Source: a virus
Taxonomy: Duplodnaviria; Caudoviricetes
IMG/VR virus record: IMGVR_UViG_3300035520_001860
Location: 32,001-96,000 of that record
DNA: 64,000 bases
Strand: one strand, 5' to 3'
In this document: in pieces, positions 1 through 64,000 of the stretch
Position numbering within the stretch: the first letter of the stretch is position 1
Layout: every line of letters starts with the position of its first letter
The notes under the pieces: model-generated
What the model was told of the DNA's origin: nothing
The model's input: only the letters and a program-made list of their open reading frames with translations
The model's database searches: none
Program-made: the position numbers and the translations under genes

Positions 1-148
1 GAATGATGATGCAGCAAAGGCATTGGCTGATGAAAATGCAGCAGCTTCTTATAATACTGGAGAAGTTGTGAAACAGGATGATACAACAACTGCAGCTGAT
101 ATAGATGCAGAAATAAAGACCGGTGAAAAATTAGAAGGTGATTCTTAA
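1..148 (+). CDS. 3' end of an upstream gene (acidic C-terminus ...DAEIKTGEKLEGDS*), truncated by the window edge
   Basis: Open frame from position 2 to TAA at 146-148, followed by a terminator hairpin. Confidence 0.7.
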   Translation, partial: NDDAAKALADENAAASYNTGEVVKQDDTTTAADIDAEIKTGEKLEGDS

Positions 149-167
149 AAGCTTGGTTCATTGGTTA

Positions 168-201
168 AAGAGGCTGAGTTTTATACTTAGCCTCTTATTT
201 T
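168..201 (+). terminator. Rho-independent terminator
   Basis: AAGAGGCTGAGT-loop-ACTTAGCCTCTT stem followed by a T-rich tail. Confidence 0.75.
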
Positions 202-222
202 AAATTCATGGGAGAATAGGAA

Positions 223-1515
223 ATGGCAAATACAAAACGAAGAGAAAACTTTACAGACAAGAGCGGAAACATGCTAATACCTACTAACGTTGAGGGAGGA
301 TACTACAATGAGAATTTCATAACAGCACCTAAACTCATTTTAATGGCTATGATATTAGTAGCTTTAGCCTGGATAATATATAAATGTGTAAATGGTAACA
401 GTAGCTTACTAACATGGGTAATTTGGTTAGCAATGTGGCTTGGTTTATCAAGCTTAATAATGAGATTTTTCGTATTTGAAGAAAAATTTTATTACAGAAT
501 GTATTTGGATTTAAAAGAGAATGAAATAACAACTCCAGCAATATACTGGAATATAGCTTCAATAAAAGACACTGATGATGGAGCTATAATAACATATGCA
601 GATGGAAAGATAGCAATTATTGCAAGAGTTGATAGAGATACAATTACTGGTAAAACAAGAGATTTTAAAGAGACACACTATGATGCAATATCTGATTTTT
701 ACAAAGATGTTATAGTGCAAAAATACTCATTCGTTCAAATGAATGTAATGGAAACAGCAGGAAAAGACCCAAGACTTAATGAACTTTCAAAGTTAACATA
801 TAAAAGTGATAATGCTAACATATGTAAGCTTATGGAACTTGAGATAGGACACATTAAAAATATAACACATACATCATTATATGAGAGTGATTATTTCTTA
901 TTCTATACAAGTGATTTGTCTAAGATGGACTCAATAATAAATGATATTACAGAATCATTGTTTAAACTGCTTGATGGAGCATATGTAGGATATAGCTTCT
1001 TAACAAGTAAAGAAATAGTTGAATTACTAAAAGATTATTCTGGTGTAACATATTTCAATTATACTGAAGCATCATTACTTATGTATAATAACAATAAAAA
1101 TTCAGCAGTTCCTCCATTTACTGTAAAGGGCATTTTGTGGGATGATGGAGAAGATCAAACTTTGAATCCAATGGAAGTAAATAAACTCAGAAATATAACT
1201 AGTAATGTAATTAAAGAGACATTAAGTGTTAAAGATATGTCTATTAAAGATACTATATATAGAAAGGAAACAAAAAATAAAGTTGGTATTGATTTTAATT
1301 CATTATCTAAAACAACAGTCAATACTAATAAACCTGCTAGTAACAATATTAGACGACCAAGTCTTAATATGGGTATGAACAGAAATGCAATGAAGCAACA
1401 GCATACTAATAAGGTCAACTTACAAAAAGAAGAAAATAATGACATATTAGATGATGACTTTGAAGTTAATGAAGTAACAAATACAGCAGATGATGAAGAA
1501 TACATTGATATATAA
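223..1515 (+). CDS. Membrane protein with two N-terminal TM helices and a cytoplasmic domain; probable conjugation component (PrgI/VirB3-like position upstream of VirB4)
   Basis: 430 aa ORF with RBS; hydrophobic segments at about aa 38-55 and 62-85; lies upstream of a VirB4-like ATPase. Function inferred from context. Confidence 0.5.
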   Translation: MANTKRRENFTDKSGNMLIPTNVEGGYYNENFITAPKLILMAMILVALAWIIYKCVNGNSSLLTWVIWLAMWLGLSSLIMRFFVFEEKFYYRMYLDLKENEITTPAIYWNIASIKDTDDGAIITYADGKIAIIARVDRDTITGKTRDFKETHYDAISDFYKDVIVQKYSFVQMNVMETAGKDPRLNELSKLTYKSDNANICKLMELEIGHIKNITHTSLYESDYFLFYTSDLSKMDSIINDITESLFKLLDGAYVGYSFLTSKEIVELLKDYSGVTYFNYTEASLLMYNNNKNSAVPPFTVKGILWDDGEDQTLNPMEVNKLRNITSNVIKETLSVKDMSIKDTIYRKETKNKVGIDFNSLSKTTVNTNKPASNNIRRPSLNMGMNRNAMKQQHTNKVNLQKEENNDILDDDFEVNEVTNTADDEEYIDI

Positions 1516-1533
1516 AGAAAGGAAAAGTAAAAC

Positions 1534-4350
1534 ATGAGAGTATTACTATCTGGTGGAAAAAAGACACAAAATATAATTGATGGAATCAGTAAAAGATTTA
1601 CAACTAGCGGAGATGAATTTCTTGTAATCGAGTATTTGGAGGATATAATAGGTATATTCAGTCGTGGTGATTACTTCGATAAGGCTGTAATTACTGAGCA
1701 GAGTATTACAAGAGATGGTGCTATAACAGATGAAATGCAGCTTAGAAGCAGAGTAAATGAATTTGCGTCTAATATGGCAAGTAGATCACATAAGTACAAT
1801 TATGTATTCCTAGCACAAACAGAAGAAATAGCAAATATAATTTATGAGGAGTCACTTCCTATTTCTGATGAAAGTGCAGTAGTATACAAGAAACCTAGAT
1901 ACAATGTAACATTCTTTGTTGATTTAATTGTCACAGAAGCAAAAGACTTACCATCTGATTGGGTTTATGTACCAGAGTTAAGCATACCAGAATCAGAAAT
2001 GTTTAATATAGGCAAGGAGAGTGAAAGTACTAATACAGAGGATGTAATAGATACATCAGATATGAATATTGGCATGGAATTACAGGATATGCCAACAGAT
2101 GATTTATTTAGTGGTGATTGGAATAATATTGATGGTTCAAACAATGATAATGGTCTGAACTTTGATCTAGGTGACATAGGACAGGAAAATAGCTTCAATC
2201 TCGATGAAGAAGGTGGTGGATTTACCATTGATGAAAATGGTAATCTCATTGAAGATTCAGATGATAGTACACAAGGTTTTGGAAATCAGTATGGTGGAGG
2301 ATTTGATGATACAGATACTGATGGAGTAGAACTTAGTGAGAATGATCTAATACCAGACAATAGTGATGGTACAGGCTTTTATAATAATGGTAACTTTGGA
2401 GAATCTGACTTCACATCAGATGAAAATGACAGCTCTAGCTTTGATATTAATGGAGACACTGGATTCAGTAATGAAGGTGATTTTAATACAGAGTTAGGGA
2501 ATGATAATTTTGGATTAGATAGCAATAATGGTTTTGATGACTTCAATAACAATAATTACTCTAACAGCTTTGAAAATGATGAAATCATTGATACAGATAA
2601 TACAGAAGCTATAAAACAATCTGGTAGTCTTCCTGACTATAGAGAACCAGTAGATAACACCTTTGAAACATCAGAAAATGATAGTTTAATGGGTGGAATT
2701 GGTTTAGCAGCTGGAGCAATGACAGGTGCAGCAATGAATAATACATCCGACATATTTGGTCAAGAAGGACAATTAGATGAGGAACAATATAATTACGATG
2801 AGACTGATGGGGGTAATCAGATGAACAATGATGGCTTTAGTAATAATCAGTATGGAAATGGTATGAACAACGGATTTGATAATGATGGTTATGCTAACGA
2901 TGATTATGCTAATGATGATTTTACAAACAACAACGGTTTTGGTGATGAGGGATTCAGTAACAACAGCTTTGATGACGATATGGGATACAATGATGGGTTT
3001 AGTGATCCTACACAAGGCAGCAATGTGAGTGTTAACATTGGAAAGAATACCAATAACCTTGATGATTCAATGTATGGAAATAGTGATGCTGGCTTTGACA
3101 ATTCCATGTATACTAACAATGACATGTATCAGAACAATGAGCAGTATGATACAGCAGGATATGGTGGGGTTGATTACGGTAACGAACAGGATAATTACCA
3201 AAACAACATTGAGAATAACATGTATGGAAATCCGACAGGATTTGAACAGTCAATGTACGACGATGCAGCGGCTATGGCTGCAGGAGCTGCTATTGATGCT
3301 GCAATGCAACAGAATAATCAGCTGCCTAACCAGACAATGCAAGTTTCTCCTAAGAAAGGTTTAAAAGGAATCTTTGGTAAGAAGAAAGGTACTGCTCAAT
3401 ATCAGAATGCAGCAAGTCAGTTAAATGCACCTCAACCAGTTCAAGGTTGGCAGCAGGAAGTTCAGACACAGCAGGTAAATACTGGTAGACACAGAGGTGT
3501 TGATATAAATACAATTAAACAACAGTTGAAACCATTTGCTTCTAGAGGTAACAGCATTGTTGTTACTGGTTGTGGTGGATGTGGAACAAGTACAATAGCA
3601 TATAACTTAGCTAATATAGTACATCAGCTTGGATATTCTGTACTGTTAGTAGATATGGATACAGAGGGAAGAACACAAAGTTACATATCTAAAACAAACT
3701 ATGACAGTATGGAGCCAGATGGAGCAAACTTAATGTCAGCTGTAAACAGTAGTACTGGTACAAGTGCTCAAGAAGCTATTGTAAAACAGGGATTCCATTT
3801 ATTAACGATGGGTCTTGGAACTGATACAGCACAGGTTAATGAGTTACTACATAAGGAAAAAATTAGTAGATTTGCTAACCTTGTTAAGTCATCTCATGAC
3901 TTTGTAATTTATGACATTCCATTTAAGAGTGCAACAGATTACTTATCAGAGATTACCTATACAGCAGATAACTTAGTACTTGTAGCTGATGCTAGTAACT
4001 GGGGAATAACAAAGTTAATGCTTAACGTATGTAATATAAGTGCTGATGATATGCAGGATACAATATTCAACAGAGCACAGCTTGTATTTAACAAATACAG
4101 AAACTTAACAAAAGTATTTGGTAGAAAAGTAAGAACTGGTATTGATATCACGAAGATCATTGATATGAAAGTTCAAGAACTCATTGGTGAGGACCCTGGC
4201 TTCCATTTTGAGGATTTACATATAGCTGGAATACTGAATGATGACCCAGATTTTGAGCAGTCTTGGTTTGAAATGGTTCAGTACTCTGATACTCAAAAAG
4301 GACAGGCAATATTCTTAGAATTACTTGAGCATATAGTACTTAAAAAATAA
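1534..4350 (+). CDS. ParA/MinD/CpaE(TadZ)-like protein: N-terminal receiver-like domain, long acidic low-complexity linker, C-terminal P-loop domain with degenerate Walker A
   Basis: IVVTGCGGCGTSTIAYNLA, VLLVDMD and DFVIYDIP motifs of the MinD/ParA family; both lysines of KGGxGKT are absent; about 500 aa of D/N/G/F/Q-rich linker. Confidence 0.75.
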   Translation: MRVLLSGGKKTQNIIDGISKRFTTSGDEFLVIEYLEDIIGIFSRGDYFDKAVITEQSITRDGAITDEMQLRSRVNEFASNMASRSHKYNYVFLAQTEEIANIIYEESLPISDESAVVYKKPRYNVTFFVDLIVTEAKDLPSDWVYVPELSIPESEMFNIGKESESTNTEDVIDTSDMNIGMELQDMPTDDLFSGDWNNIDGSNNDNGLNFDLGDIGQENSFNLDEEGGGFTIDENGNLIEDSDDSTQGFGNQYGGGFDDTDTDGVELSENDLIPDNSDGTGFYNNGNFGESDFTSDENDSSSFDINGDTGFSNEGDFNTELGNDNFGLDSNNGFDDFNNNNYSNSFENDEIIDTDNTEAIKQSGSLPDYREPVDNTFETSENDSLMGGIGLAAGAMTGAAMNNTSDIFGQEGQLDEEQYNYDETDGGNQMNNDGFSNNQYGNGMNNGFDNDGYANDDYANDDFTNNNGFGDEGFSNNSFDDDMGYNDGFSDPTQGSNVSVNIGKNTNNLDDSMYGNSDAGFDNSMYTNNDMYQNNEQYDTAGYGGVDYGNEQDNYQNNIENNMYGNPTGFEQSMYDDAAAMAAGAAIDAAMQQNNQLPNQTMQVSPKKGLKGIFGKKKGTAQYQNAASQLNAPQPVQGWQQEVQTQQVNTGRHRGVDINTIKQQLKPFASRGNSIVVTGCGGCGTSTIAYNLANIVHQLGYSVLLVDMDTEGRTQSYISKTNYDSMEPDGANLMSAVNSSTGTSAQEAIVKQGFHLLTMGLGTDTAQVNELLHKEKISRFANLVKSSHDFVIYDIPFKSATDYLSEITYTADNLVLVADASNWGITKLMLNVCNISADDMQDTIFNRAQLVFNKYRNLTKVFGRKVRTGIDITKIIDMKVQELIGEDPGFHFEDLHIAGILNDDPDFEQSWFEMVQYSDTQKGQAIFLELLEHIVLKK

Positions 4351-4374
4351 GGGTAATACAGGAGGAAACATTAA

Positions 4375-5817
4375 ATGACAAAGTACTTACTAAACGATAC
4401 ATTTCATGGATATGAAAAACTCGATGTAAAGGATATAAGTAAGGCAGAGGAAGCAGGCAACTTATTTGTAATAATTATAGACAAGACCTGTGATGACTCT
4501 TTATCTGATTATTATATGCTTGTTAATTCAGCATTAAAGCATCAGAACAGAGTTATAGCAATATCTGTAATGGACGAAAATAGATTATTTAGATCATTAG
4601 CAGCACTTATGGTAACATATAATGATTATGACATCTACGAAGTAGCAGAAAAAGAAGCTATATCAGCAGAATACTTACTAAAATTAGAAAACAGAACGCC
4701 TGATTATAGTGAAGTTCAAACCTATATAGGTGGTGATGTGACAGCTTATTCAGATATGAATATGATTTTGTTTGGTATTCAAAGCTTAGCAGAAGAAGGA
4801 AATCCAGAAGCATTAAAGTCATTCCTTGAAGATCATATGTTAAGCATAGATAATTTAACAACATCACTTAACATGATGAAGAAAACATGCGATCTGTTTA
4901 ATTCTAATGAATTGGTTGGAGAAATAAACAATCTCAAGGAACATGAGAAGAGGCTGAATAAAAACTTAGCAGATAAGGAAACAGCATTAGCTGAAGCTAA
5001 ACATGACAGAGATGAAAATAAAGTAGCAGCTGATACTCTTAAAAGAGAGAATGAGAAGTTAAAAGAGAAAAATAAAGAGTTGCAGGATAACGGTGGAGGT
5101 TCTGGTGATGCAACAATAAGGTCATTTAGAACAGTAAATACTTCAATGTTAGCAGGTAATAGAGCTAAGATTGTTCTTTACTTTAAGGAAGTATCTTATG
5201 TAAGATATACAAATACACTCGTAAGTATTATATTTGAGCAGATAAAGTTAATGAAGTTAAAAACTAAACTATTAATATATGATACTGGCTCAGAGATGTA
5301 CAACATATACAAACCATTGAGAGTTGTGACTGGTTCTGATTATTTTTCTGAAAAGACAAGCTTAATTAAAAAAGTAGAGAAATTTGTTGTTGCTGAACCT
5401 GTACAAACTATTATAGAGGATATATTAAAGTCAGATGAGCAATTTGATGTAGTCATTATATATGACAGAATGCATACTAATCTTGATGTGGTTGCTGGTA
5501 ACTTAGTTACTAAGTTCTTCGTAATTAATTCAAGAGACGATTATGATCGTCTAAAAGATCAGTTAAAAATAAATGATACATCATACATTATCACAAATGC
5601 AGAGAGTTCCATAAATATGGGCGGAAAGAATAATGAGTGGGGACCTATAGGAGATAGAAATTTCATAGATATACCTACTATTCCAGAGTTTAAGAAAAAA
5701 GAATTAAACTCTAGCTCATTTGCAATTTCAAGGTATAAAAGACAGGCTGGAACATTAACACAAAAGCCTATCATTGATACTATAATTGAAAAAAGTAAAA
5801 TAAATACATTAAAATAA
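4375..5817 (+). CDS. Coiled-coil protein with a C-terminal alpha/beta domain, possibly an inactive ParA-like fold
   Basis: GGAGG RBS; heptad-rich region at about aa 178-240; KLLIYD and FDVVIIYD strands resemble the ParA core but there is no Walker A. Confidence 0.5.
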   Translation: MTKYLLNDTFHGYEKLDVKDISKAEEAGNLFVIIIDKTCDDSLSDYYMLVNSALKHQNRVIAISVMDENRLFRSLAALMVTYNDYDIYEVAEKEAISAEYLLKLENRTPDYSEVQTYIGGDVTAYSDMNMILFGIQSLAEEGNPEALKSFLEDHMLSIDNLTTSLNMMKKTCDLFNSNELVGEINNLKEHEKRLNKNLADKETALAEAKHDRDENKVAADTLKRENEKLKEKNKELQDNGGGSGDATIRSFRTVNTSMLAGNRAKIVLYFKEVSYVRYTNTLVSIIFEQIKLMKLKTKLLIYDTGSEMYNIYKPLRVVTGSDYFSEKTSLIKKVEKFVVAEPVQTIIEDILKSDEQFDVVIIYDRMHTNLDVVAGNLVTKFFVINSRDDYDRLKDQLKINDTSYIITNAESSINMGGKNNEWGPIGDRNFIDIPTIPEFKKKELNSSSFAISRYKRQAGTLTQKPIIDTIIEKSKINTLK

Positions 5818-5827
5818 AGGGTAAATC

Positions 5828-8026
5828 ATGTTTAATAAGAAAAACAAGCAGAATAATCAAAGTAAAACACCTAATAATGTAAATCAGCAACAACAATTGC
5901 AACAAGCACAACAGCAAGGAAATCTTACACAAGAACAGAAAATGTTCTTAGAGCAATATGAAAATAATAATAGTAGCAAAAATAAGAGAACGTCCAAAAG
6001 AAAAGAAAAAGTGGACATGTATGACATGATTGTAGCTAACTTTCTTGCTGGAAATGCTATAATAGAACCTACGCAAAAGTTAAATAATAGTCAGATAGCA
6101 ATTGGGTTTAGTAATATTTCATCTGAAACACAGATTACTAAATATTACATGATAAATAGATTTCCAGACTGGCTGCAGCCAAGACTTGTTGATAACATTA
6201 GAGCAAGATGTATGAACCCTGGAGTGAAGATAAACTTTTATTTTCATTGTCAGCCACACAGAATAAACTGGGACTCACCTGAAATGAGAAACAGAATGAA
6301 TGTTTGGAGAGACTTTAGTAAAGAACACTCTGGATCAATAGATGTTTTTGATTATAGGGCACAGCATAGTGATTCACAGTTAAGAAACAGAATGATAAAC
6401 TCAACAAAATATCTTAATGAAGCAGAACTTGAATATAAGAGAAGCTTTATGAAAGTATATTTTATTATAACAATTTCTGCAAAACGTGATGAAAATAGCT
6501 TGGCAAACATGTCAGATTCAATTAGTTCACTGAAGAATCTATGTAGTCAGTCTGATATTAAGCTAACAGAACTTAGGGTAAACATGATCGATTGGTTAAG
6601 GGCAATATCGCCATTCTCATTGAACCCTCTTAAAGAAGTTGAAAGCAAATTAGCTAAAAGAGTATTTACTGATGATTTGTTAGCTAACTTTAATAGTTAT
6701 AAACAAGGACGTGTTGGTAATGAAGGTGTATGTCTTGGAATAGATATACTATCACAGACTCCAGTAATGAGAAAATTTAAGAAAGACCCTGATGCAGCTG
6801 ATAACTGGTTAATAAGTGCTGGTACAGGTGGTGGTAAGTCTTTCTGGGTTAAATCATTATTGACATATCTATTAGCAGATGGATTTGTATGTTGTGTAAT
6901 GGACTACGAAGGTGATGAATATACAAACCTAGCAAACTTTATTAGAGCAGGAAATCCAGATGATGTTAAAATAGTTTCTATGGGTAAGGGCAGTAATGTT
7001 TACTTTGACCCTTGTGAAATACCAGATTTAACTGGGGACCCACAAGTAGATGATGACCTTAAGGAAAGTGCTACAAGCTTTATAATGTCAATATTCAGAC
7101 TTATAGTTAGAGGTATGGATGAACCTTTTTCAAAAGAAGAGGAACGTGTAATGTCTCTAGCAATATCTAGAATGTATGATACAGCAGGTGTTACAGAAGA
7201 TAAGAAAACATGGCACAGAAGTAAAGGATTAAGACTACACGACATATATCGTGAAATAAGAGAAATAGTAGATAGCAAAGAGTTAGTTGATAATGATGCA
7301 GATAATCTTAAACACAAAGCAGCCGTTTCTATCATGGATTCATCAAGTATTTATTTTGAGCCTGGTGAGACAAAATCAGAAGTGTTTAAACAGCCTATGA
7401 GTGCTAATGAGTTATATAAAGGTAAGTTTATTGTATTCTCATTTGGTATGAAAGGTGCAGTAGCATCTGCAACAGACCCAGTAATACTTGGACTAAAGCA
7501 ATTATCTGTTGCATACGTTAATATTCAGATATCTAACTATTGCAAATATGTTCGACATTGCTTTAATGTGAAGGTCTGGGAAGAATTTCAAAGGTACGGT
7601 GAAGTTAAGGGTAGTGCCGAGACTATTGCAAACAGCATAACAGGCGGTCGTAAACGAGGCGACGTTAACTTCATTATAACAAATGACTTAGCAGCAATGC
7701 TTGATGATGAAAATACATTAAGTAAAAAGCTTAGACAAAATATACAAAATTTTGCAATAGGAAAGATACCTGATGCATCTACACGAGCAGAGTTTTGTAA
7801 GAAATTTGACCAGCAAGAAATAGCATTGGCACTTGATAATATTGCTAAAGCACATGCAGCTCAGCAATCTGGAGCACAGAAAGTATCAGGTTCACAAAGT
7901 AGATACAAAAATGCATTCTGTGTAGCACTGGAGGATGGAAAGAAGGCAACTGTAAAAGTAAGGCTTCCTTCGGCACTTATGAAATCTTCACTATTCAAAA
8001 CTGGTGTAGACGTAAAAGATGAATAA
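5828..8026 (+). CDS. VirB4/TraC-like type IV secretion ATPase
   Basis: Walker A SAGTGGGKS, VMDYEGDEY, Walker B VKVWEEFQ, and GGRKRGDVNFIITND matching the VirB4 RK.G....TQ motif; 732 aa. Confidence 0.8.
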   Translation: MFNKKNKQNNQSKTPNNVNQQQQLQQAQQQGNLTQEQKMFLEQYENNNSSKNKRTSKRKEKVDMYDMIVANFLAGNAIIEPTQKLNNSQIAIGFSNISSETQITKYYMINRFPDWLQPRLVDNIRARCMNPGVKINFYFHCQPHRINWDSPEMRNRMNVWRDFSKEHSGSIDVFDYRAQHSDSQLRNRMINSTKYLNEAELEYKRSFMKVYFIITISAKRDENSLANMSDSISSLKNLCSQSDIKLTELRVNMIDWLRAISPFSLNPLKEVESKLAKRVFTDDLLANFNSYKQGRVGNEGVCLGIDILSQTPVMRKFKKDPDAADNWLISAGTGGGKSFWVKSLLTYLLADGFVCCVMDYEGDEYTNLANFIRAGNPDDVKIVSMGKGSNVYFDPCEIPDLTGDPQVDDDLKESATSFIMSIFRLIVRGMDEPFSKEEERVMSLAISRMYDTAGVTEDKKTWHRSKGLRLHDIYREIREIVDSKELVDNDADNLKHKAAVSIMDSSSIYFEPGETKSEVFKQPMSANELYKGKFIVFSFGMKGAVASATDPVILGLKQLSVAYVNIQISNYCKYVRHCFNVKVWEEFQRYGEVKGSAETIANSITGGRKRGDVNFIITNDLAAMLDDENTLSKKLRQNIQNFAIGKIPDASTRAEFCKKFDQQEIALALDNIAKAHAAQQSGAQKVSGSQSRYKNAFCVALEDGKKATVKVRLPSALMKSSLFKTGVDVKDE

Positions 8027-8040
8027 AACACATATAGCAG

Positions 8041-8070
8041 AAAGGGTACATCATTAAAATGTATCCTTTT
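8041..8070 (+). terminator. Rho-independent terminator
   Basis: AAAGGGTACAT-loop-ATGTATCCTTTT stem followed by a T-rich run. Confidence 0.65.
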
Positions 8071-8229
8071 GTTTTTACATTTTAATAAACATAAAAAGAT
8101 TTTTATTTTTAGTTAATATACACAAATAATGCAACAATGCATTAACTACATAAAGGTAAATCTTATTATAGTACATTAACAGCAATATAAATAAATTTTA
8201 AATTATTATAATAACAAGGAGTAAAGAAT

Positions 8230-8385
8230 ATGTACTTTTTACTGTTTATAGTAGCTTTTATAGTTATATATGTAGCATCATTTAAAGATAACTTCACACA
8301 GGAAAATATTGAGAAAGTAGCTCCTGTTTTCGTGTTATTAGTATTTGCAACTTTAGTAATTATAGTACTAAAATGCATAGTGTAG
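8230..8385 (+). CDS. Small 51-aa two-TM membrane protein (not in the ORF track)
   Basis: AAGGAG RBS at 8216-8221, ATG at 8230; MYFLLFIVAFIVIYVASFKDNFTQENIEKVAPVFVLLVFATLVIIVLKCIV*; stop abuts the RBS of the next gene. Confidence 0.7.
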   Translation: MYFLLFIVAFIVIYVASFKDNFTQENIEKVAPVFVLLVFATLVIIVLKCIV

Positions 8386-8398
8386 TGGAGGAGAACAA

Positions 8399-10753
8399 AT
8401 GGGATTATTAGACAACAAGATATCACAAGATGATTTGAATAGAGTTAATGATATAAGACATCATCCTGACCTCGAACCTGGTTTTGATGGTGGTGGAGAT
8501 GACTGGTTAAGCGGAGGTGACTCTGGCGGTGGGAGTGACTTTGATGGATTAGACAGTCTTTTTTCTGATGATCTAGGGTCCTCTGGTGGAAACGACATAT
8601 TTGGTGGAGGTTCATCAGGTGGAAGCTCTTTTGGTAGCGATAGTGGTACATTTGGCAGCAACAGTGGTACATTTGGCAGCAATAGGTTTAATAATGGAGG
8701 TACTTTTGGTAACAGTGGAAGTACCTTTGGTAGTAATGGATTCGGTGGTAATACATTTGGTAACAACGGATTCGGCGGTCTTGGTGGGCAAAACCAAATG
8801 CAGGGACAACAAGTACAACAGAAAGATACACTTGATAAAATGATGGATGCTGGGGCAGAGGCAGCTTCTGGCGTTGGGGCAATACTCGTTGAAATGGTAA
8901 AGTCATTCAAGGAAAGAAATGTAGATGACTATGGATACTTGAGTAAAAACCTAATTATTACTGGAGCAGCAATGCTAGGTATAAGTATCTTTGTAGCAAT
9001 TGCTGGAACAGTAGCTAGAGTAACAGCATTTCAATCTTTAGGAATAGAGTCAGCATTAAGTGGAGCACTGCTTGCAACAACGGGTATAGCAGGTTTAGGT
9101 ATAGCAGCTTTCATTTTAACTAAAATGGGAGATCAAGAACTAAATAATAACAACATTTCAAATATACCTGATGAACCAGCTGGTGATGACAATTTTACAG
9201 ATACATTAGATGATAACTCTGGAGATATAATGGATGACTTATTTGGTGATGACTTTGATGATTTATTTGGTGATGATACAACATCAAATATAGCAGCTGA
9301 ACCTGAGGAACCAGAACCAGAAGCAGAATCATTAGAGGTAACACCAATAAATTATAAGGATGAACTTGAAAAAATAAATGAAAACACATATTTATCTAGA
9401 CAAACATTAGTTGAAACATTCTGTAATATGTTCACAACAAATACTGTTGGTTTTGAAAAGAAAACAGAGATTAGTCCAGATTCAACAGAATGGAATCAGC
9501 TTGAGGCAATTTGTCTAAAAGCATTAGCAAACTTAGCAAACTGTACACTTGAGGAAGTAAACTCAAATTTGGAATCAGCAGACAAAACATTATTTGCTTA
9601 TGAACTCAGACTGAAAAGAATAAACAAAGTAAAACAGCCAGATGCTTTAGCAAAAGAAATAGAAATCTATGTAAGAGATGATGATAGTCCAGACGCAACA
9701 GTTACAGCTACAATCTCTGGTGATTTCTACAACATAATAATTGCAACAGGAGAAAATTATGTTGTAACATTTGGTGATGTATTTAAGCTTGATTATTGCA
9801 AGAATTTCTTCTTGAGTGATAAGAATAAGCTACCTATGATAACAGGTATAACAGAGTTAGGTAAAGTAATAGTCGATGATGCAAAGAACTTCGATACTAT
9901 GTTAGTAGCAGGTAAGCCTAGGTCAGGTAAATCATGGTATGTATTAAGTATACTCATGAGTTTAATTCTGTTTAATACACCAGAAGATGTTCAGTTTATC
10001 ATTGTGGATCCAAAAGAGTCAAACCTGTTTAAGACATTGAGTCTATTTCCCCATGTGTGTGGACTACATAATGATAAGCAAATCATTAAAATATTAGATG
10101 ATATCATTGAAGTAGAAGCACCAAGACGTAAGAAATTATTATCAGACAACAGATGCGATGATATATGGGCACTTAGAAAGAAAGGAATTAGACTTCCAGT
10201 GCTTTATTTAGTTATAGACGAGTATATAACTGTAATAAACAATTTAGACAAAGATGCTGCCAAAGAATTTGATGGTAAGATACAGACTCTAATTAGTCAG
10301 CTACCTTCCCAAGGAATCAGGCTCTTGTTCGTACCTCACAGAGCAACTGGGGTTGTAAATAAAACCAATAGAACAATGCTCCAATTTACGGCGGCCGTCA
10401 GAGCTGATATAGACGATGTAATTGATACACTCGGTGTTAAAAAGTGGGATAGAGCACTTACAAAACCCGGTGATATAGCTATAAAGACATCATCAACTCC
10501 TAAAGCAACATATGTTAAGGGTGCAGCATTAACTCCTAGTGACGAAGAGAATACACAATTTATGGAAACTGCAGCAGCAGCCTTCTATAAGATGGGTGTA
10601 GACATACCAGATATGAGTTCAATGAGAATAGCATGTAACAGAGACGAGGAATATGTTCAAAGTGAACTTGGAGCAACTGGAACAAACAGAGTGCAGTATG
10701 ATGCATCTGCAATAATAAATGATCTAGACAATATAGATTTAGACAACTTATAA
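8399..10753 (+). CDS. FtsK/SpoIIIE-family membrane ATPase (TcpA-like coupling protein/DNA translocase) with an FG-repeat N-terminus
   Basis: Two TM helices; Walker A VAGKPRSGKS; FIIVDPK; Walker B LYLVIDE; GIRLLFVPHR in the GI.L..ATQR position; no gamma domain. Confidence 0.85.
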   Translation: MGLLDNKISQDDLNRVNDIRHHPDLEPGFDGGGDDWLSGGDSGGGSDFDGLDSLFSDDLGSSGGNDIFGGGSSGGSSFGSDSGTFGSNSGTFGSNRFNNGGTFGNSGSTFGSNGFGGNTFGNNGFGGLGGQNQMQGQQVQQKDTLDKMMDAGAEAASGVGAILVEMVKSFKERNVDDYGYLSKNLIITGAAMLGISIFVAIAGTVARVTAFQSLGIESALSGALLATTGIAGLGIAAFILTKMGDQELNNNNISNIPDEPAGDDNFTDTLDDNSGDIMDDLFGDDFDDLFGDDTTSNIAAEPEEPEPEAESLEVTPINYKDELEKINENTYLSRQTLVETFCNMFTTNTVGFEKKTEISPDSTEWNQLEAICLKALANLANCTLEEVNSNLESADKTLFAYELRLKRINKVKQPDALAKEIEIYVRDDDSPDATVTATISGDFYNIIIATGENYVVTFGDVFKLDYCKNFFLSDKNKLPMITGITELGKVIVDDAKNFDTMLVAGKPRSGKSWYVLSILMSLILFNTPEDVQFIIVDPKESNLFKTLSLFPHVCGLHNDKQIIKILDDIIEVEAPRRKKLLSDNRCDDIWALRKKGIRLPVLYLVIDEYITVINNLDKDAAKEFDGKIQTLISQLPSQGIRLLFVPHRATGVVNKTNRTMLQFTAAVRADIDDVIDTLGVKKWDRALTKPGDIAIKTSSTPKATYVKGAALTPSDEENTQFMETAAAAFYKMGVDIPDMSSMRIACNRDEEYVQSELGATGTNRVQYDASAIINDLDNIDLDNL
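8586..8790 (+). repeat. Coding FG/GS repeats including a near-perfect 21-bp tandem unit (AGTGGTACATTTGGCAGCAAY x2)
   Basis: Encodes DIFGGGSSGGSSFGSDSGTFGSNSGTFGSNRFNNGGTFGNSGSTFGSNGFGGNTFGNNGFGG. Confidence 0.8.
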
Positions 10754-10784
10754 AATATTAAAAAGGTATACAAGGAGATAATAA

Positions 10785-12767
10785 ATGGGAGCACCTAGTA
10801 TTCCAAAGGAAAACATTACAGGTTTAGTTGTAAAGGGATGGATAGTAGATAGGTATGACACAAAAGGTAAATGGGTATGCAAGTGTGAAAAGTGTGGAAA
10901 AGAAGAAATATTCAGAGCATATCATTTAAAAGAAGCACGAGTTAAAATTTGTAATCATTCAAATAATAAGGCTACACATACATTTAAAGATGATTTGACA
11001 GGAAGAACCTTTGGTGAACTAAAAGTAATAGGATTTGATATAGTGAATGGTGTGTGGAAGTGTAAATGTTCATGTGGAAAAGAAGTATACCATACTACAT
11101 ATCAATTAGTAACAAGGGGTGTGAAAACATGTGGACACAGCAGTGGTGTACTAAAAGACCTTAGAGGAAAGAAATTTGGAGAATTAATACCAATTGAATA
11201 CCTAGGTGATAGAACCTGGAAATGTGAGTGTTCTTGTGGAAAAATTACAAACGTTAGAACAACTGACCTTGTGAGTGGAAACACACAATCATGTGGTCAT
11301 CTTAAAACCGGAGCACCTGTAATAGACTTAACAAATCAGCAATTTGGAAACTGGACAGCTTTAAAATATGTTGGAAACAGCTATTGGCAATGTAAGTGTA
11401 CCTGTGGTAATATAGAAAATGTTCATTCATATACATTAAGAAATGGAACATCAACAAGGTGTTCATCACCATTGCATAGAGTAACAGATATAAAAGGAAG
11501 ACAATTTGGTGAGCTACATGTTGAAGAATATACAGGCAATGGATTCTGGAAATGTAAGTGTTCCTGTGGTAAAACAAAAAACATACTTGGAGTCAACTTA
11601 AGAAATGGAAGTACTAGATCATGTGGATGTATGACAGACAAATTATTAAGACAAACATTATTTAGTAGATACAATGAGATATGTCCATCAAGAGTAGATA
11701 ATGCAAGAAGCACACAACAGATAGAAATTTTACATACAAAAGAATTGTTTAATGCACTCCTAGTAGAATACACAATAAGTTATGGAAAACCAGATGCATA
11801 TGCATTAGCAGATATATTAGGCGTTAGTAGATATACAATAGTCAACATGGCTAATAAGTATGATTTACTAGATAAAATAAAAATATACTATAATAGTAGT
11901 AAAGGAGAAAACCAGGTAGCAAACTTTGTAAGAAACATATACAACGGAGAAGTAATACAAAACACTAAGAAAATACTAGATAATGGCAAGGAACTAGATA
12001 TATACATCCCAGATAAACACATCGCAATAGAATTTAATGGAACCTACTGGCATTCCACAATCTACAAAGATAAGTATTATCATCAACAGAAAACATTAGA
12101 TTGTCATAGGCAAGGAATACGATTAATCCATATATTTGAATATGAATGGAATGATGCAGACACACAGCAGAAAATAAAGAATCACTTAGAATTACTATTA
12201 AGTAACAATATACAAACCATTGGAGCACGAAATACAGAAGTAAAAGAAATAGATAAGCAAACAGCAAAAGAGTTTATAGATAAGTACCATCTTCAGAAGT
12301 ATAGTGAGTCATCGGTTAATATAGGATGCTTTTACAACAACGAACTGATTGGAGCATTAACATTAGGTCATCCAAGATTCAACAGTGAGTATCAGTATGA
12401 AATCATAAGATTTTGTTGGAAAGATAGAGTAAAAGTAACAGGTGGCCTAGAGAAATTATTTTCATACTTTATAAAAAATTATCATCCAAAGTCAATAATG
12501 GCATACTCAGATATATCAAAGTTTACTGGCAATTGTTATACAAAGATAGATTTCAAACCAATAAAACAAAATACAATCACAGAACCAAACTACGTATGGG
12601 TTGATATAGAAAGCAACCAAGTACTATCAAGATACCAAACACAAAAGAAGAAGCTAATAGCTAATAATTTAGGTACAGAAGAACAAACAGAAGATGAGAT
12701 AATGGATAATAATGGATTTTTCAAGATATACAACTCAGGTAATATTAAGATGCAATGGGAATACTAA
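10785..12767 (+). CDS. Freestanding homing-endonuclease-like protein, copy 1: five Cys/His Zn-finger repeats, HTH, Vsr/DUF559-like PD-(D/E)xK nuclease, Mom-like GNAT domain
   Basis: Repeats DLTG..FG.....W.C.CSCG...L..G...SCGH; ELDIYIPDKHIAIEFNGTYWH nuclease motif; C-terminal KYHLQ..IGCFYNNELIG..YEIIRFC..SIMAYSD. Confidence 0.8.
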   Translation: MGAPSIPKENITGLVVKGWIVDRYDTKGKWVCKCEKCGKEEIFRAYHLKEARVKICNHSNNKATHTFKDDLTGRTFGELKVIGFDIVNGVWKCKCSCGKEVYHTTYQLVTRGVKTCGHSSGVLKDLRGKKFGELIPIEYLGDRTWKCECSCGKITNVRTTDLVSGNTQSCGHLKTGAPVIDLTNQQFGNWTALKYVGNSYWQCKCTCGNIENVHSYTLRNGTSTRCSSPLHRVTDIKGRQFGELHVEEYTGNGFWKCKCSCGKTKNILGVNLRNGSTRSCGCMTDKLLRQTLFSRYNEICPSRVDNARSTQQIEILHTKELFNALLVEYTISYGKPDAYALADILGVSRYTIVNMANKYDLLDKIKIYYNSSKGENQVANFVRNIYNGEVIQNTKKILDNGKELDIYIPDKHIAIEFNGTYWHSTIYKDKYYHQQKTLDCHRQGIRLIHIFEYEWNDADTQQKIKNHLELLLSNNIQTIGARNTEVKEIDKQTAKEFIDKYHLQKYSESSVNIGCFYNNELIGALTLGHPRFNSEYQYEIIRFCWKDRVKVTGGLEKLFSYFIKNYHPKSIMAYSDISKFTGNCYTKIDFKPIKQNTITEPNYVWVDIESNQVLSRYQTQKKKLIANNLGTEEQTEDEIMDNNGFFKIYNSGNIKMQWEY

Positions 12768-12789
12768 AGGAAAGACAGGTGGATAAGAG

Positions 12790-14235
12790 TTGAAGATTGA
12801 TTTTCTAGGGAATAAATCATCTAATAGCAACATTAGTTTGGGCACTGAATCATTGGACATTTCGGGATTTGACTTTGATGAACTAGATGACAGCAGCCAA
12901 ATTAATATAATAGAAGATGAGACGAACAAGCCTAATAAGCCTAAAAAGACAAAAAGCAGCATAATAAATAAGTTTTCTCTGCTTCAAAATACTCCAGAAA
13001 TACAGTCTGATGAAGTTATAGATTATTCACAAAATACAGTGGATGCAACAGATTTTGATTTTAGCTTTGATGAGACAGATAAAGAGATTCAAGAAAACAT
13101 TATAAATAACGATGAAGAGGCAGCTGAGGCTAATGCACTTATGCAAAAGATCCTAGCTGAGGATACTATATCAGAACAATCAACAAATGAAGATGACATA
13201 GTTGATATGGAATCAGATGATGGGATAGACTTTGATGAAGAACAAAGCTTAGAGGATGAATTTGACGGTATTGAAATAGATACAGATGATACTATTTCAG
13301 AACAATCAACAAATGATAATGACATTGAAATAGATGATTCAGATTTTGATATAGAAGACGATAGTATTGAAAATGAAGATGATGGAATGAGTTCTATAGA
13401 TGATTTAGATTTTGAGGATGATACATCTGATGAAGAAAGTGAATCAGATTATGATCCAATGTCATCAATAGATAATCTTGATCTTGACTTCGAAGATGAA
13501 GATGAATCAGAAGAGACAAATAATGAGACACAAGTACAAGTATCAAACAATACTGAGGATGATGAAGACTCATTCACACTGGAAGATTTGGACAACATAG
13601 AGGAACCCAGTAATAAAACACACAGTACTATTTCACAACAAATTACAAATAGTAATAACAAAAGTAATGAAATTACAATAGATTTAGAAGATGATTCAGA
13701 CCTAGAAAATGAACTGAATGATTTACAGAATGAGCTCATAATACAAGACAGTGCTAATAAGATAGGGACAACACCAACAAGTACTAATATAAATCAAAGT
13801 ACAAAACAACAGAACACTGATAGCAAACTGAAACATGAGATAGAATCAAATAATGAAAAAGTTTTAGAAATGCAACAAAAGATTGCATTAATGGAGCAAG
13901 AGTTGCAGAGGCTTAAAGGTGGTGGGGCGAAAGAAACTGCATCAAATATAGAGAATAATGTTAATATTAATGATGAAGTTGATAAGATTGACGACCTTAT
14001 TAATGGCAATAAGCCTAAAAAAGAAAACGATATTGGAAAATATGATAGATATGCACTAATGTCTACTGAAGCATTGTACAAAGAAGTTAAACAGTACATG
14101 AAAAAGATGGGAGTAAGTAAGAGACCCATTGATCAGTCAGCATTAAATAACAAGTTTGGAGAGACCAATATCAAAAAGTTAATACAAAAAAGCTATTTAA
14201 TAAAAGCAGGTAAAGGAGTAACAACAGGACGATGA
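12790..14235 (+). CDS. Highly acidic disordered protein with a coiled coil and a small basic C-terminal (possible winged-helix) domain
   Basis: TTG start; D/E-rich at about aa 70-315; internal duplication DTISEQSTN at about 13162 and 13288; ATGA overlap with the next gene. Confidence 0.7.
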   Translation: MKIDFLGNKSSNSNISLGTESLDISGFDFDELDDSSQINIIEDETNKPNKPKKTKSSIINKFSLLQNTPEIQSDEVIDYSQNTVDATDFDFSFDETDKEIQENIINNDEEAAEANALMQKILAEDTISEQSTNEDDIVDMESDDGIDFDEEQSLEDEFDGIEIDTDDTISEQSTNDNDIEIDDSDFDIEDDSIENEDDGMSSIDDLDFEDDTSDEESESDYDPMSSIDNLDLDFEDEDESEETNNETQVQVSNNTEDDEDSFTLEDLDNIEEPSNKTHSTISQQITNSNNKSNEITIDLEDDSDLENELNDLQNELIIQDSANKIGTTPTSTNINQSTKQQNTDSKLKHEIESNNEKVLEMQQKIALMEQELQRLKGGGAKETASNIENNVNINDEVDKIDDLINGNKPKKENDIGKYDRYALMSTEALYKEVKQYMKKMGVSKRPIDQSALNNKFGETNIKKLIQKSYLIKAGKGVTTGR

Positions 14236-16517
14236 AAAAGAAGAACATTACAAAAGTAATAGCACTACTAAGTGCATCATCTATGATGTTTACTGGATGT
14301 GGTTCATTTATAAGTGAAGATGTTGCATCATATCCGTTAGCATCATCACTTACATCAGCAGAACTTATTGATTACTATGCAGAGGCATTAGATTATGACT
14401 CTGTTGTAACAAGAAACGTTACTGTGCATGAGACAACATATGTAACAAAAGATATTCAAGGTGAAAAAGCTACAAAACTTGAAGAGTTGTATAAGGCTTG
14501 TGAAGATATATTAGGACAAAGTGAATATGAGCCTACTGAAGATTCATTAAAACTTGTATCTGAGGATACATTCTACTATTTAAAAGGTGTGCTTGACAAT
14601 GAAGTATTATCCAACGGTACTATTAAGAATATAACTGGGGCACTTGGATATTATTTTGTTGATGTTGAATACGATTTAAGTGCAAAAACAGCTGGAACAT
14701 TTACTAATTGGGCACAGTTAGTAGGTTTAAACGGAGCAATTAGTTATAATGCATACTTAGATGAATACTCATTAAACAGTTCATATTCACAAGCAATTTG
14801 TCAGGAAGTAAATGAGTACTTTACTGAAAACAAGGTAAATCAGATATTAACATATGATACAACATCATACGAATTGAATATAGCTGAGGGAGATCCTTCA
14901 ACATACAATGCAACTAATAATACAACATCTACTGTCACTGATACAGAATATGATGATGAAACATCAGGAAGTTCAGGTGGAATTACCATTTTAAATGAGC
15001 CTGGTGACGAAGATGAAACAGATACAGATATTTCAGATATTGAAACAACATCACTTGATGATATAGTAGATGATGATGAAGATACAGTAGCATCTGATGA
15101 TGAAGAGGTTGTAGAAGATGATGAAGATATAATATCTACTGATAATACAACTACAGTAGTTAGTACTGGTGTAGCGGCTACAACAAGCACTGTAATGTCA
15201 ACCTTATCAAGTAGTAGTGGAGCATATACAATAGTAACACCTACTGAAAGAAGAAACTGGTTAGACGTTGGGTTATTAAATAAGTTAGTAGGTTCATCTA
15301 TTGAAAGCAAGGCAACAATGCCAGAACTTTCTCAAGTATATAATATACCTGAAGCAGAAGGTACAATATCAGGATATGGTATTGCAAACTCCGGTTCAAA
15401 CGGATTAAAGATATTTGGATATGACAGAGATAAGTTATCTGGAACAGCAACTTTAAGATATGTGTTTAAAGATGATAGTACAGGTACTGGAGATATATTA
15501 GGAACAAACATTTATGTTACAGAGGAACAGATAACAAACGGTGTTACAGTATCTTCAAGTACACCTTATATAGCAGAGTTCCTTGAGAGTGAATTTGAAC
15601 AGATTGTTGAAAGATCTGACAGAGTTCAAGTTAACTGTGACTTAGCTGGTGCATTATCAAGTGACTTGTATGAAGATATTGGTATTGGGCTACTTATTGG
15701 ATTCAAAGATAAAAATACAAATACAACAAAGTATATGTCAAAAATACGTCAGGTTTTAGGTAGTGATAAATCTAATAATGCTTACTTATTAGAGGTTGAA
15801 ACAACTACAATTGATGGACCAAAGGATATAGATATTTATGGAACATATAAAGAAATTTATTATATTGTAGTTCAGCAGCAGGATACAGAATTTAAGATTA
15901 TTGATATGCTGAGAACATCAAGAACAATGACTCATGAGCCTGACATTGATCCTGATAGCAATATTACAAAGAGATTAATTGCATTGAACCTTGCAGGTGA
16001 AATCAGTGATGATAATAAGACATCAATCAAGAGTTTAATGAGTGCACTGTATACAGCTGGAACAAACAGAATACTGTACGGACCTAAAGATATAGAAGCA
16101 AACGGTGAGACAATAACCATTGAAAAAGGTATGTATGACTGCTTCAGTGATGATACATCAATATTATCAAGTGATGATAAGGAATACATAAACTCTTCTA
16201 TTAGAAGTATATTAACAGGTATACATGGTACTGATACATCAGCATATTACTCTGGAGATGTAGTAGAGTGGATAGGCGGCTATGATAACCAAGCAGAGTT
16301 CGTAACACAAGAAACAGTTACTTACAGTGGATATGATGACTACTACGAAATGACAGTTTACTACTTAGTATCCATTGAGAATGATGAATGGGTAATTGAT
16401 GAAAGAACTGTTATAGATGGTGGACTTGTAGATGGAAGTGGAAATAGTCTTGAAACAGAAGATACAAGCTCAGATGTTTCAACAGAAACAACTGAATCAA
16501 CAGAAGTAACAGAATAA
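14232..16517 (+). CDS. Lipoprotein with probable NTF2-like (VirB8/TcpC-type) domains
   Basis: Lipobox MMFTGC after a basic N-terminus; C-terminal strands YYIVVQQQDTEFKIID and YYLVSIENDEWVIDE typical of NTF2-like folds; last gene of the conjugation-like cluster. Confidence 0.6.
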   Translation: MKKKNITKVIALLSASSMMFTGCGSFISEDVASYPLASSLTSAELIDYYAEALDYDSVVTRNVTVHETTYVTKDIQGEKATKLEELYKACEDILGQSEYEPTEDSLKLVSEDTFYYLKGVLDNEVLSNGTIKNITGALGYYFVDVEYDLSAKTAGTFTNWAQLVGLNGAISYNAYLDEYSLNSSYSQAICQEVNEYFTENKVNQILTYDTTSYELNIAEGDPSTYNATNNTTSTVTDTEYDDETSGSSGGITILNEPGDEDETDTDISDIETTSLDDIVDDDEDTVASDDEEVVEDDEDIISTDNTTTVVSTGVAATTSTVMSTLSSSSGAYTIVTPTERRNWLDVGLLNKLVGSSIESKATMPELSQVYNIPEAEGTISGYGIANSGSNGLKIFGYDRDKLSGTATLRYVFKDDSTGTGDILGTNIYVTEEQITNGVTVSSSTPYIAEFLESEFEQIVERSDRVQVNCDLAGALSSDLYEDIGIGLLIGFKDKNTNTTKYMSKIRQVLGSDKSNNAYLLEVETTTIDGPKDIDIYGTYKEIYYIVVQQQDTEFKIIDMLRTSRTMTHEPDIDPDSNITKRLIALNLAGEISDDNKTSIKSLMSALYTAGTNRILYGPKDIEANGETITIEKGMYDCFSDDTSILSSDDKEYINSSIRSILTGIHGTDTSAYYSGDVVEWIGGYDNQAEFVTQETVTYSGYDDYYEMTVYYLVSIENDEWVIDERTVIDGGLVDGSGNSLETEDTSSDVSTETTESTEVTE

Positions 16518-16538
16518 GTACTAAATAAATCAGTATTT

Positions 16539-16570
16539 AAAGAGGTGGATGTTTAATCCACCTCTTTTTT
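16539..16570 (+). terminator. Rho-independent terminator
   Basis: AAAGAGGTGGAT-GTTTA-ATCCACCTCTTT perfect stem plus T tail. Confidence 0.85.
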
Positions 16571-16615
16571 ATATATTATAATAAATTATTTAGTATTTTA
16601 TGAGAGGATAAAGAT

Positions 16616-16786
16616 ATGAGAGATAACAGTACAGAATTAGCAACAAACAGTAATAATTATGCTGTAGATAATTCTAAACTTAGAAATATGACATTAAAAG
16701 AATTGTTAGACACTTTAAAAGATGTAAGAAAAAAGATACATGAGGGCAGCATGTCAAATAAAGAGTTAATAGAGTGCAGATGTTGA
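16616..16786 (+). CDS. Small hypothetical protein, 56 aa (not in the ORF track)
   Basis: GAGAGG RBS, ATG at 16616, TGA at 16784-16786. Confidence 0.45.
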   Translation: MRDNSTELATNSNNYAVDNSKLRNMTLKELLDTLKDVRKKIHEGSMSNKELIECRC

Positions 16787-16834
16787 GTTAAAATACATAG
16801 AGTATAACAAAGGAAAGAGAGGAAAAGAACAGTA

Positions 16835-17092
16835 ATGATTGATATTGTAGTACCAACAAGAGTATGGAAAGCAGCAGATATAGTAAGACACTTTAAAGGA
16901 AATATGTACATGATAGTGTGCATCGCAAAAGACAGTACAGATTTAAGAGACAAAGTAGTATATAAACATATAGGTGGAAATGGAGAACTTTGGGTAAGAG
17001 ATTTGGAAGAGTTTAATAGTGAAGTAGACCATGAGAAGTATCCAGATGTAAAGCAGAAATACAGATTTGAACTTGTGGAAACACATGATTAA
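16835..17092 (+). CDS. DUF1653 family protein
   Basis: RHFKGNMY...VVYK...LWVRDLEEFNSEVDHEKYPDVKQKYRFE is the family signature. Confidence 0.85.
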   Translation: MIDIVVPTRVWKAADIVRHFKGNMYMIVCIAKDSTDLRDKVVYKHIGGNGELWVRDLEEFNSEVDHEKYPDVKQKYRFELVETHD

Positions 17093-17112
17093 TTAGAGGG
17101 GTAGACAATAAA

Positions 17113-18867
17113 ATGGCAGTACTAAACATAATTAAAAAGGACCTAATACCTAAGTATTATGTGTGTGAATTAAGCAAAGATAAGAGTGTAATTGTACATG
17201 AGAATTTGCTAGATAGTAACTTTACTAAAGTAAGAATGGACAAGAGAACTATAGATTTAACAGAAAGTAAGTTTGGTAATTGGCATGTGCATTATTATCT
17301 TGGGGATAGGAAGTGGTTATGTGAGTGTTCATGTGGTAGGCTATGTGCAGTTATTGGATATAATCTAAGTTCTGGTAGATCAACATCATGTGGGCATGAA
17401 AACTATGATGATTTAACAGGTAAGCGGTTCGGAGATTGGCAGGTACTAGAATATGCAGGAACTGAGCATGGAATGACTAGATGGTTATGTGAGTGTTCAT
17501 GCGGAAATAAAAAAGAGGTATATGCAAAAGTACTTACAAATGGGAGGAGTAAGTCATGTGGACATAGTACTAATGCTTTTAATGACCTTACTGGAAAGCA
17601 ATTTGGAGAATGGAGTGTTTTAGAGTATGAGGGGGACCACTATTATAAGTGTCAATGCTCCTGTGGCAAAATAAAAAGCGTAGCTGGGTATTCTTTAACA
17701 CGAGGAGATAGCTTATCTTGTGGGCATAAATCAGCAGCCTGTAGAAAAGATACAATGATGCAGAGATACGGAGACACAGTTCCTGGAAAAAATAGAGAGC
17801 AATGGCAAATAGATATATTATCATCAAAGGAGATATTGGAAGCTTACATAATACACAAAGGGTATAAGCCAACAGCAGAAGAGTTAGCTAAGGAACTTGG
17901 TATAAATAAAACTAATATGTATAGAAATATACATAAGTATGGTATAGAGAACCTTATACTCATAGACTATAATTCATCTAAATATGAAAGAGAGATTGTA
18001 GAATTACTGAATAGTTGGGGAATATGCAACATTGAGGTTAGAGATAAAAAACATGTACCTGGTTTCGAACTAGATATATACATCCCAGACAAAAAACTAG
18101 CAATAGAGTTTAATGGTAGTTATTGGCACTCAGATTTATATAAAGATAAATACTATCATCAAGAAAAAACAATCGAATGTGCAAAACGACACATACAATT
18201 AATTCACATATTTGAATATGAATGGAATGATAACGATACTAAAGAAAAATTAATTAATCTACTGTATACAAGACTAGTTAACACAAAAAATTATATAGGA
18301 GCAAGGGAAACAGTAGTAACATTTATAGATAGTAGTATAGCAAAAGAATTTTGCAATAAATATCATTTGCATGGGTATAGTAATTCAAGTATAAATATAG
18401 GATGCTATTATAAATCAGATTTAATAGGGGTTTTAACATTTGGAAAACCAAGATTTAACAGTAATTATCAATACGAATTAATAAGACTGTGCTGGAAAGA
18501 TGATATAAAGGTACACGGCGGATTAGAAAAAATGTTTACATTATTTATAAAAAGTTACAATGTAAATAATATTATCAGTTATTGTGATATATCAAAGTTT
18601 AATGGAAATGCATATTTGAGACTTGGTTTTACAGTGCAAAATATAAGTGAGCCAAACTATATATGGTATAATTTAAGTAAAAAAACTAAACTAACAAGAT
18701 ATAAAACTCAGAAACATAAATTAGTAGAGGCAGGATTTGGCGATGCAAACAGTACAGAGTCAGATATAATGGAAGACCTAGACTATGTAAAAATACATGA
18801 TAGTGGAAACTTAGTTTTAGAATGGAGAAATCAAAATGGCAGTCAAAGTACCAACAATATGGAATGA
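17113..18867 (+). CDS. Homing-endonuclease-like protein, copy 2: three Zn-finger repeats, HTH, PD-(D/E)xK nuclease, Mom-like GNAT domain
   Basis: Same architecture as 10785..12767; ELDIYIPDKKLAIEFNGSYWH; HTH PTAEELAKELGINKTNMYR. Confidence 0.8.
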   Translation: MAVLNIIKKDLIPKYYVCELSKDKSVIVHENLLDSNFTKVRMDKRTIDLTESKFGNWHVHYYLGDRKWLCECSCGRLCAVIGYNLSSGRSTSCGHENYDDLTGKRFGDWQVLEYAGTEHGMTRWLCECSCGNKKEVYAKVLTNGRSKSCGHSTNAFNDLTGKQFGEWSVLEYEGDHYYKCQCSCGKIKSVAGYSLTRGDSLSCGHKSAACRKDTMMQRYGDTVPGKNREQWQIDILSSKEILEAYIIHKGYKPTAEELAKELGINKTNMYRNIHKYGIENLILIDYNSSKYEREIVELLNSWGICNIEVRDKKHVPGFELDIYIPDKKLAIEFNGSYWHSDLYKDKYYHQEKTIECAKRHIQLIHIFEYEWNDNDTKEKLINLLYTRLVNTKNYIGARETVVTFIDSSIAKEFCNKYHLHGYSNSSINIGCYYKSDLIGVLTFGKPRFNSNYQYELIRLCWKDDIKVHGGLEKMFTLFIKSYNVNNIISYCDISKFNGNAYLRLGFTVQNISEPNYIWYNLSKKTKLTRYKTQKHKLVEAGFGDANSTESDIMEDLDYVKIHDSGNLVLEWRNQNGSQSTNNME

Positions 18868-20467
18868 TATGTATATAGGAAATATGAGTGAACCACAAGC
18901 AGAACTAATAATGCAGACAAGACAATCCAATGTTATTCCAAATTTAAAGAAAATGCTATTTAATTTTCCTTATGAGCTCATACAACAGAGTATAGAAGAA
19001 CAACAAAGTATAAGAAATATAATTAAAAGAGATAATATAGACTATACACAATACATATCAGAATTAAGAGATTACCAAACAGTGGGGACTGCATTCATGT
19101 ATTTATCACCAAGAAGCATAATCGCCGATGGGTGTGGGCTTGGGAAAACTGCTGAGGTCAGCGCTCTTATCAACTGGTTACTTTATAAAGGTGAAATGAC
19201 AAGATTTCTTATGGCTGTTGAAAATAGTGCTGTTGGTCAAACACAGGCTGAAATTATGAGATTTACTGGACTTTATGTCGTTGCATTACCATCAGAGGCA
19301 GCAAAGCTAAAGAAAGTAATAGAGCACACTGATTGGACAAAAGTTGACGGTATTGTAATTAAGCACAGTACATTAAGAAGTGATGCATTCAGTAAATGGT
19401 TAGCACTGAATATCAATTCTGAAGGGCTATGTAATTTATTTGACACTTTCTTTCTTGATGAATCATCAGTAATAAAGAATGATACAACAAAAATGTATCA
19501 GTATACAAAGAACATATGTCAAATAGTCAAGAGAGTTCATCTTATGAACGCTACTACTTTTGAAACTAGCATTGTTGATATTTATAATCAAATTGATATG
19601 ATGGACCAAACACTGTTACCAAAGAAGTGGAGAATAGAAAAAGAGTTCTGTACATTTACACGTACACAGTACTGGACAAAAGAAAATGGCAAAGCTAAAT
19701 TAAACTGGAGGCATGAACGATCTGGATATAAGAATCAAGCAATATTTAAGGAATCATTGAAACTCGTTTATTTTGGCAGATGTAAAGCAGACATTGGCAT
19801 GGATTTACCACATGTTTACAAAGTGTTTGAAGTAGAGCCAACAAATGCTATGAGTGTTGGGTTATCCAAAGGGTATAGATACAGTGAATTACTTAATTGT
19901 CCAAGTCTAATTCCAGAAGCAAACATACCAATGGATAGAAAGAATGTTCCAAAACTTGATAGGTTATGTGACCTTGTAGAGAATGACTTTTCAGATTCAA
20001 GTATAATGATATATTGTTTTCACATAGAGGCACAGAGAGTAATAGCAGATGAACTTGCAAAGATTGGTAGGAAACCAGTAATACTTAATGGAAGTATCAC
20101 AGATTCAAATGAGAGATACAAGATTCAACAAGATTTTAACAATGGGATTTATGATGTAATCATAACAAACATTAAGAAATCATTAAACTTATATGGTGGG
20201 GATGTTTGTATATTTTATAGCATGGAAACAAATCCTAGTAAGTCTTTTCAAATAGCATCTCGTATAGATAGAAATGTCTCTGATGATATAAAAACATTCG
20301 TTATGTTATTGTATAAAGGCACTGATGAGTATAAGTTCTTTACTACAACAGTTAAGCAGCGAGCAAAAGATGCTAGGGATCTTACAATTGATGCTAAAAC
20401 AACAGTAGATTTCTTCTTTGAATCAATGATGGCAGAGGAAACAGCCGAACTAAATGGTAAAGCCTAA
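18836..20467 (+). CDS. SNF2-family (SF2) helicase/ATPase
   Basis: LRDYQ Q-motif, IADGCGLGKT Walker A, FLDESS Walker B, C-terminal helicase domain (IYCFH, SLNL, QIASRIDR). Confidence 0.85.
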   Translation: MAVKVPTIWNDMYIGNMSEPQAELIMQTRQSNVIPNLKKMLFNFPYELIQQSIEEQQSIRNIIKRDNIDYTQYISELRDYQTVGTAFMYLSPRSIIADGCGLGKTAEVSALINWLLYKGEMTRFLMAVENSAVGQTQAEIMRFTGLYVVALPSEAAKLKKVIEHTDWTKVDGIVIKHSTLRSDAFSKWLALNINSEGLCNLFDTFFLDESSVIKNDTTKMYQYTKNICQIVKRVHLMNATTFETSIVDIYNQIDMMDQTLLPKKWRIEKEFCTFTRTQYWTKENGKAKLNWRHERSGYKNQAIFKESLKLVYFGRCKADIGMDLPHVYKVFEVEPTNAMSVGLSKGYRYSELLNCPSLIPEANIPMDRKNVPKLDRLCDLVENDFSDSSIMIYCFHIEAQRVIADELAKIGRKPVILNGSITDSNERYKIQQDFNNGIYDVIITNIKKSLNLYGGDVCIFYSMETNPSKSFQIASRIDRNVSDDIKTFVMLLYKGTDEYKFFTTTVKQRAKDARDLTIDAKTTVDFFFESMMAEETAELNGKA

Positions 20468-20525
20468 TTATAGACTTTTTCAATAAAAAATAGTAATTAA
20501 ACTTTTTAAAGTGGAGGACACAATA

Positions 20526-21305
20526 ATGAGAAACAAAGCATTAAGCTTAATGTTAATAGCATCTATTTCATTATTAACACTTACAGCATGCGGCGGTGAT
20601 GGAAGTACACTTTCCAGTATGAGTAAATCAGAACTCATAGAAGCATATCAACAGTTATCTGCCCAGTATAGCAGTTTAGAAGATGAGTATGAGCAGCTTG
20701 ACTTATCATATGAAGCACTATCTGCAGATGGAACAGTTACTGAAGCAATCACAACAACTGGTGATGGAACAGGAAGATTTACATTTAACTCAACTGATTC
20801 TAAGATAATTTTTCCAAATTCATTTGTATATCCGAACTCTACTACTATAGTTCCTGACGGAAAAATTAACATCACAAGTTCTGTAGCAATATCACCATCA
20901 TCATCTTGGATTTCAAGAATAAATGGTTCAGCGCTGGAGATTGAGCAGACAGTAAATAGTATATCTGGAACAATCAAGATAAATGCTGTTGAAGATGAAG
21001 TAGACGTTGATTCATTACAGACAGACGTTTTGGAAGAGTGGTTTGACAATGATATAGCATACAGTGGTGTAACATATTCTGATATATTTATTGATGAAGA
21101 CCCGTGTGGAAAACAAGCAGAAACACCTATTTTGATAGATAGTGAAAATGCTTATTTGATTTGCGGTATGGCTGCATACAATGAATATTCTGTAACATAC
21201 GTATTTGTTTATAGAGGAAATCAGGATGCAACAAAGACAGAACTCATTAAGAACTTGATAAATACAATATCAATAAACGGAGATTATCTGTTAGTACAAA
21301 ACTAA
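20526..21305 (+). CDS. Lipoprotein with an N-terminal coiled coil
   Basis: GGAGG RBS then ATG at 20526; lipobox LTAC. Confidence 0.75.
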   Translation: MRNKALSLMLIASISLLTLTACGGDGSTLSSMSKSELIEAYQQLSAQYSSLEDEYEQLDLSYEALSADGTVTEAITTTGDGTGRFTFNSTDSKIIFPNSFVYPNSTTIVPDGKINITSSVAISPSSSWISRINGSALEIEQTVNSISGTIKINAVEDEVDVDSLQTDVLEEWFDNDIAYSGVTYSDIFIDEDPCGKQAETPILIDSENAYLICGMAAYNEYSVTYVFVYRGNQDATKTELIKNLINTISINGDYLLVQN

Positions 21306-21404
21306 TAAACAGATTTAATTATAAGTACTGTGAAGATAATTTGCAGTACTTATAATTTTGCTTTTTAGTATATTAAGGAAAGATAAATTTTTAAGGAGAC
21401 AAAA

Positions 21405-22544
21405 ATGGATTTTTTGGATAATACATTTGAAGAAATGGGCATAACAACTGAAGAAGTATCTGAAACAAATAAAAAGCTTCAGAACGAATGTAAAGAAGTT
21501 GGTATGCAAGTAACTGAAAGTATAGATAATTCAGAAAATCATCAGCAACATAAAATATTCTATGGAATATCAAAAGATGATAGAGAGCAAGCAGTAAAAG
21601 AATTTATCATACCAAAAGCATATATGAATGCATCATTTAGTTCAGAACGTATTCGTGATAATTTAAGAGAATTATACCCAAGAGATTCAAGAAGAACACG
21701 TGGATTTGATGAATATGAAGCAACTTGTAATGGTATTTTATCATCTATAAGAATGAAAAACCTACCAGATAAAAGTTACATCATAGGTGCTCCTAACGGA
21801 TTTGGAAAGAACAGCTTCGTAACAGAGTGCTTAATAACACTTCGTAAACATGGGTTTAATACAGTTCCATACATTTCATTAAATGAATTAGCAGATATAT
21901 CTAATGAAAATGATATCAGAATACAGAGGTCTGAATCAGATTTTATTAGAAGAAGCAGTGACACAAATGATAAAAACATTGTATATTTATTAGATGTTTT
22001 GAAGAGACTTGGTTCACTTGAAGCATTAACAGAAATGAAAAATAATGGAACACTTGATAAGATGGTTGAAAATAAAATATGTAATCCTACACAAGTGGCA
22101 GTTGTGAAGAAAGTATTAAGTGATACAAGTGAAAGAGATACATATGGCAAGCCTAAAATTAAGAATACATATATGTATTTAAAAACTCCAGAAGTAATAA
22201 CAGGTAGATACAGTTACAGTGAGTACATTAACGCGGATTGTTTGTTTGTATTCACTACTGGAATACTTAAAAAAGATATAGAATCAAAAATTTTATATCA
22301 ATTGTTAAATATTAGAGGCGCTAAGGGGTTACCTACAATAGTAATGGTGTCAACATCATTAGATGTGTATACAATGGATAGAAAATTAAAAGAGCAGATA
22401 TGGGATGAAATATTGGCATATTCAGAAAAACAGTACTGTTATGATAGATTATACCACGTGTCATGTTATAGGGATAAAGTTGGAACATCTAAACTTGATG
22501 ACAAAGGAAAAGCTGTTGAACCGGATACTGGAATAGTTCATTAA
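21405..22544 (+). CDS. DnaC/IstB-like AAA+ (helicase-loader-like) protein with a degenerate Walker B
   Basis: YMNASF, IIGAPNGFGKN Walker A, YISLNEL, LYQLLNIRGAKGLPTIVMVS matching the DnaC C-terminal motif; DCLFVFTTG replaces DLLILDDLG. Confidence 0.6.
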   Translation: MDFLDNTFEEMGITTEEVSETNKKLQNECKEVGMQVTESIDNSENHQQHKIFYGISKDDREQAVKEFIIPKAYMNASFSSERIRDNLRELYPRDSRRTRGFDEYEATCNGILSSIRMKNLPDKSYIIGAPNGFGKNSFVTECLITLRKHGFNTVPYISLNELADISNENDIRIQRSESDFIRRSSDTNDKNIVYLLDVLKRLGSLEALTEMKNNGTLDKMVENKICNPTQVAVVKKVLSDTSERDTYGKPKIKNTYMYLKTPEVITGRYSYSEYINADCLFVFTTGILKKDIESKILYQLLNIRGAKGLPTIVMVSTSLDVYTMDRKLKEQIWDEILAYSEKQYCYDRLYHVSCYRDKVGTSKLDDKGKAVEPDTGIVH

Positions 22545-22852
22545 TGGAGAGGAACATCAGCATGAAGATTAATAAAAGTGAACATGTAAGATGCCCCTGG
22601 TGTATAAAAATAAGTACACTTGAAACATGGGAGAATTTGACATATAGTAAATGTACTAATCGAGAGATGAGGAGAGACTATACACATTTATATGATAGTA
22701 AAGCATTTAGTAGAAATACAGAAGCATACTATATGTGTCCTAAGTGTGGAAAATGGAGCAAAGGAAGCCAGCTAAAAATCGTAGATACAGAGTATGAAGC
22801 ATTACAAAAACTAGGTGGAGAACCATTAATTAAAACTAATAAAAAACAGTAG
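22544..22852 (+). CDS. Small Zn-ribbon protein
   Basis: CPWC and CPKC pairs; true start may be the ATG at 22562. Confidence 0.6.
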   Translation: MERNISMKINKSEHVRCPWCIKISTLETWENLTYSKCTNREMRRDYTHLYDSKAFSRNTEAYYMCPKCGKWSKGSQLKIVDTEYEALQKLGGEPLIKTNKKQ

Positions 22853-22888
22853 TAGCAATATGATAGTAAACAATCATTATAAACAAAA

Positions 22889-22926
22889 AATAAACTAGTT
22901 AGGAATAGACCTGACTAGTTTATTTT
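22889..22926 (+). terminator. Terminator-like hairpin containing ACTAGT palindromes
   Basis: AATAAACTAGTTAGG-loop-CCTGACTAGTTTATT. Confidence 0.65.
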
Positions 22927-23114
22927 ATACTCAAAAATAAGTTAAAAGTTTTAAACTAGTTTTGAAAAAGCAAGAACTAGTTTGAAGTTTTGCTATGACA
23001 ATTAAAGATACTCATAATTTACAATTTAAAGTCTTTTTTGATAGGCACTCAAAGATACATTGGTATGAAAATTGGGTAACAATTAAAAAATTGATTAAGG
23101 ATAAGGTGGTTCAA

Positions 23115-24029
23115 ATGATTAATCCTAACGTACATTATAGTGTGACTGGCAGATATATGGATGGTCAAAAGATAATTGGGTATCACTTAGTAGGTGAAGA
23201 TGGAAGCCAGTCTCAAGAGAGTAAAGATAGAGTAATATACTTAATAAAACAAGATATAATCACTAACATGAGAGTTCAAACAGGACCAGATGGTGATATT
23301 ATACTTAGAGGAAAAGGAATAAACCTTAATAAATTACCTGTATATGACCCAAATAAGGATAAATATCGTAATACAGAGAGTTCACAAACAGTAGCAAATA
23401 CACATGTTAGTACTAAAAATTCAACAGTACAAGGTGCAAGTCCAATGGGACAGTACACAATAGTACGAAGAATAATGTTTAAGAGTCAGTGTCTTGGATA
23501 TGAATTGAGAGATCATAGTGGACAGGTAATAAGAAAGAAAAGAGCAGACGTTATAAAATTAGCAGCACAGAGATTAATTAGTAACGCAATAGCACAGAGA
23601 TATACAAGAGAGGGAAGTGGAACAACTGAACTTATTCTGAGAGGTCAAGGGTGTGATTTAAACAAGTTACCTATATTGATTGTAAATGAACAGGGTAAAA
23701 TAGTTGATCCAACTAAAGACACTAGTGGACTTACAGTTAGAAGCGCTTACATGAAACATAGTGGAGTAATCATAGATACTATACATGATAAGAAAGTTCC
23801 TTTCAAAGCTGGAGACTTTATTATTTGTGGACCTAACGGTGAAATATTAATAAAGGACAGAGGAAGTGTAGAAAGGGAGTATAGAAAAGATACTGAGAGT
23901 CAAAGTGCAGTATGTGATGATTACTTAAGTATAACTAAGAGCTACTTTATTGAGGTATTTGGTAACAAACCGATTCAATTATCAGATCAGTTTGTTAGGA
24001 GATGGATTATACTAAAGCCCGCGAGTTAA
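23115..24029 (+). CDS. Protein with two DUF3892-like domains and a C-terminal PGDYG-like domain
   Basis: AAGGTGG RBS before ATG at 23115; two repeats ending ILRGKGINLNKLP and ILRGQGCDLNKLP; GDFIICGPNGE motif. Confidence 0.65.
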   Translation: MINPNVHYSVTGRYMDGQKIIGYHLVGEDGSQSQESKDRVIYLIKQDIITNMRVQTGPDGDIILRGKGINLNKLPVYDPNKDKYRNTESSQTVANTHVSTKNSTVQGASPMGQYTIVRRIMFKSQCLGYELRDHSGQVIRKKRADVIKLAAQRLISNAIAQRYTREGSGTTELILRGQGCDLNKLPILIVNEQGKIVDPTKDTSGLTVRSAYMKHSGVIIDTIHDKKVPFKAGDFIICGPNGEILIKDRGSVEREYRKDTESQSAVCDDYLSITKSYFIEVFGNKPIQLSDQFVRRWIILKPAS

Positions 24030-24050
24030 GAATGGACATAAATAATTGAG

Positions 24051-24093
24051 AATAAATAGCATCTAGCATTTTAGCTGGGTGCTATTTATTTTT
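24051..24093 (+). terminator. Rho-independent terminator
   Basis: AATAAATAGCATCTAGC-loop-GCTGGGTGCTATTTATT plus T tail. Confidence 0.8.
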
Positions 24094-24488
24094 GTGTAAA
24101 ATAACCTATTAGTATAGCAGTAGTGTACTATTAAAAAACAATTTACAGTGTTCCTACAATTTTTAAAAATTATAATCATAAATAATAGATTAGTGGTTAA
24201 TAAAAATTAAAAATTTAACAACAAAATACTATTTTACAGCGTCAAACAATTAATATATGTAGCATTTGGTAAAAATTGAGTAAGCACCAAAGGTTAAAAT
24301 TTTGGGTTGATTTTTGAAAAAATTTCTGTGTAGGTTAATTTGAAAAGATTATGAGATAATATACTATTACAAGACTGTAGTACAAAACATATTAGCAATT
24401 TTACTATTTTAAATACCAATTACAAATAAATATAACCTAAATAAATACAGTTTTATATGATAGGTAGTTTTAATTTTTACATTTTATT

Positions 24489-27425
24489 ATGGAGAATACT
24501 ATGAGTAAGATTGATATTAAGACTTTAAAATTGACAGATGACCAAAAAGAAGTTTATAATGAAGCTATGATTTCACTTGCAAATCATAATCAGGCTGCTA
24601 TACATTTAGTGACAAGTGGTGGTAAGTCATATATCTTAGCAGCTATTCTTGATACTCTTAAGAAGCAGAAGAAGAAAAGACGTAAGAATCTAAGTGTATT
24701 ATACATATCTACTGCTGGGTCATGTACTAACTTTTTAGAGTGTATGTCAGATGAGTATTGGGATGATGTACTGTCAGTCATTAACTATACTCAGCTAAGT
24801 GTCGATGAGAAATATGTGGATAAACTTAATAAAAAGGATTTTGACATCATAGTTCTTGACGAAGCACATCTTGCTCTTGCAGAAAAAACATACAAAGGTG
24901 TATTATATACAGAGAGTAAATATCCAGATGCAGCTATAATTGCAATGTCTGCAAACAACAGAAGATATACAGGCAGAAAGCTTGTATTTGAAATACTGAC
25001 ACCTGAACTTGAAGTTGGTGTAGACTACAATAATAGAGGGTTGAAGTATGCAATAGCAAATGATAAAATATGCAAGTTTAATTACAAGTGCTGTGATATT
25101 AAAAGACTTAAAACATATTGTGATGTGTTTGAACAACTAAGACAAAGAGGATTGATTTATGTAGATGCAGATGATATACTGAATAAAGCAAGAGATATAG
25201 TAGACAGATATAAGAAGAATGCATTTAATAAATTAGGAGTACAGATAAGACAAGATTTGTCAGATATTGGTATTGATGGAAGCAAAGGGGATAGATGGTT
25301 TATCTTCTTTAATACAATAGCTGAACTTGAGGAATCAGCAAGTGCTGTGCAAGATATGTTTGAAACAGCATATAATAGTCAAAATATCACTGTAAAATGT
25401 CATCATTATCATGGCAAAAACAGAGATGTAGAGGATATCGAAAAGATTTTAACAGGTAAATCAACTCCTTATACAGTTGATGTTATAATGACATGTGAAA
25501 AGGGTGGAATGAGCTTTCATCCAGAGAATACACGTGGAATTATTATGAACAGAAAAAGTGGTTCAGAAGTTAAAATCACTCAGCAGTTGGGTAGAACACT
25601 TCAGATTAAAGAGTTATGTTCAGATTGTAAATTGATTTATGACCTTGTTGGAAATAATGAAACAATTGATATAACTCAAACAATCTTTAATGGAAAGCAG
25701 CAGCCTGATGAAAGAGATATTATATCTTGGCTTAATATGAGTACTAACACAGATAAAATGATGGAGTCGCTTGAGAAAGAATATGGTGACACAGGAGAGT
25801 ATTCAACAATTCAAGATGTAGAACTAGAAGACATTCTATCACAATTTGATGAATATAAAGAAAAAGTTGAAAACATACTTTATGCAAAAATCATAGCAAA
25901 CTTATTTGATGTGTATAAGAGTGAACATGATGGAGTTATGAGTGAGCATCCATTAGCTATACTTCGATCTTATGATAAGAGGGCTGAACTCGATAAGAAA
26001 TATGGATTAGCAGATGCATTTTCTGCTTTACAGAAGTTGTTTATTCAAGGCTACTTTGGAAATTATACCATGGATGCAGTACCAGAAGGTAGCGATTTCT
26101 ATAAGATTTATAGTTTACTTGGTGACACATTGTATATGACATCAAAGTGTAATGCTGATGCAACATGGGAGGATAAAGAATACGAAGAAACAGCTAATAT
26201 TAAACTTGTAGAGTTACAGGAGATAGCACTTAAAGTTAAGGGTTATGACTATGACTATGCAAAGAGAATATCACATACAAAGGATTTAAACAATAAGATT
26301 ACAAGACTAAGACAGCTTAATCTTGAAGGTAGACTATCTGAATCTTATCAGAAATACTGCATGAGAAACAAGATAGATATAGATGGAACTTATGTAAACT
26401 TGATAAATGCAGTATTAAGTCTGCCAGAAGCAGATAAGTTTGAAAAGATTACCAAAGAATTTAAAGCCATTGTTTCAAAGATGACAAACATTGAAACACA
26501 GATAGCATGTGGCATAAAAGTAGATGAAATGAGAGATGACTTATTAAAAGTATTTGCAATGCATCAGATATTTAGTATCAGATACAGAAGGCATACTTAT
26601 GGTAATCAGGCTATTATTGCAATAAACGTTAGATTTAGAAATATAATCATTTTAAGAAATAAAATGCTATCTCGTGATGATGTACTAACAGCACAGAAAG
26701 ATATAATGACAATAGTAAGAATAAGAATGTGCAAAGGGGATGCATCACTTAGCAGTAGAATAAATAAGGATTACGAGTTAGCAATGATGCAGTTGTCCAT
26801 TAGAAATGAGAATGGAGCAATTGGAGAATATGAATCGGTCGTACTAGATACATTAGGTATGAGATTTAGAGGTAAGTATGACAGCAAGATTAGAGACTTA
26901 ATAGATCATACTCCATTTGGTATTGCATATAATCAACTGTTAGAAAGCGGTTCTGAAACAGCTTATAACAAGCTTATGGAATACAAAATTGAGAACATGC
27001 CATTGTATTGTAGAAAACTACTTAATACGAAAAAATTCAAGCAGTCAACTGATGAAGTAAAGAGTAACAAATTACTTGTAAAAGACAGTAAGGAGATTAA
27101 ACAGCTTGTGTCAAATTTAGTATTTCCATCTGAACAAGATATAAATGACCTTAAACATAAAGTCGAAACAGAAGAATTTGATCCAAGAAATTTGATTAAG
27201 TATGCAATACCAGAGAAAGTTTATTTAAGTAACAAGAAGTTTCTTGATAGAGCAATTACTGAACAGTGGGGCAGTATAGAGAATAATGTACAGAATATTA
27301 TTCTCTCTATCATTAAGAAAAATACAATGTGTACTGGAGATATTGTAGAATGTCTGTATACTAATAAACTTATACCAGAGATTCAGATGGAATTTGCAGA
27401 CAATGTTATTAAAGTTACACAGTAA
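24489..27425 (+). CDS. SF2 (DEAH) helicase-like protein with a long helical C-terminal extension
   Basis: LTDDQ, VTSGGKS Walker A, IVLDEAH, MSAN motif III, QQLGRTLQ motif VI, LIYDLVGN. Confidence 0.8.
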   Translation: MENTMSKIDIKTLKLTDDQKEVYNEAMISLANHNQAAIHLVTSGGKSYILAAILDTLKKQKKKRRKNLSVLYISTAGSCTNFLECMSDEYWDDVLSVINYTQLSVDEKYVDKLNKKDFDIIVLDEAHLALAEKTYKGVLYTESKYPDAAIIAMSANNRRYTGRKLVFEILTPELEVGVDYNNRGLKYAIANDKICKFNYKCCDIKRLKTYCDVFEQLRQRGLIYVDADDILNKARDIVDRYKKNAFNKLGVQIRQDLSDIGIDGSKGDRWFIFFNTIAELEESASAVQDMFETAYNSQNITVKCHHYHGKNRDVEDIEKILTGKSTPYTVDVIMTCEKGGMSFHPENTRGIIMNRKSGSEVKITQQLGRTLQIKELCSDCKLIYDLVGNNETIDITQTIFNGKQQPDERDIISWLNMSTNTDKMMESLEKEYGDTGEYSTIQDVELEDILSQFDEYKEKVENILYAKIIANLFDVYKSEHDGVMSEHPLAILRSYDKRAELDKKYGLADAFSALQKLFIQGYFGNYTMDAVPEGSDFYKIYSLLGDTLYMTSKCNADATWEDKEYEETANIKLVELQEIALKVKGYDYDYAKRISHTKDLNNKITRLRQLNLEGRLSESYQKYCMRNKIDIDGTYVNLINAVLSLPEADKFEKITKEFKAIVSKMTNIETQIACGIKVDEMRDDLLKVFAMHQIFSIRYRRHTYGNQAIIAINVRFRNIIILRNKMLSRDDVLTAQKDIMTIVRIRMCKGDASLSSRINKDYELAMMQLSIRNENGAIGEYESVVLDTLGMRFRGKYDSKIRDLIDHTPFGIAYNQLLESGSETAYNKLMEYKIENMPLYCRKLLNTKKFKQSTDEVKSNKLLVKDSKEIKQLVSNLVFPSEQDINDLKHKVETEEFDPRNLIKYAIPEKVYLSNKKFLDRAITEQWGSIENNVQNIILSIIKKNTMCTGDIVECLYTNKLIPEIQMEFADNVIKVTQ

Positions 27426-27649
27426 CTATATTTTAACAAGATACAAAACAATTATACAGTGAAATTATAAAAATTGACACTAATAAATATAGGGTAATCT
27501 GTGCTAATTTTTAGTATACAGTATTATATATTTGAATAATCTGGGCAAACAGCATTATTGTATAATAAGTATGATTTATTATTAGTTAATTATTTTAAAA
27601 AATAATTGATTAAAACATGTAAAATTTATTTAGGAGGACATACGGAAAG

Positions 27650-29659
27650 ATGGCTAATCAAGTACAAACTGACAATCGTAACATGAAACGATTGAAAGAC
27701 GAACAACAGGTTAGACAAAGACCAGCGCCTATATTCGGAACCAATGATGAAAAAGGTGCATTTCATTCAGTAGATGAGGTTATAGCAAACTCTATTGATG
27801 AGGCACGCGAGGGATATGGTAAGGAAATTGATATTACTGTTGAAGAAGGAAATGTAGTCACAGTAGAAGATAGTGGACGTGGACTTCCAATGGATTGGAA
27901 CGAAGCAGAGAAGATGTACAACTGGGAGTTAGCACTTTGTACATTGTATGCATCAGGTAAATATGATGCATCTCAGTATGGACAGTCACTTGGACTTAAT
28001 GGACTTGGACTTACAGCAACACAGTATGCATCAGACTTCATGGAAGTATGGTCAACATATGGTGGTAAGACAAGATACATGCAGTTCTCAAAAGGAAAAC
28101 CAGTAGGTCAGATGAAAATAATGAACCCAGTTAGAGAGGGAACAGGTACAAAGATTCGATTCAGACCAGACCCAGAAGTATTCCCAGCATTGAGATATAA
28201 TAAACTTACACCTGATATGTTTGTTGATATGCTTAATAGTCAAGCAATGCTTTTAGATGGACTTGCAATTAACTTTAAACATTGTGACTTGACAAACACA
28301 ATTGTGTTTAAGTACGATGGTGGAATGGCAGAGTATGTAGATAGAGTAGTTGAAGACAAGAAAATATTACCAGAGGCTGCATACTTCTTTGATAGTGAAA
28401 CAGGAACAGATGACCCAGAACATGATGCTATGAATGACATTCCAAACTATAAGGTTGATATGCGATTAGCATTTAACTTCTGTAGAGATAGAAGCGTTGT
28501 AAGAGTATATCATAACGGTTCAAACATGTTCGAGGGTGGAGTTACAGTAGATGGATTACAAAGAGGTATTGTTGGTGCTTTCTCTGATGTAGCAAAGGCT
28601 ACTGGTAAGATAAGTAAATCAGACAGATTTTCATACAAAGACATTGAGAGCATGCTAATCTGTGTAGCTAGTACAGATGCACCAGGTAATAGAACATGGT
28701 TTAAAAACCAGACAAAAGGAGCAATCAATAACCCATTCATTGGTAAGGCATTTGCACAGTTTGTATATAACAAAATACGTTACTGGTTAGAACAGAATAC
28801 AGCTTTAGCTACAAAAGTAATTGCAGAAGCAGTTATCAATAAAAAAGCTCGTGAGGAAGCTGCAGAAGTATCTAAGAAAGTCGTTCGTTCTTTAAGTAAA
28901 TCAGTTAACTTTTCAAACAAGCCAAAAGATTTTAGAGATTGTTCTAGTAAGAATATCTTTGAAAGAGAGCTATATATCGTAGAAGGACGTTCCGCACTCG
29001 GTAGTGTAAAACTAGCATGTAATCCAAAATTTCAGGCTGTAATGCCTGTTAGGGGCAAGCCTATCAACTGTCTAAAGGAAAACATAACAAGAGTACTCAA
29101 TAACGATATTATTATTGACTTATACAGAGTATTTGGTTGTGGAATGGAAGTTAAGCATAAGAACTTGGAGGATTTACCAAAGTTTGATATTACAAAACTC
29201 AACTGGGGAAAATTAATCATATGTACTGATGCCGATGTTGATGGAAACCATATCAGATGTTTGTTAATTACAATGTTCTATATTCTTAGTCCTAGTCTGC
29301 TAAAGGCTGGTAAAGTTTATATTGCAGAAACTCCATTGTATGAGATGACATACAAGAAAGAAACAAAATTTGCATTTGATGATAATGAGAAAGAGCAAGT
29401 GCTTGCTTACTTCAAAAACATGGGAGCAAAGGATGGACAGGTAAAGATTCAGCGTTCTAAGGGATTAGGTGAGAACGATCCTGAGATGATGAGTTTATCA
29501 ACAATGAATCCTGAGACAAGACGACTCATTAGAGTTGAATATCCTGAGAATGACTCTGATTTAAGAACATACTTCAATGCATTACTTGGAGATGACCTTG
29601 AAGCAAGACGAGCATTAATTGATGAGTATTTTGATTTAGTTGATGGAAACTTAGACTAA
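27650..29659 (+). CDS. gyrB: Type IIA DNA topoisomerase subunit B (GyrB/ParE-like)
   Basis: EVIANSIDE, VEDSGRGLP, GLNGLG GHKL motifs; Toprim IVEGRSA, PVRGK, ICTDADVDG; KGLGE. Gyrase versus Topo IV activity not resolved. Confidence 0.92.
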   Translation: MANQVQTDNRNMKRLKDEQQVRQRPAPIFGTNDEKGAFHSVDEVIANSIDEAREGYGKEIDITVEEGNVVTVEDSGRGLPMDWNEAEKMYNWELALCTLYASGKYDASQYGQSLGLNGLGLTATQYASDFMEVWSTYGGKTRYMQFSKGKPVGQMKIMNPVREGTGTKIRFRPDPEVFPALRYNKLTPDMFVDMLNSQAMLLDGLAINFKHCDLTNTIVFKYDGGMAEYVDRVVEDKKILPEAAYFFDSETGTDDPEHDAMNDIPNYKVDMRLAFNFCRDRSVVRVYHNGSNMFEGGVTVDGLQRGIVGAFSDVAKATGKISKSDRFSYKDIESMLICVASTDAPGNRTWFKNQTKGAINNPFIGKAFAQFVYNKIRYWLEQNTALATKVIAEAVINKKAREEAAEVSKKVVRSLSKSVNFSNKPKDFRDCSSKNIFERELYIVEGRSALGSVKLACNPKFQAVMPVRGKPINCLKENITRVLNNDIIIDLYRVFGCGMEVKHKNLEDLPKFDITKLNWGKLIICTDADVDGNHIRCLLITMFYILSPSLLKAGKVYIAETPLYEMTYKKETKFAFDDNEKEQVLAYFKNMGAKDGQVKIQRSKGLGENDPEMMSLSTMNPETRRLIRVEYPENDSDLRTYFNALLGDDLEARRALIDEYFDLVDGNLD

Positions 29660-29680
29660 TAATCAAATATAAATGAGATT

Positions 29681-29721
29681 AAAAATAGGAGCATATATTA
29701 AAAATATGTTCCTATTTTTTT
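29681..29721 (+). terminator. Rho-independent terminator
   Basis: AAAAATAGGAGCATAT-loop-ATATGTTCCTATTTTT. Confidence 0.8.
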
Positions 29722-29781
29722 ACATTGTTAATAATATTATTATAAAATCAATTTTTTAAAATTTAGAAACAGGAGATTAAA

Positions 29782-31374
29782 ATGCAACCGACTTTTCAAG
29801 ATTTGACTGGACAAAAATTTGGTGAAATGACAGTAGTTGGATATAACAGGGATGTAAGAAGATGGATTTGTGTTTGTGATAAAGGGCACTATTGTTACAA
29901 GCAAACAACACACTTGAAAACAAGACATAATATATGTAAACAGTGTAAAGCACAAAAAGATGCTTCATTAGTTGGAAGTAAAATAGGAGAATTGACAGTA
30001 CTAAAACAGGTATCAAGCCAAGAATATTTATGTCAATGTTCATGTGGAAAGACATGTATAAAACAAAAAGGACACTTAGTAGGTGGATATGTAAAATCAT
30101 GTGGACATTTGAACAAAAATAAATTTGAGAATTTAAGAGGTCAAAGATTTGGAAAACTTGTAGCAGAAGAGTATGTATCAAAAGAGGCAGGTTGGAAATG
30201 CAAGTGTGATTGCGGTAATATAGTAAATGCTCTACCAGCTAATCTAAAAAACGGAAGTACAGCTTCATGTGGATGTAGTAATCCATATAAATTAATAGAT
30301 ATAACAAACAAGAGATTTGGAAAATTAGTAGCAGTAAGACACATATACAGAGGATTGTGGGAGTGCCAGTGTGATTGCGGTAACATATGCGAAAAACAAT
30401 CATATGATTTAAGAAATAACAGAGTTATATCATGTGGATGTGAGTCTAGCGAATCATATAAAGAGTTTCAGTTATATGAATATATAAGGTCAATATACAA
30501 CGGAGAAATTATAAAGCATAACAAAACAATATTAAAAGGTAAAGAGATAGATATATACATACCAGAAAAACATATTGCAATAGAGTTCAACGGTAACTAT
30601 TGGCATTCTTTAAAAGAAAAAAGATATCATCAAGATAAAACAATAGACTGCGTAAAACAGAAGATAAGACTGATTCATATTTTTGAGTATGAATGGGATA
30701 ACGATATTATACAAGAAAAATTAAAAATATACTTAAAGACAATATTAAATGAAAGTGAAGCTAAAGTAATATATGCAAGAAACACAAATGTACACGAGAT
30801 AAATCAGGATATAGCACAAGAATTTTTAAATAAGTATCATTTACAAGGATATGCATCATCTACAATTAACATAGGATGTTATTATAATGAACAACTGATT
30901 GGAATGATGACATTTGGTAAACCAAGATTTAACAACTCCTACGAATATGAAATAGTAAGACTATGTTGGTTGCCTACAATACATGTAGTTGGGGGCTTGG
31001 AAAAATTATTTAGCTATTTCCTTACAAAATATAATCCACAATCTATTATAACCTATGTAGACATTTCCAAGTTTACAGGTAATTCATATTTAAGAATAGG
31101 GTTTAAGTTGATACTACCAGACCCTATAACTAAGCCAAACTATGTATGGGTATCACACCATGGCAACACAGTAAAAAAACGGTATCAAACACAAAAAGCA
31201 GACCTTGTTAAAAATGGACTTGGAACAGAAGACCAAACCGAAGATGAGATTATGGAATCATTAGGTTATTATAAAATATATGATTGTGGTAATATCAAAC
31301 TAGAGTGGGTTAAGGAGGATAACAATAAATGGGAAATCACGACTATATACAAAAGGGAAATAACGGTGGTATAG
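29782..31374 (+). CDS. Homing-endonuclease-like protein, copy 3: four Zn-finger repeats, PD-(D/E)xK nuclease, Mom-like GNAT domain (no HTH linker)
   Basis: Same repeats; EIDIYIPEKHIAIEFNGNYWH; same C-terminal domain as the other copies. Confidence 0.8.
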   Translation: MQPTFQDLTGQKFGEMTVVGYNRDVRRWICVCDKGHYCYKQTTHLKTRHNICKQCKAQKDASLVGSKIGELTVLKQVSSQEYLCQCSCGKTCIKQKGHLVGGYVKSCGHLNKNKFENLRGQRFGKLVAEEYVSKEAGWKCKCDCGNIVNALPANLKNGSTASCGCSNPYKLIDITNKRFGKLVAVRHIYRGLWECQCDCGNICEKQSYDLRNNRVISCGCESSESYKEFQLYEYIRSIYNGEIIKHNKTILKGKEIDIYIPEKHIAIEFNGNYWHSLKEKRYHQDKTIDCVKQKIRLIHIFEYEWDNDIIQEKLKIYLKTILNESEAKVIYARNTNVHEINQDIAQEFLNKYHLQGYASSTINIGCYYNEQLIGMMTFGKPRFNNSYEYEIVRLCWLPTIHVVGGLEKLFSYFLTKYNPQSIITYVDISKFTGNSYLRIGFKLILPDPITKPNYVWVSHHGNTVKKRYQTQKADLVKNGLGTEDQTEDEIMESLGYYKIYDCGNIKLEWVKEDNNKWEITTIYKREITVV

Positions 31375-32342
31375 TGATAGACTGCAGAAGTGTTCCCGAT
31401 AAAGGATTTTTGAATGCAAACAAAACTAAGATAATAGCAAAAGCAAAGATAATGACAAAGGAAGAAAAAGCTAATTCACAGGATTTTGTTCCTGGTGGAC
31501 CAGATGTTATTCTAAAATACTCAACTGGAGAAACTAAACTAATTTCACGTAAGGAATTAGCAGCTAATTTTGTGCACTCCAGTGGAAATAAAATAATAAT
31601 ACCATTTTTAAAATCAAATACACAATACTTTGTATATGGTACATGCAATGAAAAATACAAGGTAATGAAATTACCAGAAAATTGCATAGCAATATTACCT
31701 AATGGTACAAGGTCAAAACCTGGATGCTACATAGTAGCTAAGGAAGGTGCAAATGGTCAAATAGATAAGAGTACAATAACATCAATGCCAAAACAAATGT
31801 TTAAGAAGTCATTTAAGGTTCCTATGCAACCAGCTATACAAAAACACATGCATGGTGCTTCAAAATCTAGCAAATCATTCAAACTCTTTAATAGAAACAA
31901 TGCACCTAAAATGAATATGCGTGCTTCAATGAAATCAAATATAGATACATCAGAAATTGGAATGAATCCAGCAAATATTCATGTAAGTTCTATAAATGAT
32001 AGACCAAAAACTTCAACAACATGGACACCTACATTGAATAATAGACCTAATATAAAAGTACAGACACAAAAGAACCCAATTCAACCAACAGTGAAAGAAG
32101 CCACACATCAATATCCATATAAAGTAACTGCATCACTTGTAGATATTGAAGGCAAGCAGATAGGTTATGTATTACTTGAATATAAGAGTGGTAAAACAAG
32201 AAATGTTAAGATGAATGAGCTTATGCAACTGTGCAAGATGAAAGCAGTAGAGAATGTGAAACTTGTACAAAACACATCAGGTAAATTATATTTACAAGGA
32301 AATGGCTGCAGTTTAAAGAGTTTACCTAAGATAATGAAATAG
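31329..32342 (+). CDS. Protein with N-terminal PGDYG-like domain(s) and a C-terminal DUF3892-like domain
   Basis: AAGGAGG RBS inside the upstream ORF; C-terminus YKVTASLVDIEGKQIGYVL...LYLQGNGCSLKSLP. Confidence 0.6.
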   Translation: MGNHDYIQKGNNGGIVIDCRSVPDKGFLNANKTKIIAKAKIMTKEEKANSQDFVPGGPDVILKYSTGETKLISRKELAANFVHSSGNKIIIPFLKSNTQYFVYGTCNEKYKVMKLPENCIAILPNGTRSKPGCYIVAKEGANGQIDKSTITSMPKQMFKKSFKVPMQPAIQKHMHGASKSSKSFKLFNRNNAPKMNMRASMKSNIDTSEIGMNPANIHVSSINDRPKTSTTWTPTLNNRPNIKVQTQKNPIQPTVKEATHQYPYKVTASLVDIEGKQIGYVLLEYKSGKTRNVKMNELMQLCKMKAVENVKLVQNTSGKLYLQGNGCSLKSLPKIMK

Positions 32343-32363
32343 TAAACATGGAGAAACAATCAA

Positions 32364-35300
32364 ATGCAGAAAAATATATGGTTATTAGTTGGGAAAGTAA
32401 CAGAAGGAAACAAAGTAAAAAGTTACATATTCATGAATAACAATGGTAATACACAATTTATTCAGCACAGAAGCCTAGACAGGTTTTATAAAGAAAATAC
32501 AGTTTTAAATGTGCAGGTAAGTAATGGAAGTATTACTGGTAGAGGAATAGCAATAAGTAATATTCCAAGATATAGTAATCAACAAGGTTTCGGTTTACAG
32601 CAGATAGGTGGTATGTCACAACAAGAGATAATACAACAATGTCAACCACTAATAGACCAATATAGGCAAAAAGAGCAAGAGAAAGAACTAAAGAAGCAAC
32701 AAGATACTAAAAATGAGCAGAAAACAAAACAAGAAGAATATATAAATAATAAATTAATACTATTAGGTAATATAATAGACATAGCATTAGTTATGAAAGA
32801 CATAACTAATGAAATGGCTAGTAATGGGCAATTCACAAGATACTTAAAACAGATAGATATAGACAATGCAGAAGGAGATAGTCTAACAAACTTAATTCAA
32901 AGACAGGGTGTAAATGGCTTAGCCAATGGAATAGAGGATAGATTAGACAGATTAAATAATAGAATAACAAAATATAATTTAGACTCCAGCTTTAAGTCAA
33001 AAATATCAGAATTAAAGAATAGTTGTGAAACATTAAAGAAGCTACATCAAAACACTAAAAATATTATTAAGGATAATAAAGAACAAGAAGCACAGCAGCA
33101 AAAAGAAGAAAGAGAAGCATTAAAACAGCAACAAACAGAAGAGATTGAAGTAGTCGACGAATTAGATGAAGATGCAATAGCACTGGAAGATGAAGTAGAA
33201 ACAGTAGATGAGATTTCAGAAGACGCAGTTGAAATCGAAGATGAAATCGAAACAGTAGACGAAATAGAAGAAGATGCAGTTGCAATCGAAGAAGAAACTG
33301 ATGATAAAGAATGGCAGGAATATCTAGAACAAAGTAAGAAAGAACATGAAGAATTTGAAAAGCGAATGGAATTTCGTGAAGAATTTATGAATAAAAGGGA
33401 TAAACTTCATCAACAATTATATGATGTATTAAATGAACAAAAAACATTAGTGTTCAGACAAGGATTGTTACAGAATATAATGATATCAAAAACCAATACA
33501 AAATCAGGAATACAGTTTACAGAATATAAGGGGATACCAGATATACAAGTATGGTTTACATTTAATGAAGAGGAAGATGATGATAAGTTAACATACCGAT
33601 TTGATTTGGAAGCAACTATACAGATTTATGGTTCTACTTACAAAAAGAATTATAGAAACATACAAACAAAAGCAGACATAGAAGACGTAGTAAGTAAGAC
33701 AATACATGATGAACATATAAATAAAAAATTAAAGTCAATAAGAGAGGCTAGAAACAAAGAGGAAAATGAGAAGTACAAGAATGTATCAGAATATGAGTTT
33801 GGGAATATAGTGAATAACAAACAAAATAAACTATGTAGATATTTAAGTAACAACTTACATAGTAGGTCAACATTAATAGTAGAGGATTTAACGAAAAACC
33901 TATATTCTGTGGAACATAAAGACTTTAGAAATATGAGTATATCTTTTATGTTAAATAATGATACAGATTACATTAAGCAAATATGTAATTTTACATTAGA
34001 AGCAACTATACATTTTTATGATGATAACACTAAATATAAAGAGACTTATAAAAACATTAGTACCAAAGAAGATATAGATGATGCAGTAAGTAGAACAATA
34101 AGTGGTAGCTATATAAAAGAAAAGAAACAATTAGCAAAAGAGCAGAAACAGCTGGCAAAAGAGCAAAAACAAATAAACGTAGAAAATAAACAGACAAATA
34201 AAGAACAGGAACAAATAGTAAAAGAAGAAACAAAAATTAATAAAAACATAGAAAGTCATATAGAAGAAATAGAAGTTGGAAAAGAAGTTGTAGAAAGTTA
34301 CAAGGAATTATCAGTAAAAGAATTTGAAATAAAAACAAATAATAAGTACAACAAGATAATTAAGTATATAAGTGATGTGGTATACAGCCAAAAAACATTT
34401 GTATATGACGATAGTGTTGGTGTAAATGGCGTAATCAGCAGCACAGCATCTGGTATAACGCACTATATAAAACATAAAGAATATTCTCCTTATGAAATAA
34501 GAATCACAATTTGGCCTCACATAAAAAGAAATTTTCCGAATAGAACATGTGCATACTCTATGGTAGTAACAATAAGAACTTCTTTGCTTGCTGAAACTGG
34601 TGATTGTTATGAAGGTACAAAAACTTATAATAATATAACCACCAAAGAGGACGTAGAGAATGTATTACACAGTACATTTAATGATAAACATATATTAGAT
34701 ACAATAGCAACTCTAAAAAATGGTAAACAACAGGTAGATAAAGAGCAGAAACAAGTAAATGCAGAAAATAAGAAAGTAATTAAGGAAGAGCAAAAACACA
34801 TTGAAGCTGAACAGAAACTACAAAAGGAAAAATTAACTATACAGGATGTATTAAATGAATTATTCTTTGGCAGTGATGAGTACAAATCAGAAAAATCCAA
34901 ATTAGAAGGTATAACGGATGTATATAGAAGCTGGGATAGTTTCGAGTTTAAAACAATAAATATTTTAACAGTAATATATAAAGGTGTTAATAATACGTTT
35001 AAAGTAAAAGCAGAGATACCACCAATATTTAGAGTTTCAGGAGTACAATATAATGAATATAAGTTTCCTGGAGATTATACTGTCAAAATAAACAGACAAA
35101 ATTTAGATAAAGCTAAAGAGTCATTACATAACTATATAGATACAACACTTAATCAGTATAGTGCAATTGATTCTGAAATGAATAATTTTTTGAATAGATT
35201 TAAAAGTATAAGCAAAGAACTAGATAAAGCACGTAGAGAGAATATCGACAATTATTGTGCAGATTATGTACTAGTAAATCTAAGCTGTTCTATGGGATAT

Positions 35301-36110
35301 AGTAGCAAGCATTACAGTAACCTTTATGAGTATATTGATAAGAATAACAACAATATTTTATCAGAAGCACACGGAATATTAAAGGAAGGAGAAATGTATT
35401 GTGGGACACTATATAATCCATTTGGTATGAAAACAACATTAAATTTCTTTGAAGAAAGCATAAAACATAAACAAGAACAGATTAATGAGAAAGAGAAAAA
35501 GCAGAGAGAACAACAAGGGGCAGAGGAAAGAAAACAAAGAGAAAAAGAAGAGGCAGAATCAGAAATAATAAACGATATAGAACGACTAATGCGACATATA
35601 GATAGTACAATAGATTTATTAGATTATCAAAATGCAGATGATGGAGCTTATGAAGAATATGTAAATTTATTCGCATACAAGGCAGCATCAGTAATCAAGC
35701 AGCTTGGTAATAGTTTAGCTGGATTATTTGATATAAGTAACACTGAAGATATGTATATGAGAGAGACAGCTATAGGAAGAAACCCAGAAATGTATGTATC
35801 ACAATTTAATGATGCAATGGAGGAAGTGGATAGTGTAATAAAGTCTATTGTTGAAATAATTGAAATAATGGGAGCAGACCAATTATCAGAATTAAAAAGC
35901 TTTAATAATAGTATAGATAACATACTGTATAATATAGATGATGAAAACAAGATATTAGGGTATAGTTCATATAACGAAGAAGAATATCATCAACAATTTA
36001 GAGCAGAATACTCAACATTTATTGAAGGTAACTATAAAGAAGATGGACTAATCAATAAAATAAATAACTTAAAAGACATTGTAGAAAGCAGAATATCTGA
36101 GGTTGAATAA
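32364..36110 (+). CDS. Large 1248-aa protein: N-terminal DUF3892-like domain, coiled coils, acidic repeats and three internal domain repeats
   Basis: N-terminus ...ITGRGIAISNIPRY; repeats ending YRNIQTKADIEDVVSKT, YKNISTKEDIDDAVSRT, YNNITTKEDVENVLHST. Confidence 0.7.
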   Translation: MQKNIWLLVGKVTEGNKVKSYIFMNNNGNTQFIQHRSLDRFYKENTVLNVQVSNGSITGRGIAISNIPRYSNQQGFGLQQIGGMSQQEIIQQCQPLIDQYRQKEQEKELKKQQDTKNEQKTKQEEYINNKLILLGNIIDIALVMKDITNEMASNGQFTRYLKQIDIDNAEGDSLTNLIQRQGVNGLANGIEDRLDRLNNRITKYNLDSSFKSKISELKNSCETLKKLHQNTKNIIKDNKEQEAQQQKEEREALKQQQTEEIEVVDELDEDAIALEDEVETVDEISEDAVEIEDEIETVDEIEEDAVAIEEETDDKEWQEYLEQSKKEHEEFEKRMEFREEFMNKRDKLHQQLYDVLNEQKTLVFRQGLLQNIMISKTNTKSGIQFTEYKGIPDIQVWFTFNEEEDDDKLTYRFDLEATIQIYGSTYKKNYRNIQTKADIEDVVSKTIHDEHINKKLKSIREARNKEENEKYKNVSEYEFGNIVNNKQNKLCRYLSNNLHSRSTLIVEDLTKNLYSVEHKDFRNMSISFMLNNDTDYIKQICNFTLEATIHFYDDNTKYKETYKNISTKEDIDDAVSRTISGSYIKEKKQLAKEQKQLAKEQKQINVENKQTNKEQEQIVKEETKINKNIESHIEEIEVGKEVVESYKELSVKEFEIKTNNKYNKIIKYISDVVYSQKTFVYDDSVGVNGVISSTASGITHYIKHKEYSPYEIRITIWPHIKRNFPNRTCAYSMVVTIRTSLLAETGDCYEGTKTYNNITTKEDVENVLHSTFNDKHILDTIATLKNGKQQVDKEQKQVNAENKKVIKEEQKHIEAEQKLQKEKLTIQDVLNELFFGSDEYKSEKSKLEGITDVYRSWDSFEFKTINILTVIYKGVNNTFKVKAEIPPIFRVSGVQYNEYKFPGDYTVKINRQNLDKAKESLHNYIDTTLNQYSAIDSEMNNFLNRFKSISKELDKARRENIDNYCADYVLVNLSCSMGYSSKHYSNLYEYIDKNNNNILSEAHGILKEGEMYCGTLYNPFGMKTTLNFFEESIKHKQEQINEKEKKQREQQGAEERKQREKEEAESEIINDIERLMRHIDSTIDLLDYQNADDGAYEEYVNLFAYKAASVIKQLGNSLAGLFDISNTEDMYMRETAIGRNPEMYVSQFNDAMEEVDSVIKSIVEIIEIMGADQLSELKSFNNSIDNILYNIDDENKILGYSSYNEEEYHQQFRAEYSTFIEGNYKEDGLINKINNLKDIVESRISEVE
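33141..33293 (+). repeat. Three imperfect 51-bp coding tandem repeats (17 aa, acidic)
   Basis: EIEVVDELDEDAIALED / EVETVDEISEDAVEIED / EIETVDEIEEDAVAIEE. Confidence 0.8.
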
Positions 36111-36131
36111 TAAGGCATAGGAGGAGACACA

Positions 36132-36758
36132 ATGATTGATGTATCAGATTGTTTTAACATGATAGGACAGAACGGTTGCATGGATGTTGCAACATCCATG
36201 GGAATGCAAGGCGTAGACCCATCAATGGGTGATATAAGTATACCAGTATATGGACCAGTGTACTTAAAAATACTGGTTGGGCAGGATAGTGGATTTATAT
36301 GTAGCTCAATACAAGAGTTTATGGCACTTAAACAACTAAATGAAAATTGTGGTACAGTGGCTATAACACTTAACCTTATGGAAATGGATATACTAACACT
36401 TGTAGGTTCAGTATTAACATTTACTCCAAATACTGGTATGAATTTCTTCATGAAATTATCAGCTGTTGATTTGTTAGACGTTAGTTCTGATGTAATAACA
36501 ATGATAGCTGATGCATCAGGCATTCCAATGCCAGAGGCTGTTACAAGTGGACTTAGTGATATAACAGAGTTTGCAGGGGATATACTACAAGCTGTTTTTG
36601 ATAAACTTGTAGATTATTTAGATGATAGTCTAGGTTCTAAAGGAATAGCTATAAGGGAGTGGGAGGAACTTCCAGTATTCTTTAATGAGGTCAAAGCATC
36701 TGGAGAGATGGCTCAAATGAGACAGTATAGACAACAATTTGGAGCAATGATTATGTAA
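36132..36758 (+). CDS. Hypothetical protein, Met/Asp-rich and hydrophobic
   Basis: AGGAGG RBS; 208 aa ORF. Confidence 0.7.
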   Translation: MIDVSDCFNMIGQNGCMDVATSMGMQGVDPSMGDISIPVYGPVYLKILVGQDSGFICSSIQEFMALKQLNENCGTVAITLNLMEMDILTLVGSVLTFTPNTGMNFFMKLSAVDLLDVSSDVITMIADASGIPMPEAVTSGLSDITEFAGDILQAVFDKLVDYLDDSLGSKGIAIREWEELPVFFNEVKASGEMAQMRQYRQQFGAMIM

Positions 36759-36824
36759 TAAGACAATGTATAAAGACAATAAAATATTTTAAATAAAAAT
36801 AATTAAGATTATTTTATTGAAAGG

Positions 36825-37328
36825 GTGATATACATGGAAAAATTGCAACAGCTTACAGCTTATGAACAATTTGCAGATAAAGCTCAATTAGTAGATAAGT
36901 ATGTATTTCTGAAAAACATTAATTTACTAGCTGAGTACGATAATTCATATAAGGGAATGGCTGATAAACTCAATAAGCTTACTAATGAGTACATAGAAAT
37001 AGAACCAAATATACCATACAATGAATTTAAGCATCAACTATCAAGTATATATGGATGTGGTAATGGAATAAGTGACTTACCTTTATACAACATCATATGT
37101 AAATATACACATACAAGTATACAAAAGTATATAGACTATGACGAGATATACAGAGTCATATATAAGTTTTATACAGAGAACTATGATAAGTTTATTGAAC
37201 TTATCAAACAAGTGATAACACCTGATGGAAGAAAGAAGTGGGAAATATATATTCCAAAGAAAATAGAGGAATTTACTCCAGACTATAATAATATACCAAA
37301 GGTTCCAGAGGTACCAGCACTAGTATAA
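36825..37328 (+). CDS. Hypothetical protein upstream of the HipA-like kinase (candidate antitoxin/partner)
   Basis: 167 aa ORF ending 26 bp before the kinase; role inferred from position only. Confidence 0.6.
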   Translation: MIYMEKLQQLTAYEQFADKAQLVDKYVFLKNINLLAEYDNSYKGMADKLNKLTNEYIEIEPNIPYNEFKHQLSSIYGCGNGISDLPLYNIICKYTHTSIQKYIDYDEIYRVIYKFYTENYDKFIELIKQVITPDGRKKWEIYIPKKIEEFTPDYNNIPKVPEVPALV

Positions 37329-37354
37329 CAAACACAGTAAGAGGGTAGTAAATA

Positions 37355-38419
37355 ATGCATTACTTAATGAATAAGAACAATCCAGTAATAGAAATAGAAA
37401 GTGCAAGAGTTATTGACATAGATAAAGTACCATTGTCATTAAGAGTTAGAAACTTAAGCTATTCAACAATATACACTTGGATTTCTCATAGAGCACTACC
37501 ATTAAGTAGAAAGAACGCAGATAAAATATATAAAACACTTGGACTTCCTAGAGATAATCAAGAATATGAACTAATGTGCATAACACATGGTTTATCAATC
37601 AATGATAACTTTTGGATTGCAAATGAGACAGAGGTTGGAAGAATAAAATATGAGGATATAAATCTGTTTACAAATTCATTAAACAAGTCATTGTATTTAG
37701 TGGCATTATGTGGTGATGATAACTTCACAATAACTGATAAAAACATATCAGCAGAATACACAGGACAGGGAACATATCCAAAATGCTTTATAAGAGAGAA
37801 AGATGGAATATACTTATATAAGAGTGGTCCAGTAAACGAAATAACAAACGAGATATACGCTGGATACATAGCACAGTTAATAGGATTTAAGTCAGCAAGC
37901 TATGAGTACAAGAAACTAAACAATATTGATTGTGTAAAATCAAAAATAATAACTGGACTTAATGAAAATTGGGAATCAGCATTTTTATTAAGTGAATACT
38001 TTAATGATGCATTTAAAGCAATTCCACAGGATATAGCTATCAGTAAGTACACAATAGAGTATTCTAATATGATTATATTTGATGCACTAGTACTAAACGA
38101 TGATAGGCATATGAAAAATTGGTCATTTAGTATAGATGCTAACACAAACATTATCACTGGTATAGCACACAGCTATGATTATAATAAGGCATTTGAAGCA
38201 GATAAAAATTCAAAAAGTGGATTGTTATTTGACGGATACAGAAAAATGAGTATATTAAGTGCCGCAAAGAGAGCTTATAGTGAATTTGGAACATCACTAA
38301 GGTTAGACTATTTATACAATGTTCTTGATATGATAAACATTAGAATAAATAAAGACACTATGAAAAACAGAATATTATACATAATGGGTAAAAAGTCAAA
38401 TCAAGATAATTGCTATTAG
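37355..38419 (+). CDS. HipA/CtkA-like Ser/Thr kinase
   Basis: Gly-rich loop TGQGTYPK, LYKSG, NEIYA, catalytic DALVLNDDRHMKNWSF, YDYNKAF. Confidence 0.8.
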   Translation: MHYLMNKNNPVIEIESARVIDIDKVPLSLRVRNLSYSTIYTWISHRALPLSRKNADKIYKTLGLPRDNQEYELMCITHGLSINDNFWIANETEVGRIKYEDINLFTNSLNKSLYLVALCGDDNFTITDKNISAEYTGQGTYPKCFIREKDGIYLYKSGPVNEITNEIYAGYIAQLIGFKSASYEYKKLNNIDCVKSKIITGLNENWESAFLLSEYFNDAFKAIPQDIAISKYTIEYSNMIIFDALVLNDDRHMKNWSFSIDANTNIITGIAHSYDYNKAFEADKNSKSGLLFDGYRKMSILSAAKRAYSEFGTSLRLDYLYNVLDMINIRINKDTMKNRILYIMGKKSNQDNCY

Positions 38420-38522
38420 TATTAAATAGTAAAAGAACTAACAAAGAATTTATATATTATAGCAATTATACTATTATATAACAAATTACAATTCAATAAT
38501 ACAATGTAATATTTCAATAAAC

Positions 38523-38561
38523 ATGCTGGTAAATAAGTAATACTTACTTACCAGCATTTTT
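38523..38561 (+). terminator. Terminator-like hairpin
   Basis: ATGCTGGTAAATAAGT-AAT-ACTTACTTACCAGCAT plus T tail. Confidence 0.7.
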
Positions 38562-38605
38562 GTATATTAAGTGTATTTTTATTAAAATATGAAACTAATA
38601 TTAAA

Positions 38606-47648: not shown

Positions 47649-48775
47649 TAAATGATAACACACTTAAGTATTTAGACGACCTTGGAATAGGTGCAAACAT
47701 AAACAAATTGGAATCATATATTATAGACTATAAACAGGCACAAAATTTGTGTGACTTATATGAATATGAGTATGATTACATTCAGCTATGCAAAATACTT
47801 AAAGAAGCTAGATTAACATCTCGTGCATTTAGTGATGATATAAGACTTATTGCAGAAGAAACAGATAAGTATGACAGATTATTTAGTAGCTATTGCAATG
47901 AAGAACCTTATGTATTCTATGGAATGAATAACTACAGAATGTCAATGATAAATGACATTATAAATAGTAGTCCAACACAAGATATAAGTATACTAGCAAT
48001 GCCAAATGTGAAAGGTTTAAATATTAGATGTTCATATATTGAAGGATATATACATAGAGTAAACTTAGTTGGAGACAAAAAATTTACTAATATAACAAAA
48101 CTTGTTAAAGATATGCTACCTGGATATATTGATAAGTTTGCAAAGAGTGAATTGGTAGAGTGCAGAGGAAAAATAACAATATACAATAACAACCCATTAG
48201 ATATGGAGTATTGTAATGTTGAGTGTTCAACAATGCACATGCTTAGACTTGGAATAAATACAGATTCATTGAAAATTATATTCAATGACATAGTAGCAGA
48301 TGATATGTCTGGAATAACTAATCAATGGGATAAGATAGAATATCTTAGAGAACTTGGGTTTAGTGTTCCACATCATGGGTTAATTCGAGATATTAGCAGG
48401 TCAGAAGTTGAAGAAGCAATAACAGAGTTTGTAAAATACTTTGAAAATATAAAAGCTGAAACAGGAATAATATATGAATACAATGGATATGAATTTAGAG
48501 ACAACAACAACATGGAAACTAACAACTCATCAAGAGTTATTTACAAGGATAAAGAAGTAAATTACAAAGATGTTTTTGAGTCAAAAATAAAATCAAACAT
48601 GATAATTACAGATTACAACGATATGATAGTTAATATAATACCAGTAAAATGTAATGATAACTGTACAATAACAGAGGTACGCGTAAATGATGTTACACTG
48701 TTAGACAGATATGGATTTGACATAGGCAACAAAATAAGATTCAGAGTAGTAAATAATAAAGCAATACTAGTTTAG
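47645..48775 (+). CDS. NAD-dependent DNA ligase (LigA) adenylation/OB-domain homologue lacking the catalytic lysine
   Basis: MPNVKGLNIRCSYIEG aligns with EPKxDGL...Y..G (K to N); VECRGK with EVRGE; EYLRELGF; YEYNGYEFR with YEIDGVVIK; IIPVKC...IT of the OB fold. Confidence 0.65.
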   Translation: MINDNTLKYLDDLGIGANINKLESYIIDYKQAQNLCDLYEYEYDYIQLCKILKEARLTSRAFSDDIRLIAEETDKYDRLFSSYCNEEPYVFYGMNNYRMSMINDIINSSPTQDISILAMPNVKGLNIRCSYIEGYIHRVNLVGDKKFTNITKLVKDMLPGYIDKFAKSELVECRGKITIYNNNPLDMEYCNVECSTMHMLRLGINTDSLKIIFNDIVADDMSGITNQWDKIEYLRELGFSVPHHGLIRDISRSEVEEAITEFVKYFENIKAETGIIYEYNGYEFRDNNNMETNNSSRVIYKDKEVNYKDVFESKIKSNMIITDYNDMIVNIIPVKCNDNCTITEVRVNDVTLLDRYGFDIGNKIRFRVVNNKAILV

Positions 48776-48794
48776 TCATAAATTAACCAATATT

Positions 48795-48842
48795 TTTACC
48801 ATTGTTGCATAAGTAATTTATGTTTAACAATGGTAAATTTTT
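48795..48842 (+). terminator. Terminator-like hairpin
   Basis: TTTACCATTGTT...AACAATGGTAAA plus T tail. Confidence 0.65.
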
Positions 48843-48948
48843 AAATTACCTCGAAATAGTCATATTATTTAAAATAAGTAGTTTTTATTAAAAATTATGA
48901 AACAAAAATAGAACTAGTTGTTAAAATAATATTACGGAGGTAATAAAG

Positions 48949-50517
48949 ATGGCAAACTTGAAAGACGATGATATAGCTTTCGATGATATGGAGTTTGACA
49001 CAAATGACTTCGATGATGGAGAATTTGATATTAATGAGGGCGAAGATGAAATAATAGATGGTTCCGATGAAATTATAATGGATGAGCCTATAGAAGAATC
49101 ATCTGGAGACTCATTAGATGTTATGGCAAGCTTTCATGATGAAGCTGTAGACGAATCTGATTTAGATGGAGCAATTGTTGATGGAGTTGATCTTCATGAG
49201 GATGAAGATGAACAGATTGACAATGAGATGGACTTCATAAGTGATGCAGGTAACATAGTAGTTCAAGATGCTAATGACGATGGTGAAAAAGGATTCGGAC
49301 TCCAGTATATTAATATAGAAAAAATAGCTATAACACAGAGAATTAGAAAAATGCAGTCTGTAGAAGGATTGGTACAATCTATTCAATCTACTGGATTATT
49401 ATGTCCTATAGTTGTGGCACCAACAGCTACAGAAGGACTGTATGTTCTATTAGAGGGATACAGAAGATTACAAGCATGTGCAAGAGTAGGTTTAACTAAA
49501 GTACCTTGTGTTGTTAATAATCGTGTAAGCACTCCAGAAATACCAATTCTTGAGGCTATGTACAATCATTCACAGAAATACTCAATTAAAGAGCAGGTTG
49601 ATTACATTAATTATCTTGAAACACAAAAAGGTATTATGAATCCAGCCATGATTGAATATTTGTTACAGATGAATAGTGGTGATTATACAAAATTAAAAGA
49701 TATATTAGCAGATAACGATGATGATATAGTCGAAAAATTGTATGATGGAGCATATGATATAGGAACTGCATTTAGAAAATTGGAGCAGCGTCGTAAGAAA
49801 GAAACTCTTGAGGAAAAAGAGAACAAGAAGGCAGCAAGGGTTTATGATGACGAAGAAGCATCAGGAGCAGACCAGATTGAAGGTAGTGGTGAAGATGCTG
49901 ACAGTGATGCTTTGACAGAGGATCAAATAAATGCACTTGCAATAAATGCAGAAGATCTTGATGATGATATAGAAGAAACATCTCTTAATGAAATGGTTGA
50001 GGAAGATAAGAACCTTGAAGGATTTAAGCCACATAAACAGAAAGTTGGAGAGCGTGAATATGTAGACCCAATCATCAAGAAAACAGTAATGGCACGAGAT
50101 AAGTCAACATGCCAGTGCTGTAAAAGGGGTGGAGAACAATATGTTGACATCCTGGACTATCATCATATACTCCCTGTCTTCTTGTCGGGAGCCGATACAC
50201 CAGAGAATGGCATAATGTTATGTGTGTCATGTCATAGACTTGTTCATTTATATTCCACAGATGATCTACATATAGATACTGCATTACTAACAGGCAGTTA
50301 TGATGATTTAACTGACGAGCAGAAGAGTCATTATGAGAATGAAGAAATCTTCGAAGATGAAAAAAGACGATTCAAAAGGATTATAAAGCTTGGTTCTGTG
50401 ATTCGAAAAGGCATTGTCGCCAAGGGAATGAACAAAGACCAGTATAAGAAAGAACATTCCAATAACGGCATAGGCAGAAGAAAACCTGGTGTCAATGCAG
50501 AACAAGAAACTCTGTAA
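48949..50517 (+). CDS. ParB/Srx-domain protein fused to a C-terminal HNH (Zn-binding) endonuclease domain
   Basis: LVQSIQSTGLLCPIVV...YVLLEGYRRLQAC ParB motif; RDKSTCQCC...DYHHILP...ENGIMLCVSCH HNH motif; acidic N-terminus. Confidence 0.8.
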   Translation: MANLKDDDIAFDDMEFDTNDFDDGEFDINEGEDEIIDGSDEIIMDEPIEESSGDSLDVMASFHDEAVDESDLDGAIVDGVDLHEDEDEQIDNEMDFISDAGNIVVQDANDDGEKGFGLQYINIEKIAITQRIRKMQSVEGLVQSIQSTGLLCPIVVAPTATEGLYVLLEGYRRLQACARVGLTKVPCVVNNRVSTPEIPILEAMYNHSQKYSIKEQVDYINYLETQKGIMNPAMIEYLLQMNSGDYTKLKDILADNDDDIVEKLYDGAYDIGTAFRKLEQRRKKETLEEKENKKAARVYDDEEASGADQIEGSGEDADSDALTEDQINALAINAEDLDDDIEETSLNEMVEEDKNLEGFKPHKQKVGEREYVDPIIKKTVMARDKSTCQCCKRGGEQYVDILDYHHILPVFLSGADTPENGIMLCVSCHRLVHLYSTDDLHIDTALLTGSYDDLTDEQKSHYENEEIFEDEKRRFKRIIKLGSVIRKGIVAKGMNKDQYKKEHSNNGIGRRKPGVNAEQETL

Positions 50518-50529
50518 CAAGGAGATTAA

Positions 50530-52002
50530 ATGGAAAGAGCATTTAGAACTACTTCATATCCAGAACAGTATATAGGATTTGCATGTAAAAACACATTTAA
50601 GCATGTGGAACTGAATAAACGAATGGGAAATGGTATGGAGGCTGACATAGCAATTTGGGATACAAACACAATAATAGAATACAACGGAGTTTATTGGCAT
50701 AAACCAGAAAGAGATGAACGAAAGAAAAAATTCATAGAATCCTATGGAATAAGACTAATAAGAATTTGGGATAGTGATGCAACAGGAAAATCTAAAGCAT
50801 ATGCAAAAATTATTTCAGAAAATGACATAGAGTTTAACAGATACTTAAGAGATATGTCGCCAGTCATTCCATTATTAGAGTCATTACTTAAAACTAAATT
50901 GGTTATATCCGATAATATGGAAAATGATGTACTGGATTTTGTAAATCAAAACATCCGAGACCAGAATCTAGCATTTCAATATCCTGATATAGCAGAAGAA
51001 TTGTTAGATGTAGACCCATCAAAATTATTTATTACAGATAGTAAAACACGCAGATGGAAATGTAAAACATGCGGAACAGTATTTCAAACCAGTGTAGGAC
51101 ATAGAGTTTATAATAAAACAAATTGTCCAGCCTGTGCAGGAAATATAGCAATTCCAGGAAAGACAGATATACTCACAGTATTACCAGAGTATGCAAATGA
51201 GATAACAAGTTTAACAGAGGAGGAAAAAAGAAACACATTACCATTTTCCACACAAACTGTTATCTGGAAATGTTCCAACTGTGGTTATACATGGAATAGT
51301 GATATAAGACAACGTACAGTAGTTAAAACAAGCTGTCCAAAATGTGGATATTTACCACTAAATATAAATAGAGATGACTTTGTAGATATAAAATATCTTC
51401 AAGATGTAAAAAAGCCTATTAGTCAAATGCAAATATATAATCAAATATACAATGTTGATATTGCTGATGCAATAGGAGTAATAGTAAATGCACTGTTGAA
51501 AATAGGAAAATCATTAGACAATATAGTTAGTCTAGCAGATTTGATTAACAATAGGTCACAGGAAGAAAAGATATCATACAACAGTGATATTTACATAGCA
51601 CCAAAACTTATAACAACATATAATAACAAAGCAATTTATATAGAGGGTAATGCTGGAACACAGTATAAGATAAACATACTTAAAGCATTATTAGATACAT
51701 TTAATATAAAAGCCTTATTTAAGATAAAGGATGAATACAAATTACCTAAAAGAATTACAGTAGCTAAAAATGGTGTGGATTTTAATGTAACAACTAGGAT
51801 AAGCGGTAAAATAGTTTATATAGGCAGACGAAGAACAGTAGATGAAGCATTAAGATTAAAACTATCAGCAGAAGTATATTTCTTTGGTAACATACTGATT
51901 CAATCAGATCTGCAACTACTTCAAAACCAAACCATTCCAGATTTTAAAACAATGCCAGAATATGAAAAATTTAAAGACAAGTATGGAGGAAACAACAGTT
52001 GA
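50530..52002 (+). CDS. Homing-endonuclease-like protein: N-terminal Vsr/DUF559-like nuclease, two Zn-ribbon (DUF4379-like) repeats, C-terminal AP2-like domain
   Basis: EADIAIWDTNTIIEYNGVYWH...IRLIRIWD; YPDIAEE..WKCKTCG..NCPAC x2; ISGKIVYIGRRRTVDEALRLKLSAEVYFFG. Confidence 0.7.
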   Translation: MERAFRTTSYPEQYIGFACKNTFKHVELNKRMGNGMEADIAIWDTNTIIEYNGVYWHKPERDERKKKFIESYGIRLIRIWDSDATGKSKAYAKIISENDIEFNRYLRDMSPVIPLLESLLKTKLVISDNMENDVLDFVNQNIRDQNLAFQYPDIAEELLDVDPSKLFITDSKTRRWKCKTCGTVFQTSVGHRVYNKTNCPACAGNIAIPGKTDILTVLPEYANEITSLTEEEKRNTLPFSTQTVIWKCSNCGYTWNSDIRQRTVVKTSCPKCGYLPLNINRDDFVDIKYLQDVKKPISQMQIYNQIYNVDIADAIGVIVNALLKIGKSLDNIVSLADLINNRSQEEKISYNSDIYIAPKLITTYNNKAIYIEGNAGTQYKINILKALLDTFNIKALFKIKDEYKLPKRITVAKNGVDFNVTTRISGKIVYIGRRRTVDEALRLKLSAEVYFFGNILIQSDLQLLQNQTIPDFKTMPEYEKFKDKYGGNNS

Positions 52003-52484
52003 ATAAAGAATGTGCAGTAACTGAAAATAACATATACATAGACACATTAGGTAAGAAACAGCAGACTAAAATACTCAATACAATTAATATAAAAGAGCAT
52101 GAAGATAGTGTAAAAAGAAAAGCATTTATTAGAGACAAATTTACATGTCAGTGCTGTAAACGAGGTGGAGATAAATATATAGATATACTTGATGTTCATC
52201 ATATAATACCATTGGAATTTGGTGGAGATGCAACAGTAGAGAATAGTGTAACATTGTGTGTTGCATGTCATAGACTTATTCATCTTTATTCTACTAGAGA
52301 ACTTTACATCGACAAAGCTTTCTATAGCAGCTATGATAAATTAACAGATAGGCAAAAGAAACAGTATCAAAGTAAAATGATATTTGATGACGAAAAGAGA
52401 AGATTTGAAAGAATAATAGTACTAGGTTCTATAATACGAAAAAGCATAGTAACAAAGGGAATGAACAAAGATAAAAATAATTAG
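51999..52484 (+). CDS. Stand-alone HNH endonuclease domain, a paralogous duplicate of the C-terminus of 48949..50517
   Basis: RDKFTCQCCKRGGDKYIDILDVHHIIP...LCVACHRLIHLYST...DEKRRFERIIVLGSIIRKSIVTKGMNKD. Confidence 0.75.
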   Translation: MNKECAVTENNIYIDTLGKKQQTKILNTINIKEHEDSVKRKAFIRDKFTCQCCKRGGDKYIDILDVHHIIPLEFGGDATVENSVTLCVACHRLIHLYSTRELYIDKAFYSSYDKLTDRQKKQYQSKMIFDDEKRRFERIIVLGSIIRKSIVTKGMNKDKNN

Positions 52485-52505
52485 TATCATTCAATGGAGA
52501 GTAAC

Positions 52506-53483
52506 ATGAGTATAAGTGTAAGAGAAGTATTAGACAATGAGCTAATGTCAGAGGGTACACTTAGGGGTATACCAACAAGATGTAAGTGTGGTGCACCTAT
52601 GGTATTTAATGACTCATTGAGAAATATACAGTGTTCAAACAAAAAATGTAAATACAAACTTGTATCAAGAATAAAAAGATTTGCTAAAATAACTAATATA
52701 AATATTGATGATACAATAGCACTTGAACTAATACAGTATCTTGGTATAGTTACTCCATATCAAATATTAATGATAGACCAGGTGGTAGAAGCTAACAAGC
52801 AGAGTGTTAGAAATATACATAACATATTAGAAATAGCAAATGGCATAAAGAAATATAAGAGTACAAAACATAAAATATATGAAGTAGCGGCACTTTGTGG
52901 TATAAGTACAATAGAGAATATAGCAAAACAACTATTTGAAGGTTTTAATTCATTAGATGATGTGTACAATGAATTAGATAAATGTCAAGTATCATATATA
53001 AGTGACAGACTTGGCATACATAATAATGATTGTGCACAGTTTTCAGTTGATATATACAACAAGCTTATTGAACTAAAAGACGAAATGATGTTTGGAGAGG
53101 CCCAGTTAGAAATTGATGAGTATCCAAATAAAATGGATATAGTCATAACAGACAATGTACTGCCATTTATAAATAAGTCAGAATACATAGAATTTTTAAA
53201 TTCAAAATACAATATATGTTTTAATATGACAACATCAGTTTCTGATAATACAGATATATTGATTAGCAACTCAACACCAGCAAGTAATAAAATGCATAGC
53301 GCAACAGTAATAAACAATAGATATGTTGCTAATGAGATGAATCAGAATAAGCTTAATCTATCAGATATTAACAAGAAAGTAGATGGAGAATTAAAGCCAC
53401 TTGGTGTAAAAGTACTTATATGCACTTCAAATGAGTTAGAAACTAGGTTAAATGAATTGGAGGCGCATGATGGAGGCAAATAA
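52506..53483 (+). CDS. LigA C-terminal half homologue (Zn finger, HhH region, BRCT)
   Basis: IPTRCKCGAPM...IQCSNKKC Zn finger; ALCGISTI...AKQL...FNSLDD HhH; IVIT...SVSDNTDILIS...SNKMHSA BRCT. Confidence 0.65.
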   Translation: MSISVREVLDNELMSEGTLRGIPTRCKCGAPMVFNDSLRNIQCSNKKCKYKLVSRIKRFAKITNINIDDTIALELIQYLGIVTPYQILMIDQVVEANKQSVRNIHNILEIANGIKKYKSTKHKIYEVAALCGISTIENIAKQLFEGFNSLDDVYNELDKCQVSYISDRLGIHNNDCAQFSVDIYNKLIELKDEMMFGEAQLEIDEYPNKMDIVITDNVLPFINKSEYIEFLNSKYNICFNMTTSVSDNTDILISNSTPASNKMHSATVINNRYVANEMNQNKLNLSDINKKVDGELKPLGVKVLICTSNELETRLNELEAHDGGK

Positions 53484-53937
53484 GTATAAGGTGGTAGGAA
53501 AAGAGATAAAAGGAATAGAAGTTGTTGGACTAACCATAGAAAATTCTGAAGGTAGCAAAAGGAATATAAATTTACCAGACGCAATTAAATTATCAAGAGG
53601 AGAAACATTTAGTAATGCACACTCAGTATTTGACAGTGTTAATTCAGAATATAAGATTAGCATAGATGGAGGTTTAGATAATTTAGCAATATCAGATAGA
53701 ACAAAAGGAACAAGACTAAAACTTATAAGTAGAATAATCAATTCAGATAATGTTTGTGTTGGTTACAAAGCACAAGATAGTAAGGGCAAGATATTCAAAT
53801 TAAGTATATCAAAGATATGGGAATTGGCAGAACAAGGTTCTGTAATAGGCGTTGTAGCAAAAGTGAGTAATAAAGGTAAGGTACTATTAAGCACTGATGA
53901 ATGTAAGCTAGACGAGTTACCTATTTTTAGAAATTAA
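53470..53937 (+). CDS. Protein made of two DUF3892-like domains
   Basis: GGAGG RBS; YKVVGKEIKGIEVVGLTI...GGLDNLA and LKLISRIINSDNVCVGYKAQD...CKLDELP. Confidence 0.65.
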   Translation: MEANKYKVVGKEIKGIEVVGLTIENSEGSKRNINLPDAIKLSRGETFSNAHSVFDSVNSEYKISIDGGLDNLAISDRTKGTRLKLISRIINSDNVCVGYKAQDSKGKIFKLSISKIWELAEQGSVIGVVAKVSNKGKVLLSTDECKLDELPIFRN

Positions 53938-53954
53938 AATATTGTTTCAACTAG

Positions 53955-53983
53955 TTGACAAAGGTTAATTATGGTGTTATAAT
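53955..53983 (+). promoter_or_regulatory. Consensus sigma-A promoter with extended -10, upstream of infC
   Basis: TTGACA at 53955-53960, 17-bp spacer, TG-N-TATAAT at 53978-53983. Confidence 0.85.
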
Positions 53984-54016
53984 ATAGTTGAAAATAATAG
54001 TAATATTTTTAAATCT

Positions 54017-54090
54017 AGGGGGAAAGCAATGTACACTCTCGTGAAAAAATAGACCTGTTGACTTTTAATAAGTTTGATGGGTCTATTTTT
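54017..54090 (+). promoter_or_regulatory. Leader mini-ORF (MYTLVKK*) overlapping a terminator hairpin; candidate attenuator
   Basis: AGGGGG RBS, ATG at 54029, TAG at 54050-54052 inside the 5' arm of AAAAATAGACC...GGTCTATTTTT. Confidence 0.55.
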
Positions 54091-54134
54091 ATATACAAAA
54101 TACTTTAAATGAAAAAGGAGAACATAACTAAAAA

Positions 54135-54638
54135 ATGATTAACAATGAAATTAAGTCCAATGTAGTCAACGTAGTATTGGAGGAGGGCAAGGGCTTAAAA
54201 CAGATGAGCCTCGAGGAAGCAATGGCACTTGCAGAGGAAACTGGAGAAGATGTAGTTTGTCTTAATGACAATACAGAGATTCCTGTTGTAAAGATCATGG
54301 ACTACGGAAAATTTCAGTATGAAAAAGCTAAGAAGGCAAAGGATAACAAAAAGAAAGCCAGATTAGCAGCTCAGGATACTAAGGATGTTGTAATTTCAGA
54401 CTCCATAGCAGAGCATGACTTAAAGATAAAGGCTAACACAGCAGACAGAATCATCAATGAAGGAGATAAGGTAAGACTTATAATCAGATACAAAGGCAGA
54501 GCAGTAGCTTTCATTAACGAGGGACCTAAAAAGCTTCAGGCACTTGTTGATAAGATGGAATCACAGTTCACTGTAACTGCTAGACCAAAGATTGATGGTA
54601 AACAGGTGTCAATGACATTAACACCTAGTAAAAAATAG
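54135..54638 (+). CDS. infC: Translation initiation factor IF-3
   Basis: MINNEIK...MSLEEAMALAEE..DVV...PVVKIMDYGKFQYE; IAEHDLKIK...GDKVRLIIRYKGR...PKIDGKQVSMTLTP. Confidence 0.95.
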   Translation: MINNEIKSNVVNVVLEEGKGLKQMSLEEAMALAEETGEDVVCLNDNTEIPVVKIMDYGKFQYEKAKKAKDNKKKARLAAQDTKDVVISDSIAEHDLKIKANTADRIINEGDKVRLIIRYKGRAVAFINEGPKKLQALVDKMESQFTVTARPKIDGKQVSMTLTPSKK

Positions 54639-54651
54639 ATAATACATATAG

Positions 54652-54708
54652 AAATATGCTTGGGGTATTTAGGGGATAAGTAACACATAAATATTTCAAG
54701 CATATTTT
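54652..54708 (+). terminator. Long hairpin after infC
   Basis: AAATATGCTTGGGGTATTTA...TAAATATTTCAAGCATATTT with G-U pairs. Confidence 0.55.
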
Positions 54709-54737
54709 ATTTCATAGGCATATTAAAGGAGACAATC

Positions 54738-55325
54738 ATGAAAAAACTTAAAACTTTGCTATTATTAACTGCAACAGGTTTATTACTTGTAGCTTGTAAT
54801 AAAGAGACAAAAACAGGTGTAACAGTAGGTTTAAATAATGACACAGACGAAGTAGCAGAAGTAAGGACACCAGACATTAAAGAATTGACAGGGAACAACG
54901 GAACTGAAGAAATATCTACAGAAGAATATGAGAATGATTCAGATGGAATAGAAGTGTACTCAGACGAAATTGAAATAGAAACAACTGAAACAGACTTAGA
55001 AACAGCTTCATTTGAGGATGATACAGATACAAATGATATGATTGGCTTTTGGATGACAGAAGATAACACTACAATAGTAGAGTTTAAATCAGATAATACA
55101 TATAGTAGATATGATATTTCACAAGATACATATTATTATGGAACATATGATACTGACAGCGAAACATTCATAACATTAGAGGAGGATGAAGAAGAGTCAG
55201 GATTAACTTACTATTTAAGCATCAGTACACAAAGTAGCAATGATAATACATTTAGAGTTGCAACTATATCTCGTGGGGAAACAACAATAGTACTTGTAGA
55301 AAAAGATATAGAAGAGACGAATTAG
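54738..55325 (+). CDS. Acidic lipoprotein
   Basis: Lipobox LVAC; IGFW...EFKSDNTY...YYGTY beta-barrel-like motif. Confidence 0.75.
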   Translation: MKKLKTLLLLTATGLLLVACNKETKTGVTVGLNNDTDEVAEVRTPDIKELTGNNGTEEISTEEYENDSDGIEVYSDEIEIETTETDLETASFEDDTDTNDMIGFWMTEDNTTIVEFKSDNTYSRYDISQDTYYYGTYDTDSETFITLEEDEEESGLTYYLSISTQSSNDNTFRVATISRGETTIVLVEKDIEETN

Positions 55326-55333
55326 ACATTTAG

Positions 55334-55365
55334 TAGAGATATGTATTTGCATATCTCTATTTTTT
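55334..55365 (+). terminator. Rho-independent terminator
   Basis: TAGAGATATG-loop-CATATCTCTA plus T run. Confidence 0.75.
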
Positions 55366-55525
55366 ATATACTTAGTACTATTTTAAACACAATATACAAA
55401 CATACACATCAAATGTTAAAAACAATATTGACTAGTATTGAAGCATTAACATAATAATACAGTAAAAAATTTAAAAAATTTGAAATTTACATATTTAGTA
55501 TACATTGAAAGGTAGGATATTAACA

Positions 55526-57772
55526 ATGAAAATACATCTTATAGCTGTACATTGTGATTATAAGGGCGATATAGTTGGATTTAGATTATTCGATTCAGAA
55601 GCGTCTGGTAATAAGACAGTAGTTATGGATCAAGAATATGCTAACGTAGAAGCACTGGTTAAGTCTAATAAGGTGAATATAATAGGCATTGAATATTCTG
55701 GTGGTAAACTTAGAGGAAGTAATGGTAGCTTTGACAGATATCCTGCATTATACAATAATAAGATAAATAGACAGGCTATAGTTATAATTGGTACTATTGA
55801 TGATGTAGGATATAGAGTATGTAACTACGAAGGTAAATCAACAGATGAAACAGTGCAGAAATTAGTAAGTTACAGTAATAATGTTCCTATTGCAAATGGC
55901 AAACTGGTAACTAAATCAGACGGAAAACAGTTTATAAGTGCTATTAGCGGTACATATGATAACATACCAGTGTCAAAATCAACATTAACAAAACAAGTAC
56001 AAACACCTAAGGTTGAAAGTAAACCTAAGGAAACCAATTCAGATACTACACAAAATAATATTGAAGATAAGAAAGCTGAAGCAAAGAAGAAATTAACTAA
56101 ACAGGTACAACTTAGAGGAAATGACCCAAGATTTCCAGATGTTATAACAGGTATTAGATTGAAAGAATCTCATATGAAAGATATAGATGAAAGTACTGGA
56201 ATGACACTTGAGCAGAAGTTACTTGCAGCTATACTTGCAGTAAGAGAGACAAGACCATTCTATTATGCATTGTTATCCATATTAAAAAGAGAAGAAGTAC
56301 CTGAGGATGATGAGGTACAAACAGCGGCTGTTTCTATAAATACATTATATATTAATCCTAAGATAATTAGAGAATGTAGTATACCACAGCTAACATTTGT
56401 ATTAATGCATGAAGTCTGTCATATAGCAATGAAGCATAGAATAAGAGAGAATAATAGAGAGCACGATGCTTGGAATATTGCATGCGATTTTTATATAAAT
56501 AAAAGCTTGGCAGAAGAATTTAATGTACAGAAACTTGATACTGATACATACATGGGAGATAAGAAAAGTACAGGAGTACATAATATAAACATACCATCAT
56601 GGGTACTTTATGCAGATGACGTTGATATAGATACAGATACTCCAGAGAAATTATATGAGGAGCTCATGCAGCTACAGAAAGAAATGCAACAGCAGACGGG
56701 CGGACAAGAAAGCGGCAGCCAAGGTCAAGGTCAGAGTCAGGGTCAGGGTCAAGGTCAGGGAGGTAACTCATCTGGAAATTCTAACTCAAGTTCTAATGAG
56801 CAAGATGACGAACAAGAGCAAGGAAATGGACAAGGAAATAACGAAAATAACAGTGATAATAAACAAGGACAAAACAGAAACAAGAAGAAGTCACAGAATG
56901 GTTCATCTGATAAAGATGAAAACTCAAATGGAAATGGATCAAACGGTGGACAAAACAAAAAGAAACGTAGATTCCTTGGTAAAGAGTTTAGAGGTAGCAC
57001 AATAAATGAAGATAAAGCCGACATGGTAGATGACAAGGATTCAGTTGGTAAGTCACAGGAACAAATGGAACAGTCAGCAGCAACACTGGTTAATCAGGCA
57101 GTATCAATTTATTTACAGACAAACCAATGGGGAGGTGCATCTGATGGATTTCTTGAGAGGTACATTCAAGAAGCAATAGCACCTAAAGTAAATTGGAAAA
57201 GTGTACTGAAAAGATTCTTGACACGTGCCAGTCAGTTAGAGTATACATTTGCACATCCAGATAAGAGATTTTTAGGTAGAACAACATTTGATGGTAGACG
57301 TCAAGTATTTGCAGGTCCACATAAAGTAGATAATGGTGAGCTTGAGAATATTAAGATATGCATAGATACATCTGGTTCAATATCAAATGAGGATTTAGGT
57401 GTAGCATTAAGTCAAATAAAGGATATGTTTAAACAGTATAAGGCAGAAGCAGAATGTTTATACTGGGATACAAGTGTATGTGCAGTATATCCGTTTAAAG
57501 AGGTTGACGAATTGGTTAGATGCAAACCTATGGGTGGTGGTGGAACAGACGCGAACTGTATATTTGATTACTTTGAAACAAGTGATGACTACAGATTACA
57601 TAGAAAACAGCAACCATCACTTATAATAGTGTTTACAGATGGATACTTTGGGGATGTTGATAAGAAATACAGTAGAAAGTACAAAAATACTGTATGGGTA
57701 ATAAGTGGTAGTTATAAAGATTTTACACCACCATTTGGAGTTGTAGCACCATTTAAAAATGAAGTCATGTAG
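55526..57772 (+). CDS. DUF2201-type metallopeptidase-vWA protein with two extra N-terminal DUF3892-like domains
   Basis: TAAV...LYINP, HEVCH zincin motif, WNIACDFYIN; Q/G/N linker; vWA MIDAS CIDTSGSI, GGGGTD, VFTDG. Confidence 0.85.
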   Translation: MKIHLIAVHCDYKGDIVGFRLFDSEASGNKTVVMDQEYANVEALVKSNKVNIIGIEYSGGKLRGSNGSFDRYPALYNNKINRQAIVIIGTIDDVGYRVCNYEGKSTDETVQKLVSYSNNVPIANGKLVTKSDGKQFISAISGTYDNIPVSKSTLTKQVQTPKVESKPKETNSDTTQNNIEDKKAEAKKKLTKQVQLRGNDPRFPDVITGIRLKESHMKDIDESTGMTLEQKLLAAILAVRETRPFYYALLSILKREEVPEDDEVQTAAVSINTLYINPKIIRECSIPQLTFVLMHEVCHIAMKHRIRENNREHDAWNIACDFYINKSLAEEFNVQKLDTDTYMGDKKSTGVHNINIPSWVLYADDVDIDTDTPEKLYEELMQLQKEMQQQTGGQESGSQGQGQSQGQGQGQGGNSSGNSNSSSNEQDDEQEQGNGQGNNENNSDNKQGQNRNKKKSQNGSSDKDENSNGNGSNGGQNKKKRRFLGKEFRGSTINEDKADMVDDKDSVGKSQEQMEQSAATLVNQAVSIYLQTNQWGGASDGFLERYIQEAIAPKVNWKSVLKRFLTRASQLEYTFAHPDKRFLGRTTFDGRRQVFAGPHKVDNGELENIKICIDTSGSISNEDLGVALSQIKDMFKQYKAEAECLYWDTSVCAVYPFKEVDELVRCKPMGGGGTDANCIFDYFETSDDYRLHRKQQPSLIIVFTDGYFGDVDKKYSRKYKNTVWVISGSYKDFTPPFGVVAPFKNEVM

Positions 57773-57776
57773 AAAA

Positions 57777-57814
57777 AATGAAGTAAATGCTGAAATAACA
57801 GCATTTACTTCATT
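57777..57814 (+). terminator. Hairpin (possibly a bidirectional terminator)
   Basis: AATGAAGTAAATGCTG-AAATAA-CAGCATTTACTTCATT perfect 16-bp stem. Confidence 0.75.
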
Positions 57815-57849
57815 ATAATAAAAAATTAAAGTTTTAAATTTAGCAGCAG

Positions 57850-58065
57850 TTGAGAGGTAGCATTGAGAAAATGATTATTCAAGTAATGAAAAAAGGGAAG
57901 ACCGAGGGATATGTTAAAAGCATAAATTATAATGCATGTGAGACAAAACTTACTGATGATAAGTCAAATGCTAAGAAATATTCAAGTGAAGACAAAGTGC
58001 ATTATGATATAGACTTTTTGTCAAAGGTTTATGGCAATAGTGAATATGTTTTTATTTATGAATAA
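57850..58065 (+). CDS. Small hypothetical protein
   Basis: ORF between the vWA and AAA genes; likely start ATG at 57871. Confidence 0.55.
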   Translation: MRGSIEKMIIQVMKKGKTEGYVKSINYNACETKLTDDKSNAKKYSSEDKVHYDIDFLSKVYGNSEYVFIYE

Positions 58066-58088
58066 TTAGAAAGGTAGGAAACAGAAAA

Positions 58089-59246
58089 ATGGCTGAGACA
58101 TTAAATATGAGAGAAGCTAGTGTAAAAGAGATAACAAACTTTATAAAAGATTTGTTTAACATGGAGATTTATGATCCAGTAATAATTCTTGGTAAGATGG
58201 GCATGGGAAAAACAGCATCCTTAAAAGAACTTGCTAAAGAGCTTGGGATTGGATATTGCGAGCTTAGATTAGTAAATATGACAGAGACTGATATGCTCGG
58301 AATCCCGACTATTAGTAGTACAGGCACTACAACTTATGCTAGTAACGATTTACTCCCAATAGAAACTAGAGATGGTGAACGTGGAATTTTAGCATTAGAC
58401 GAAATTACTTCTTGTTCAGCAGTAATGAGAGCAGCAGCTTATCAGTTACTTGATGGACAGAGAGCTTTAGGTAACTACAAACTTCCAGAGAAGTGGATAT
58501 GTGTTGGACTTGGTAATGGACCAGATGATGGTGGTGTGTTCAATGGTGCTGAGGCAGCTTTATTTACAAGATGTTACGGATTTAGAGTAGCATTAAGTCT
58601 TGAAGCTTGGAAGTCATGGGCACTTAAGAATAACATTAATCCTTCTGTTACTGCTTATCTATCATATGCACCTGACAAGTTACATGTTTATAATCCAGAT
58701 GAACTTGATGGATTATGCCCAACACCTCGTACTTGGGAGAAATTAAGTAAGTTACTTAACGCGAAAGAGAAATACAATAATGGTGAGCCTGTTCCAACAG
58801 ACGTAGCAGAGTTCTTAGCATCAGCATCTATTGGAACTAAGGAAGCTGGATTCTTCTCTGGATTCTACGAGTATAACTTAAAGAAGGAAGTATTAAATGT
58901 TACAGATATACTTGATGGAAAAGCAGATGGTAGAAAAGTTGGAGCAAATGAGCCTCAGATAGTTTACATAGCTATAGAATCTATGGTTAAGAAACTTAAT
59001 GAAGAGATTGAAAGCTCTAAGAGTAAAACAGGTAAAGTTTCTGGCGAAGTGATGAAAAGATTAGGAAATGCAGTAAACTGGTTAATAGCTGCTTCTAATA
59101 CTAAGTTAGACTACGGTGTAATGGGACTTAGAGACTTAGCATCTGGTATTGATTCATTCATTGAACTTACATGTACAAATGAGTTTGATGAAATGTGTCC
59201 TGAATTTTTGAAGTTCTCTATTGATAACGGAAATGTAGTATCTTAG
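58089..59246 (+). CDS. MoxR-like AAA+ ATPase (partner of DUF2201-vWA proteins)
   Basis: LGKMGMGKT Walker A, ETDMLGIP, ILALDEI Walker B, AYQLL, CPTPRTWE sensor. Confidence 0.85.
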   Translation: MAETLNMREASVKEITNFIKDLFNMEIYDPVIILGKMGMGKTASLKELAKELGIGYCELRLVNMTETDMLGIPTISSTGTTTYASNDLLPIETRDGERGILALDEITSCSAVMRAAAYQLLDGQRALGNYKLPEKWICVGLGNGPDDGGVFNGAEAALFTRCYGFRVALSLEAWKSWALKNNINPSVTAYLSYAPDKLHVYNPDELDGLCPTPRTWEKLSKLLNAKEKYNNGEPVPTDVAEFLASASIGTKEAGFFSGFYEYNLKKEVLNVTDILDGKADGRKVGANEPQIVYIAIESMVKKLNEEIESSKSKTGKVSGEVMKRLGNAVNWLIAASNTKLDYGVMGLRDLASGIDSFIELTCTNEFDEMCPEFLKFSIDNGNVVS

Positions 59247-59257
59247 TTGGAAGGTAG

Positions 59258-60268
59258 GTGAAAGACATGGCTGCACAGCTTGGTATAGTTGTAGGTATTG
59301 ACTCTGATGGAGTAAATTTAGCATACAGAGTACTAGTTGCAACAATAGCTCCTAAGCAGGGAGAAGAAAAACAATTCAACTGGAAGTTTGATTGTAAGTT
59401 AATGTCAGAAGCACAGGTAATACAGTTACTACAGAGAAAAGTTAAGTGGCTAAACATCAAGTTGGAGAACAATAAGATTAAAGGTTCTAGTGGAGACCTT
59501 AAGAGATTTGAAAGTAAGGGAAGTAGGCCTTATGTAATAATATCGCAACTTGTAAACTCTGATGGAAAACTTATAGGATATAAAGTAGCTGACTATAATG
59601 GTGGAGTAAAGAACATTCGTATTAAAGAAGTTATAGCATATGGAGCAAGAGCAACAAAACAGGGTTGTATTCCAGTACAAAATGCAATATTTGTTCCAGC
59701 AACTAAAGATTCAGATGGAACAGTGAAGTCAGCACACTACAAATCATATCCTGGATGTAACTTCATTGAAGAAAGAATAGTTGTAAATAGAAACACAGAT
59801 GCAGATACAAGAAGAGTTAGCACAAATAAAAACGAAAAAACTCTTAACAAACTTGAAGAGATATACACTAAGGAACAGATTGAACAGCTTAAAATTGGTA
59901 AGAAAAATGGTGTAGATATAAGAATATATGCAAACCCAGCTCTATCAGCAGAACAGATGGCAGCATTAAGAAATGGTTTACAACAAAAGGTAAATGTAAG
60001 ACCATTTGCATTTCCTGAATACACAGTTGAGTGCATGAAGTACTACACGATGGAAGCTAAATACGGTATGGATATAAGAAAGTATCTTAGTCCAAAGTAC
60101 TCAATAGCACAGATTGCAGAGTTATCAATAGCTGTAAATGAAGGACTTGATGTTTCAAAAATGTCAGACCCAAGTTTATCTGTTAGAAAAATGCAAGAAA
60201 GAAGAATACGTCTTGAAAATGGAGTATTCCATGAGATTGATGTAAACATGGACGGCAGTTGGATTTAG
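59258..60268 (+). CDS. Protein with two N-terminal DUF3892-like domains and C-terminal helical repeats (Q..EL..G...G.DI..YA.P)
   Basis: YVIISQLVNSDGKLIGYKVADYNG; repeats EQLKIGKKNGVDIRIYANPALSAEQM and AELSIAVNEGLDVSKMSDPSLS. Confidence 0.65.
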   Translation: MKDMAAQLGIVVGIDSDGVNLAYRVLVATIAPKQGEEKQFNWKFDCKLMSEAQVIQLLQRKVKWLNIKLENNKIKGSSGDLKRFESKGSRPYVIISQLVNSDGKLIGYKVADYNGGVKNIRIKEVIAYGARATKQGCIPVQNAIFVPATKDSDGTVKSAHYKSYPGCNFIEERIVVNRNTDADTRRVSTNKNEKTLNKLEEIYTKEQIEQLKIGKKNGVDIRIYANPALSAEQMAALRNGLQQKVNVRPFAFPEYTVECMKYYTMEAKYGMDIRKYLSPKYSIAQIAELSIAVNEGLDVSKMSDPSLSVRKMQERRIRLENGVFHEIDVNMDGSWI

Positions 60269-60285
60269 TAAGGGAATATTAAAAT

Positions 60286-60495
60286 ATGGTAGACAATGCA
60301 TATAAAATACAACAGTTACAGTATGAAATAAATGCAATACATAATGAATATATGCACAACTGCGACCTCTATATTGAAGGATATGCTGGAGGTTCCAAGT
60401 TTAACAGATATCAGAATAGACTTCAGCGAGAGATAGAAAAGAGAAAAATAAGAATTTCAAAGTTGGAGCATAAAATGTTAAAAATTAGACAGTAG
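60286..60495 (+). CDS. Small coiled-coil hypothetical protein
   Basis: AAGGGA RBS; 69 aa; followed by a terminator. Confidence 0.55.
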   Translation: MVDNAYKIQQLQYEINAIHNEYMHNCDLYIEGYAGGSKFNRYQNRLQREIEKRKIRISKLEHKMLKIRQ

Positions 60496-60530
60496 TTGGA
60501 TTTGAACTACAAAAGATATAACGTTACTAT

Positions 60531-60570
60531 ATAAAATAAATCCAAAAGTAAAAAGTTGGATTTATTTTAT
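60531..60570 (+). terminator. Terminator hairpin
   Basis: ATAAAATAAATCCAA-loop-TTGGATTTATTTTAT. Confidence 0.7.
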
Positions 60571-60623
60571 TTCTACATATTTCATACAGAAGTGATTATT
60601 TTCAAAATAATTATAAAAATTTG

Positions 60624-60652
60624 TTGACAAAATTTTTATAATGTGATATTAT
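60624..60652 (+). promoter_or_regulatory. Sigma-A promoter with extended -10, upstream of the smpB operon
   Basis: TTGACA at 60624-60629, 17-bp spacer, TG-A-TATTAT at 60647-60652. Confidence 0.75.
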
Positions 60653-60660
60653 GAATTTGT

Positions 60661-60780
60661 AAGAAAGAAAGGAATTTTTGTAATTATGAGAAATCACTAC
60701 ATGAAGGATATCCTAGAGTAAGGGATGGGTGCTTAGCTTAGTGCAGGTACCCGTCTTTGAAAAAGGATATTTCTTTCTGT
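60661..60780 (+). promoter_or_regulatory. Structured leader with an 11-codon mini-ORF and a GC-rich hairpin
   Basis: ATG at 60686 MRNHYMKDILE* (stop ends 60721), then GGGATGGGTGC...GTACCCGTCTTT; AGAAAGAAA at the 5' end can pair with TTTCTTTCT. Confidence 0.45.
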
Positions 60781-60803
60781 TAAGATTAGGGAGGACAGTT
60801 AAA

Positions 60804-61028
60804 ATGAGAAGAACAATTAAGAGTGTTGTGGAAGAAGCTAATGTAAACATTGAGAGATTGATTGAGTCTCTCTTGGAAAGAGAAAGAGTGGTCATTGGTG
60901 GTACATGCATTGACCCAGAATCACAGTATAGAAACAGTTGTATTCATGATTGTAACAAGTGTAGAAATACATATTTTGAGAAGAGAAAAGATCAGCTTCG
61001 CAATAGTTACTATTTAAAAACAGAATAA
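60804..61028 (+). CDS. Small Cys-containing hypothetical protein (74 aa)
   Basis: GGGAGG RBS before ATG at 60804; C...CIHDCNKC. Confidence 0.6.
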   Translation: MRRTIKSVVEEANVNIERLIESLLERERVVIGGTCIDPESQYRNSCIHDCNKCRNTYFEKRKDQLRNSYYLKTE

Positions 61029-61068
61029 CAAAACAGAGTTACCTTAAAACATTCGGAGGAACAAATAA

Positions 61069-61542
61069 ATGACAAACAAAGACGCAAAGAAAAGTAATAT
61101 TTGCATCGAAAATAAAAAAGCACGCTATGATTATTTCATAGAAGATACACTGGAGTGCGGAATTGAACTTAGAGGTAATGAGATTAAGTCCATCAGGGAT
61201 GGTTCTGCAAGTATTAAAGAAGCATGGGTGTCAATTGACAACGGACAATTGACAATTAAGCAGATGCATATTACTCCATGGAGAACAGCAAATAGTTTTG
61301 ATGTAGATGAAAACAGAAACAGAAGATTACTTGCTCATAGAAAGCAGATATCAGATTTTGAAAGAAAGATACAGAGGGATGGATACACACTTGTTCCATT
61401 AAAGGTTTATATCAACAGTGATGGTCGTTGTAAAGTAATTGTAGGTTTAGCTAAAGGCAAGCATGATTATGACAAGAGACAGACAGAAAAAGATAAACAA
61501 GCAAAGAGAGATATAGATAGAGCACTTAAATCACGGAGATAA
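61069..61542 (+). CDS. smpB: SsrA-binding protein SmpB
   Basis: ENKKARYDYFIEDTLECGIELRGNEIKSIR, MHITPW, RRLLAHRKQI, GYTLVPLKVY, LAKGKHDYDKR tail. Confidence 0.97.
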   Translation: MTNKDAKKSNICIENKKARYDYFIEDTLECGIELRGNEIKSIRDGSASIKEAWVSIDNGQLTIKQMHITPWRTANSFDVDENRNRRLLAHRKQISDFERKIQRDGYTLVPLKVYINSDGRCKVIVGLAKGKHDYDKRQTEKDKQAKRDIDRALKSRR

Positions 61543-61563
61543 GTATAAATCTGGAGGAAACTA

Positions 61564-62061
61564 ATGAGCAAAATCATATATCATAAGGCTGGTGACAATT
61601 TAAAATATAAGGCAGCAATGCTAGGTATGAGTATGGATCAGGTTATTGAACAGCTTAACAACATATATCGTGGTGAAGTAACATTCTGTAAACGTGTAAC
61701 ATCAGACTTTAATGAAAGTACAGGAAACTGGGAAGATGTTGAAGGGATACAAGTAGCATCCATTGATTCACCAGACGCAGTTAAACTTGTTATACCTGAT
61801 GTAGATAACTTATATTTTAAGGAGTTACTTGGATATGATTGTATGAATAAATTGGCATCAGTTGAGCTGCCTAGAGGATTGAAAACAATAGACATTAGCA
61901 GATTGGACTGGTTAGATTTAATAGACAGATTATTTGTGTATGAAAGCACAGAGTTGAAGAACATAAACAGAACATCAACTTGGAGAAACAAAGAGATTGA
62001 TTTGATAGTTAAACCTTTGGATAGCAGTAAGAAAGGGAAACTGTATCACTTATCTTTATAG
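61564..62061 (+). CDS. Hypothetical protein with short BspA-type LRR-like segments
   Basis: GGAGG RBS; VKLVIPD and LASVELPRGLKTID. Confidence 0.6.
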   Translation: MSKIIYHKAGDNLKYKAAMLGMSMDQVIEQLNNIYRGEVTFCKRVTSDFNESTGNWEDVEGIQVASIDSPDAVKLVIPDVDNLYFKELLGYDCMNKLASVELPRGLKTIDISRLDWLDLIDRLFVYESTELKNINRTSTWRNKEIDLIVKPLDSSKKGKLYHLSL

Positions 62062-62072
62062 AATTATACAAT

Positions 62073-62107
62073 AGTGTGATGAATTCATTTCATCACACTT
62101 ATTTTTT
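62073..62107 (+). terminator. Rho-independent terminator
   Basis: AGTGTGATGAA-loop-TTCATCACACT plus T tail. Confidence 0.75.
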
Positions 62108-62236
62108 ACATAAAATTTACAATAGTATAACAGATACAAAACAGAGATACAGCTAATAATTAAGAGTAAACATATTTTTATACTTATAGTATATTTTTAT
62201 TCAAAAAATTTTAATTATTAGCGGAGGTAAAAAGGC

Positions 62237-62434
62237 ATGTCAAAGATAAGAGTGGACATAGACGAACTTAGTGATAAGCTAAACGAAATGAAAGAAGACG
62301 ACTATGTTACAGCTGAACTAGAAATAGTGTTTGACGATTACTCAAGTGAACTGAAATTATCAGCAGTATCATTTGAGGATGAAGAGCCTATTGAGTATGG
62401 CACTATTTGTGAAGCAGATGATGAATTATTATAA
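62237..62434 (+). CDS. Small acidic protein
   Basis: GGAGGT RBS; 65 aa, about one-third D/E. Confidence 0.7.
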   Translation: MSKIRVDIDELSDKLNEMKEDDYVTAELEIVFDDYSSELKLSAVSFEDEEPIEYGTICEADDELL

Positions 62435-62683
62435 CATTGATATGTAACCTACATTATTGTAATATTTAATACAATCGACATAAGTTAACTATAAATAATG
62501 AAAATCATAGTATACATTATATAAATGTAAAATATTAAGTGTGTACTATTTTATATACATATTACAATCATTGTACTGCATAACATGATGCATAATATTG
62601 GATGCATATAAATTTAAAAACTTTTGAAAATTTGAGTATCAATATAGCATAGTTAGGTTAGTAAGCATGGAAGATTATTAGGG

Positions 62684-63538
62684 ATGACAGTATTATTTAC
62701 TATAATAGAAATTGTAATAAAAATAGCAATAGCATATGTAATACATCTTGGCATTAAAAAAGCTTTTCATACAATAGGGGCTGAGACTAAGATACATATG
62801 AGATTTTTTAAGAATATATTGGTAGCAATAGTATGGACAATAGCAACTGTATCAGTAGCATCACAATTTGAAACATTTTCAAATTTAGCTAGTACTGTAC
62901 TAGCTGGTTCTGGTATAGTAGCAATTGTTTTAGGTTTAGCAGCACAGCAGTCATTTGCTAATATATTCAGTGGTTTAATGATATCAATATTTAAACCATT
63001 TAACATAGGAGATAGAATTACTATCGTTGGACAAGATAAGACAGGTTTTGTAGAAGATATAACACTTAGACATACTGTTATAAGAACATATACAAATGTG
63101 AGAGTAATCGTTCCAAATTCTGTAATGGATGGTGCTTGTATAGAAAACAGCAGTTATACAAAAGGGGCATCATATCCAATAGATGTTACAATAGCTTATG
63201 AAGACAGAGATAAAAGATATAGAGCAATGGAAATACTTGAGGAAATAGTAGTAAACCATCCAATGTTCTTTGATACAAGAACAGAGGAGCAGAAAGCAGA
63301 GAACATTAAACCAGTTACAGCAACATGTACAGGATTTGGAAGCTCAGGAATAAATTTAAGAGTGCTCATGTGGACAGAAGATGTTGTAGATAATAATAAG
63401 GCGTGCAGTGATTGTAGAGTACAAATATTAGATAGATTTGAAGCAGAGGGGATAGAAATACCTTATGATAAATTAACATTGGTGCCATTACAAACAGAAA
63501 ATAGTACTACGGTTATTTTAAATAAAGACACTGACTAG
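62684..63538 (+). CDS. mscS: Small-conductance mechanosensitive channel (MscS family)
   Basis: Three TM helices; GLAAQQSFANIFSG...KPFNIGDRI...GFVEDITLRHT...VPNS; GIEIPY. Confidence 0.92.
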   Translation: MTVLFTIIEIVIKIAIAYVIHLGIKKAFHTIGAETKIHMRFFKNILVAIVWTIATVSVASQFETFSNLASTVLAGSGIVAIVLGLAAQQSFANIFSGLMISIFKPFNIGDRITIVGQDKTGFVEDITLRHTVIRTYTNVRVIVPNSVMDGACIENSSYTKGASYPIDVTIAYEDRDKRYRAMEILEEIVVNHPMFFDTRTEEQKAENIKPVTATCTGFGSSGINLRVLMWTEDVVDNNKACSDCRVQILDRFEAEGIEIPYDKLTLVPLQTENSTTVILNKDTD

Positions 63539-63551
63539 GAGGAGTAATAGC

Positions 63552-64000
63552 ATGGACTCAACAGAACAAAATGTAAATCAGCAGGAAAACACAGTAGATA
63601 GTGAAAATAACATAAATTTATCAAAGCAACCAGGACCAGACTTAACAAAACATGATACATCATCTGAACAAAATAATTTTAGTCAACAGAATGTATATCA
63701 ACAACAGCAAGGACAGTACCAACAGCAGTATCAGTACCAACAGCAACCACAACAGAATATGTATCAGCAGAATCAATATCAACAGCAACCATATAATTCT
63801 GATATAGTAACACCTGATAAATTAACACTTGAACCTGCAATAGCATGTTTATTAAGTGTATTTGTTGCTGGGCTTGGACAAATGATTAATGGGCAAATAG
63901 AAAAAGGATTAATTATTTTACTTGGTGGTATGGCAATAATATTTGTAGTAACACTTGTAACATGTGGAATAGGAGCATTACTATCTCCAGTATTAATTGC
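63552..64000 (+). CDS. Gln-rich N-terminus plus TM2-like membrane domain; truncated by the window end
   Basis: AGGAGGAG RBS, ATG at 63552; QQQGQYQQQYQYQQ; EPAIACLLSVFVAGLGQMINGQIEKGLIILLGG. Confidence 0.75.
   Translation, partial: MDSTEQNVNQQENTVDSENNINLSKQPGPDLTKHDTSSEQNNFSQQNVYQQQQGQYQQQYQYQQQPQQNMYQQNQYQQQPYNSDIVTPDKLTLEPAIACLLSVFVAGLGQMINGQIEKGLIILLGGMAIIFVVTLVTCGIGALLSPVLI

What the first reader, a model, noticed from the sequence alone, without database searches (positions are those of the whole stretch)
223..16517. Atypical DNA-transfer cluster: VirB4 plus FtsK-type ATPase plus ParA/CpaE-like pseudo-ATPases and acidic scaffolds
Seen: gene order is 2-TM protein, ParA-like, coiled-coil/ParA-like, VirB4, tiny 2-TM protein, FtsK, (nuclease), acidic protein, NTF2-like lipoprotein. 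Known: pCW3/Tn916-type Gram-positive systems pair VirB4 with an FtsK-like coupling protein and TcpC, but do not typically embed MinD/CpaE-like positioning proteins. No relaxase, VirB6 or wall hydrolase is visible here (they may lie upstream). Inference: a new T4SS subtype with its own localisation module, possibly moving dsDNA.
Basis: partly seen in the sequence, partly recalled or inferred. Interest (0 to 1): 0.7.

Follow-up and report, generated by a model that had tools for sequence, protein, structure and literature searches.

The report
Gut relative of pXO16 transfer locus
This gene cluster is a distant, gene-for-gene relative of the 'tip' DNA-transfer (conjugation) locus of pXO16, the giant Bacillus thuringiensis plasmid, and sits on a very large plasmid-like element of gut bacteria that a database files as a virus; the machine type is already known but poorly understood.

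Summary

The cluster forms two operons, 223-8026 and 8230-16517, bounded by three strong terminator-like hairpins. It is not a new T4SS subtype. It is collinear and homologous with the region of pXO16 (B. thuringiensis israelensis, 350 kb) that I take to be its published 'tip' conjugation locus, and with similar loci on 145-215 kb Bacillus plasmids.

- **VirB4 ATPase:** 31% identical to the pXO16 protein. Its profile and AlphaFold model match solved VirB4 first.
- **FtsK-like motor:** membrane-anchored, with intact Walker motifs.
- **ParA-like pair:** the CpaE/ParA-like protein has lost its Walker lysines, and its partner has a ParA-like fold (a lead only) with no P-loop. A degenerate ParA-like gene occupies the same slot on two Bacillus plasmids.
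- **Last gene:** a lipoprotein with three NTF2-like domains (TcpC/VirB8-like), found only in the gut clade.

No relaxase and no virion gene was found in about 740 kb of related records.

The module continues upstream of the window into a giant 7-TM protein.

The scan has reached the same reading on other DNA at least four times.

Verdict: new member of a known, poorly understood kind; moderate interest.

The parts
1..148 (+). 3' end of a giant 1690-aa polytopic membrane protein (contig C1:27076-32148). It has about 7 TM helices: one N-terminal, a central hairpin, and four C-terminal. It is the candidate channel component (VirB6/TcpH-like role, inferred).
   Evidence: ORF and TM scan. Homologous to the 1834-aa pXO16 protein (1.5e-23). 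The TM layout is conserved in gut relatives, pXO16, B. velezensis and Bacillus sp. plasmids. No Pfam or PDB sequence match.
168..196 (+). Terminator-like hairpin (12-bp stem plus T run) between the giant gene and operon 1.
223..1515 (+). 430-aa membrane protein with two TM helices near the N-terminus; conserved member of the module, role unknown.
   Evidence: TM at 38-56 and 62-80. Homologues with the same two TM helices in pXO16 (445 aa, 1.5e-11), B. velezensis and Bacillus sp. plasmids. No Pfam, PHROG or NCBIfam match.
1534..4350 (+). 938-aa CpaE-like pseudo-ATPase. It has a conserved ~130-aa N-domain, a ~525-aa acidic N/D/G-rich linker with FG/GF repeats, and a C-terminal MinD/ParA-type domain whose P-loop has lost its lysines.
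   Evidence: AAA_31, CbiA and BcsQ hits at residues 675-857. NCBIfam ParA/MinD/CpaE-homologue hits all fall below cut-off. The P-loop reads GCGGCGTST in 5 of 6 relatives, and one relative keeps GKS. Nearest solved structures are CapB, Soj and MinD. The same slot on Bacillus plasmids holds an AAA_31 protein, also degenerate. Linker composition.
4375..5817 (+). 480-aa protein with an N-domain, a coiled coil (~140-255), and a C-terminal half with a ParA/MinD-like fold but no P-loop.
   Evidence: No Walker A. Only coiled-coil hits in the profile search. ESM-Atlas structural neighbours are ParA/BcsQ/CbiA families, TM up to 0.59 (a lead only). Weak hhalign match to the pXO16 412-aa protein in the same position (E 0.002, 192 columns).
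5828..8026 (+). 732-aa VirB4-type ATPase with both N- and C-terminal domains and intact Walker A (AGTGGGKS).
   Evidence: DUF87 and TraG P-loop hits. The family profile hits Thermoanaerobacter VirB4 (4ag5) at 1.4e-17, far ahead of TcpA and HerA. AF2 model pLDDT is 86.6. Foldseek's top hits are TrwK/VirB4 of R388 over 625-680 columns, E 1e-15 to 1e-12. It is 31% identical to the pXO16 protein. Tree.
8040..8070 (+). Terminator-like hairpin right after the VirB4 stop codon; separates the two operons.
8230..8385 (+). 51-aa protein with two TM helices just upstream of the FtsK-like gene (VirB3/TcpD/E-like small membrane subunit, inferred).
   Evidence: Conserved at 40-59% identity with a shared loop motif in L009, L010 and L011. 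pXO16 and B. velezensis have 52- and 64-aa 2-TM ORFs between the VirB4-like and FtsK-like genes.
8399..10753 (+). 784-aa membrane-anchored FtsK/SpoIIIE-type motor. It has an N-terminal G/S/N-rich FG-repeat region, two TM helices (181-240), and one ATPase domain with intact Walker A (GKPRSGKS) and Walker B (LVIDE).
   Evidence: FtsK_SpoIIIE 6.3e-15. TM and motifs. Family profile against PDB gives EccC5 2e-27, FtsK motor 8e-27 over ~337 positions, and TcpA 1e-11. 30% identical to pXO16 FtsK. FG repeats.
10785..12767 (+). Free-standing HNH homing endonuclease with a Mom-like domain. It is a selfish insert, not part of the machine, and one of several paralogues on the element.
   Evidence: phrog_3339 1.8e-88 and phrog_559. 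Paralogues at 17113, 29782 and 42503. A related gene follows FtsK directly in L009 and L011 and lies 1.6 kb after it in L010.
12790..14235 (+). 481-aa highly acidic protein (pI 4.05, 27% D+E). Only its ~60-130-aa basic C-terminal part is conserved. Role unknown.
   Evidence: No family match.
14232..16517 (+). 761-aa lipoprotein with three NTF2-like domains (~68-220, 340-570, 590-735) and an acidic disordered linker (228-329). It is the TcpC/VirB8-like wall-spanning scaffold candidate.
   Evidence: Lipobox FTGC. AF2 model pLDDT is 73.9, with the domains above 85. Foldseek hits are all NTF2-like, including TcpC of pCW3 (3ub1, E 2e-4) and the VirB8-like OrfG of ICESt3 (7pkw). 87 homologues, all from metagenome contigs of the same kind. 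None in PLSDB or next to the pXO16 ATPases.
16539..16567 (+). Terminator-like hairpin ending operon 2.
18836..20467 (+). 543-aa SNF2-family helicase, conserved just downstream of the FtsK-like gene in pXO16 as well. It may be an associated DNA-processing helicase (inferred).
   Evidence: SNF2-rel_dom and Helicase_C. 32% identity over 539 aa to the pXO16 'DEAD/DEAH box helicase' at the collinear position.

Best explanation
The region encodes the membrane and ATPase core of a pXO16 'tip'-type, apparently relaxase-less, Gram-positive type IV secretion (conjugation) machine. It is carried by a giant, co-oriented, plasmid-like element of gut Clostridia; the only taxonomic label comes from contigs binned with a Lachnospiraceae MAG.

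Gene layout:
- Operon 1 (223-8026): a 2-TM protein, a CpaE-like pseudo-ATPase with a long acidic FG-repeat linker, a coiled-coil protein with a ParA-like fold and no P-loop, and a VirB4-type ATPase.
- Operon 2 (8230-16517): a 51-aa 2-TM subunit, a membrane-anchored FtsK/SpoIIIE motor, a selfish homing endonuclease, an acidic protein, and a tri-NTF2 lipoprotein.
- Upstream, outside the window: a 7-TM giant protein and several small membrane proteins complete a ~28-kb module.

Proposed working (inferred, not shown):
- The giant polytopic protein and the small TM proteins form the membrane channel.
- A VirB4 hexamer docks on the channel and powers assembly and translocation.
- The FtsK-like motor receives and pumps the DNA.
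- The NTF2 lipoprotein scaffolds the passage through the wall, as proposed for TcpC.
- The two degenerate ParA/CpaE-like proteins cannot hydrolyse ATP like MinD. They act as a positioning or assembly scaffold that gathers the two motors at one site.

Shown here: homologies, folds, motifs, synteny and distribution. The function is carried over from pXO16 genetics.
For: **Link to pXO16**
- The best PLSDB hits of the VirB4-like protein are ten copies of the 350-kb B. thuringiensis israelensis plasmid pXO16: 31% identity, 91% coverage, 1e-81.
- The neighbours are collinear: giant protein, 2-TM protein, VirB4-like, FtsK-like, SNF2 helicase.
- The FtsK-like protein's strongest plasmid hit (lowest E-value) is also pXO16.
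- The pXO16 tip locus (25 kb, 16 CDS, two ATPases and a wall hydrolase) was delimited with experimental data as the conjugation locus. No relaxase or oriT was found for it (PMC9673590).

**VirB4 identity**
- The family profile hits solved VirB4 at 1.4e-17.
- The AF2 model (pLDDT 86.6) matches full-length TrwK/VirB4 first.
- The same profile picks up the ATPase core of ordinary ~800-aa VirB4 proteins in 120 of 401 Lachnospiraceae-family genomes.

**Other parts**
- The FtsK motor is intact.
- The NTF2 lipoprotein resembles TcpC and OrfG.

**Conservation**
- The order is conserved in five gut relatives.
- The core order (giant protein, 2-TM protein, degenerate ParA-like protein, unknown protein, VirB4-like, FtsK-like with small ORFs between) is kept on B. 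velezensis and Bacillus sp. plasmids.
- In the tree, the gut clade is sister to the pXO16 clade. The whole family splits from ordinary VirB4 with 100% SH-aLRT support.

**Absences**
- None of six relaxase Pfam families was found in four related records totalling ~740 kb.
- All 22 PLSDB plasmids carrying this VirB4 are typed non-mobilizable.
- No TerL, portal, HK97 capsid or sheath family was found.
- No virion PHROG was found among 40 ORFs (the cluster genes and the larger remaining ORFs of the contig).
Against: - There is no experimental evidence for this element. The function is carried over from a relative whose signature ATPase is only 31% identical.
- I could not read the primary tip paper. 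That the matched pXO16 genes are the tip ATPases is inferred from the review's description and from their being the only such genes found in the record.
- No cell-wall hydrolase domain was found in or beside this cluster, though relatives have one.
- The VirB6-like role of the giant protein rests on topology alone.
- The ParA-like fold of the 480-aa protein is only an Atlas lead with TM below 0.6.
- IMG/VR labels the record a provirus, and it is only ~59% complete. A relaxase or virion genes could lie in the missing part.
Confidence: 0.75

Rival explanations
1. The element is a huge phage, as IMG/VR labels it. On this view the VirB4/FtsK cluster serves the virus, for example in genome packaging or delivery by FtsK/HerA-class ATPases, or in superinfection exclusion, rather than in conjugation.
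For: - IMG/VR files G000-G003 as viral.
- The element carries phage-like traits: many homing endonucleases, its own gyrase, a DnaB-like helicase and a clamp loader, and almost all genes on one strand.
- pXO16 itself has been suspected of a 'phage-like nature' (PMC6199540).
Against: - No TerL (three Pfam families), portal, HK97 capsid or sheath was found in ~740 kb of four records, one of them rated 100% complete.
- No virion PHROG was found among 40 ORFs scanned.
- The VirB4-like protein has only one small, weak hit among 50,697 phage records, and the DNA has none. In contrast, 22 large Bacillus plasmids carry it.
- Other gut megaplasmids have been misfiled as huge phages (Hodors, PMC12934698).
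- The pXO16 homologue is tied to conjugation by experiment.
Confidence: 0.1
2. It is a protein-secretion or surface-assembly machine (T7SS-like through an EssC-type ATPase, or Tad-like through a CpaE-type organiser) that exports adhesins or effectors rather than DNA.
For: - The FtsK-like protein scores best against EccC/EssC-type ATPases.
- CpaE/TadZ-like proteins organise Tad pilus machines.
- Many proteins in the cluster are membrane-bound or exported.
Against: - There is a single ATPase domain, not the two or three of EssC, and the profile aligns over the whole FtsK alpha-beta motor.
- A full-length VirB4 is the T4SS hallmark.
- No Pfam, PHROG or NCBIfam hit to a T7SS or Tad component (EssB, WXG100, CpaF, pilin) appeared among the proteins scanned.
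- The homologous pXO16 locus is needed for DNA transfer (PMC9673590).
Confidence: 0.08
3. It is an anti-phage or anti-plasmid defence island built on a HerA/DUF87-type ATPase, an FtsK-type ATPase and a nuclease.
For: - The Pfam hit to DUF87/HerA.
- HerA-type defence complexes appear in the fold search at about 1e-9.
- A nuclease gene lies inside the cluster.
Against: - VirB4 outranks HerA in both profile and fold searches, and the match covers the VirB4 N-domain.
- The nuclease is a multi-copy homing endonuclease that also sits beside unrelated genes.
- Seven of the cluster's proteins are membrane or wall proteins.
- The locus is collinear with a conjugation locus.
Confidence: 0.03

Closest known systems
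tip (transfer of israelensis plasmid) locus of pXO16 / pBTHD789-1, Bacillus thuringiensis sv. israelensis (Makart et al. 2018, as reviewed in PMC9673590 and PMC6199540)
   Same: - Homologous VirB4-like ATPase (31% identity), FtsK/SpoIIIE ATPase (30%), giant ~7-TM protein, ~440-aa 2-TM protein and SNF2 helicase, all in the same order.
- A tiny 2-TM ORF before the FtsK-like gene.
- No recognisable relaxase.
- The carrier is a very large, low-GC element with nearly all genes on one strand.
   Different: - Very divergent in sequence.
- pXO16's protein in the ParA slot (306 aa) shows no detectable ParA domain.
- pXO16 has a candidate NlpC/P60 hydrolase, and none was found here.
- The tri-NTF2 lipoprotein and the acidic protein have no detectable pXO16 counterpart.
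- The habitat is gut anaerobes rather than the B. cereus group.
- A homing endonuclease is inserted here.
Unnamed loci on large Bacillus plasmids (B. velezensis 215 kb NZ_CP076292.1; Bacillus sp. PM8313 145 kb NZ_CP083581.1 and B. subtilis relatives)
   Same: - Core order: giant protein, 2-TM protein, ParA-like AAA_31 protein with a degenerate P-loop, unknown protein, VirB4-like, FtsK-like, with small ORFs between the last two.
- Typed non-mobilizable by MOB-suite.
   Different: - 24-27% identity.
- The FtsK-like protein is longer (1114-1133 aa).
- Explicit C40, glucosaminidase or M23 hydrolases are present.
- No NTF2 lipoprotein homologue.
- None of these loci has been studied experimentally, to my knowledge.
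Tcp conjugation system of Clostridium perfringens pCW3 (TcpF VirB4, TcpA FtsK-like coupling protein, TcpC NTF2-like, TcpH VirB6-like, TcpD/E small TM proteins)
   Same: The same kinds of parts: VirB4, a 2-TM FtsK-family motor, a tandem-NTF2 wall protein, a large polytopic protein and small TM proteins. The review likens pXO16 transfer to pCW3 (PMC6199540).
   Different: - Single-sequence searches do not link the ATPases to it; only profiles do, TcpA at 1e-11, and TcpC appears only by fold.
- No relaxase of any of the six families tested was found here; to my knowledge pCW3 encodes its own atypical relaxase (from memory, not checked).
- pCW3 has no ParA/CpaE-like pair and no giant 1700-aa protein.
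CpaE/TadZ and other MinD/ParA-type positioning proteins
   Same: An N-terminal domain followed by a MinD/ParA-type domain, encoded beside a secretion ATPase. Some TadZ proteins are also atypical ATPases (from memory).
   Different: - Both Walker A lysines are lost in most members.
- A ~500-aa acidic FG-repeat linker is inserted.
- The partner ATPase is VirB4, not CpaF.
- No pilin or prepilin-peptidase family appeared among the proteins scanned, though these were not searched for specifically.
Hodor gut megaplasmids (PMC12934698)
   Same: Giant gut Bacillota elements first filed among huge phages, with a divergent T4SS and no standard relaxase.
   Different: - Hodors have 44-47% GC, against ~32% here.
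- They have VirD4, Rep_3 and a MOBH-like relaxase plus helicase.
- PF07514 (MOBH) was not found here. This is a different lineage.

Membership tests
pXO16 tip-type transfer locus | VirB4-like ATPase belonging to the pXO16 clade | tested here: met
   31% identity, 91% coverage, 1e-81 to pXO16. In the tree, the gut clade is sister (98% support) to the clade holding pXO16, and the family splits from ordinary VirB4 with 100% SH-aLRT support.
pXO16 tip-type transfer locus | Second ATPase of FtsK/SpoIIIE type close downstream | tested here: met
   30% identity to pXO16 FtsK, which is its strongest PLSDB hit by E-value. Walker A and B are intact.
pXO16 tip-type transfer locus | Collinear accessory genes (giant polytopic protein, 2-TM protein, small 2-TM ORF, SNF2 helicase) | tested here: met
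pXO16 tip-type transfer locus | Cell-wall hydrolase (TipB) within the locus | tested here: inconclusive
   No hydrolase family appeared in the cluster proteins or the upstream ORFs scanned. Relatives have NlpC/P60, C40, glucosaminidase or M23. It could be hidden in the giant protein or in the 997-aa protein.
pXO16 tip-type transfer locus | No recognisable relaxase on the element | tested here: met
   PF03432, PF02486, PF01076, PF03389, PF08751 and PF07514 were all absent from G000-G003, ~740 kb. Three of the four records are incomplete.
pXO16 tip-type transfer locus | Locus required for conjugative transfer | not testable with these tools
   This needs a cultured host and mating assays.
Canonical Gram-positive conjugative T4SS (pCW3 Tcp, Tn916/ICESt3 type) | VirB4 ATPase | tested here: met
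   Profile hit to 4ag5 at 1.4e-17. Fold match to TrwK/VirB4. A single-sequence search retrieves only 311 representatives among 1.84 billion, far fewer than canonical VirB4 would add, so it is a far outlier.
Canonical Gram-positive conjugative T4SS (pCW3 Tcp, Tn916/ICESt3 type) | Relaxase and oriT | tested here: not met
   None of six relaxase families was found. oriT was not searched.
Canonical Gram-positive conjugative T4SS (pCW3 Tcp, Tn916/ICESt3 type) | VirB8/TcpC-like NTF2 protein | tested here: met
   The tri-NTF2 lipoprotein hits TcpC (3ub1) at 2e-4 and OrfG (7pkw). The match is by fold only, and NTF2 folds are common.
Canonical Gram-positive conjugative T4SS (pCW3 Tcp, Tn916/ICESt3 type) | VirB6/TcpH-like polytopic channel protein | tested here: inconclusive
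   A giant 7-TM protein lies directly upstream, but it has no sequence match to anything solved and was too long to fold.
Tailed phage (as filed in IMG/VR) | Terminase large subunit, portal, major capsid, tail sheath | tested here: not met
   PF03237 matched only the FtsK P-loop, below cut-off. PF03354, PF17289, PF04860, PF05065 and PF04984 were absent in G000-G003. No virion PHROG was found. Very divergent virion genes cannot be excluded.
MinD/ParA/CpaE ATPases | Deviant Walker A KGGxGK[ST] with both lysines | tested here: not met
   GCGGCGTST in 5 of 6 gut sequences, GGPASGKS in one, and GQEGSGATT or SAPNAGGSG in the Bacillus plasmids. The domain is homologous but is most likely not a working ATPase of this class.
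Actinomycete TraB-type dsDNA transfer | A single FtsK-like translocase is enough; no VirB4 or T4SS channel | tested here: not met
   A VirB4 and many membrane partners are present and conserved.

The most novel reading that the evidence does not exclude
The two degenerate ParA/CpaE-like proteins, together with the FG-repeat disordered regions on the CpaE-like protein and on the FtsK-like motor, may form a scaffold or condensate that gathers the VirB4 and FtsK motors at one membrane site. This scaffold would replace a sequence-specific relaxosome. If so, tip-type machines could load any DNA without a dedicated relaxase and oriT. That would explain why pXO16 mobilises oriT-less plasmids and chromosomal DNA. 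It would also make the 250-630 kb gut elements general gene-transfer engines of Lachnospiraceae.
Probability: 0.15. Interest if true: 0.85.

Novelty: new member of a known kind. Interest (0 to 1): 0.5.

Why it matters
pXO16 has long been treated as nearly unique. It transfers very efficiently, mobilises plasmids that lack oriT and mob, moves chromosomal segments of up to 791 kb, and has no known relaxase (PMC9673590).

This cluster, together with the sister findings of this scan, shows that the same machine type is the conserved transfer module of a family of giant elements in animal and human gut metagenomes. Homologues sit on contigs of up to ~630 kb, and these elements are filed as viruses.

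Three consequences follow:
- It gives a much larger comparative set for finding the missing DNA-processing step.
- It points to conserved parts that deserve testing: the pseudo-ParA pair, the giant 7-TM protein, and in the gut clade the tri-NTF2 lipoprotein.
- It cautions against counting these records as huge phages.

Tried and rejected
The 450-630 kb contigs holding homologues could not be inspected, so their completeness and circularity are unknown.
- **The primary tip paper is not held**. Gene-by-gene tip names could not be matched.
- **ESM Atlas gave nothing for the lipoprotein**.
- **Profile searches that found nothing:** the N-domain of the CpaE-like protein against PDB, so a 'receiver-like' fold is untested; and the giant protein against PDB.
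- **hhalign comparisons that found nothing:** the 938-aa protein against the pXO16 306-aa protein; the two ParA-like proteins against each other; the lipoprotein against pXO16 neighbours.
- **Hodor megaplasmids rejected as the same lineage.** Their GC is 44-47%, and they have a MOBH-like relaxase and VirD4.
- **pELF linear plasmids noted as another minimal VirB4/FtsK system.** They were not hit by tblastn of the VirB4-like protein.
- **Promoter scan uninformative:** fewer promoter-like sites than in shuffled sequence.
- **One call failed on a parameter rule**.
- **Not run:** the metagenome-contig scan, CONJscan, and a VirB4 tree including all MPF classes. No reference sequences for these were at hand.

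Full report
**1. What is there**

The window has ~32% GC, positive GC skew throughout, and essentially all long ORFs on the + strand. It is bases 32001-96000 of a 133.6-kb IMG/VR record labelled 'provirus', which CheckV rates ~59% complete.

- **223-1515 (430 aa):** two N-terminal TM helices.
- **1534-4350 (938 aa):** residues 675-857 match ParA/MinD-type families (AAA_31 4e-08, BcsQ, CbiA). NCBIfam ParA, MinD and CpaE-homologue models hit, all below cut-off. The nearest solved proteins are CapB, Soj and MinD.
- **4375-5817 (480 aa):** a coiled coil and no P-loop.
- **5828-8026 (732 aa):** a DUF87/TraG-P-loop ATPase.
- **8230-8385 (51 aa):** a 2-TM ORF.
- **8399-10753 (784 aa):** a FtsK/SpoIIIE protein with two TM helices.
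- **10785-12767:** an HNH homing endonuclease (phrog_3339, 1.8e-88).
- **12790-14235 (481 aa):** pI 4.05, 27% Asp+Glu.
- **14232-16517 (761 aa):** a lipoprotein with an FTGC lipobox.

Three 12-bp-stem terminator-like hairpins on the + strand lie in the gaps at 168-196, 8040-8070 and 16539-16567. The total number of such hairpins is no higher than in shuffled sequence. What counts is that each sits in an intergenic gap, within about 20 bases after the preceding stop codon.

**2. Is it more than chance?**

Yes. Five independent relatives keep the same genes in the same order, at 33-84% protein identity. They are three long IMG/VR records of 88, 250 and 268 kb, one 26-kb record, and a contig binned with a Lachnospiraceae MAG from water-deer caecum.

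The tiny 2-TM ORF is conserved at 40-59% identity with a shared loop motif.

The VirB4-like protein has 417 close relatives in the 5.8-billion-protein set, on contigs of up to 600 kb. The lipoprotein has 87, on contigs of up to 627 kb. Several of these contigs cluster near 520-560 kb, which suggests complete elements of that size.

**3. Identity of the parts**

*VirB4.* A single-sequence search of the PDB finds nothing. Only 311 representatives out of 1.84 billion match by phmmer, so this is a small and very divergent family.

A 55-sequence profile hits the VirB4 of Thermoanaerobacter (4ag5) at 1.4e-17. That is far ahead of TcpA (2e-4) and HerA (9e-3). The same profile picks up the ATPase core of ordinary ~800-aa VirB4 proteins in 120 of 401 genomes of the MAG's family. 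A full-length match occurs only in the MAG itself.

The AlphaFold model (pLDDT 86.6) matches full-length TrwK/VirB4 of R388 over 625-680 columns at E 1e-15 to 1e-12. It matches the Thermoanaerobacter C-domain at TM 0.75. HerA follows at 1e-10 and TrwB at 1e-8. Walker A is intact, and the invariant columns include the Walker A Gly-Lys and a conserved acidic Glu-Glu pair followed by an Arg (E585, E586, R589), which I take to stand in for Walker B.

*FtsK-like motor.* It has one ATPase domain with intact Walker A and B. A 7-sequence profile matches EccC5 (2e-27), the FtsK alpha-beta motor over ~337 positions (8e-27), and TcpA of pCW3 (1e-11). Its cytoplasmic N-terminus is G/S/N-rich, with 10 FG/GF dipeptides in 180 residues.

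*ParA-like pair.* In the 938-aa protein the P-loop reads GCGGCGTST in five of six gut sequences, so both lysines of KGGxGK[ST] are gone. One lineage keeps GKS. Between the conserved N-domain and the ParA-like domain lies a ~525-aa variable linker rich in Asn, Asp and Gly, with 17 FG/GF.

The C-terminal half of the 480-aa protein has ParA/BcsQ/CbiA families as its structural neighbours in the ESM Atlas, with TM up to 0.59. This is a lead, not proof. The sequence profile sees only the coiled coil.

*Lipoprotein.* The AF2 model (pLDDT 73.9, domains above 85) shows three helix-plus-curved-sheet domains and a disordered acidic linker. All Foldseek hits are NTF2-like. They include TcpC of pCW3 (3ub1, 2e-4) and the VirB8-like OrfG of ICESt3.

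**4. Surroundings**

The module continues upstream of the window. Contig positions 20345-32148 encode four small proteins with 2-3 TM helices, a 997-aa protein, and a 1690-aa protein with ~7 TM helices that ends at window base 148. The whole block is ~28 kb.

Downstream lie a second homing endonuclease and then an SNF2-family helicase. Further on are a gyrase, a DnaB-like helicase, a ParB-HNH protein and others. A clamp-loader subunit lies upstream.

**5. Comparison with what is known**

In PLSDB the VirB4-like protein hits only 22 plasmids: 21 Bacillus and 1 Paenibacillus. All are typed non-mobilizable. The top ten hits listed are copies of the 350-kb B. thuringiensis israelensis plasmid, that is pXO16 (31% identity, 91% coverage, 1e-81).

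The pXO16 region is collinear:
- the giant protein (1834 aa, 1.5e-23);
- the 2-TM protein (445 aa, 1.5e-11);
- the VirB4-like protein;
- small TM ORFs, including a 52-aa 2-TM one;
- FtsK/SpoIIIE (30%);
- the SNF2/DEAD helicase (32% over 539 aa).

The review literature describes a 25-kb, 16-CDS 'tip' locus of pXO16. It was delimited with experimental data and contains two ATPases and a wall hydrolase (TipB). No relaxase or oriT has been identified, and it was called a novel type of T4SS (PMC9673590). pXO16 mobilises oriT-less plasmids and chromosomal DNA. [quoted passage not shown] Its co-oriented genes have suggested a phage-like nature (PMC6199540).

That the matched genes are the tip ATPases is my inference, because the primary paper is not held. 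They are the only VirB4-like and FtsK-like places in the record.

B. velezensis (215 kb) and Bacillus sp. PM8313 (145 kb) plasmids show the same core order. They add explicit hydrolases (C40 peptidase, glucosaminidase, M23). They also carry an 'AAA family ATPase' two genes upstream of the VirB4-like gene. That protein is an AAA_31/CbiA ParA-like protein, homologous to the window's (3.5e-6), and its P-loop is also degenerate. So a degenerate ParA-like protein in this slot recurs on both Bacillus plasmids examined in detail. In pXO16 the slot holds a 306-aa protein with no detectable ParA domain. Its N-terminus aligns weakly with the N-domain of the 938-aa protein. The next pXO16 gene (412 aa) aligns weakly with the 480-aa protein (E 0.002).

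A quick maximum-likelihood tree puts the gut sequences in one clade. That clade is sister (98% support) to the clade that holds pXO16. The whole family is split from four ordinary Lachnospiraceae VirB4 proteins with 100% SH-aLRT support. The tree carries long-branch warnings and has no references for other MPF classes.

The NTF2 lipoprotein has no homologue in PLSDB or beside the pXO16 ATPases. As far as tested, it belongs to the gut clade only.

**6. Relaxase and virus tests**

Six relaxase Pfam families (MOBP, MOBT, MOBV, MOBQ, MOBF, MOBH) gave no match in the four related records. These total ~740 kb, and one is rated 100% complete.

Three terminase families, portal, HK97 capsid and tail sheath gave no match, apart from a sub-threshold P-loop hit on the FtsK-like gene.

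PHROG scans of 40 ORFs (the cluster genes and the larger remaining ORFs of the contig) found homing endonucleases, a Clp-type ATPase ('ATP-dependent protease' PHROG), a resolvase and FtsK-like families, but no virion protein.

Among 50,697 phage records the VirB4-like protein has one small, weak hit, and the DNA has none.

The 'virus' label is therefore unsupported by what I could test. The recent Hodor paper documents the same misfiling for another lineage of gut megaplasmids. Divergent virion genes, or genes in the missing 40% of this record, cannot be excluded.

**7. Mechanism**

*Shown:*
- a full-length VirB4-type ATPase and an FtsK-type motor, both with intact catalytic motifs;
- a tandem-NTF2 lipoprotein;
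- conserved small and giant membrane proteins;
- one ParA/MinD-type protein that has lost its Walker lysines, next to a partner with no P-loop and a possible ParA-like fold;
- collinearity with what I infer to be the genetically defined pXO16 conjugation locus.

*Inferred:*
- The giant 7-TM protein and the small TM proteins form the channel.
- VirB4 energises the channel.
- The FtsK-like motor acts as coupling protein and DNA pump.
- The lipoprotein bridges membrane and wall, as proposed for TcpC.
- The pseudo-ParA pair, with its long FG-repeat acidic linker, positions or scaffolds the motors.
- The acidic protein and the SNF2 helicase may take part in DNA processing.
- The homing endonuclease is a selfish passenger.

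I put 0.75 on 'tip-type conjugative transfer module'. I put 0.10 on a phage-related role, 0.08 on protein secretion or pilus assembly, and 0.03 on defence.

**8. Novelty**

The kind is known: the pXO16 tip locus, 2018. This is a new, distant member.

What is added here:
- A degenerate ParA-like protein recurs in the same slot in the gut clade and on two Bacillus plasmids.
- The gut clade adds a tri-NTF2 lipoprotein.
- The carriers are giant gut elements filed as viruses.

Earlier reports of this scan on other DNA reached the same reading. I found them only after my own analysis, so they are agreement, not independent evidence. The FG-repeat observation was also made before on another genome and holds here.

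Noticed in passing
window 10785-12767, 17113-18867, 29782-31374, 42503-44395; also contig C1:16327-17361: Paralogous HNH homing endonucleases with a Mom-like domain each sit directly beside a core ATPase gene: after the FtsK-like gene, before the SNF2 helicase, after GyrB, and after the DnaB-like helicase. Relatives carry one after the FtsK-like gene too (directly in L009 and L011, 1.6 kb further on in L010).
   Followed up: partly
window 8399-8940 (FtsK-like residues 1-180) and 1939-3513 (linker of the 938-aa protein): Gly/Ser/Asn-rich disordered regions with regularly spaced Phe-Gly: 10 FG/GF in 180 residues and 17 in 525. They occur on two cytoplasmic proteins of the machine. This may be a shared interaction or condensate-forming feature.
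   Followed up: partly
window 168-196 and 16539-16567: The two terminator-like hairpins that bound the cluster share their stem ends (AAGAGG...CCTCTT). This suggests a recurring terminator family on the element.
   Followed up: no
window 27650-29659, 38606-40858, 40894-42480; contig C1:18695-20119 and 96160-98445: The element encodes its own GyrB, GyrA, DnaB-like helicase, clamp-loader subunit and a Clp-type ATPase matching the 'ATP-dependent protease' PHROG (phrog_4871, 1.8e-204). That is a replisome-level gene set unusual for a plasmid.
   Followed up: no
contig C1:102181-108559 (6-12 kb beyond the window end): A run of six co-oriented genes (1013, 259, 288, 117, 171 and 299 aa), each with an N-terminal signal or TM segment and no family match. 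It may be a surface module, comparable in position to the aggregation genes of pXO16.
   Followed up: no
L007 and L008 (Lachnospiraceae MAG RGIG8543, water-deer caecum): Two different copies of the VirB4-like gene (79% and 65% identical to the window's) lie on separate contigs of one MAG. Either two related giant elements co-occur or the bin is mixed.
   Followed up: no
window 37355-38419; 55505-57772 and 58089-59246: A HipA-like kinase gene (hits below cut-off) and a DUF2201 metallopeptidase/VWA plus AAA_5 (MoxR-like) gene pair lie among the replication genes.
   Followed up: no
window 12790-14235, last ~110 residues: Only the basic, helical C-terminal part of the otherwise very acidic 481-aa protein is conserved among relatives. 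It might be a small DNA- or protein-binding domain.
   Followed up: no

What the first reader, a model, noticed from the sequence alone, without database searches (positions are those of the whole stretch)
7550..58310. CpG-rich, apparently recoded patches sit on catalytic motifs of core ATPase genes, mostly next to the endonuclease genes
Seen: the window is CpG-poor, but short patches dense in CG-containing codons occur at dnaB 42170-42385 (about 16 CG in ~215 bp, motifs H3/H4, just upstream of copy 4), ftsK 10385-10470 (upstream of copy 1), SNF2 Walker A 19120-19165 (downstream of copy 2), gyrB EGRSA 28975-29010 (upstream of copy 3) and ParB-HNH 50180-50470 (upstream of the AP2 nuclease). Similar patches at virB4 7550-7665, gyrA 38660-38730 and moxR 58255-58310 have no adjacent nuclease. 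Known: freestanding homing endonucleases cut conserved sites in neighbouring genes of nuclease-free alleles, and the carrier allele escapes by sequence change. Inference: these patches are synonymously recoded, immune target sites. They would predict each nuclease's target and mark lost or distant nucleases.
Basis: partly seen in the sequence, partly recalled or inferred. Interest (0 to 1): 0.8.

Follow-up and report, generated by a model that had tools for sequence, protein, structure and literature searches.

The report
Rare-codon islands beside phage homing nucleases
In this large uncultured gut phage, short stretches of conserved genes are spelled with unusual G/C-ending codons right next to selfish DNA-cutting genes, which fits cut-resistant versions of the nucleases' target sites, a known trick of T4-like phages, though cutting was not tested.

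Summary
Observation partly confirmed; interpretation partly supported. The window is CpG-poor (O/E 0.35). After conditioning on the amino acids, CpG clustering remains: 8 windows of 100 bp hold 6 or more CpG, against 1 expected. Only dnaB is extreme (16 CpG against 2.4). The signal is better described as discrete 60-130 bp islands of rare G/C-ending synonymous codons; CpG is a by-product.

An unbiased whole-genome scan puts 7 of the 10 strongest islands within 500 bp of 5 of the 6 free-standing EDxHD/Vsr-type nuclease genes (0 of 5000 circular shifts). The effect survives matching for conservation and is absent at the same positions in two relatives that lack four of the five nucleases.

At dnaB, 15 alleles show a weak link between nuclease occupancy and islands (p 0.04-0.06). 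The occupancy-linked variants cluster in the island (0 of 600 relabelings).

About half of the CpG excess is lineage-wide retention at conserved motifs. The gyrB patch is stronger in a nuclease-free relative. Pooled cross-genome tests are not significant (p 0.10-0.23), and co-conversion could not be shown.

Best reading (about 0.5): cleavage-resistant target sites. This is a new member of a known kind. The scan's earlier AI notes describe similar recoding beside endonucleases in giant viruses.

The parts
42226..42357 (+). dnaB island: rare G/C-ending synonymous codons in a conserved block (RNPEETIDVTSGGESAETVRTPDEVIGLFSSKEE), 146-277 bp upstream of nuclease copy 4
   Evidence: Rarity z -7.3 and GC3 z 6.0, the top window of the whole genome. 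10 CpG in the 91-bp core. G001 scores z 0.0 at the same place. Identical in the independent assembly L139.
42319..42342 (+). Candidate recognition core of the dnaB-adjacent nuclease (codons for EVIGLFSS)
   Evidence: The common spelling in nuclease-free alleles is GAA GTA ATA GGT TTA TTC AGT AGT. None of the 10 nuclease- or remnant-linked alleles keeps GTA ATA. Discriminating positions 42324, 42327 and 42340 lie here. This is an inference; no cleavage was shown.
10292..10441 (+). ftsK island, 344-493 bp upstream of nuclease copy 1
   Evidence: zw -6.1 against zG1 -1.4 and zG2 -0.2. Bounded by about 300 bp of normal codons before the nuclease gene.
19076..19195 (+). SNF2 Walker-A island, 209-328 bp downstream of nuclease copy 2
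   Evidence: zw -4.9; partly shared with G001 (-2.0), not with G002 (+1.6).
50092..50241 (+). ParB-HNH island a, 289-438 bp upstream of the zinc-finger nuclease cassette
   Evidence: zw about -5. All 8 cassette-free alleles, and the other cassette-bearing allele L132, score -1.9 or milder at the aligned positions.
50332..50481 (+). ParB-HNH island b, 49-198 bp upstream of the cassette
   Evidence: zw -4.4 to -4.7; the other 9 alleles are no lower than -2.4 over the same rows.
10785..12767 (+). Nuclease copy 1 (zinc-finger-repeat array + Vsr-like nuclease + Mom/GNAT-like C-terminus)
   Evidence: phrog_3339 'homing endonuclease' E 2e-88. The family profile matches the I-Bth0305I catalytic domain, 3r3p, E 4.9e-7.
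17113..18867 (+). Nuclease copy 2; absent at this site in G001 and G002
29782..31374 (+). Nuclease copy 3; absent in G001, G002 and L136. No window-specific island nearby.
42503..44395 (+). Nuclease copy 4; itself atypical in composition (CpG 34 against 17.4 expected, GC3 0.33)
   Evidence: Absent in L002, L001, L126, L127 and L136. Frameshifted in L122. Remnants in L124, L128 and L137.
50530..52002 (+).
   Evidence: Pfam DUF4379 E 6e-19, no AP2 hit. BLASTP 34-37% to copies 1 and 4. Present in L132, absent in 8 other alleles.
51999..52484 (+). 161-aa stand-alone HNH ORF overlapping the cassette's stop codon; paralog of the ParB-HNH C-terminal domain
   Evidence: Pfam HNH E 1e-10. 56% identical to the window's own ParB-HNH tail. 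Not homologous to the small ORFs at this place in relatives.
7550..7665 (+). virB4/HerA-like patch, with no nuclease nearby in any genome seen
   Evidence: 8 CpG against 1.6 expected. zw -4.0, zG1 -0.9, zG2 -0.5. Unexplained.
38612..38730 (+). gyrA 5' patch; relative L125 carries a same-family nuclease directly upstream of gyrA
   Evidence: zw -4.5, zG1 -1.8. L125 nuclease C-terminus at 3-572 before gyrA at 708.
28975..29010 (+). gyrB EGRSA patch: not window-specific
   Evidence: zw -2.1 to -2.6 against zG1 -2.6 to -3.4, in a relative without the nuclease.
58255..58310 (+). moxR patch: weak
   Evidence: 3 CpG, p 0.01 post hoc; zw -2.4. L132 and L133 carry nucleases upstream of moxR but have no island there.

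Best explanation
The strong patches are in dnaB, ftsK and SNF2, plus two in ParB-HNH. They are discrete 60-130 bp islands in which conserved protein motifs are spelled with rare, mostly G/C-ending synonymous codons; CpG richness is a by-product of this.

The islands lie 50-500 bp from free-standing homing endonuclease genes of the EDxHD/Vsr type. These genes are sporadically present, frameshifted or reduced to remnants in related phages.

The most likely reading is that the islands are cleavage-resistant versions of target sites for the resident nuclease or for related nucleases circulating in this phage lineage. The nucleases would recognise a conserved motif as it is normally spelled, with the lineage's preferred A/T-ending codons. 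An allele that must keep the protein but escape cutting can then only move to rare codons.

The one characterised EDxHD enzyme footprints about 60 bp, and few single substitutions reduce its cleavage. That would explain why many neighbouring codons are changed at once.

Shown here: the islands, their synonymy, their specificity to this genome, their proximity to nuclease genes, and the clustering of occupancy-linked variants at dnaB. Inferred: cutting, the target position, and resistance.

The weak patches (gyrB, moxR, part of gyrA and SNF2) mostly reflect a lineage-wide habit of conserved motifs to retain CpG and rare codons.
For: Association inside this genome:
- Of the 10 strongest rare-codon windows outside nuclease genes, 7 lie within 500 bp of a nuclease gene, at 5 of the 6 nuclease loci. 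0 of 5000 circular shifts reach this.
- Inside the window, the top 5 of 5 are near a nuclease, although only 11.7% of windows are.
- The sixth locus lies outside the window. It repeats the proximity, but there the whole upstream gene is atypical rather than one island.

Control for conservation:
- Among windows at least 90% identical to G001 in protein, those near a nuclease junction have mean z -2.27 (n 14) against -0.21 (n 49), Mann-Whitney p 1e-4.
- The same positions in G001 and G002 show no such effect. Those relatives lack four of the five nucleases.

Shape of the islands:
- They are bounded on both sides by normal codons.
- Relatives spell the same residues with common codons.

dnaB, 15 alleles:
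- Nuclease- or remnant-linked alleles have minimum z from -7.3 to -2.2; free alleles from -5.1 to -0.9 (p 0.038 counting remnants as linked, 0.064 without them).
- 7 of 11 occupancy-discriminating positions fall in 42237-42360, which holds 7% of variable sites. 0 of 600 relabelings match this.
- L137 keeps only a nuclease remnant yet has a strong island.

Nuclease family:
- phrog_3339 E about 1e-85.
- The profile matches the I-Bth0305I catalytic domain, E 4.9e-7.

Literature:
- Cleavage sites of free-standing endonucleases lie hundreds to thousands of bp from their genes (PMC2988022, section 7).
- I-Bth0305I footprints about 60 bp, and few single substitutions reduce cleavage (PMC3239194, abstract).
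Against: - No cleavage data exist.
- Other nuclease-bearing alleles (L122, L125, L132, L133, L135, L138) have only mild islands and do not share the window's codons.
- The other cassette-bearing ParB allele, L132, lacks both ParB islands.
- G001 and G002 carry nucleases after ftsK but have no island within 500 bp of them.
- Alleles with nucleases upstream of moxR and of the 311-aa gene have no island, while nuclease-free L134 does.
- The pooled, locus-stratified permutation test gives p 0.10, or 0.23 without the window genome.
- Nuclease-free L001 has a fairly strong dnaB island, z -5.1.
- Copy 3 next to gyrB has no window-specific island.
- The changes consistently go to G/C even where A/T synonyms were available, and they are not transition-biased. 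Escape alone does not predict this.
Confidence: 0.5

Rival explanations
1. Recombination or repair footprints without selection for immunity. The islands would be short gene-conversion tracts copied from diverged, G+C-richer relatives during repair of nuclease-induced breaks, or products of GC-biased repair at those breaks. They would mark where breaks happen but confer nothing.
For: - Copy 4 nuclease (z -8.3, GC3 0.33, CpG 1.96 times expected) is compositionally foreign over its whole length.
- So is the whole gene upstream of the sixth copy (z -10, GC3 0.45).
- Cumulative CpG excess rises over 42.1-45 kb.
- Window-derived changes in the islands are 62% AT-to-GC, against 46% elsewhere. This comparison is partly circular.
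- Homing nuclease genes sit at boundaries of genetic exchange in phages (PMC10448857).
Against: - The islands are separated from the nuclease genes by normal-codon DNA.
- Copies 1 and 2 and the 50530 cassette have ordinary codon usage.
- The protein sequence inside the islands is the lineage's own.
- No donor sequence was found.
- The synonymous-only test for shared haplotypes is not significant.
Confidence: 0.25
2. There is no link to the nucleases. The patches would be the tail of a lineage-wide tendency of highly conserved motifs to keep CpG and rare codons, for example because half of the CpG-decay routes are non-synonymous there. Homing nucleases simply insert next to such conserved genes.
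For: - CpG observed/expected rises from 0.8 in blocks below 70% identity to 1.4-1.5 in blocks above 85%. G001 shows the same trend.
- CpG per block is correlated between the window and G001 (rho 0.27, p 1e-7).
- G001 and G002 hold 7-8 CpG in the dnaB patch, and 5 of the window's 16 are shared with G001.
- The gyrB patch is stronger in G001.
- G002's strongest rare-codon window is in the same dnaB region.
Against: - The conservation-matched comparison still gives p 1e-4, and only in the nuclease-bearing genome.
- The window-minus-G001 contrast puts the top 4 of 4 windows next to nucleases (p 1e-4).
- The relatives' most extreme windows reach only z about -4.3, against -7.3 here.
Confidence: 0.15
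3. The islands are functional cis elements. They would be G+C-rich 'addresses' in an A+T-rich genome, bound by the zinc-finger arrays for regulation or self-marking (the nucleases carry a Mom/GNAT-like domain), or RNA structures or translation pauses.
For: - DNA-binding domains of homing nucleases can favour GC-rich DNA (PMC10448857, discussion).
- The nucleases carry 3-6 zinc-finger-like repeats and a Mom-like C-terminal domain.
Against: - The RNA fold of the dnaB island is unremarkable (z -1.45), and no terminator was found.
- No repeat or motif was seen within the dnaB island. The islands were not compared with one another.
- The islands are not conserved in relatives that carry the homologous nucleases.
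Confidence: 0.1

Closest known systems
Intronless homing by free-standing endonucleases of T-even phages (SegF, SegG, MobE)
   Same: - The nuclease gene lies between conserved genes.
- The target is expected in a neighbouring conserved gene, hundreds of bp away (PMC2988022).
- The carrier genome is thought to be protected by nucleotide polymorphisms (PMC2790892).
- Distribution among relatives is sporadic, with degenerate copies.
   Different: - The nuclease is of another family (Vsr-like EDxHD with a zinc-finger-repeat array and a GNAT-like tail, not GIY-YIG or HNH).
- The candidate resistant sites are dense blocks of rare synonymous codons rather than a few polymorphisms.
- Nothing here has been shown by cleavage or by crosses.
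I-Bth0305I, prototype of the EDxHD (Vsr-like) homing endonucleases (PDB 3r3p; PMC3239194)
   Same: - The catalytic domain matches by sequence profile (E 4.9e-7).
- It is phage-borne and targets a conserved replication or recombination gene.
- Its roughly 60-bp footprint and tolerance of single substitutions fit the size and density of the islands.
   Different: - I-Bth0305I is encoded in a group I intron and cuts at its own insertion site. The genes here are free-standing.
- The genes here have N-terminal zinc-finger repeats and an extra C-terminal Mom-like domain.
Mobile endonuclease ORFs that bring a replacement gene tail (fungal mitochondrial mORFs)
   Same: At ParB-HNH, a second copy of the gene's C-terminal HNH domain lies just beyond the inserted cassette (51999-52484).
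   Different: - The upstream gene is full length and 92% identical to G001 over the part shared with the extra ORF.
- The downstream copy is an intact, diverged (56%) ORF rather than a stranded original tail.
- The other cassette-bearing relative lacks it.

Membership tests
Free-standing homing endonuclease with a resistant resident target (intronless homing) | Nuclease gene in an intergenic position between genes conserved in relatives | tested here: met
   Gene order and orthologs in G001 and G002.
Free-standing homing endonuclease with a resistant resident target (intronless homing) | Presence/absence polymorphism at the same site among related genomes, with decaying copies | tested here: met
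   At the dnaB site: 8 occupied alleles (one of them frameshifted, L122), 3 remnants (L124, L128, L137) and 5 empty. Copies 2, 3 and 4 and the 50530 cassette are absent in G001 and G002.
Free-standing homing endonuclease with a resistant resident target (intronless homing) | Nuclease domain of a recognised homing endonuclease family | tested here: met
   phrog_3339 E about 1e-85. Profile hit to I-Bth0305I, 3r3p, E 4.9e-7. The Pfam MTES_1575 hit is only weak and below its cut-off.
Free-standing homing endonuclease with a resistant resident target (intronless homing) | Resident and nuclease-free alleles differ in sequence at a site within recombination distance | tested here: met
   dnaB: 7 of 11 discriminating positions lie in 42237-42360, with 0 of 600 relabelings matching. 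For ftsK, ParB and SNF2 the only evidence is the codon-rarity contrast.
Free-standing homing endonuclease with a resistant resident target (intronless homing) | Co-conversion of flanking markers with the nuclease gene | tested here: inconclusive
   Nucleotide identity rises among linked alleles at the dnaB 3' end. The synonymous-only test is not significant and the trees are unresolved, because synonymous sites are saturated.
Free-standing homing endonuclease with a resistant resident target (intronless homing) | The nuclease cuts the nuclease-free allele and spares the resident one | not testable with these tools
   Needs protein expression and cleavage assays.
EDxHD (Vsr-like) homing endonuclease family | Vsr-like catalytic domain with the family's conserved acidic and histidine residues | tested here: inconclusive
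   The domain-level sequence match is met. The invariant residues E403, D405, H423 and H433 of the four paralogs were not mapped onto I-Bth0305I residues, and no structure was predicted.
EDxHD (Vsr-like) homing endonuclease family | [quoted passage not shown] | tested here: not met
   All copies are separate ORFs between intact genes. They therefore work like EDxHD enzymes at most and are not prototype-like elements.
mORF-type cassette carrying a replacement gene tail | The upstream tail is foreign and the original tail is stranded downstream as a remnant | tested here: inconclusive
   The upstream tail is 92% identical to G001. The downstream HNH ORF is intact, 53-56% identical, and has ordinary codon usage. 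It is absent from L132.

The most novel reading that the evidence does not exclude
Dense rare-codon islands would be a general, computable footprint of an arms race between modular zinc-finger-array nucleases and essential phage genes. Each island would mark a roughly 60-bp recognition site that was re-spelled many codons at once, also in genomes that have lost or never had the nuclease. Targets of uncharacterised homing nucleases could then be read from sequence alone. A variant of this reading is that the islands arise from GC-biased repair at nuclease-induced breaks, a phage counterpart of biased gene conversion.
Probability: 0.2. Interest if true: 0.7.

Novelty: new member of a known kind. 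Interest (0 to 1): 0.45.

Why it matters
If the islands are resistant target sites, they give specific, testable target predictions for a poorly known class of natural zinc-finger-array nucleases in an abundant gut phage lineage. The clearest prediction is the EVIGLFSS-coding stretch of dnaB. They would also show that free-standing homing nucleases leave a compositional scar that can be found without experiments. That would help to annotate selfish elements and recombination hot spots in uncultured phages. If the islands are only repair scars or conserved-motif effects, the finding is ordinary.

Tried and rejected
- **Unsuitable nulls.** Independent codon resampling, and a null conditioned on the previous base, both over-predicted total CpG (842 and 859 against 568). 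I replaced them with a null conditioned on a following G.
- **Synonymous spike.** The dnaB core shows 19 of 29.
- **Co-conversion haplotype.** Sliding identity suggested a shared haplotype. It did not survive the synonymous-only test or the trees.
- **Transition-driven escape.** This does not explain the G/C direction: 25 transitions against 28 transversions in the islands.
- **RNA structure, terminator, promoter or repeat in the dnaB island.** Nothing beyond chance.
- **Donor search.** Exact 20-26-mers of the dnaB and ftsK islands gave no hit in viral contigs.
- **Close relative of copy 4 in viral contigs.** None above 41% identity.
- **Nuclease remnants in the window's intergenic gaps.** None.
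- **Phage isolate records.** No DnaB match.
- **Metagenome records.** They could not be searched further by handle.
- **Exact-protein look-up.** The L122 neighbour was not on record. The P0022 place came without DNA.
- **Sequencing runs.** None was listed for 41500-44600, so no read-level check of polymorphism was possible.
- **Pooled cross-genome test.** Nuclease-adjacent against nuclease-free alleles over 7 loci was not significant.

Full report
**What the window is.** The window is bases 32001-96000 of a 133,586-bp virus record. It has about 32% G+C, all long ORFs lie on the + strand, and CpG is strongly depleted (O/E 0.353). Relatives lie on metagenome contigs of up to 600 kb and carry IF3 and SmpB genes, so this is probably a fragment of a very large uncultured phage.

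- a HerA/VirB4-like ATPase
- FtsK
- an SNF2 helicase
- GyrB and GyrA
- a weak DnaB_C match
- ParB-HNH

**The nuclease genes.** The four 'endonuclease copies' are paralogs, 46-49% identical. Each has 3-6 zinc-finger-like repeats, a nuclease domain and a Mom/GNAT-like C-terminus.
- They match phrog_3339 'homing endonuclease' at E about 1e-85.
- Their profile matches the catalytic domain of I-Bth0305I (3r3p), the prototype of the Vsr-like EDxHD homing endonucleases, at E 4.9e-7 (PMC3239194).
- A sixth family member lies outside the window, at genome 16327-17361.
- The 'AP2 nuclease' has DUF4379 zinc fingers and a piece of the same nuclease domain, but no detectable AP2 domain.

**Checking the observation.** Naive codon resampling over-predicts CpG, because the genome also avoids C|G across codon boundaries. 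A null conditioned on the amino acid and on a following G reproduces the total (570 against 568).

Under this null:
- dnaB 42170-42385 has 16 CpG against 2.4 expected.
- virB4 has 8 against 1.6, ftsK 6 against 1.1, and gyrB 4 against 0.44.
- SNF2, gyrA, moxR and ParB-HNH are only nominally enriched (p 0.005-0.014, chosen post hoc).
- Eight 100-bp windows hold 6 or more CpG against one expected.
- The dnaB maximum of 11 was never reached in 5000 resamplings.

So clustering is real after correcting for amino-acid content, but only dnaB is extreme. An independent assembly is identical over the dnaB island.

**What the signal really is.** I ran an unbiased scan for 30-codon windows with atypical synonymous codon choice. 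It returns dnaB 42253-42342 (GC3 z 6.0, rarity z -7.3), SNF2 19082-19171, ftsK 10316-10405 and two windows in ParB-HNH, plus several windows inside nuclease copy 4. The SNF2 and ParB windows hold only 2-3 CpG each. The feature is therefore rare G/C-ending codons, and CpG is a by-product.

The islands are discrete. They are 60-130 bp long and flanked on both sides by ordinary codons. They lie 50-500 bp from a nuclease gene.

**Link to the nucleases within this genome.**
- In the whole genome, 7 of the 10 strongest windows outside nuclease genes lie within 500 bp of a nuclease gene, at 5 of the 6 loci. No circular shift out of 5000 reaches this.
There the whole upstream gene is atypical rather than a single island.
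- The link is not explained by conservation. Among windows at least 90% identical in protein to G001, those near a junction have mean z -2.27 against -0.21 (p 1e-4). The same positions in G001 and G002, which lack four of the five nucleases, show no effect.
- Ranking by the difference between the window and G001 puts the top four windows in dnaB, ParB-HNH (two) and ftsK (p 1e-4).

**Comparison with relatives.** G001 and G002 (loci L002 and L001) lack copies 2, 3 and 4 and the ParB cassette. Both keep a nuclease after ftsK.

In the dnaB core, the relatives encode the same residues with common codons. For example, the window has ACG GTG CGT ACG CCC where G001 has ACA GTT AGA ACA CCT.
- Five of the 16 CpGs are shared with G001, and the relatives still hold 7-8 CpG in those 216 bp.
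- CpG excess rises with conservation in both genomes, and CpG per block is correlated between them.

The gyrB patch is in fact stronger in nuclease-free G001. Synonymous sites are saturated, with 43-48% of same-residue codons differing. The predicted 'spike of synonymous differences' therefore cannot be read.

**Fifteen dnaB alleles**. Eight carry a nuclease downstream; one of these (L122) is frameshifted. L124, its partial twin L128 and L137 keep only remnants. Five are empty.
- Every linked allele departs from the ordinary spelling somewhere in 42166-42346. Minimum z runs from -7.3 to -2.2.
- Free alleles range from -5.1 to -0.9 (one-sided p 0.038 counting remnants as linked, 0.064 without them).
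- The three strong islands (window, L134 and L137) use different codons.
- Seven of the eleven positions that best separate linked from free alleles fall in 42237-42360, which holds 7% of the variable positions. No random relabeling out of 600 matches this.
- Free alleles mostly read GAA GTA ATA GGT TTA TTC AGT AGT for EVIGLFSS. No linked allele keeps GTA ATA. This gives a concrete candidate site.

**Where the reading is weak.**
- The other cassette-bearing ParB allele (L132) lacks the window's ParB islands.
- G001 and G002 show no island within 500 bp of their own ftsK-adjacent nucleases.
- Alleles with nucleases upstream of moxR, or upstream of a 311-aa gene, have none. Nuclease-free L134 does have islands at those two sites.
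- A locus-stratified permutation test over seven sites gives p 0.10, or 0.23 without the window genome.
- Co-conversion, suggested by sliding identity, is not supported by synonymous-only counts or by trees.
- The consistent move to G/C, with no excess of transitions, is not predicted by escape alone.
- Nuclease copy 4, and the gene upstream of the sixth copy, are compositionally foreign over their whole length. Import by recombination therefore contributes at some loci.

**Mechanism.** Free-standing endonucleases cut hundreds to thousands of bp from their own gene (PMC2988022). The MobE-carrying genome is thought to be spared through local polymorphisms (PMC2790892). I-Bth0305I footprints about 60 bp, and few single substitutions lower its cleavage (PMC3239194).

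A nuclease of this type, aimed at a conserved motif in its usual A/T-rich spelling, could only be escaped by changing many adjacent wobble positions. That produces a rare-codon island of the observed size. I consider this the best explanation (about 0.5). It is followed by repair or recombination scars without selection (0.25), a pure conserved-motif effect (0.15) and cis-element functions (0.1).

Relatives carry same-family nucleases directly upstream of gyrA (L125) and moxR (L132, L133). The virB4 patch remains unexplained.

**Novelty.** The principle is known from T-even phages. What is new is the nuclease type, the targets, and the density and multiplicity of the recoding. I found no paper describing rare-codon islands as a footprint of homing nucleases. 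Earlier AI notes of this scan report similar recoding beside endonuclease genes in giant viruses; I did not check them.

Noticed in passing
window 51999-52484: A 161-aa stand-alone HNH ORF overlaps the stop codon of the zinc-finger nuclease cassette. It is a 56% identical paralog of the neighbouring ParB-HNH C-terminal domain. It is absent from the other cassette-bearing relative (L132) and unrelated to the small ORFs found at this place in relatives. It could be the cassette's own nuclease subunit or a stranded foreign gene tail.
   Followed up: partly
G000:C1:15288-16100 (L129:2289-3101), outside the window: The 270-aa gene directly upstream of the sixth nuclease copy has the most atypical codon usage in the genome over its whole length (z -10, GC3 0.45). 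It has no PHROG match and looks like an imported gene rather than a recoded patch.
   Followed up: partly
window 42503-44395: Nuclease copy 4 is itself CpG-rich (34 against 17.4 expected) and has GC3 0.33, unlike copies 1-3. Cumulative CpG excess rises over 42.1-45 kb, which suggests a recent arrival from a less CpG-depleted relative.
   Followed up: partly
L134 (ERZ28565194 scaffold_4, 526 kb): This relative also has strong rare-codon islands at dnaB (z -6.1), at the moxR 5' end (-4.4) and at the 5' end of a 311-aa gene (-4.9). The last two sites are free of nucleases in L134 but occupied in other relatives. These are possible resistant alleles without a nuclease.
   Followed up: partly
window 42306-42313: The dnaB island contains the 8-bp palindrome GCGTACGC, with three CpG. 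This is unusual for so CpG-poor a genome, but it may be chance.
   Followed up: no
window 42367-42381 and 42461-42475: A 15-nt direct repeat (14 of 15 identical) sits 94 bp apart at the end of dnaB, read in different frames. It is probably chance.
   Followed up: no
window 54135-54638: A 167-aa ORF with high GC3 (0.375). Same-sized ORFs at the same place in relatives carry IF3_N and IF3_C domains, so this is probably a phage-encoded translation initiation factor 3. The window's own copy was not scanned.
   Followed up: no
whole window and relatives G001, G002: CpG is very strongly depleted throughout the lineage (O/E 0.35, 0.30 and 0.25), including across codon boundaries. The cause (host restriction, methylation or mutation bias) is unknown.
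   Followed up: no
L133:5025-7028 and L135:5371-7143: Same-family nucleases occupy yet another site, upstream of the 311-aa gene that is homologous to window 45504-46439. Across the lineage the family uses at least eight insertion sites.
   Followed up: partly

What the first reader, a model, noticed from the sequence alone, without database searches (positions are those of the whole stretch)
23115..60268. A ~70-aa DUF3892-like domain expanded to about 10 copies on six unrelated proteins
Seen: the pattern [Y/L]x[V/I][V/I/T]xx..xxG.xx[I/V]GYx[L/V]x[D/N]xxG....xxxx[V/L]xx[L]....[I/V]xN...........[L/I]xG.G..LxxLP recurs twice in 23115..24029, once at the C-terminus of 31329..32342, once at the N-terminus of the 1248-aa protein, twice in 53470..53937, twice at the N-terminus of the DUF2201-vWA peptidase and twice at the N-terminus of 59258..60268. 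Known: DUF3892 proteins are small stand-alone domains ending in L..LP, and DUF2201-vWA proteins normally lack such an extension. Inference: this is an element-specific adaptor, used as a homotypic interaction tag, a secretion/packaging address or a ligand sensor, linking a peptidase/AAA machine and other cargo into one network. It is analogous to the shared effector-associated domains of MoxR-vWA conflict systems.
Basis: partly seen in the sequence, partly recalled or inferred. Interest (0 to 1): 0.82.

Follow-up and report, generated by a model that had tools for sequence, protein, structure and literature searches.

The report
Tandem DUF3892-like tag on six proteins
A small protein domain, distantly related to the uncharacterised DUF3892 family and usually present as a two-copy unit, is attached to six otherwise unrelated proteins of a very large phage-like or plasmid-like element and its relatives; it probably brings them to one shared target, but its function is untested.

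Summary
All ten ~75-aa segments are copies of one domain. Eight are significant against profiles that exclude their own protein. One (first copy of the DUF2201 peptidase) needs a position-specific profile. One (first copy of 59258..60268) rests only on a confident structure model and conserved motif positions.

The window's copies do not reach Pfam DUF3892. However, 16 of 149 outside homologues do, and the model's best shape match is a DUF3892 cluster (TM 0.76). It is therefore a divergent branch not captured by Pfam.

The unit is an old, differentiated pair: a near-neutral first copy and a basic second copy. It is not element-specific: 1091 cluster representatives exist in public data, half of the best 150 stand-alone and half fused to about 30 unrelated C-terminal regions. 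Three related records carry 8-17 matches each, with conserved gene order that includes IF3 and SmpB.

My best reading is a shared nucleic-acid-binding (RNA/ribosome or DNA) targeting module, at confidence 0.4. A protein-hub or packaging adaptor is the main rival. Self-association could not be judged. Earlier notes of this scan mention classical DUF3892 in defence contexts on other DNA, but not this tandem family.

The parts
23115..24029 (+). Gene for a 304-aa protein (start at M41 of ORF 22995..24029): tandem pair plus a conserved ~113-aa C-terminal domain. It is a core gene of the lineage.
   Evidence: Orthologues begin at MVNPN. There are 139 clusters at E<=1e-5, on contigs up to 720 kb. Its C-domain is shared by 38 of the 150 best family representatives.
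23115..23354 (+). Copy 1 (first-position type) of 23115..24029
   Evidence: LOO iE 2.5e-8; outside profile 7e-30; scores higher with the first-copy HMM, 106.9 vs 71.0 bits
23436..23687 (+). Copy 2 (second-position type, net charge +8)
   Evidence: LOO 1e-4; outside profile 5e-26; second-copy HMM 92.4 vs 67.4 bits; charge
31329..32342 (+). Gene for a 337-aa protein: unknown N-terminal 259 aa plus a single C-terminal copy
32106..32336 (+). Single C-terminal copy, second-position type, charge +8
   Evidence: LOO 1e-11; outside profile 9e-16; second-copy HMM 55.3 vs 45.3 bits
32364..36110 (+). Gene for a 1248-aa protein with acidic and Lys/Glu-rich low-complexity stretches and internal repeats; single N-terminal copy
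   Evidence: no Pfam or PHROG family
32364..32582 (+). Single N-terminal copy, first-position type
   Evidence: Not recovered by LOO. Outside profile 4.7e-7; first-copy HMM 32.1 bits.
53452..53937 (+). Gene for a stand-alone tandem pair (161 aa, or 155 aa from the ATG at 53470)
   Evidence: AF2 pLDDT 93.4; 74 of the 150 best outside representatives have this architecture
53464..53694 (+). Copy 1, acidic (net charge -3)
   Evidence: LOO 2.6e-5; outside profile 3e-11
53698..53931 (+). Copy 2, basic (+6)
   Evidence: LOO 2.9e-8; outside profile 2e-19; matches a DUF3892 Atlas cluster at TM 0.76, 71 aa, 2.1 A
54135..54638 (+). Translation initiation factor IF3 homologue, conserved neighbour of the stand-alone pair
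   Evidence: IF3_N 6.5e-21, IF3_C 1.2e-18; the adjacency is kept in G001, G002 and G003
55505..57772 (+). Tandem pair + DUF2201_N metallopeptidase + Gly/Gln/Ser/Asn-rich linker + DUF2201 vWA-like domain
   Evidence: DUF2201_N 2.8e-35 (residues 236-464), DUF2201 1.3e-12; phrog_1314 covers only residues 233-752; same fusion in P0014 and in a viral Atlas cluster
55532..55759 (+). Copy 1, divergent
   Evidence: Not recovered by LOO. Outside profile 0.017; first-copy HMM 20.9 bits vs 4.3 for the second-copy HMM.
55766..55978 (+). Copy 2, divergent
   Evidence: LOO 1e-3; outside profile 9e-5; second-copy HMM 28.9 bits
58089..59246 (+). MoxR-like AAA+ ATPase, partner gene of the DUF2201-vWA protein
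   Evidence: AAA_5 5.9e-5; phrog_1297 6.5e-61; syntenic in the three related records
59258..60268 (+). Tandem pair + C-terminal solenoid of about five ~26-aa helical repeats; core gene of the lineage
   Evidence: 96 orthologue clusters; AF2 pLDDT 94.5, pTM 0.82; weak similarity to helical-repeat proteins, best natural hit BurrH Z 5.3
59267..59518 (+). Copy 1, very divergent with an insertion; supported by structure only
   Evidence: No sequence support. Same secondary-structure order. Shares PDB hits 7z8b_C and 7byj_A with copies of 53452..53937. Conserved G13/Y23/N66/G76/L81/F84.
59525..59761 (+). Copy 2 (charge +6)
   Evidence: LOO 1.5e-7, first half only; second-copy HMM 24.3 bits; same PDB hit 8tch_B as copy 2 of 53452..53937
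61069..61542 (+). SmpB homologue closing the conserved block
   Evidence: SmpB 3.5e-53; syntenic in the three related records

Best explanation
The ~75-aa unit is a divergent, Pfam-invisible branch of the DUF3892 superfamily. Its fold is three strands, a helix, a beta-hairpin and a closing L..LP turn.

Its normal form is an old two-domain cassette, with a near-neutral first copy and a basic second copy. The cassette has been moved as a unit onto the N-termini of many unrelated proteins. It also exists on its own.

In this lineage of very large phage-like or plasmid-like elements of animal guts it marks a conserved set of proteins. These are a core 304-aa protein, a 337-aa protein, a 1248-aa repeat protein, a free pair, a MoxR-associated DUF2201 metallopeptidase-vWA protein and a helical-repeat protein.

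I infer that it is a targeting module that binds one common ligand, most likely nucleic acid. That ligand could be structured RNA or the ribosome, or duplex DNA. The different C-terminal activities would then be brought to the same place. The free pair could act as a competitor or regulator of that site.

Shown: homology, fold, tandem organisation, modular fusions, and conservation across relatives. Inferred: the ligand and the targeting role.
For: - Homology of the copies.
- DUF3892 link: 16 of 149 homologues hit PF13031, best 1.5e-6. The best shape match is a DUF3892 cluster at TM 0.76 over 71 aa, rmsd 2.1 A.
- Tandem cassette: 148 of the 153 outside proteins with a scored domain (the 150 best representatives plus three fragments) have two copies. 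First- and second-copy profiles each prefer the matching position in all window pairs.
- Modularity: 74 stand-alone versus 74 N-terminal fusions. There are about 30 unrelated C-terminal extensions, almost none known to Pfam.
- Lineage trait: 17, 8 and 12 matches in three related records. The block order PLD-like nuclease, free pair, IF3, tagged peptidase, AAA, tagged helical-repeat protein, SmpB is kept even where the free pair is down to 24% identical.
- Nucleic-acid hints. Second copies are basic (mean net charge +5.2, pI 9.6, n=138), and first copies less so at +2.8. The conserved polar residues are R15, Y25, N53, Q57 and R66. A related single-copy N-terminal form sits on an NAD-dependent DNA ligase in G001. 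Neighbours are IF3 and SmpB here, and ribosomal protein S1 and HPF around P0036 in a more distant relative.
- Published prediction: the DUF3892 fold resembles dsRBD/HPF and may sense RNA or ribosomes (bioRxiv 10.1101/2025.01.14.632903, read).
Against: - There is no direct evidence for any ligand.
- No dsRBD appears among the structural matches. The only hibernation-factor entry is a ribosome complex, 8rd8 chain GR, at Foldseek E 0.14 and TM 0.16, which is not significant. The best PDB match is Z 4.3, and chromo/Tudor-like hits at Z~3 are at noise level.
- First copies in the window are neutral or acidic.
- The gene-neighbourhood signal comes from one broad lineage with generally conserved gene order, so it is not independent. 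Four other contexts showed no translation genes.
- The tagged proteins sit in both a DNA-metabolism block and a translation-gene block, so DNA and RNA cannot be separated.
Confidence: 0.4

Rival explanations
1. Protein-protein adaptor. The pair docks all tagged proteins onto one hub protein of the element or host. Candidates are a particle or packaging component, a transfer ATPase, or the MoxR/vWA machine. Alternatively the pairs bind each other.
For: - The same cassette sits on many unrelated C-terminal domains, mostly at the N-terminus, like effector-associated or targeting domains.
- One tagged protein is the vWA partner of a MoxR-like ATPase.
- A free pair exists that could act as competitor or bridge.
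- The most conserved motif, LRGxGxxLxxLP, closes each copy.
- The record encodes two HerA/FtsK-type ATPases.
Against: - No partner has been identified.
- No canonical VirB4, terminase or HK97 capsid model matches in four related records, so no known export or packaging machine can be named.
- The basic second copy and the DNA-ligase fusion fit nucleic acid at least as well.
Confidence: 0.3
2. Sensor domain of conflict systems. As proposed for classical DUF3892, the pair senses an infection- or stress-derived signal and switches the fused C-terminal effector on. The signal could be a small molecule, a modified ribosome or a foreign RNA. The six proteins would then be offensive or counter-defence effectors.
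For: - DUF3892 is fused to Min-Wnt effectors and occurs in CapH/CapP-controlled operons (papers read).
- The C-terminal regions are diverse and fast-evolving.
- A MoxR-vWA pair is nearby.
Against: - There are no PADLOC defence-family hits.
- The tagged genes are conserved core genes with fixed order over deep divergence, unlike variable defence cargo.
- Among 185,579 species genomes, the core tagged protein (23115..24029 family), the only one scanned for, was found on a single 4-kb MAG contig.
Confidence: 0.15
3. The recurrence is a chance or compositional pattern in a low-GC, Lys/Asn-rich proteome.
For: Three of the ten copies are not recovered when their own protein is left out. Pairwise identity to the reference copy is only 11-23%.
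Against: - Seven copies are recovered at 1e-3 to 1e-11, with no unrelated ORF below E 0.4.
- An outside-only profile finds nine.
- 301 outside representatives score below 1e-10 in 1.84 billion proteins.
- The fold models are confident.
Confidence: 0.02

Closest known systems
Pfam DUF3892 (PF13031)
   Same: Same predicted fold: TM 0.76 over 71 aa to a DUF3892 Atlas cluster. It is linked through intermediate sequences, since 16 of 149 homologues hit PF13031. It is a small domain of unknown function found on mobile or conflict-related DNA and sometimes fused to effectors.
   Different: The window copies score below any reportable threshold with PF13031. The normal form is a differentiated tandem pair rather than a single small protein. 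It is expanded to 6-12 genes per element in one lineage.
Effector-associated domains of MoxR-vWA and other NTPase conflict systems (Kaur, Burroughs, Iyer and Aravind 2020; from my own knowledge, not read here)
   Same: One small domain is shared by otherwise unrelated proteins of one genome, including the vWA partner of a MoxR-like ATPase. It is presumed to join components into one network.
   Different: The domain here is not a described EAD or Death-like fold. No homotypic pairing has been shown. The genes are conserved core genes of a phage-like element rather than a defence island. There are no PADLOC hits.
Phage AAA (phrog_1297) + DUF2201 metallopeptidase/vWA (phrog_1314) gene pairs
   Same: 58089..59246 and residues 233-752 of 55505..57772 match these families end to end, at 6.5e-61 and 6.8e-77.
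   Different: The usual phage protein (394-position profile) lacks the ~230-aa N-terminal tandem pair. The tagged form recurs in P0014, in G001 (910 aa), and in a 50-member viral Atlas cluster.

Membership tests
Pfam DUF3892 (PF13031) | Match to the PF13031 HMM at or above its gathering score (22.3 bits) | tested here: not met
   No hit at E<=1 for any of the six proteins. There were 0 matches in the whole own record at E<=1, and orthologues in G001 reach only 13.9 and 13.5 bits.
Pfam DUF3892 (PF13031) | Homology through intermediate sequences (superfamily membership) | tested here: met
   16 of 149 proteins retrieved with the window's profile hit PF13031, best E 1.5e-6. It is the most frequent family among them.
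Pfam DUF3892 (PF13031) | [quoted passage not shown] | tested here: met
   AF2 model at pLDDT 93.4 with strands 1-3, a helix and a hairpin. The top Atlas shape match is a 100% DUF3892 cluster, TM 0.76 by target, 71 aa, rmsd 2.1 A.
   148 of the 153 outside proteins with a scored domain carry two copies, and half are fused to C-terminal extensions of 60 aa or more.
MoxR-vWA conflict systems with effector-associated domains | Adjacent MoxR-type AAA+ ATPase and vWA protein | tested here: met
   AAA_5 / phrog_1297 at 58089..59246, and the DUF2201 vWA-like domain at 55505..57772. They are syntenic in the three related records.
MoxR-vWA conflict systems with effector-associated domains | The shared adaptor domain mediates homotypic pairing between components | not testable with these tools
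   It needs binding assays. No computation here bears on it either way.
MoxR-vWA conflict systems with effector-associated domains | Belongs to known defence-system families | tested here: not met
   There were no significant PADLOC matches for the seven proteins; the best was E 0.0017 at 15.7 bits.
dsRBD / ribosome hibernation factor-like RNA binders | Structural match to solved dsRBD or HPF domains | tested here: inconclusive
   No dsRBD appears in the 50 best VIA rows (best Z 4.3) or the Foldseek rows. The only hibernation-factor entry is ribosome complex 8rd8, chain GR, at Foldseek E 0.14 and TM 0.16. The two-domain query and small domain size limit the test.
Chromo / Sso7d / Cren7-like small DNA binders | Structural or sequence match | tested here: inconclusive
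   Chromo and Tudor domains score Z 2.5-3.2. 4 of 149 homologues hit Pfam Cren7 at E about 1e-3. Both are at noise level.

The most novel reading that the evidence does not exclude
The tandem DUF3892-like pair is a ribosome- or RNA-docking tag. Through it, a lineage of very large phage-like elements would deliver a conserved tool-kit to host ribosomes next to its own IF3 and SmpB. The tool-kit comprises a MoxR-driven metallopeptidase-vWA protein, a helical-repeat protein, a free competitor pair and others. This would be a modular, domain-addressed system for taking over translation.
Probability: 0.15. Interest if true: 0.8.

Novelty: new variant of a known kind. Interest (0 to 1): 0.5.

Why it matters
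DUF3892 is a widespread domain of conflict and mobile DNA with no tested function. This work defines a large sister branch that Pfam, PHROGs and the PDB do not cover: 1091 cluster representatives, 301 of them below 1e-10.

It shows that the natural unit of this branch is a differentiated tandem pair. It also shows that one lineage of 130-270 kb records, on contigs up to 600-720 kb, uses the pair to mark a fixed set of unrelated proteins.

A 161-aa stand-alone pair with a very confident model is an easy target for binding assays and structure work. Finding its ligand would annotate hundreds of dark-matter proteins at once. It would also tell what the MoxR/DUF2201 pair of large phages acts on.

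Tried and rejected
- Self-association of the free pair. Two copies of 53452..53937 with its alignment (complex prediction) returned 'no answer' (score 0.00, controls not run). This is no evidence either way.
- Sequence search of the PDB with two profiles. Only chance-level hits at E>=0.19.
- Foldseek against the PDB. Nothing at E<=1e-3.
- VIA-align over 48,161 chains. Best Z 4.3 (SaPIbov1 Rep N-terminal region), then chromo/Tudor-like at about 3. Too weak to name a fold relative.
- tblastn of the free pair against the phage and plasmid collections. No match.
- PHROGs and PADLOC give nothing for the domain.
- The word-seeded protein search with the ten-copy profile found only four fragments. 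The exhaustive search was needed.
- The search for related loci with the 68-row alignment failed for lack of a conserved stretch.
- Is the element a tailed phage or a conjugative element? Terminase_6N, HK97 capsid and AAA_10 (VirB4-type) models give no match above cut-off in four related records, one rated 100% complete. The question is left open.
- Atlas leads for the C-terminal domain of 23115..24029 (DHHA1- or PGDYG-like, TM about 0.55, from a low-confidence model) and for the repeats of 59258..60268 are too weak to use.
- A recent DNA duplication is rejected, because paralogues are only 11-23% identical to the reference copy.
Full report
**Setting.** The window is bases 32001-96000 of a 133,586-bp IMG/VR record labelled provirus, with a CheckV completeness of 59%. 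It has about 32% GC, and 114 of 124 ORFs are on the + strand.

The window encodes:
- GyrB-like and topoisomerase IV-A-like proteins, a DnaB-like helicase, SNF2 and ResIII helicases, and a ParB-HNH protein;
- four proteins with weak Mom-family (Pfam PF25680) matches;
- two HerA/FtsK-type ATPases;
- IF3, SmpB, a MoxR-like AAA ATPase, a HipA-like kinase and MscS.

The rest of the record adds a clamp loader, a ClpB-like protein and a lysozyme/NlpC-P60 protein. Translation genes of this kind are described for huge phages and for some large plasmid-like sequences (PMC7162821).

Terminase_6N, HK97 capsid and VirB4-type AAA_10 models give nothing above cut-off in this record or three relatives, one of them rated 100% complete at 250 kb. 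I therefore leave open whether this is a huge phage or a plasmid-like element.

**The observation.** I cut the ten segments and aligned them. Leave-one-protein-out HMMs, searched against all 319 six-frame ORFs of the window, recover seven copies at 1e-3 to 1e-11. No unrelated ORF scores below E 0.4.

Three copies were not recovered this way: the N-terminus of the 1248-aa protein, and the first copies of the peptidase and of 59258..60268.
- A profile of 292 domains taken only from outside proteins finds the 1248-aa N-terminus at 4.7e-7, and the first peptidase copy at 0.017.
- Separate profiles of outside first copies and second copies give the first peptidase copy 20.9 bits with the first-copy model, against 4.3 with the other.
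- The first copy of 59258..60268 has no sequence support.

For that last copy the evidence is structural:
- An AF2 model with 69 orthologues (pLDDT 94.5, pTM 0.82) gives residues 6-85 the strand-strand-strand-helix-strand-strand-short helix order of the domain.
- Its orthologue alignment keeps G13, Y23, N66, G76, L81 and F84, which I read as the family's key positions.
- It hits the same PDB segments (7z8b_C, 7byj_A) as copies of the free pair.

No other copy exists in the 133.6-kb record.

**What the domain is.** Pfam, PHROGs and PADLOC give nothing for the domain in the window proteins. PF13031 finds no match in the whole record even at E<=1.

The exhaustive search of 1.84 billion representatives with the ten-copy profile found 1091 proteins at E<=1e-3 and 301 at E<=1e-10. 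Of 149 of the best 150, 16 hit DUF3892 (best 1.5e-6), which is the most frequent family by far.

The AF2 model of the free pair has pLDDT 93.4. It shows two copies of strands 1-3, a helix, a hairpin and a closing turn. Its best shape match in the ESM Atlas is a pure DUF3892 cluster, with TM 0.76 by target, 71 residues and 2.1 A.

No solved structure is close, by sequence or by fold. It is therefore a divergent branch of the DUF3892 superfamily that current libraries miss.

**Organisation.**
- 148 of the 153 outside proteins with a scored domain carry exactly two copies.
- 74 are free pairs, and 74 have an N-terminal pair followed by 60 aa or more.
- The extensions fall into about 30 unrelated groups. 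The largest (38 members) is the C-domain of 23115..24029. One protein (P0014) repeats the DUF2201 fusion.
- First and second copies are distinct and old. Each window copy scores higher with the profile of its own position. The single copies are second-type (31329..32342) and first-type (32364..36110).
- Second copies are basic (mean +5.2, pI 9.6), and first copies less so (+2.8).
- The conserved positions are R15, G19, G24-Y25, G32, L45, N53, Q57, L65-R66-G67-x-G69, L72 and L75-P76.

**Relatives.** The 304-aa protein and 59258..60268 are core genes of a lineage known almost only from metagenomes. They have 139 and 96 clusters respectively, on contigs up to 720 and 600 kb. The only name attached is 'MAG: Lachnospiraceae hypothetical protein'.

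Among 185,579 species genomes, the 304-aa protein family was found only on one 4-kb contig, from a water-deer caecum MAG. IMG/VR holds three relatives:
- G001, 268 kb: 17 matches in about 12 ORFs.
- G002, 88 kb: 8 matches in 6 ORFs.
- G003, 250 kb: 12 matches in 7 ORFs.

The gene order is kept in all three: PLD-like nuclease, free pair, IF3, tagged DUF2201 peptidase, AAA, tagged helical-repeat protein, SmpB. It holds even where the free pair is down to 24% identical.

G001 also carries a single-copy N-terminal form of about 65 aa on five further proteins. One is an NAD-dependent DNA ligase and another a DUF285 protein. Other contigs of the wider group hold two or three tagged genes side by side.

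**Mechanism.** The following are shown:
- one homologous fold;
- a tandem cassette;
- shuffling of the cassette onto unrelated proteins;
- conservation of the tagged set.

The function is inferred. I favour a common-ligand targeting module that binds nucleic acid, for these reasons:
- The second copy is basic.
- The conserved polar residues are Arg, Tyr, Asn and Gln.
- A related form is fused to a DNA ligase.
- IF3 and SmpB are conserved neighbours here, and S1 and HPF flank P0036.
- DUF3892 is predicted in the literature to have a dsRBD/HPF-like fold that may sense RNA or ribosomes.

The weaknesses are plain. No ligand has been tested. No significant structural match to dsRBD or HPF was found. 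The neighbourhood evidence comes from one broad lineage.

A sensor role as in defence systems is less likely, because the genes are conserved core genes, the core tagged protein is almost absent from cellular genomes, and PADLOC gives no hits.

**Comparison and novelty.** This is the DUF3892 superfamily by fold and by intermediate sequences, but not by the Pfam model. The tandem form, its position-specific differentiation and its expansion in one lineage are, as far as my searches show, undescribed. Seven papers in the searched library hold the term DUF3892, and six were listed. I read two, and neither mentions this form. Earlier notes of this scan concern classical single DUF3892 genes in defence cassettes on other DNA. 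No look-alike of the 304-aa protein was noted elsewhere.

I rate it a new variant of a known kind, of moderate interest.

Noticed in passing
window 54135-54638 and 61069-61542: Full-length IF3 (IF3_N + IF3_C) and SmpB homologues flank the tagged peptidase / AAA / helical-repeat genes. The whole block order is conserved in three related records.
   Followed up: partly
L014:2162-4417 (G001:C1:226161-228416): An NAD-dependent DNA ligase (adenylation, OB, HhH, BRCT) has a ~160-aa N-terminal extension. It opens with a single DUF3892-like domain. The same ~65-aa N-terminal domain heads four other proteins nearby (205, 513, 388 with DUF285, and 316 aa).
   Followed up: partly
G000, G001, G002, G003 (whole records): No Terminase_6N or HK97-capsid Pfam match, and no VirB4-type AAA_10 match above cut-off, even in a 250-kb record rated 100% complete. 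The records carry two HerA/FtsK-type ATPases (window 5828-8026 and 8399-10753). The packaging or transfer mode of this lineage is unclear, and the 'provirus' label is doubtful.
   Followed up: partly
window 10785-12767, 17113-18867, 29782-31374, 42503-44395: Four paralogous proteins of 530-660 aa each give a weak Mom-family (PF25680) match near the C-terminus. This is a second expanded family in the same window, also noted by other first-stage notes.
   Followed up: no
window 59768-60268 (residues 171-336 of 59258..60268): About five helix-turn repeats of ~26 aa (consensus like Y/L-S-x-x-Q-hydrophobic-x-x-L, then G-hydrophobic-D-hydrophobic) form a confident solenoid. PDB similarity is weak: best overall a designed helical-repeat protein (8v2d, Z 7.0), best natural BurrH/TALE-like (Z 5.3).
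   Followed up: partly
window 32364-36110: The 1248-aa protein has an acidic Glu/Asp-rich stretch, Lys/Glu-rich low-complexity stretches, and at least three internal repeats of a ~35-aa motif (T-L-E-A-T-I ... Y-x-N-I-x-T-K-E-D-I). No family was found.
   Followed up: no
L017:4383-5741 (G001:C1:120382-121740): An IS605 OrfB / TnpB (Cas12f-like TNB) gene is inserted between IF3 and the tagged peptidase in G001. It is absent at the corresponding place in the window.
   Followed up: no
window 37355-38419 and 62684-63538: A weak HipA-like kinase match and an MscS-type mechanosensitive channel gene lie on the element.
   Followed up: no
L007:6942-10434: In a more distant relative, a 576-aa tagged protein (P0036) lies between a ribosomal-protein-S1-like gene and a hibernation-factor (Ribosom_S30AE_C) gene. 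The own record has the S1-like gene (G000:C1:119750-120673) but no tagged gene beside it.
   Followed up: partly
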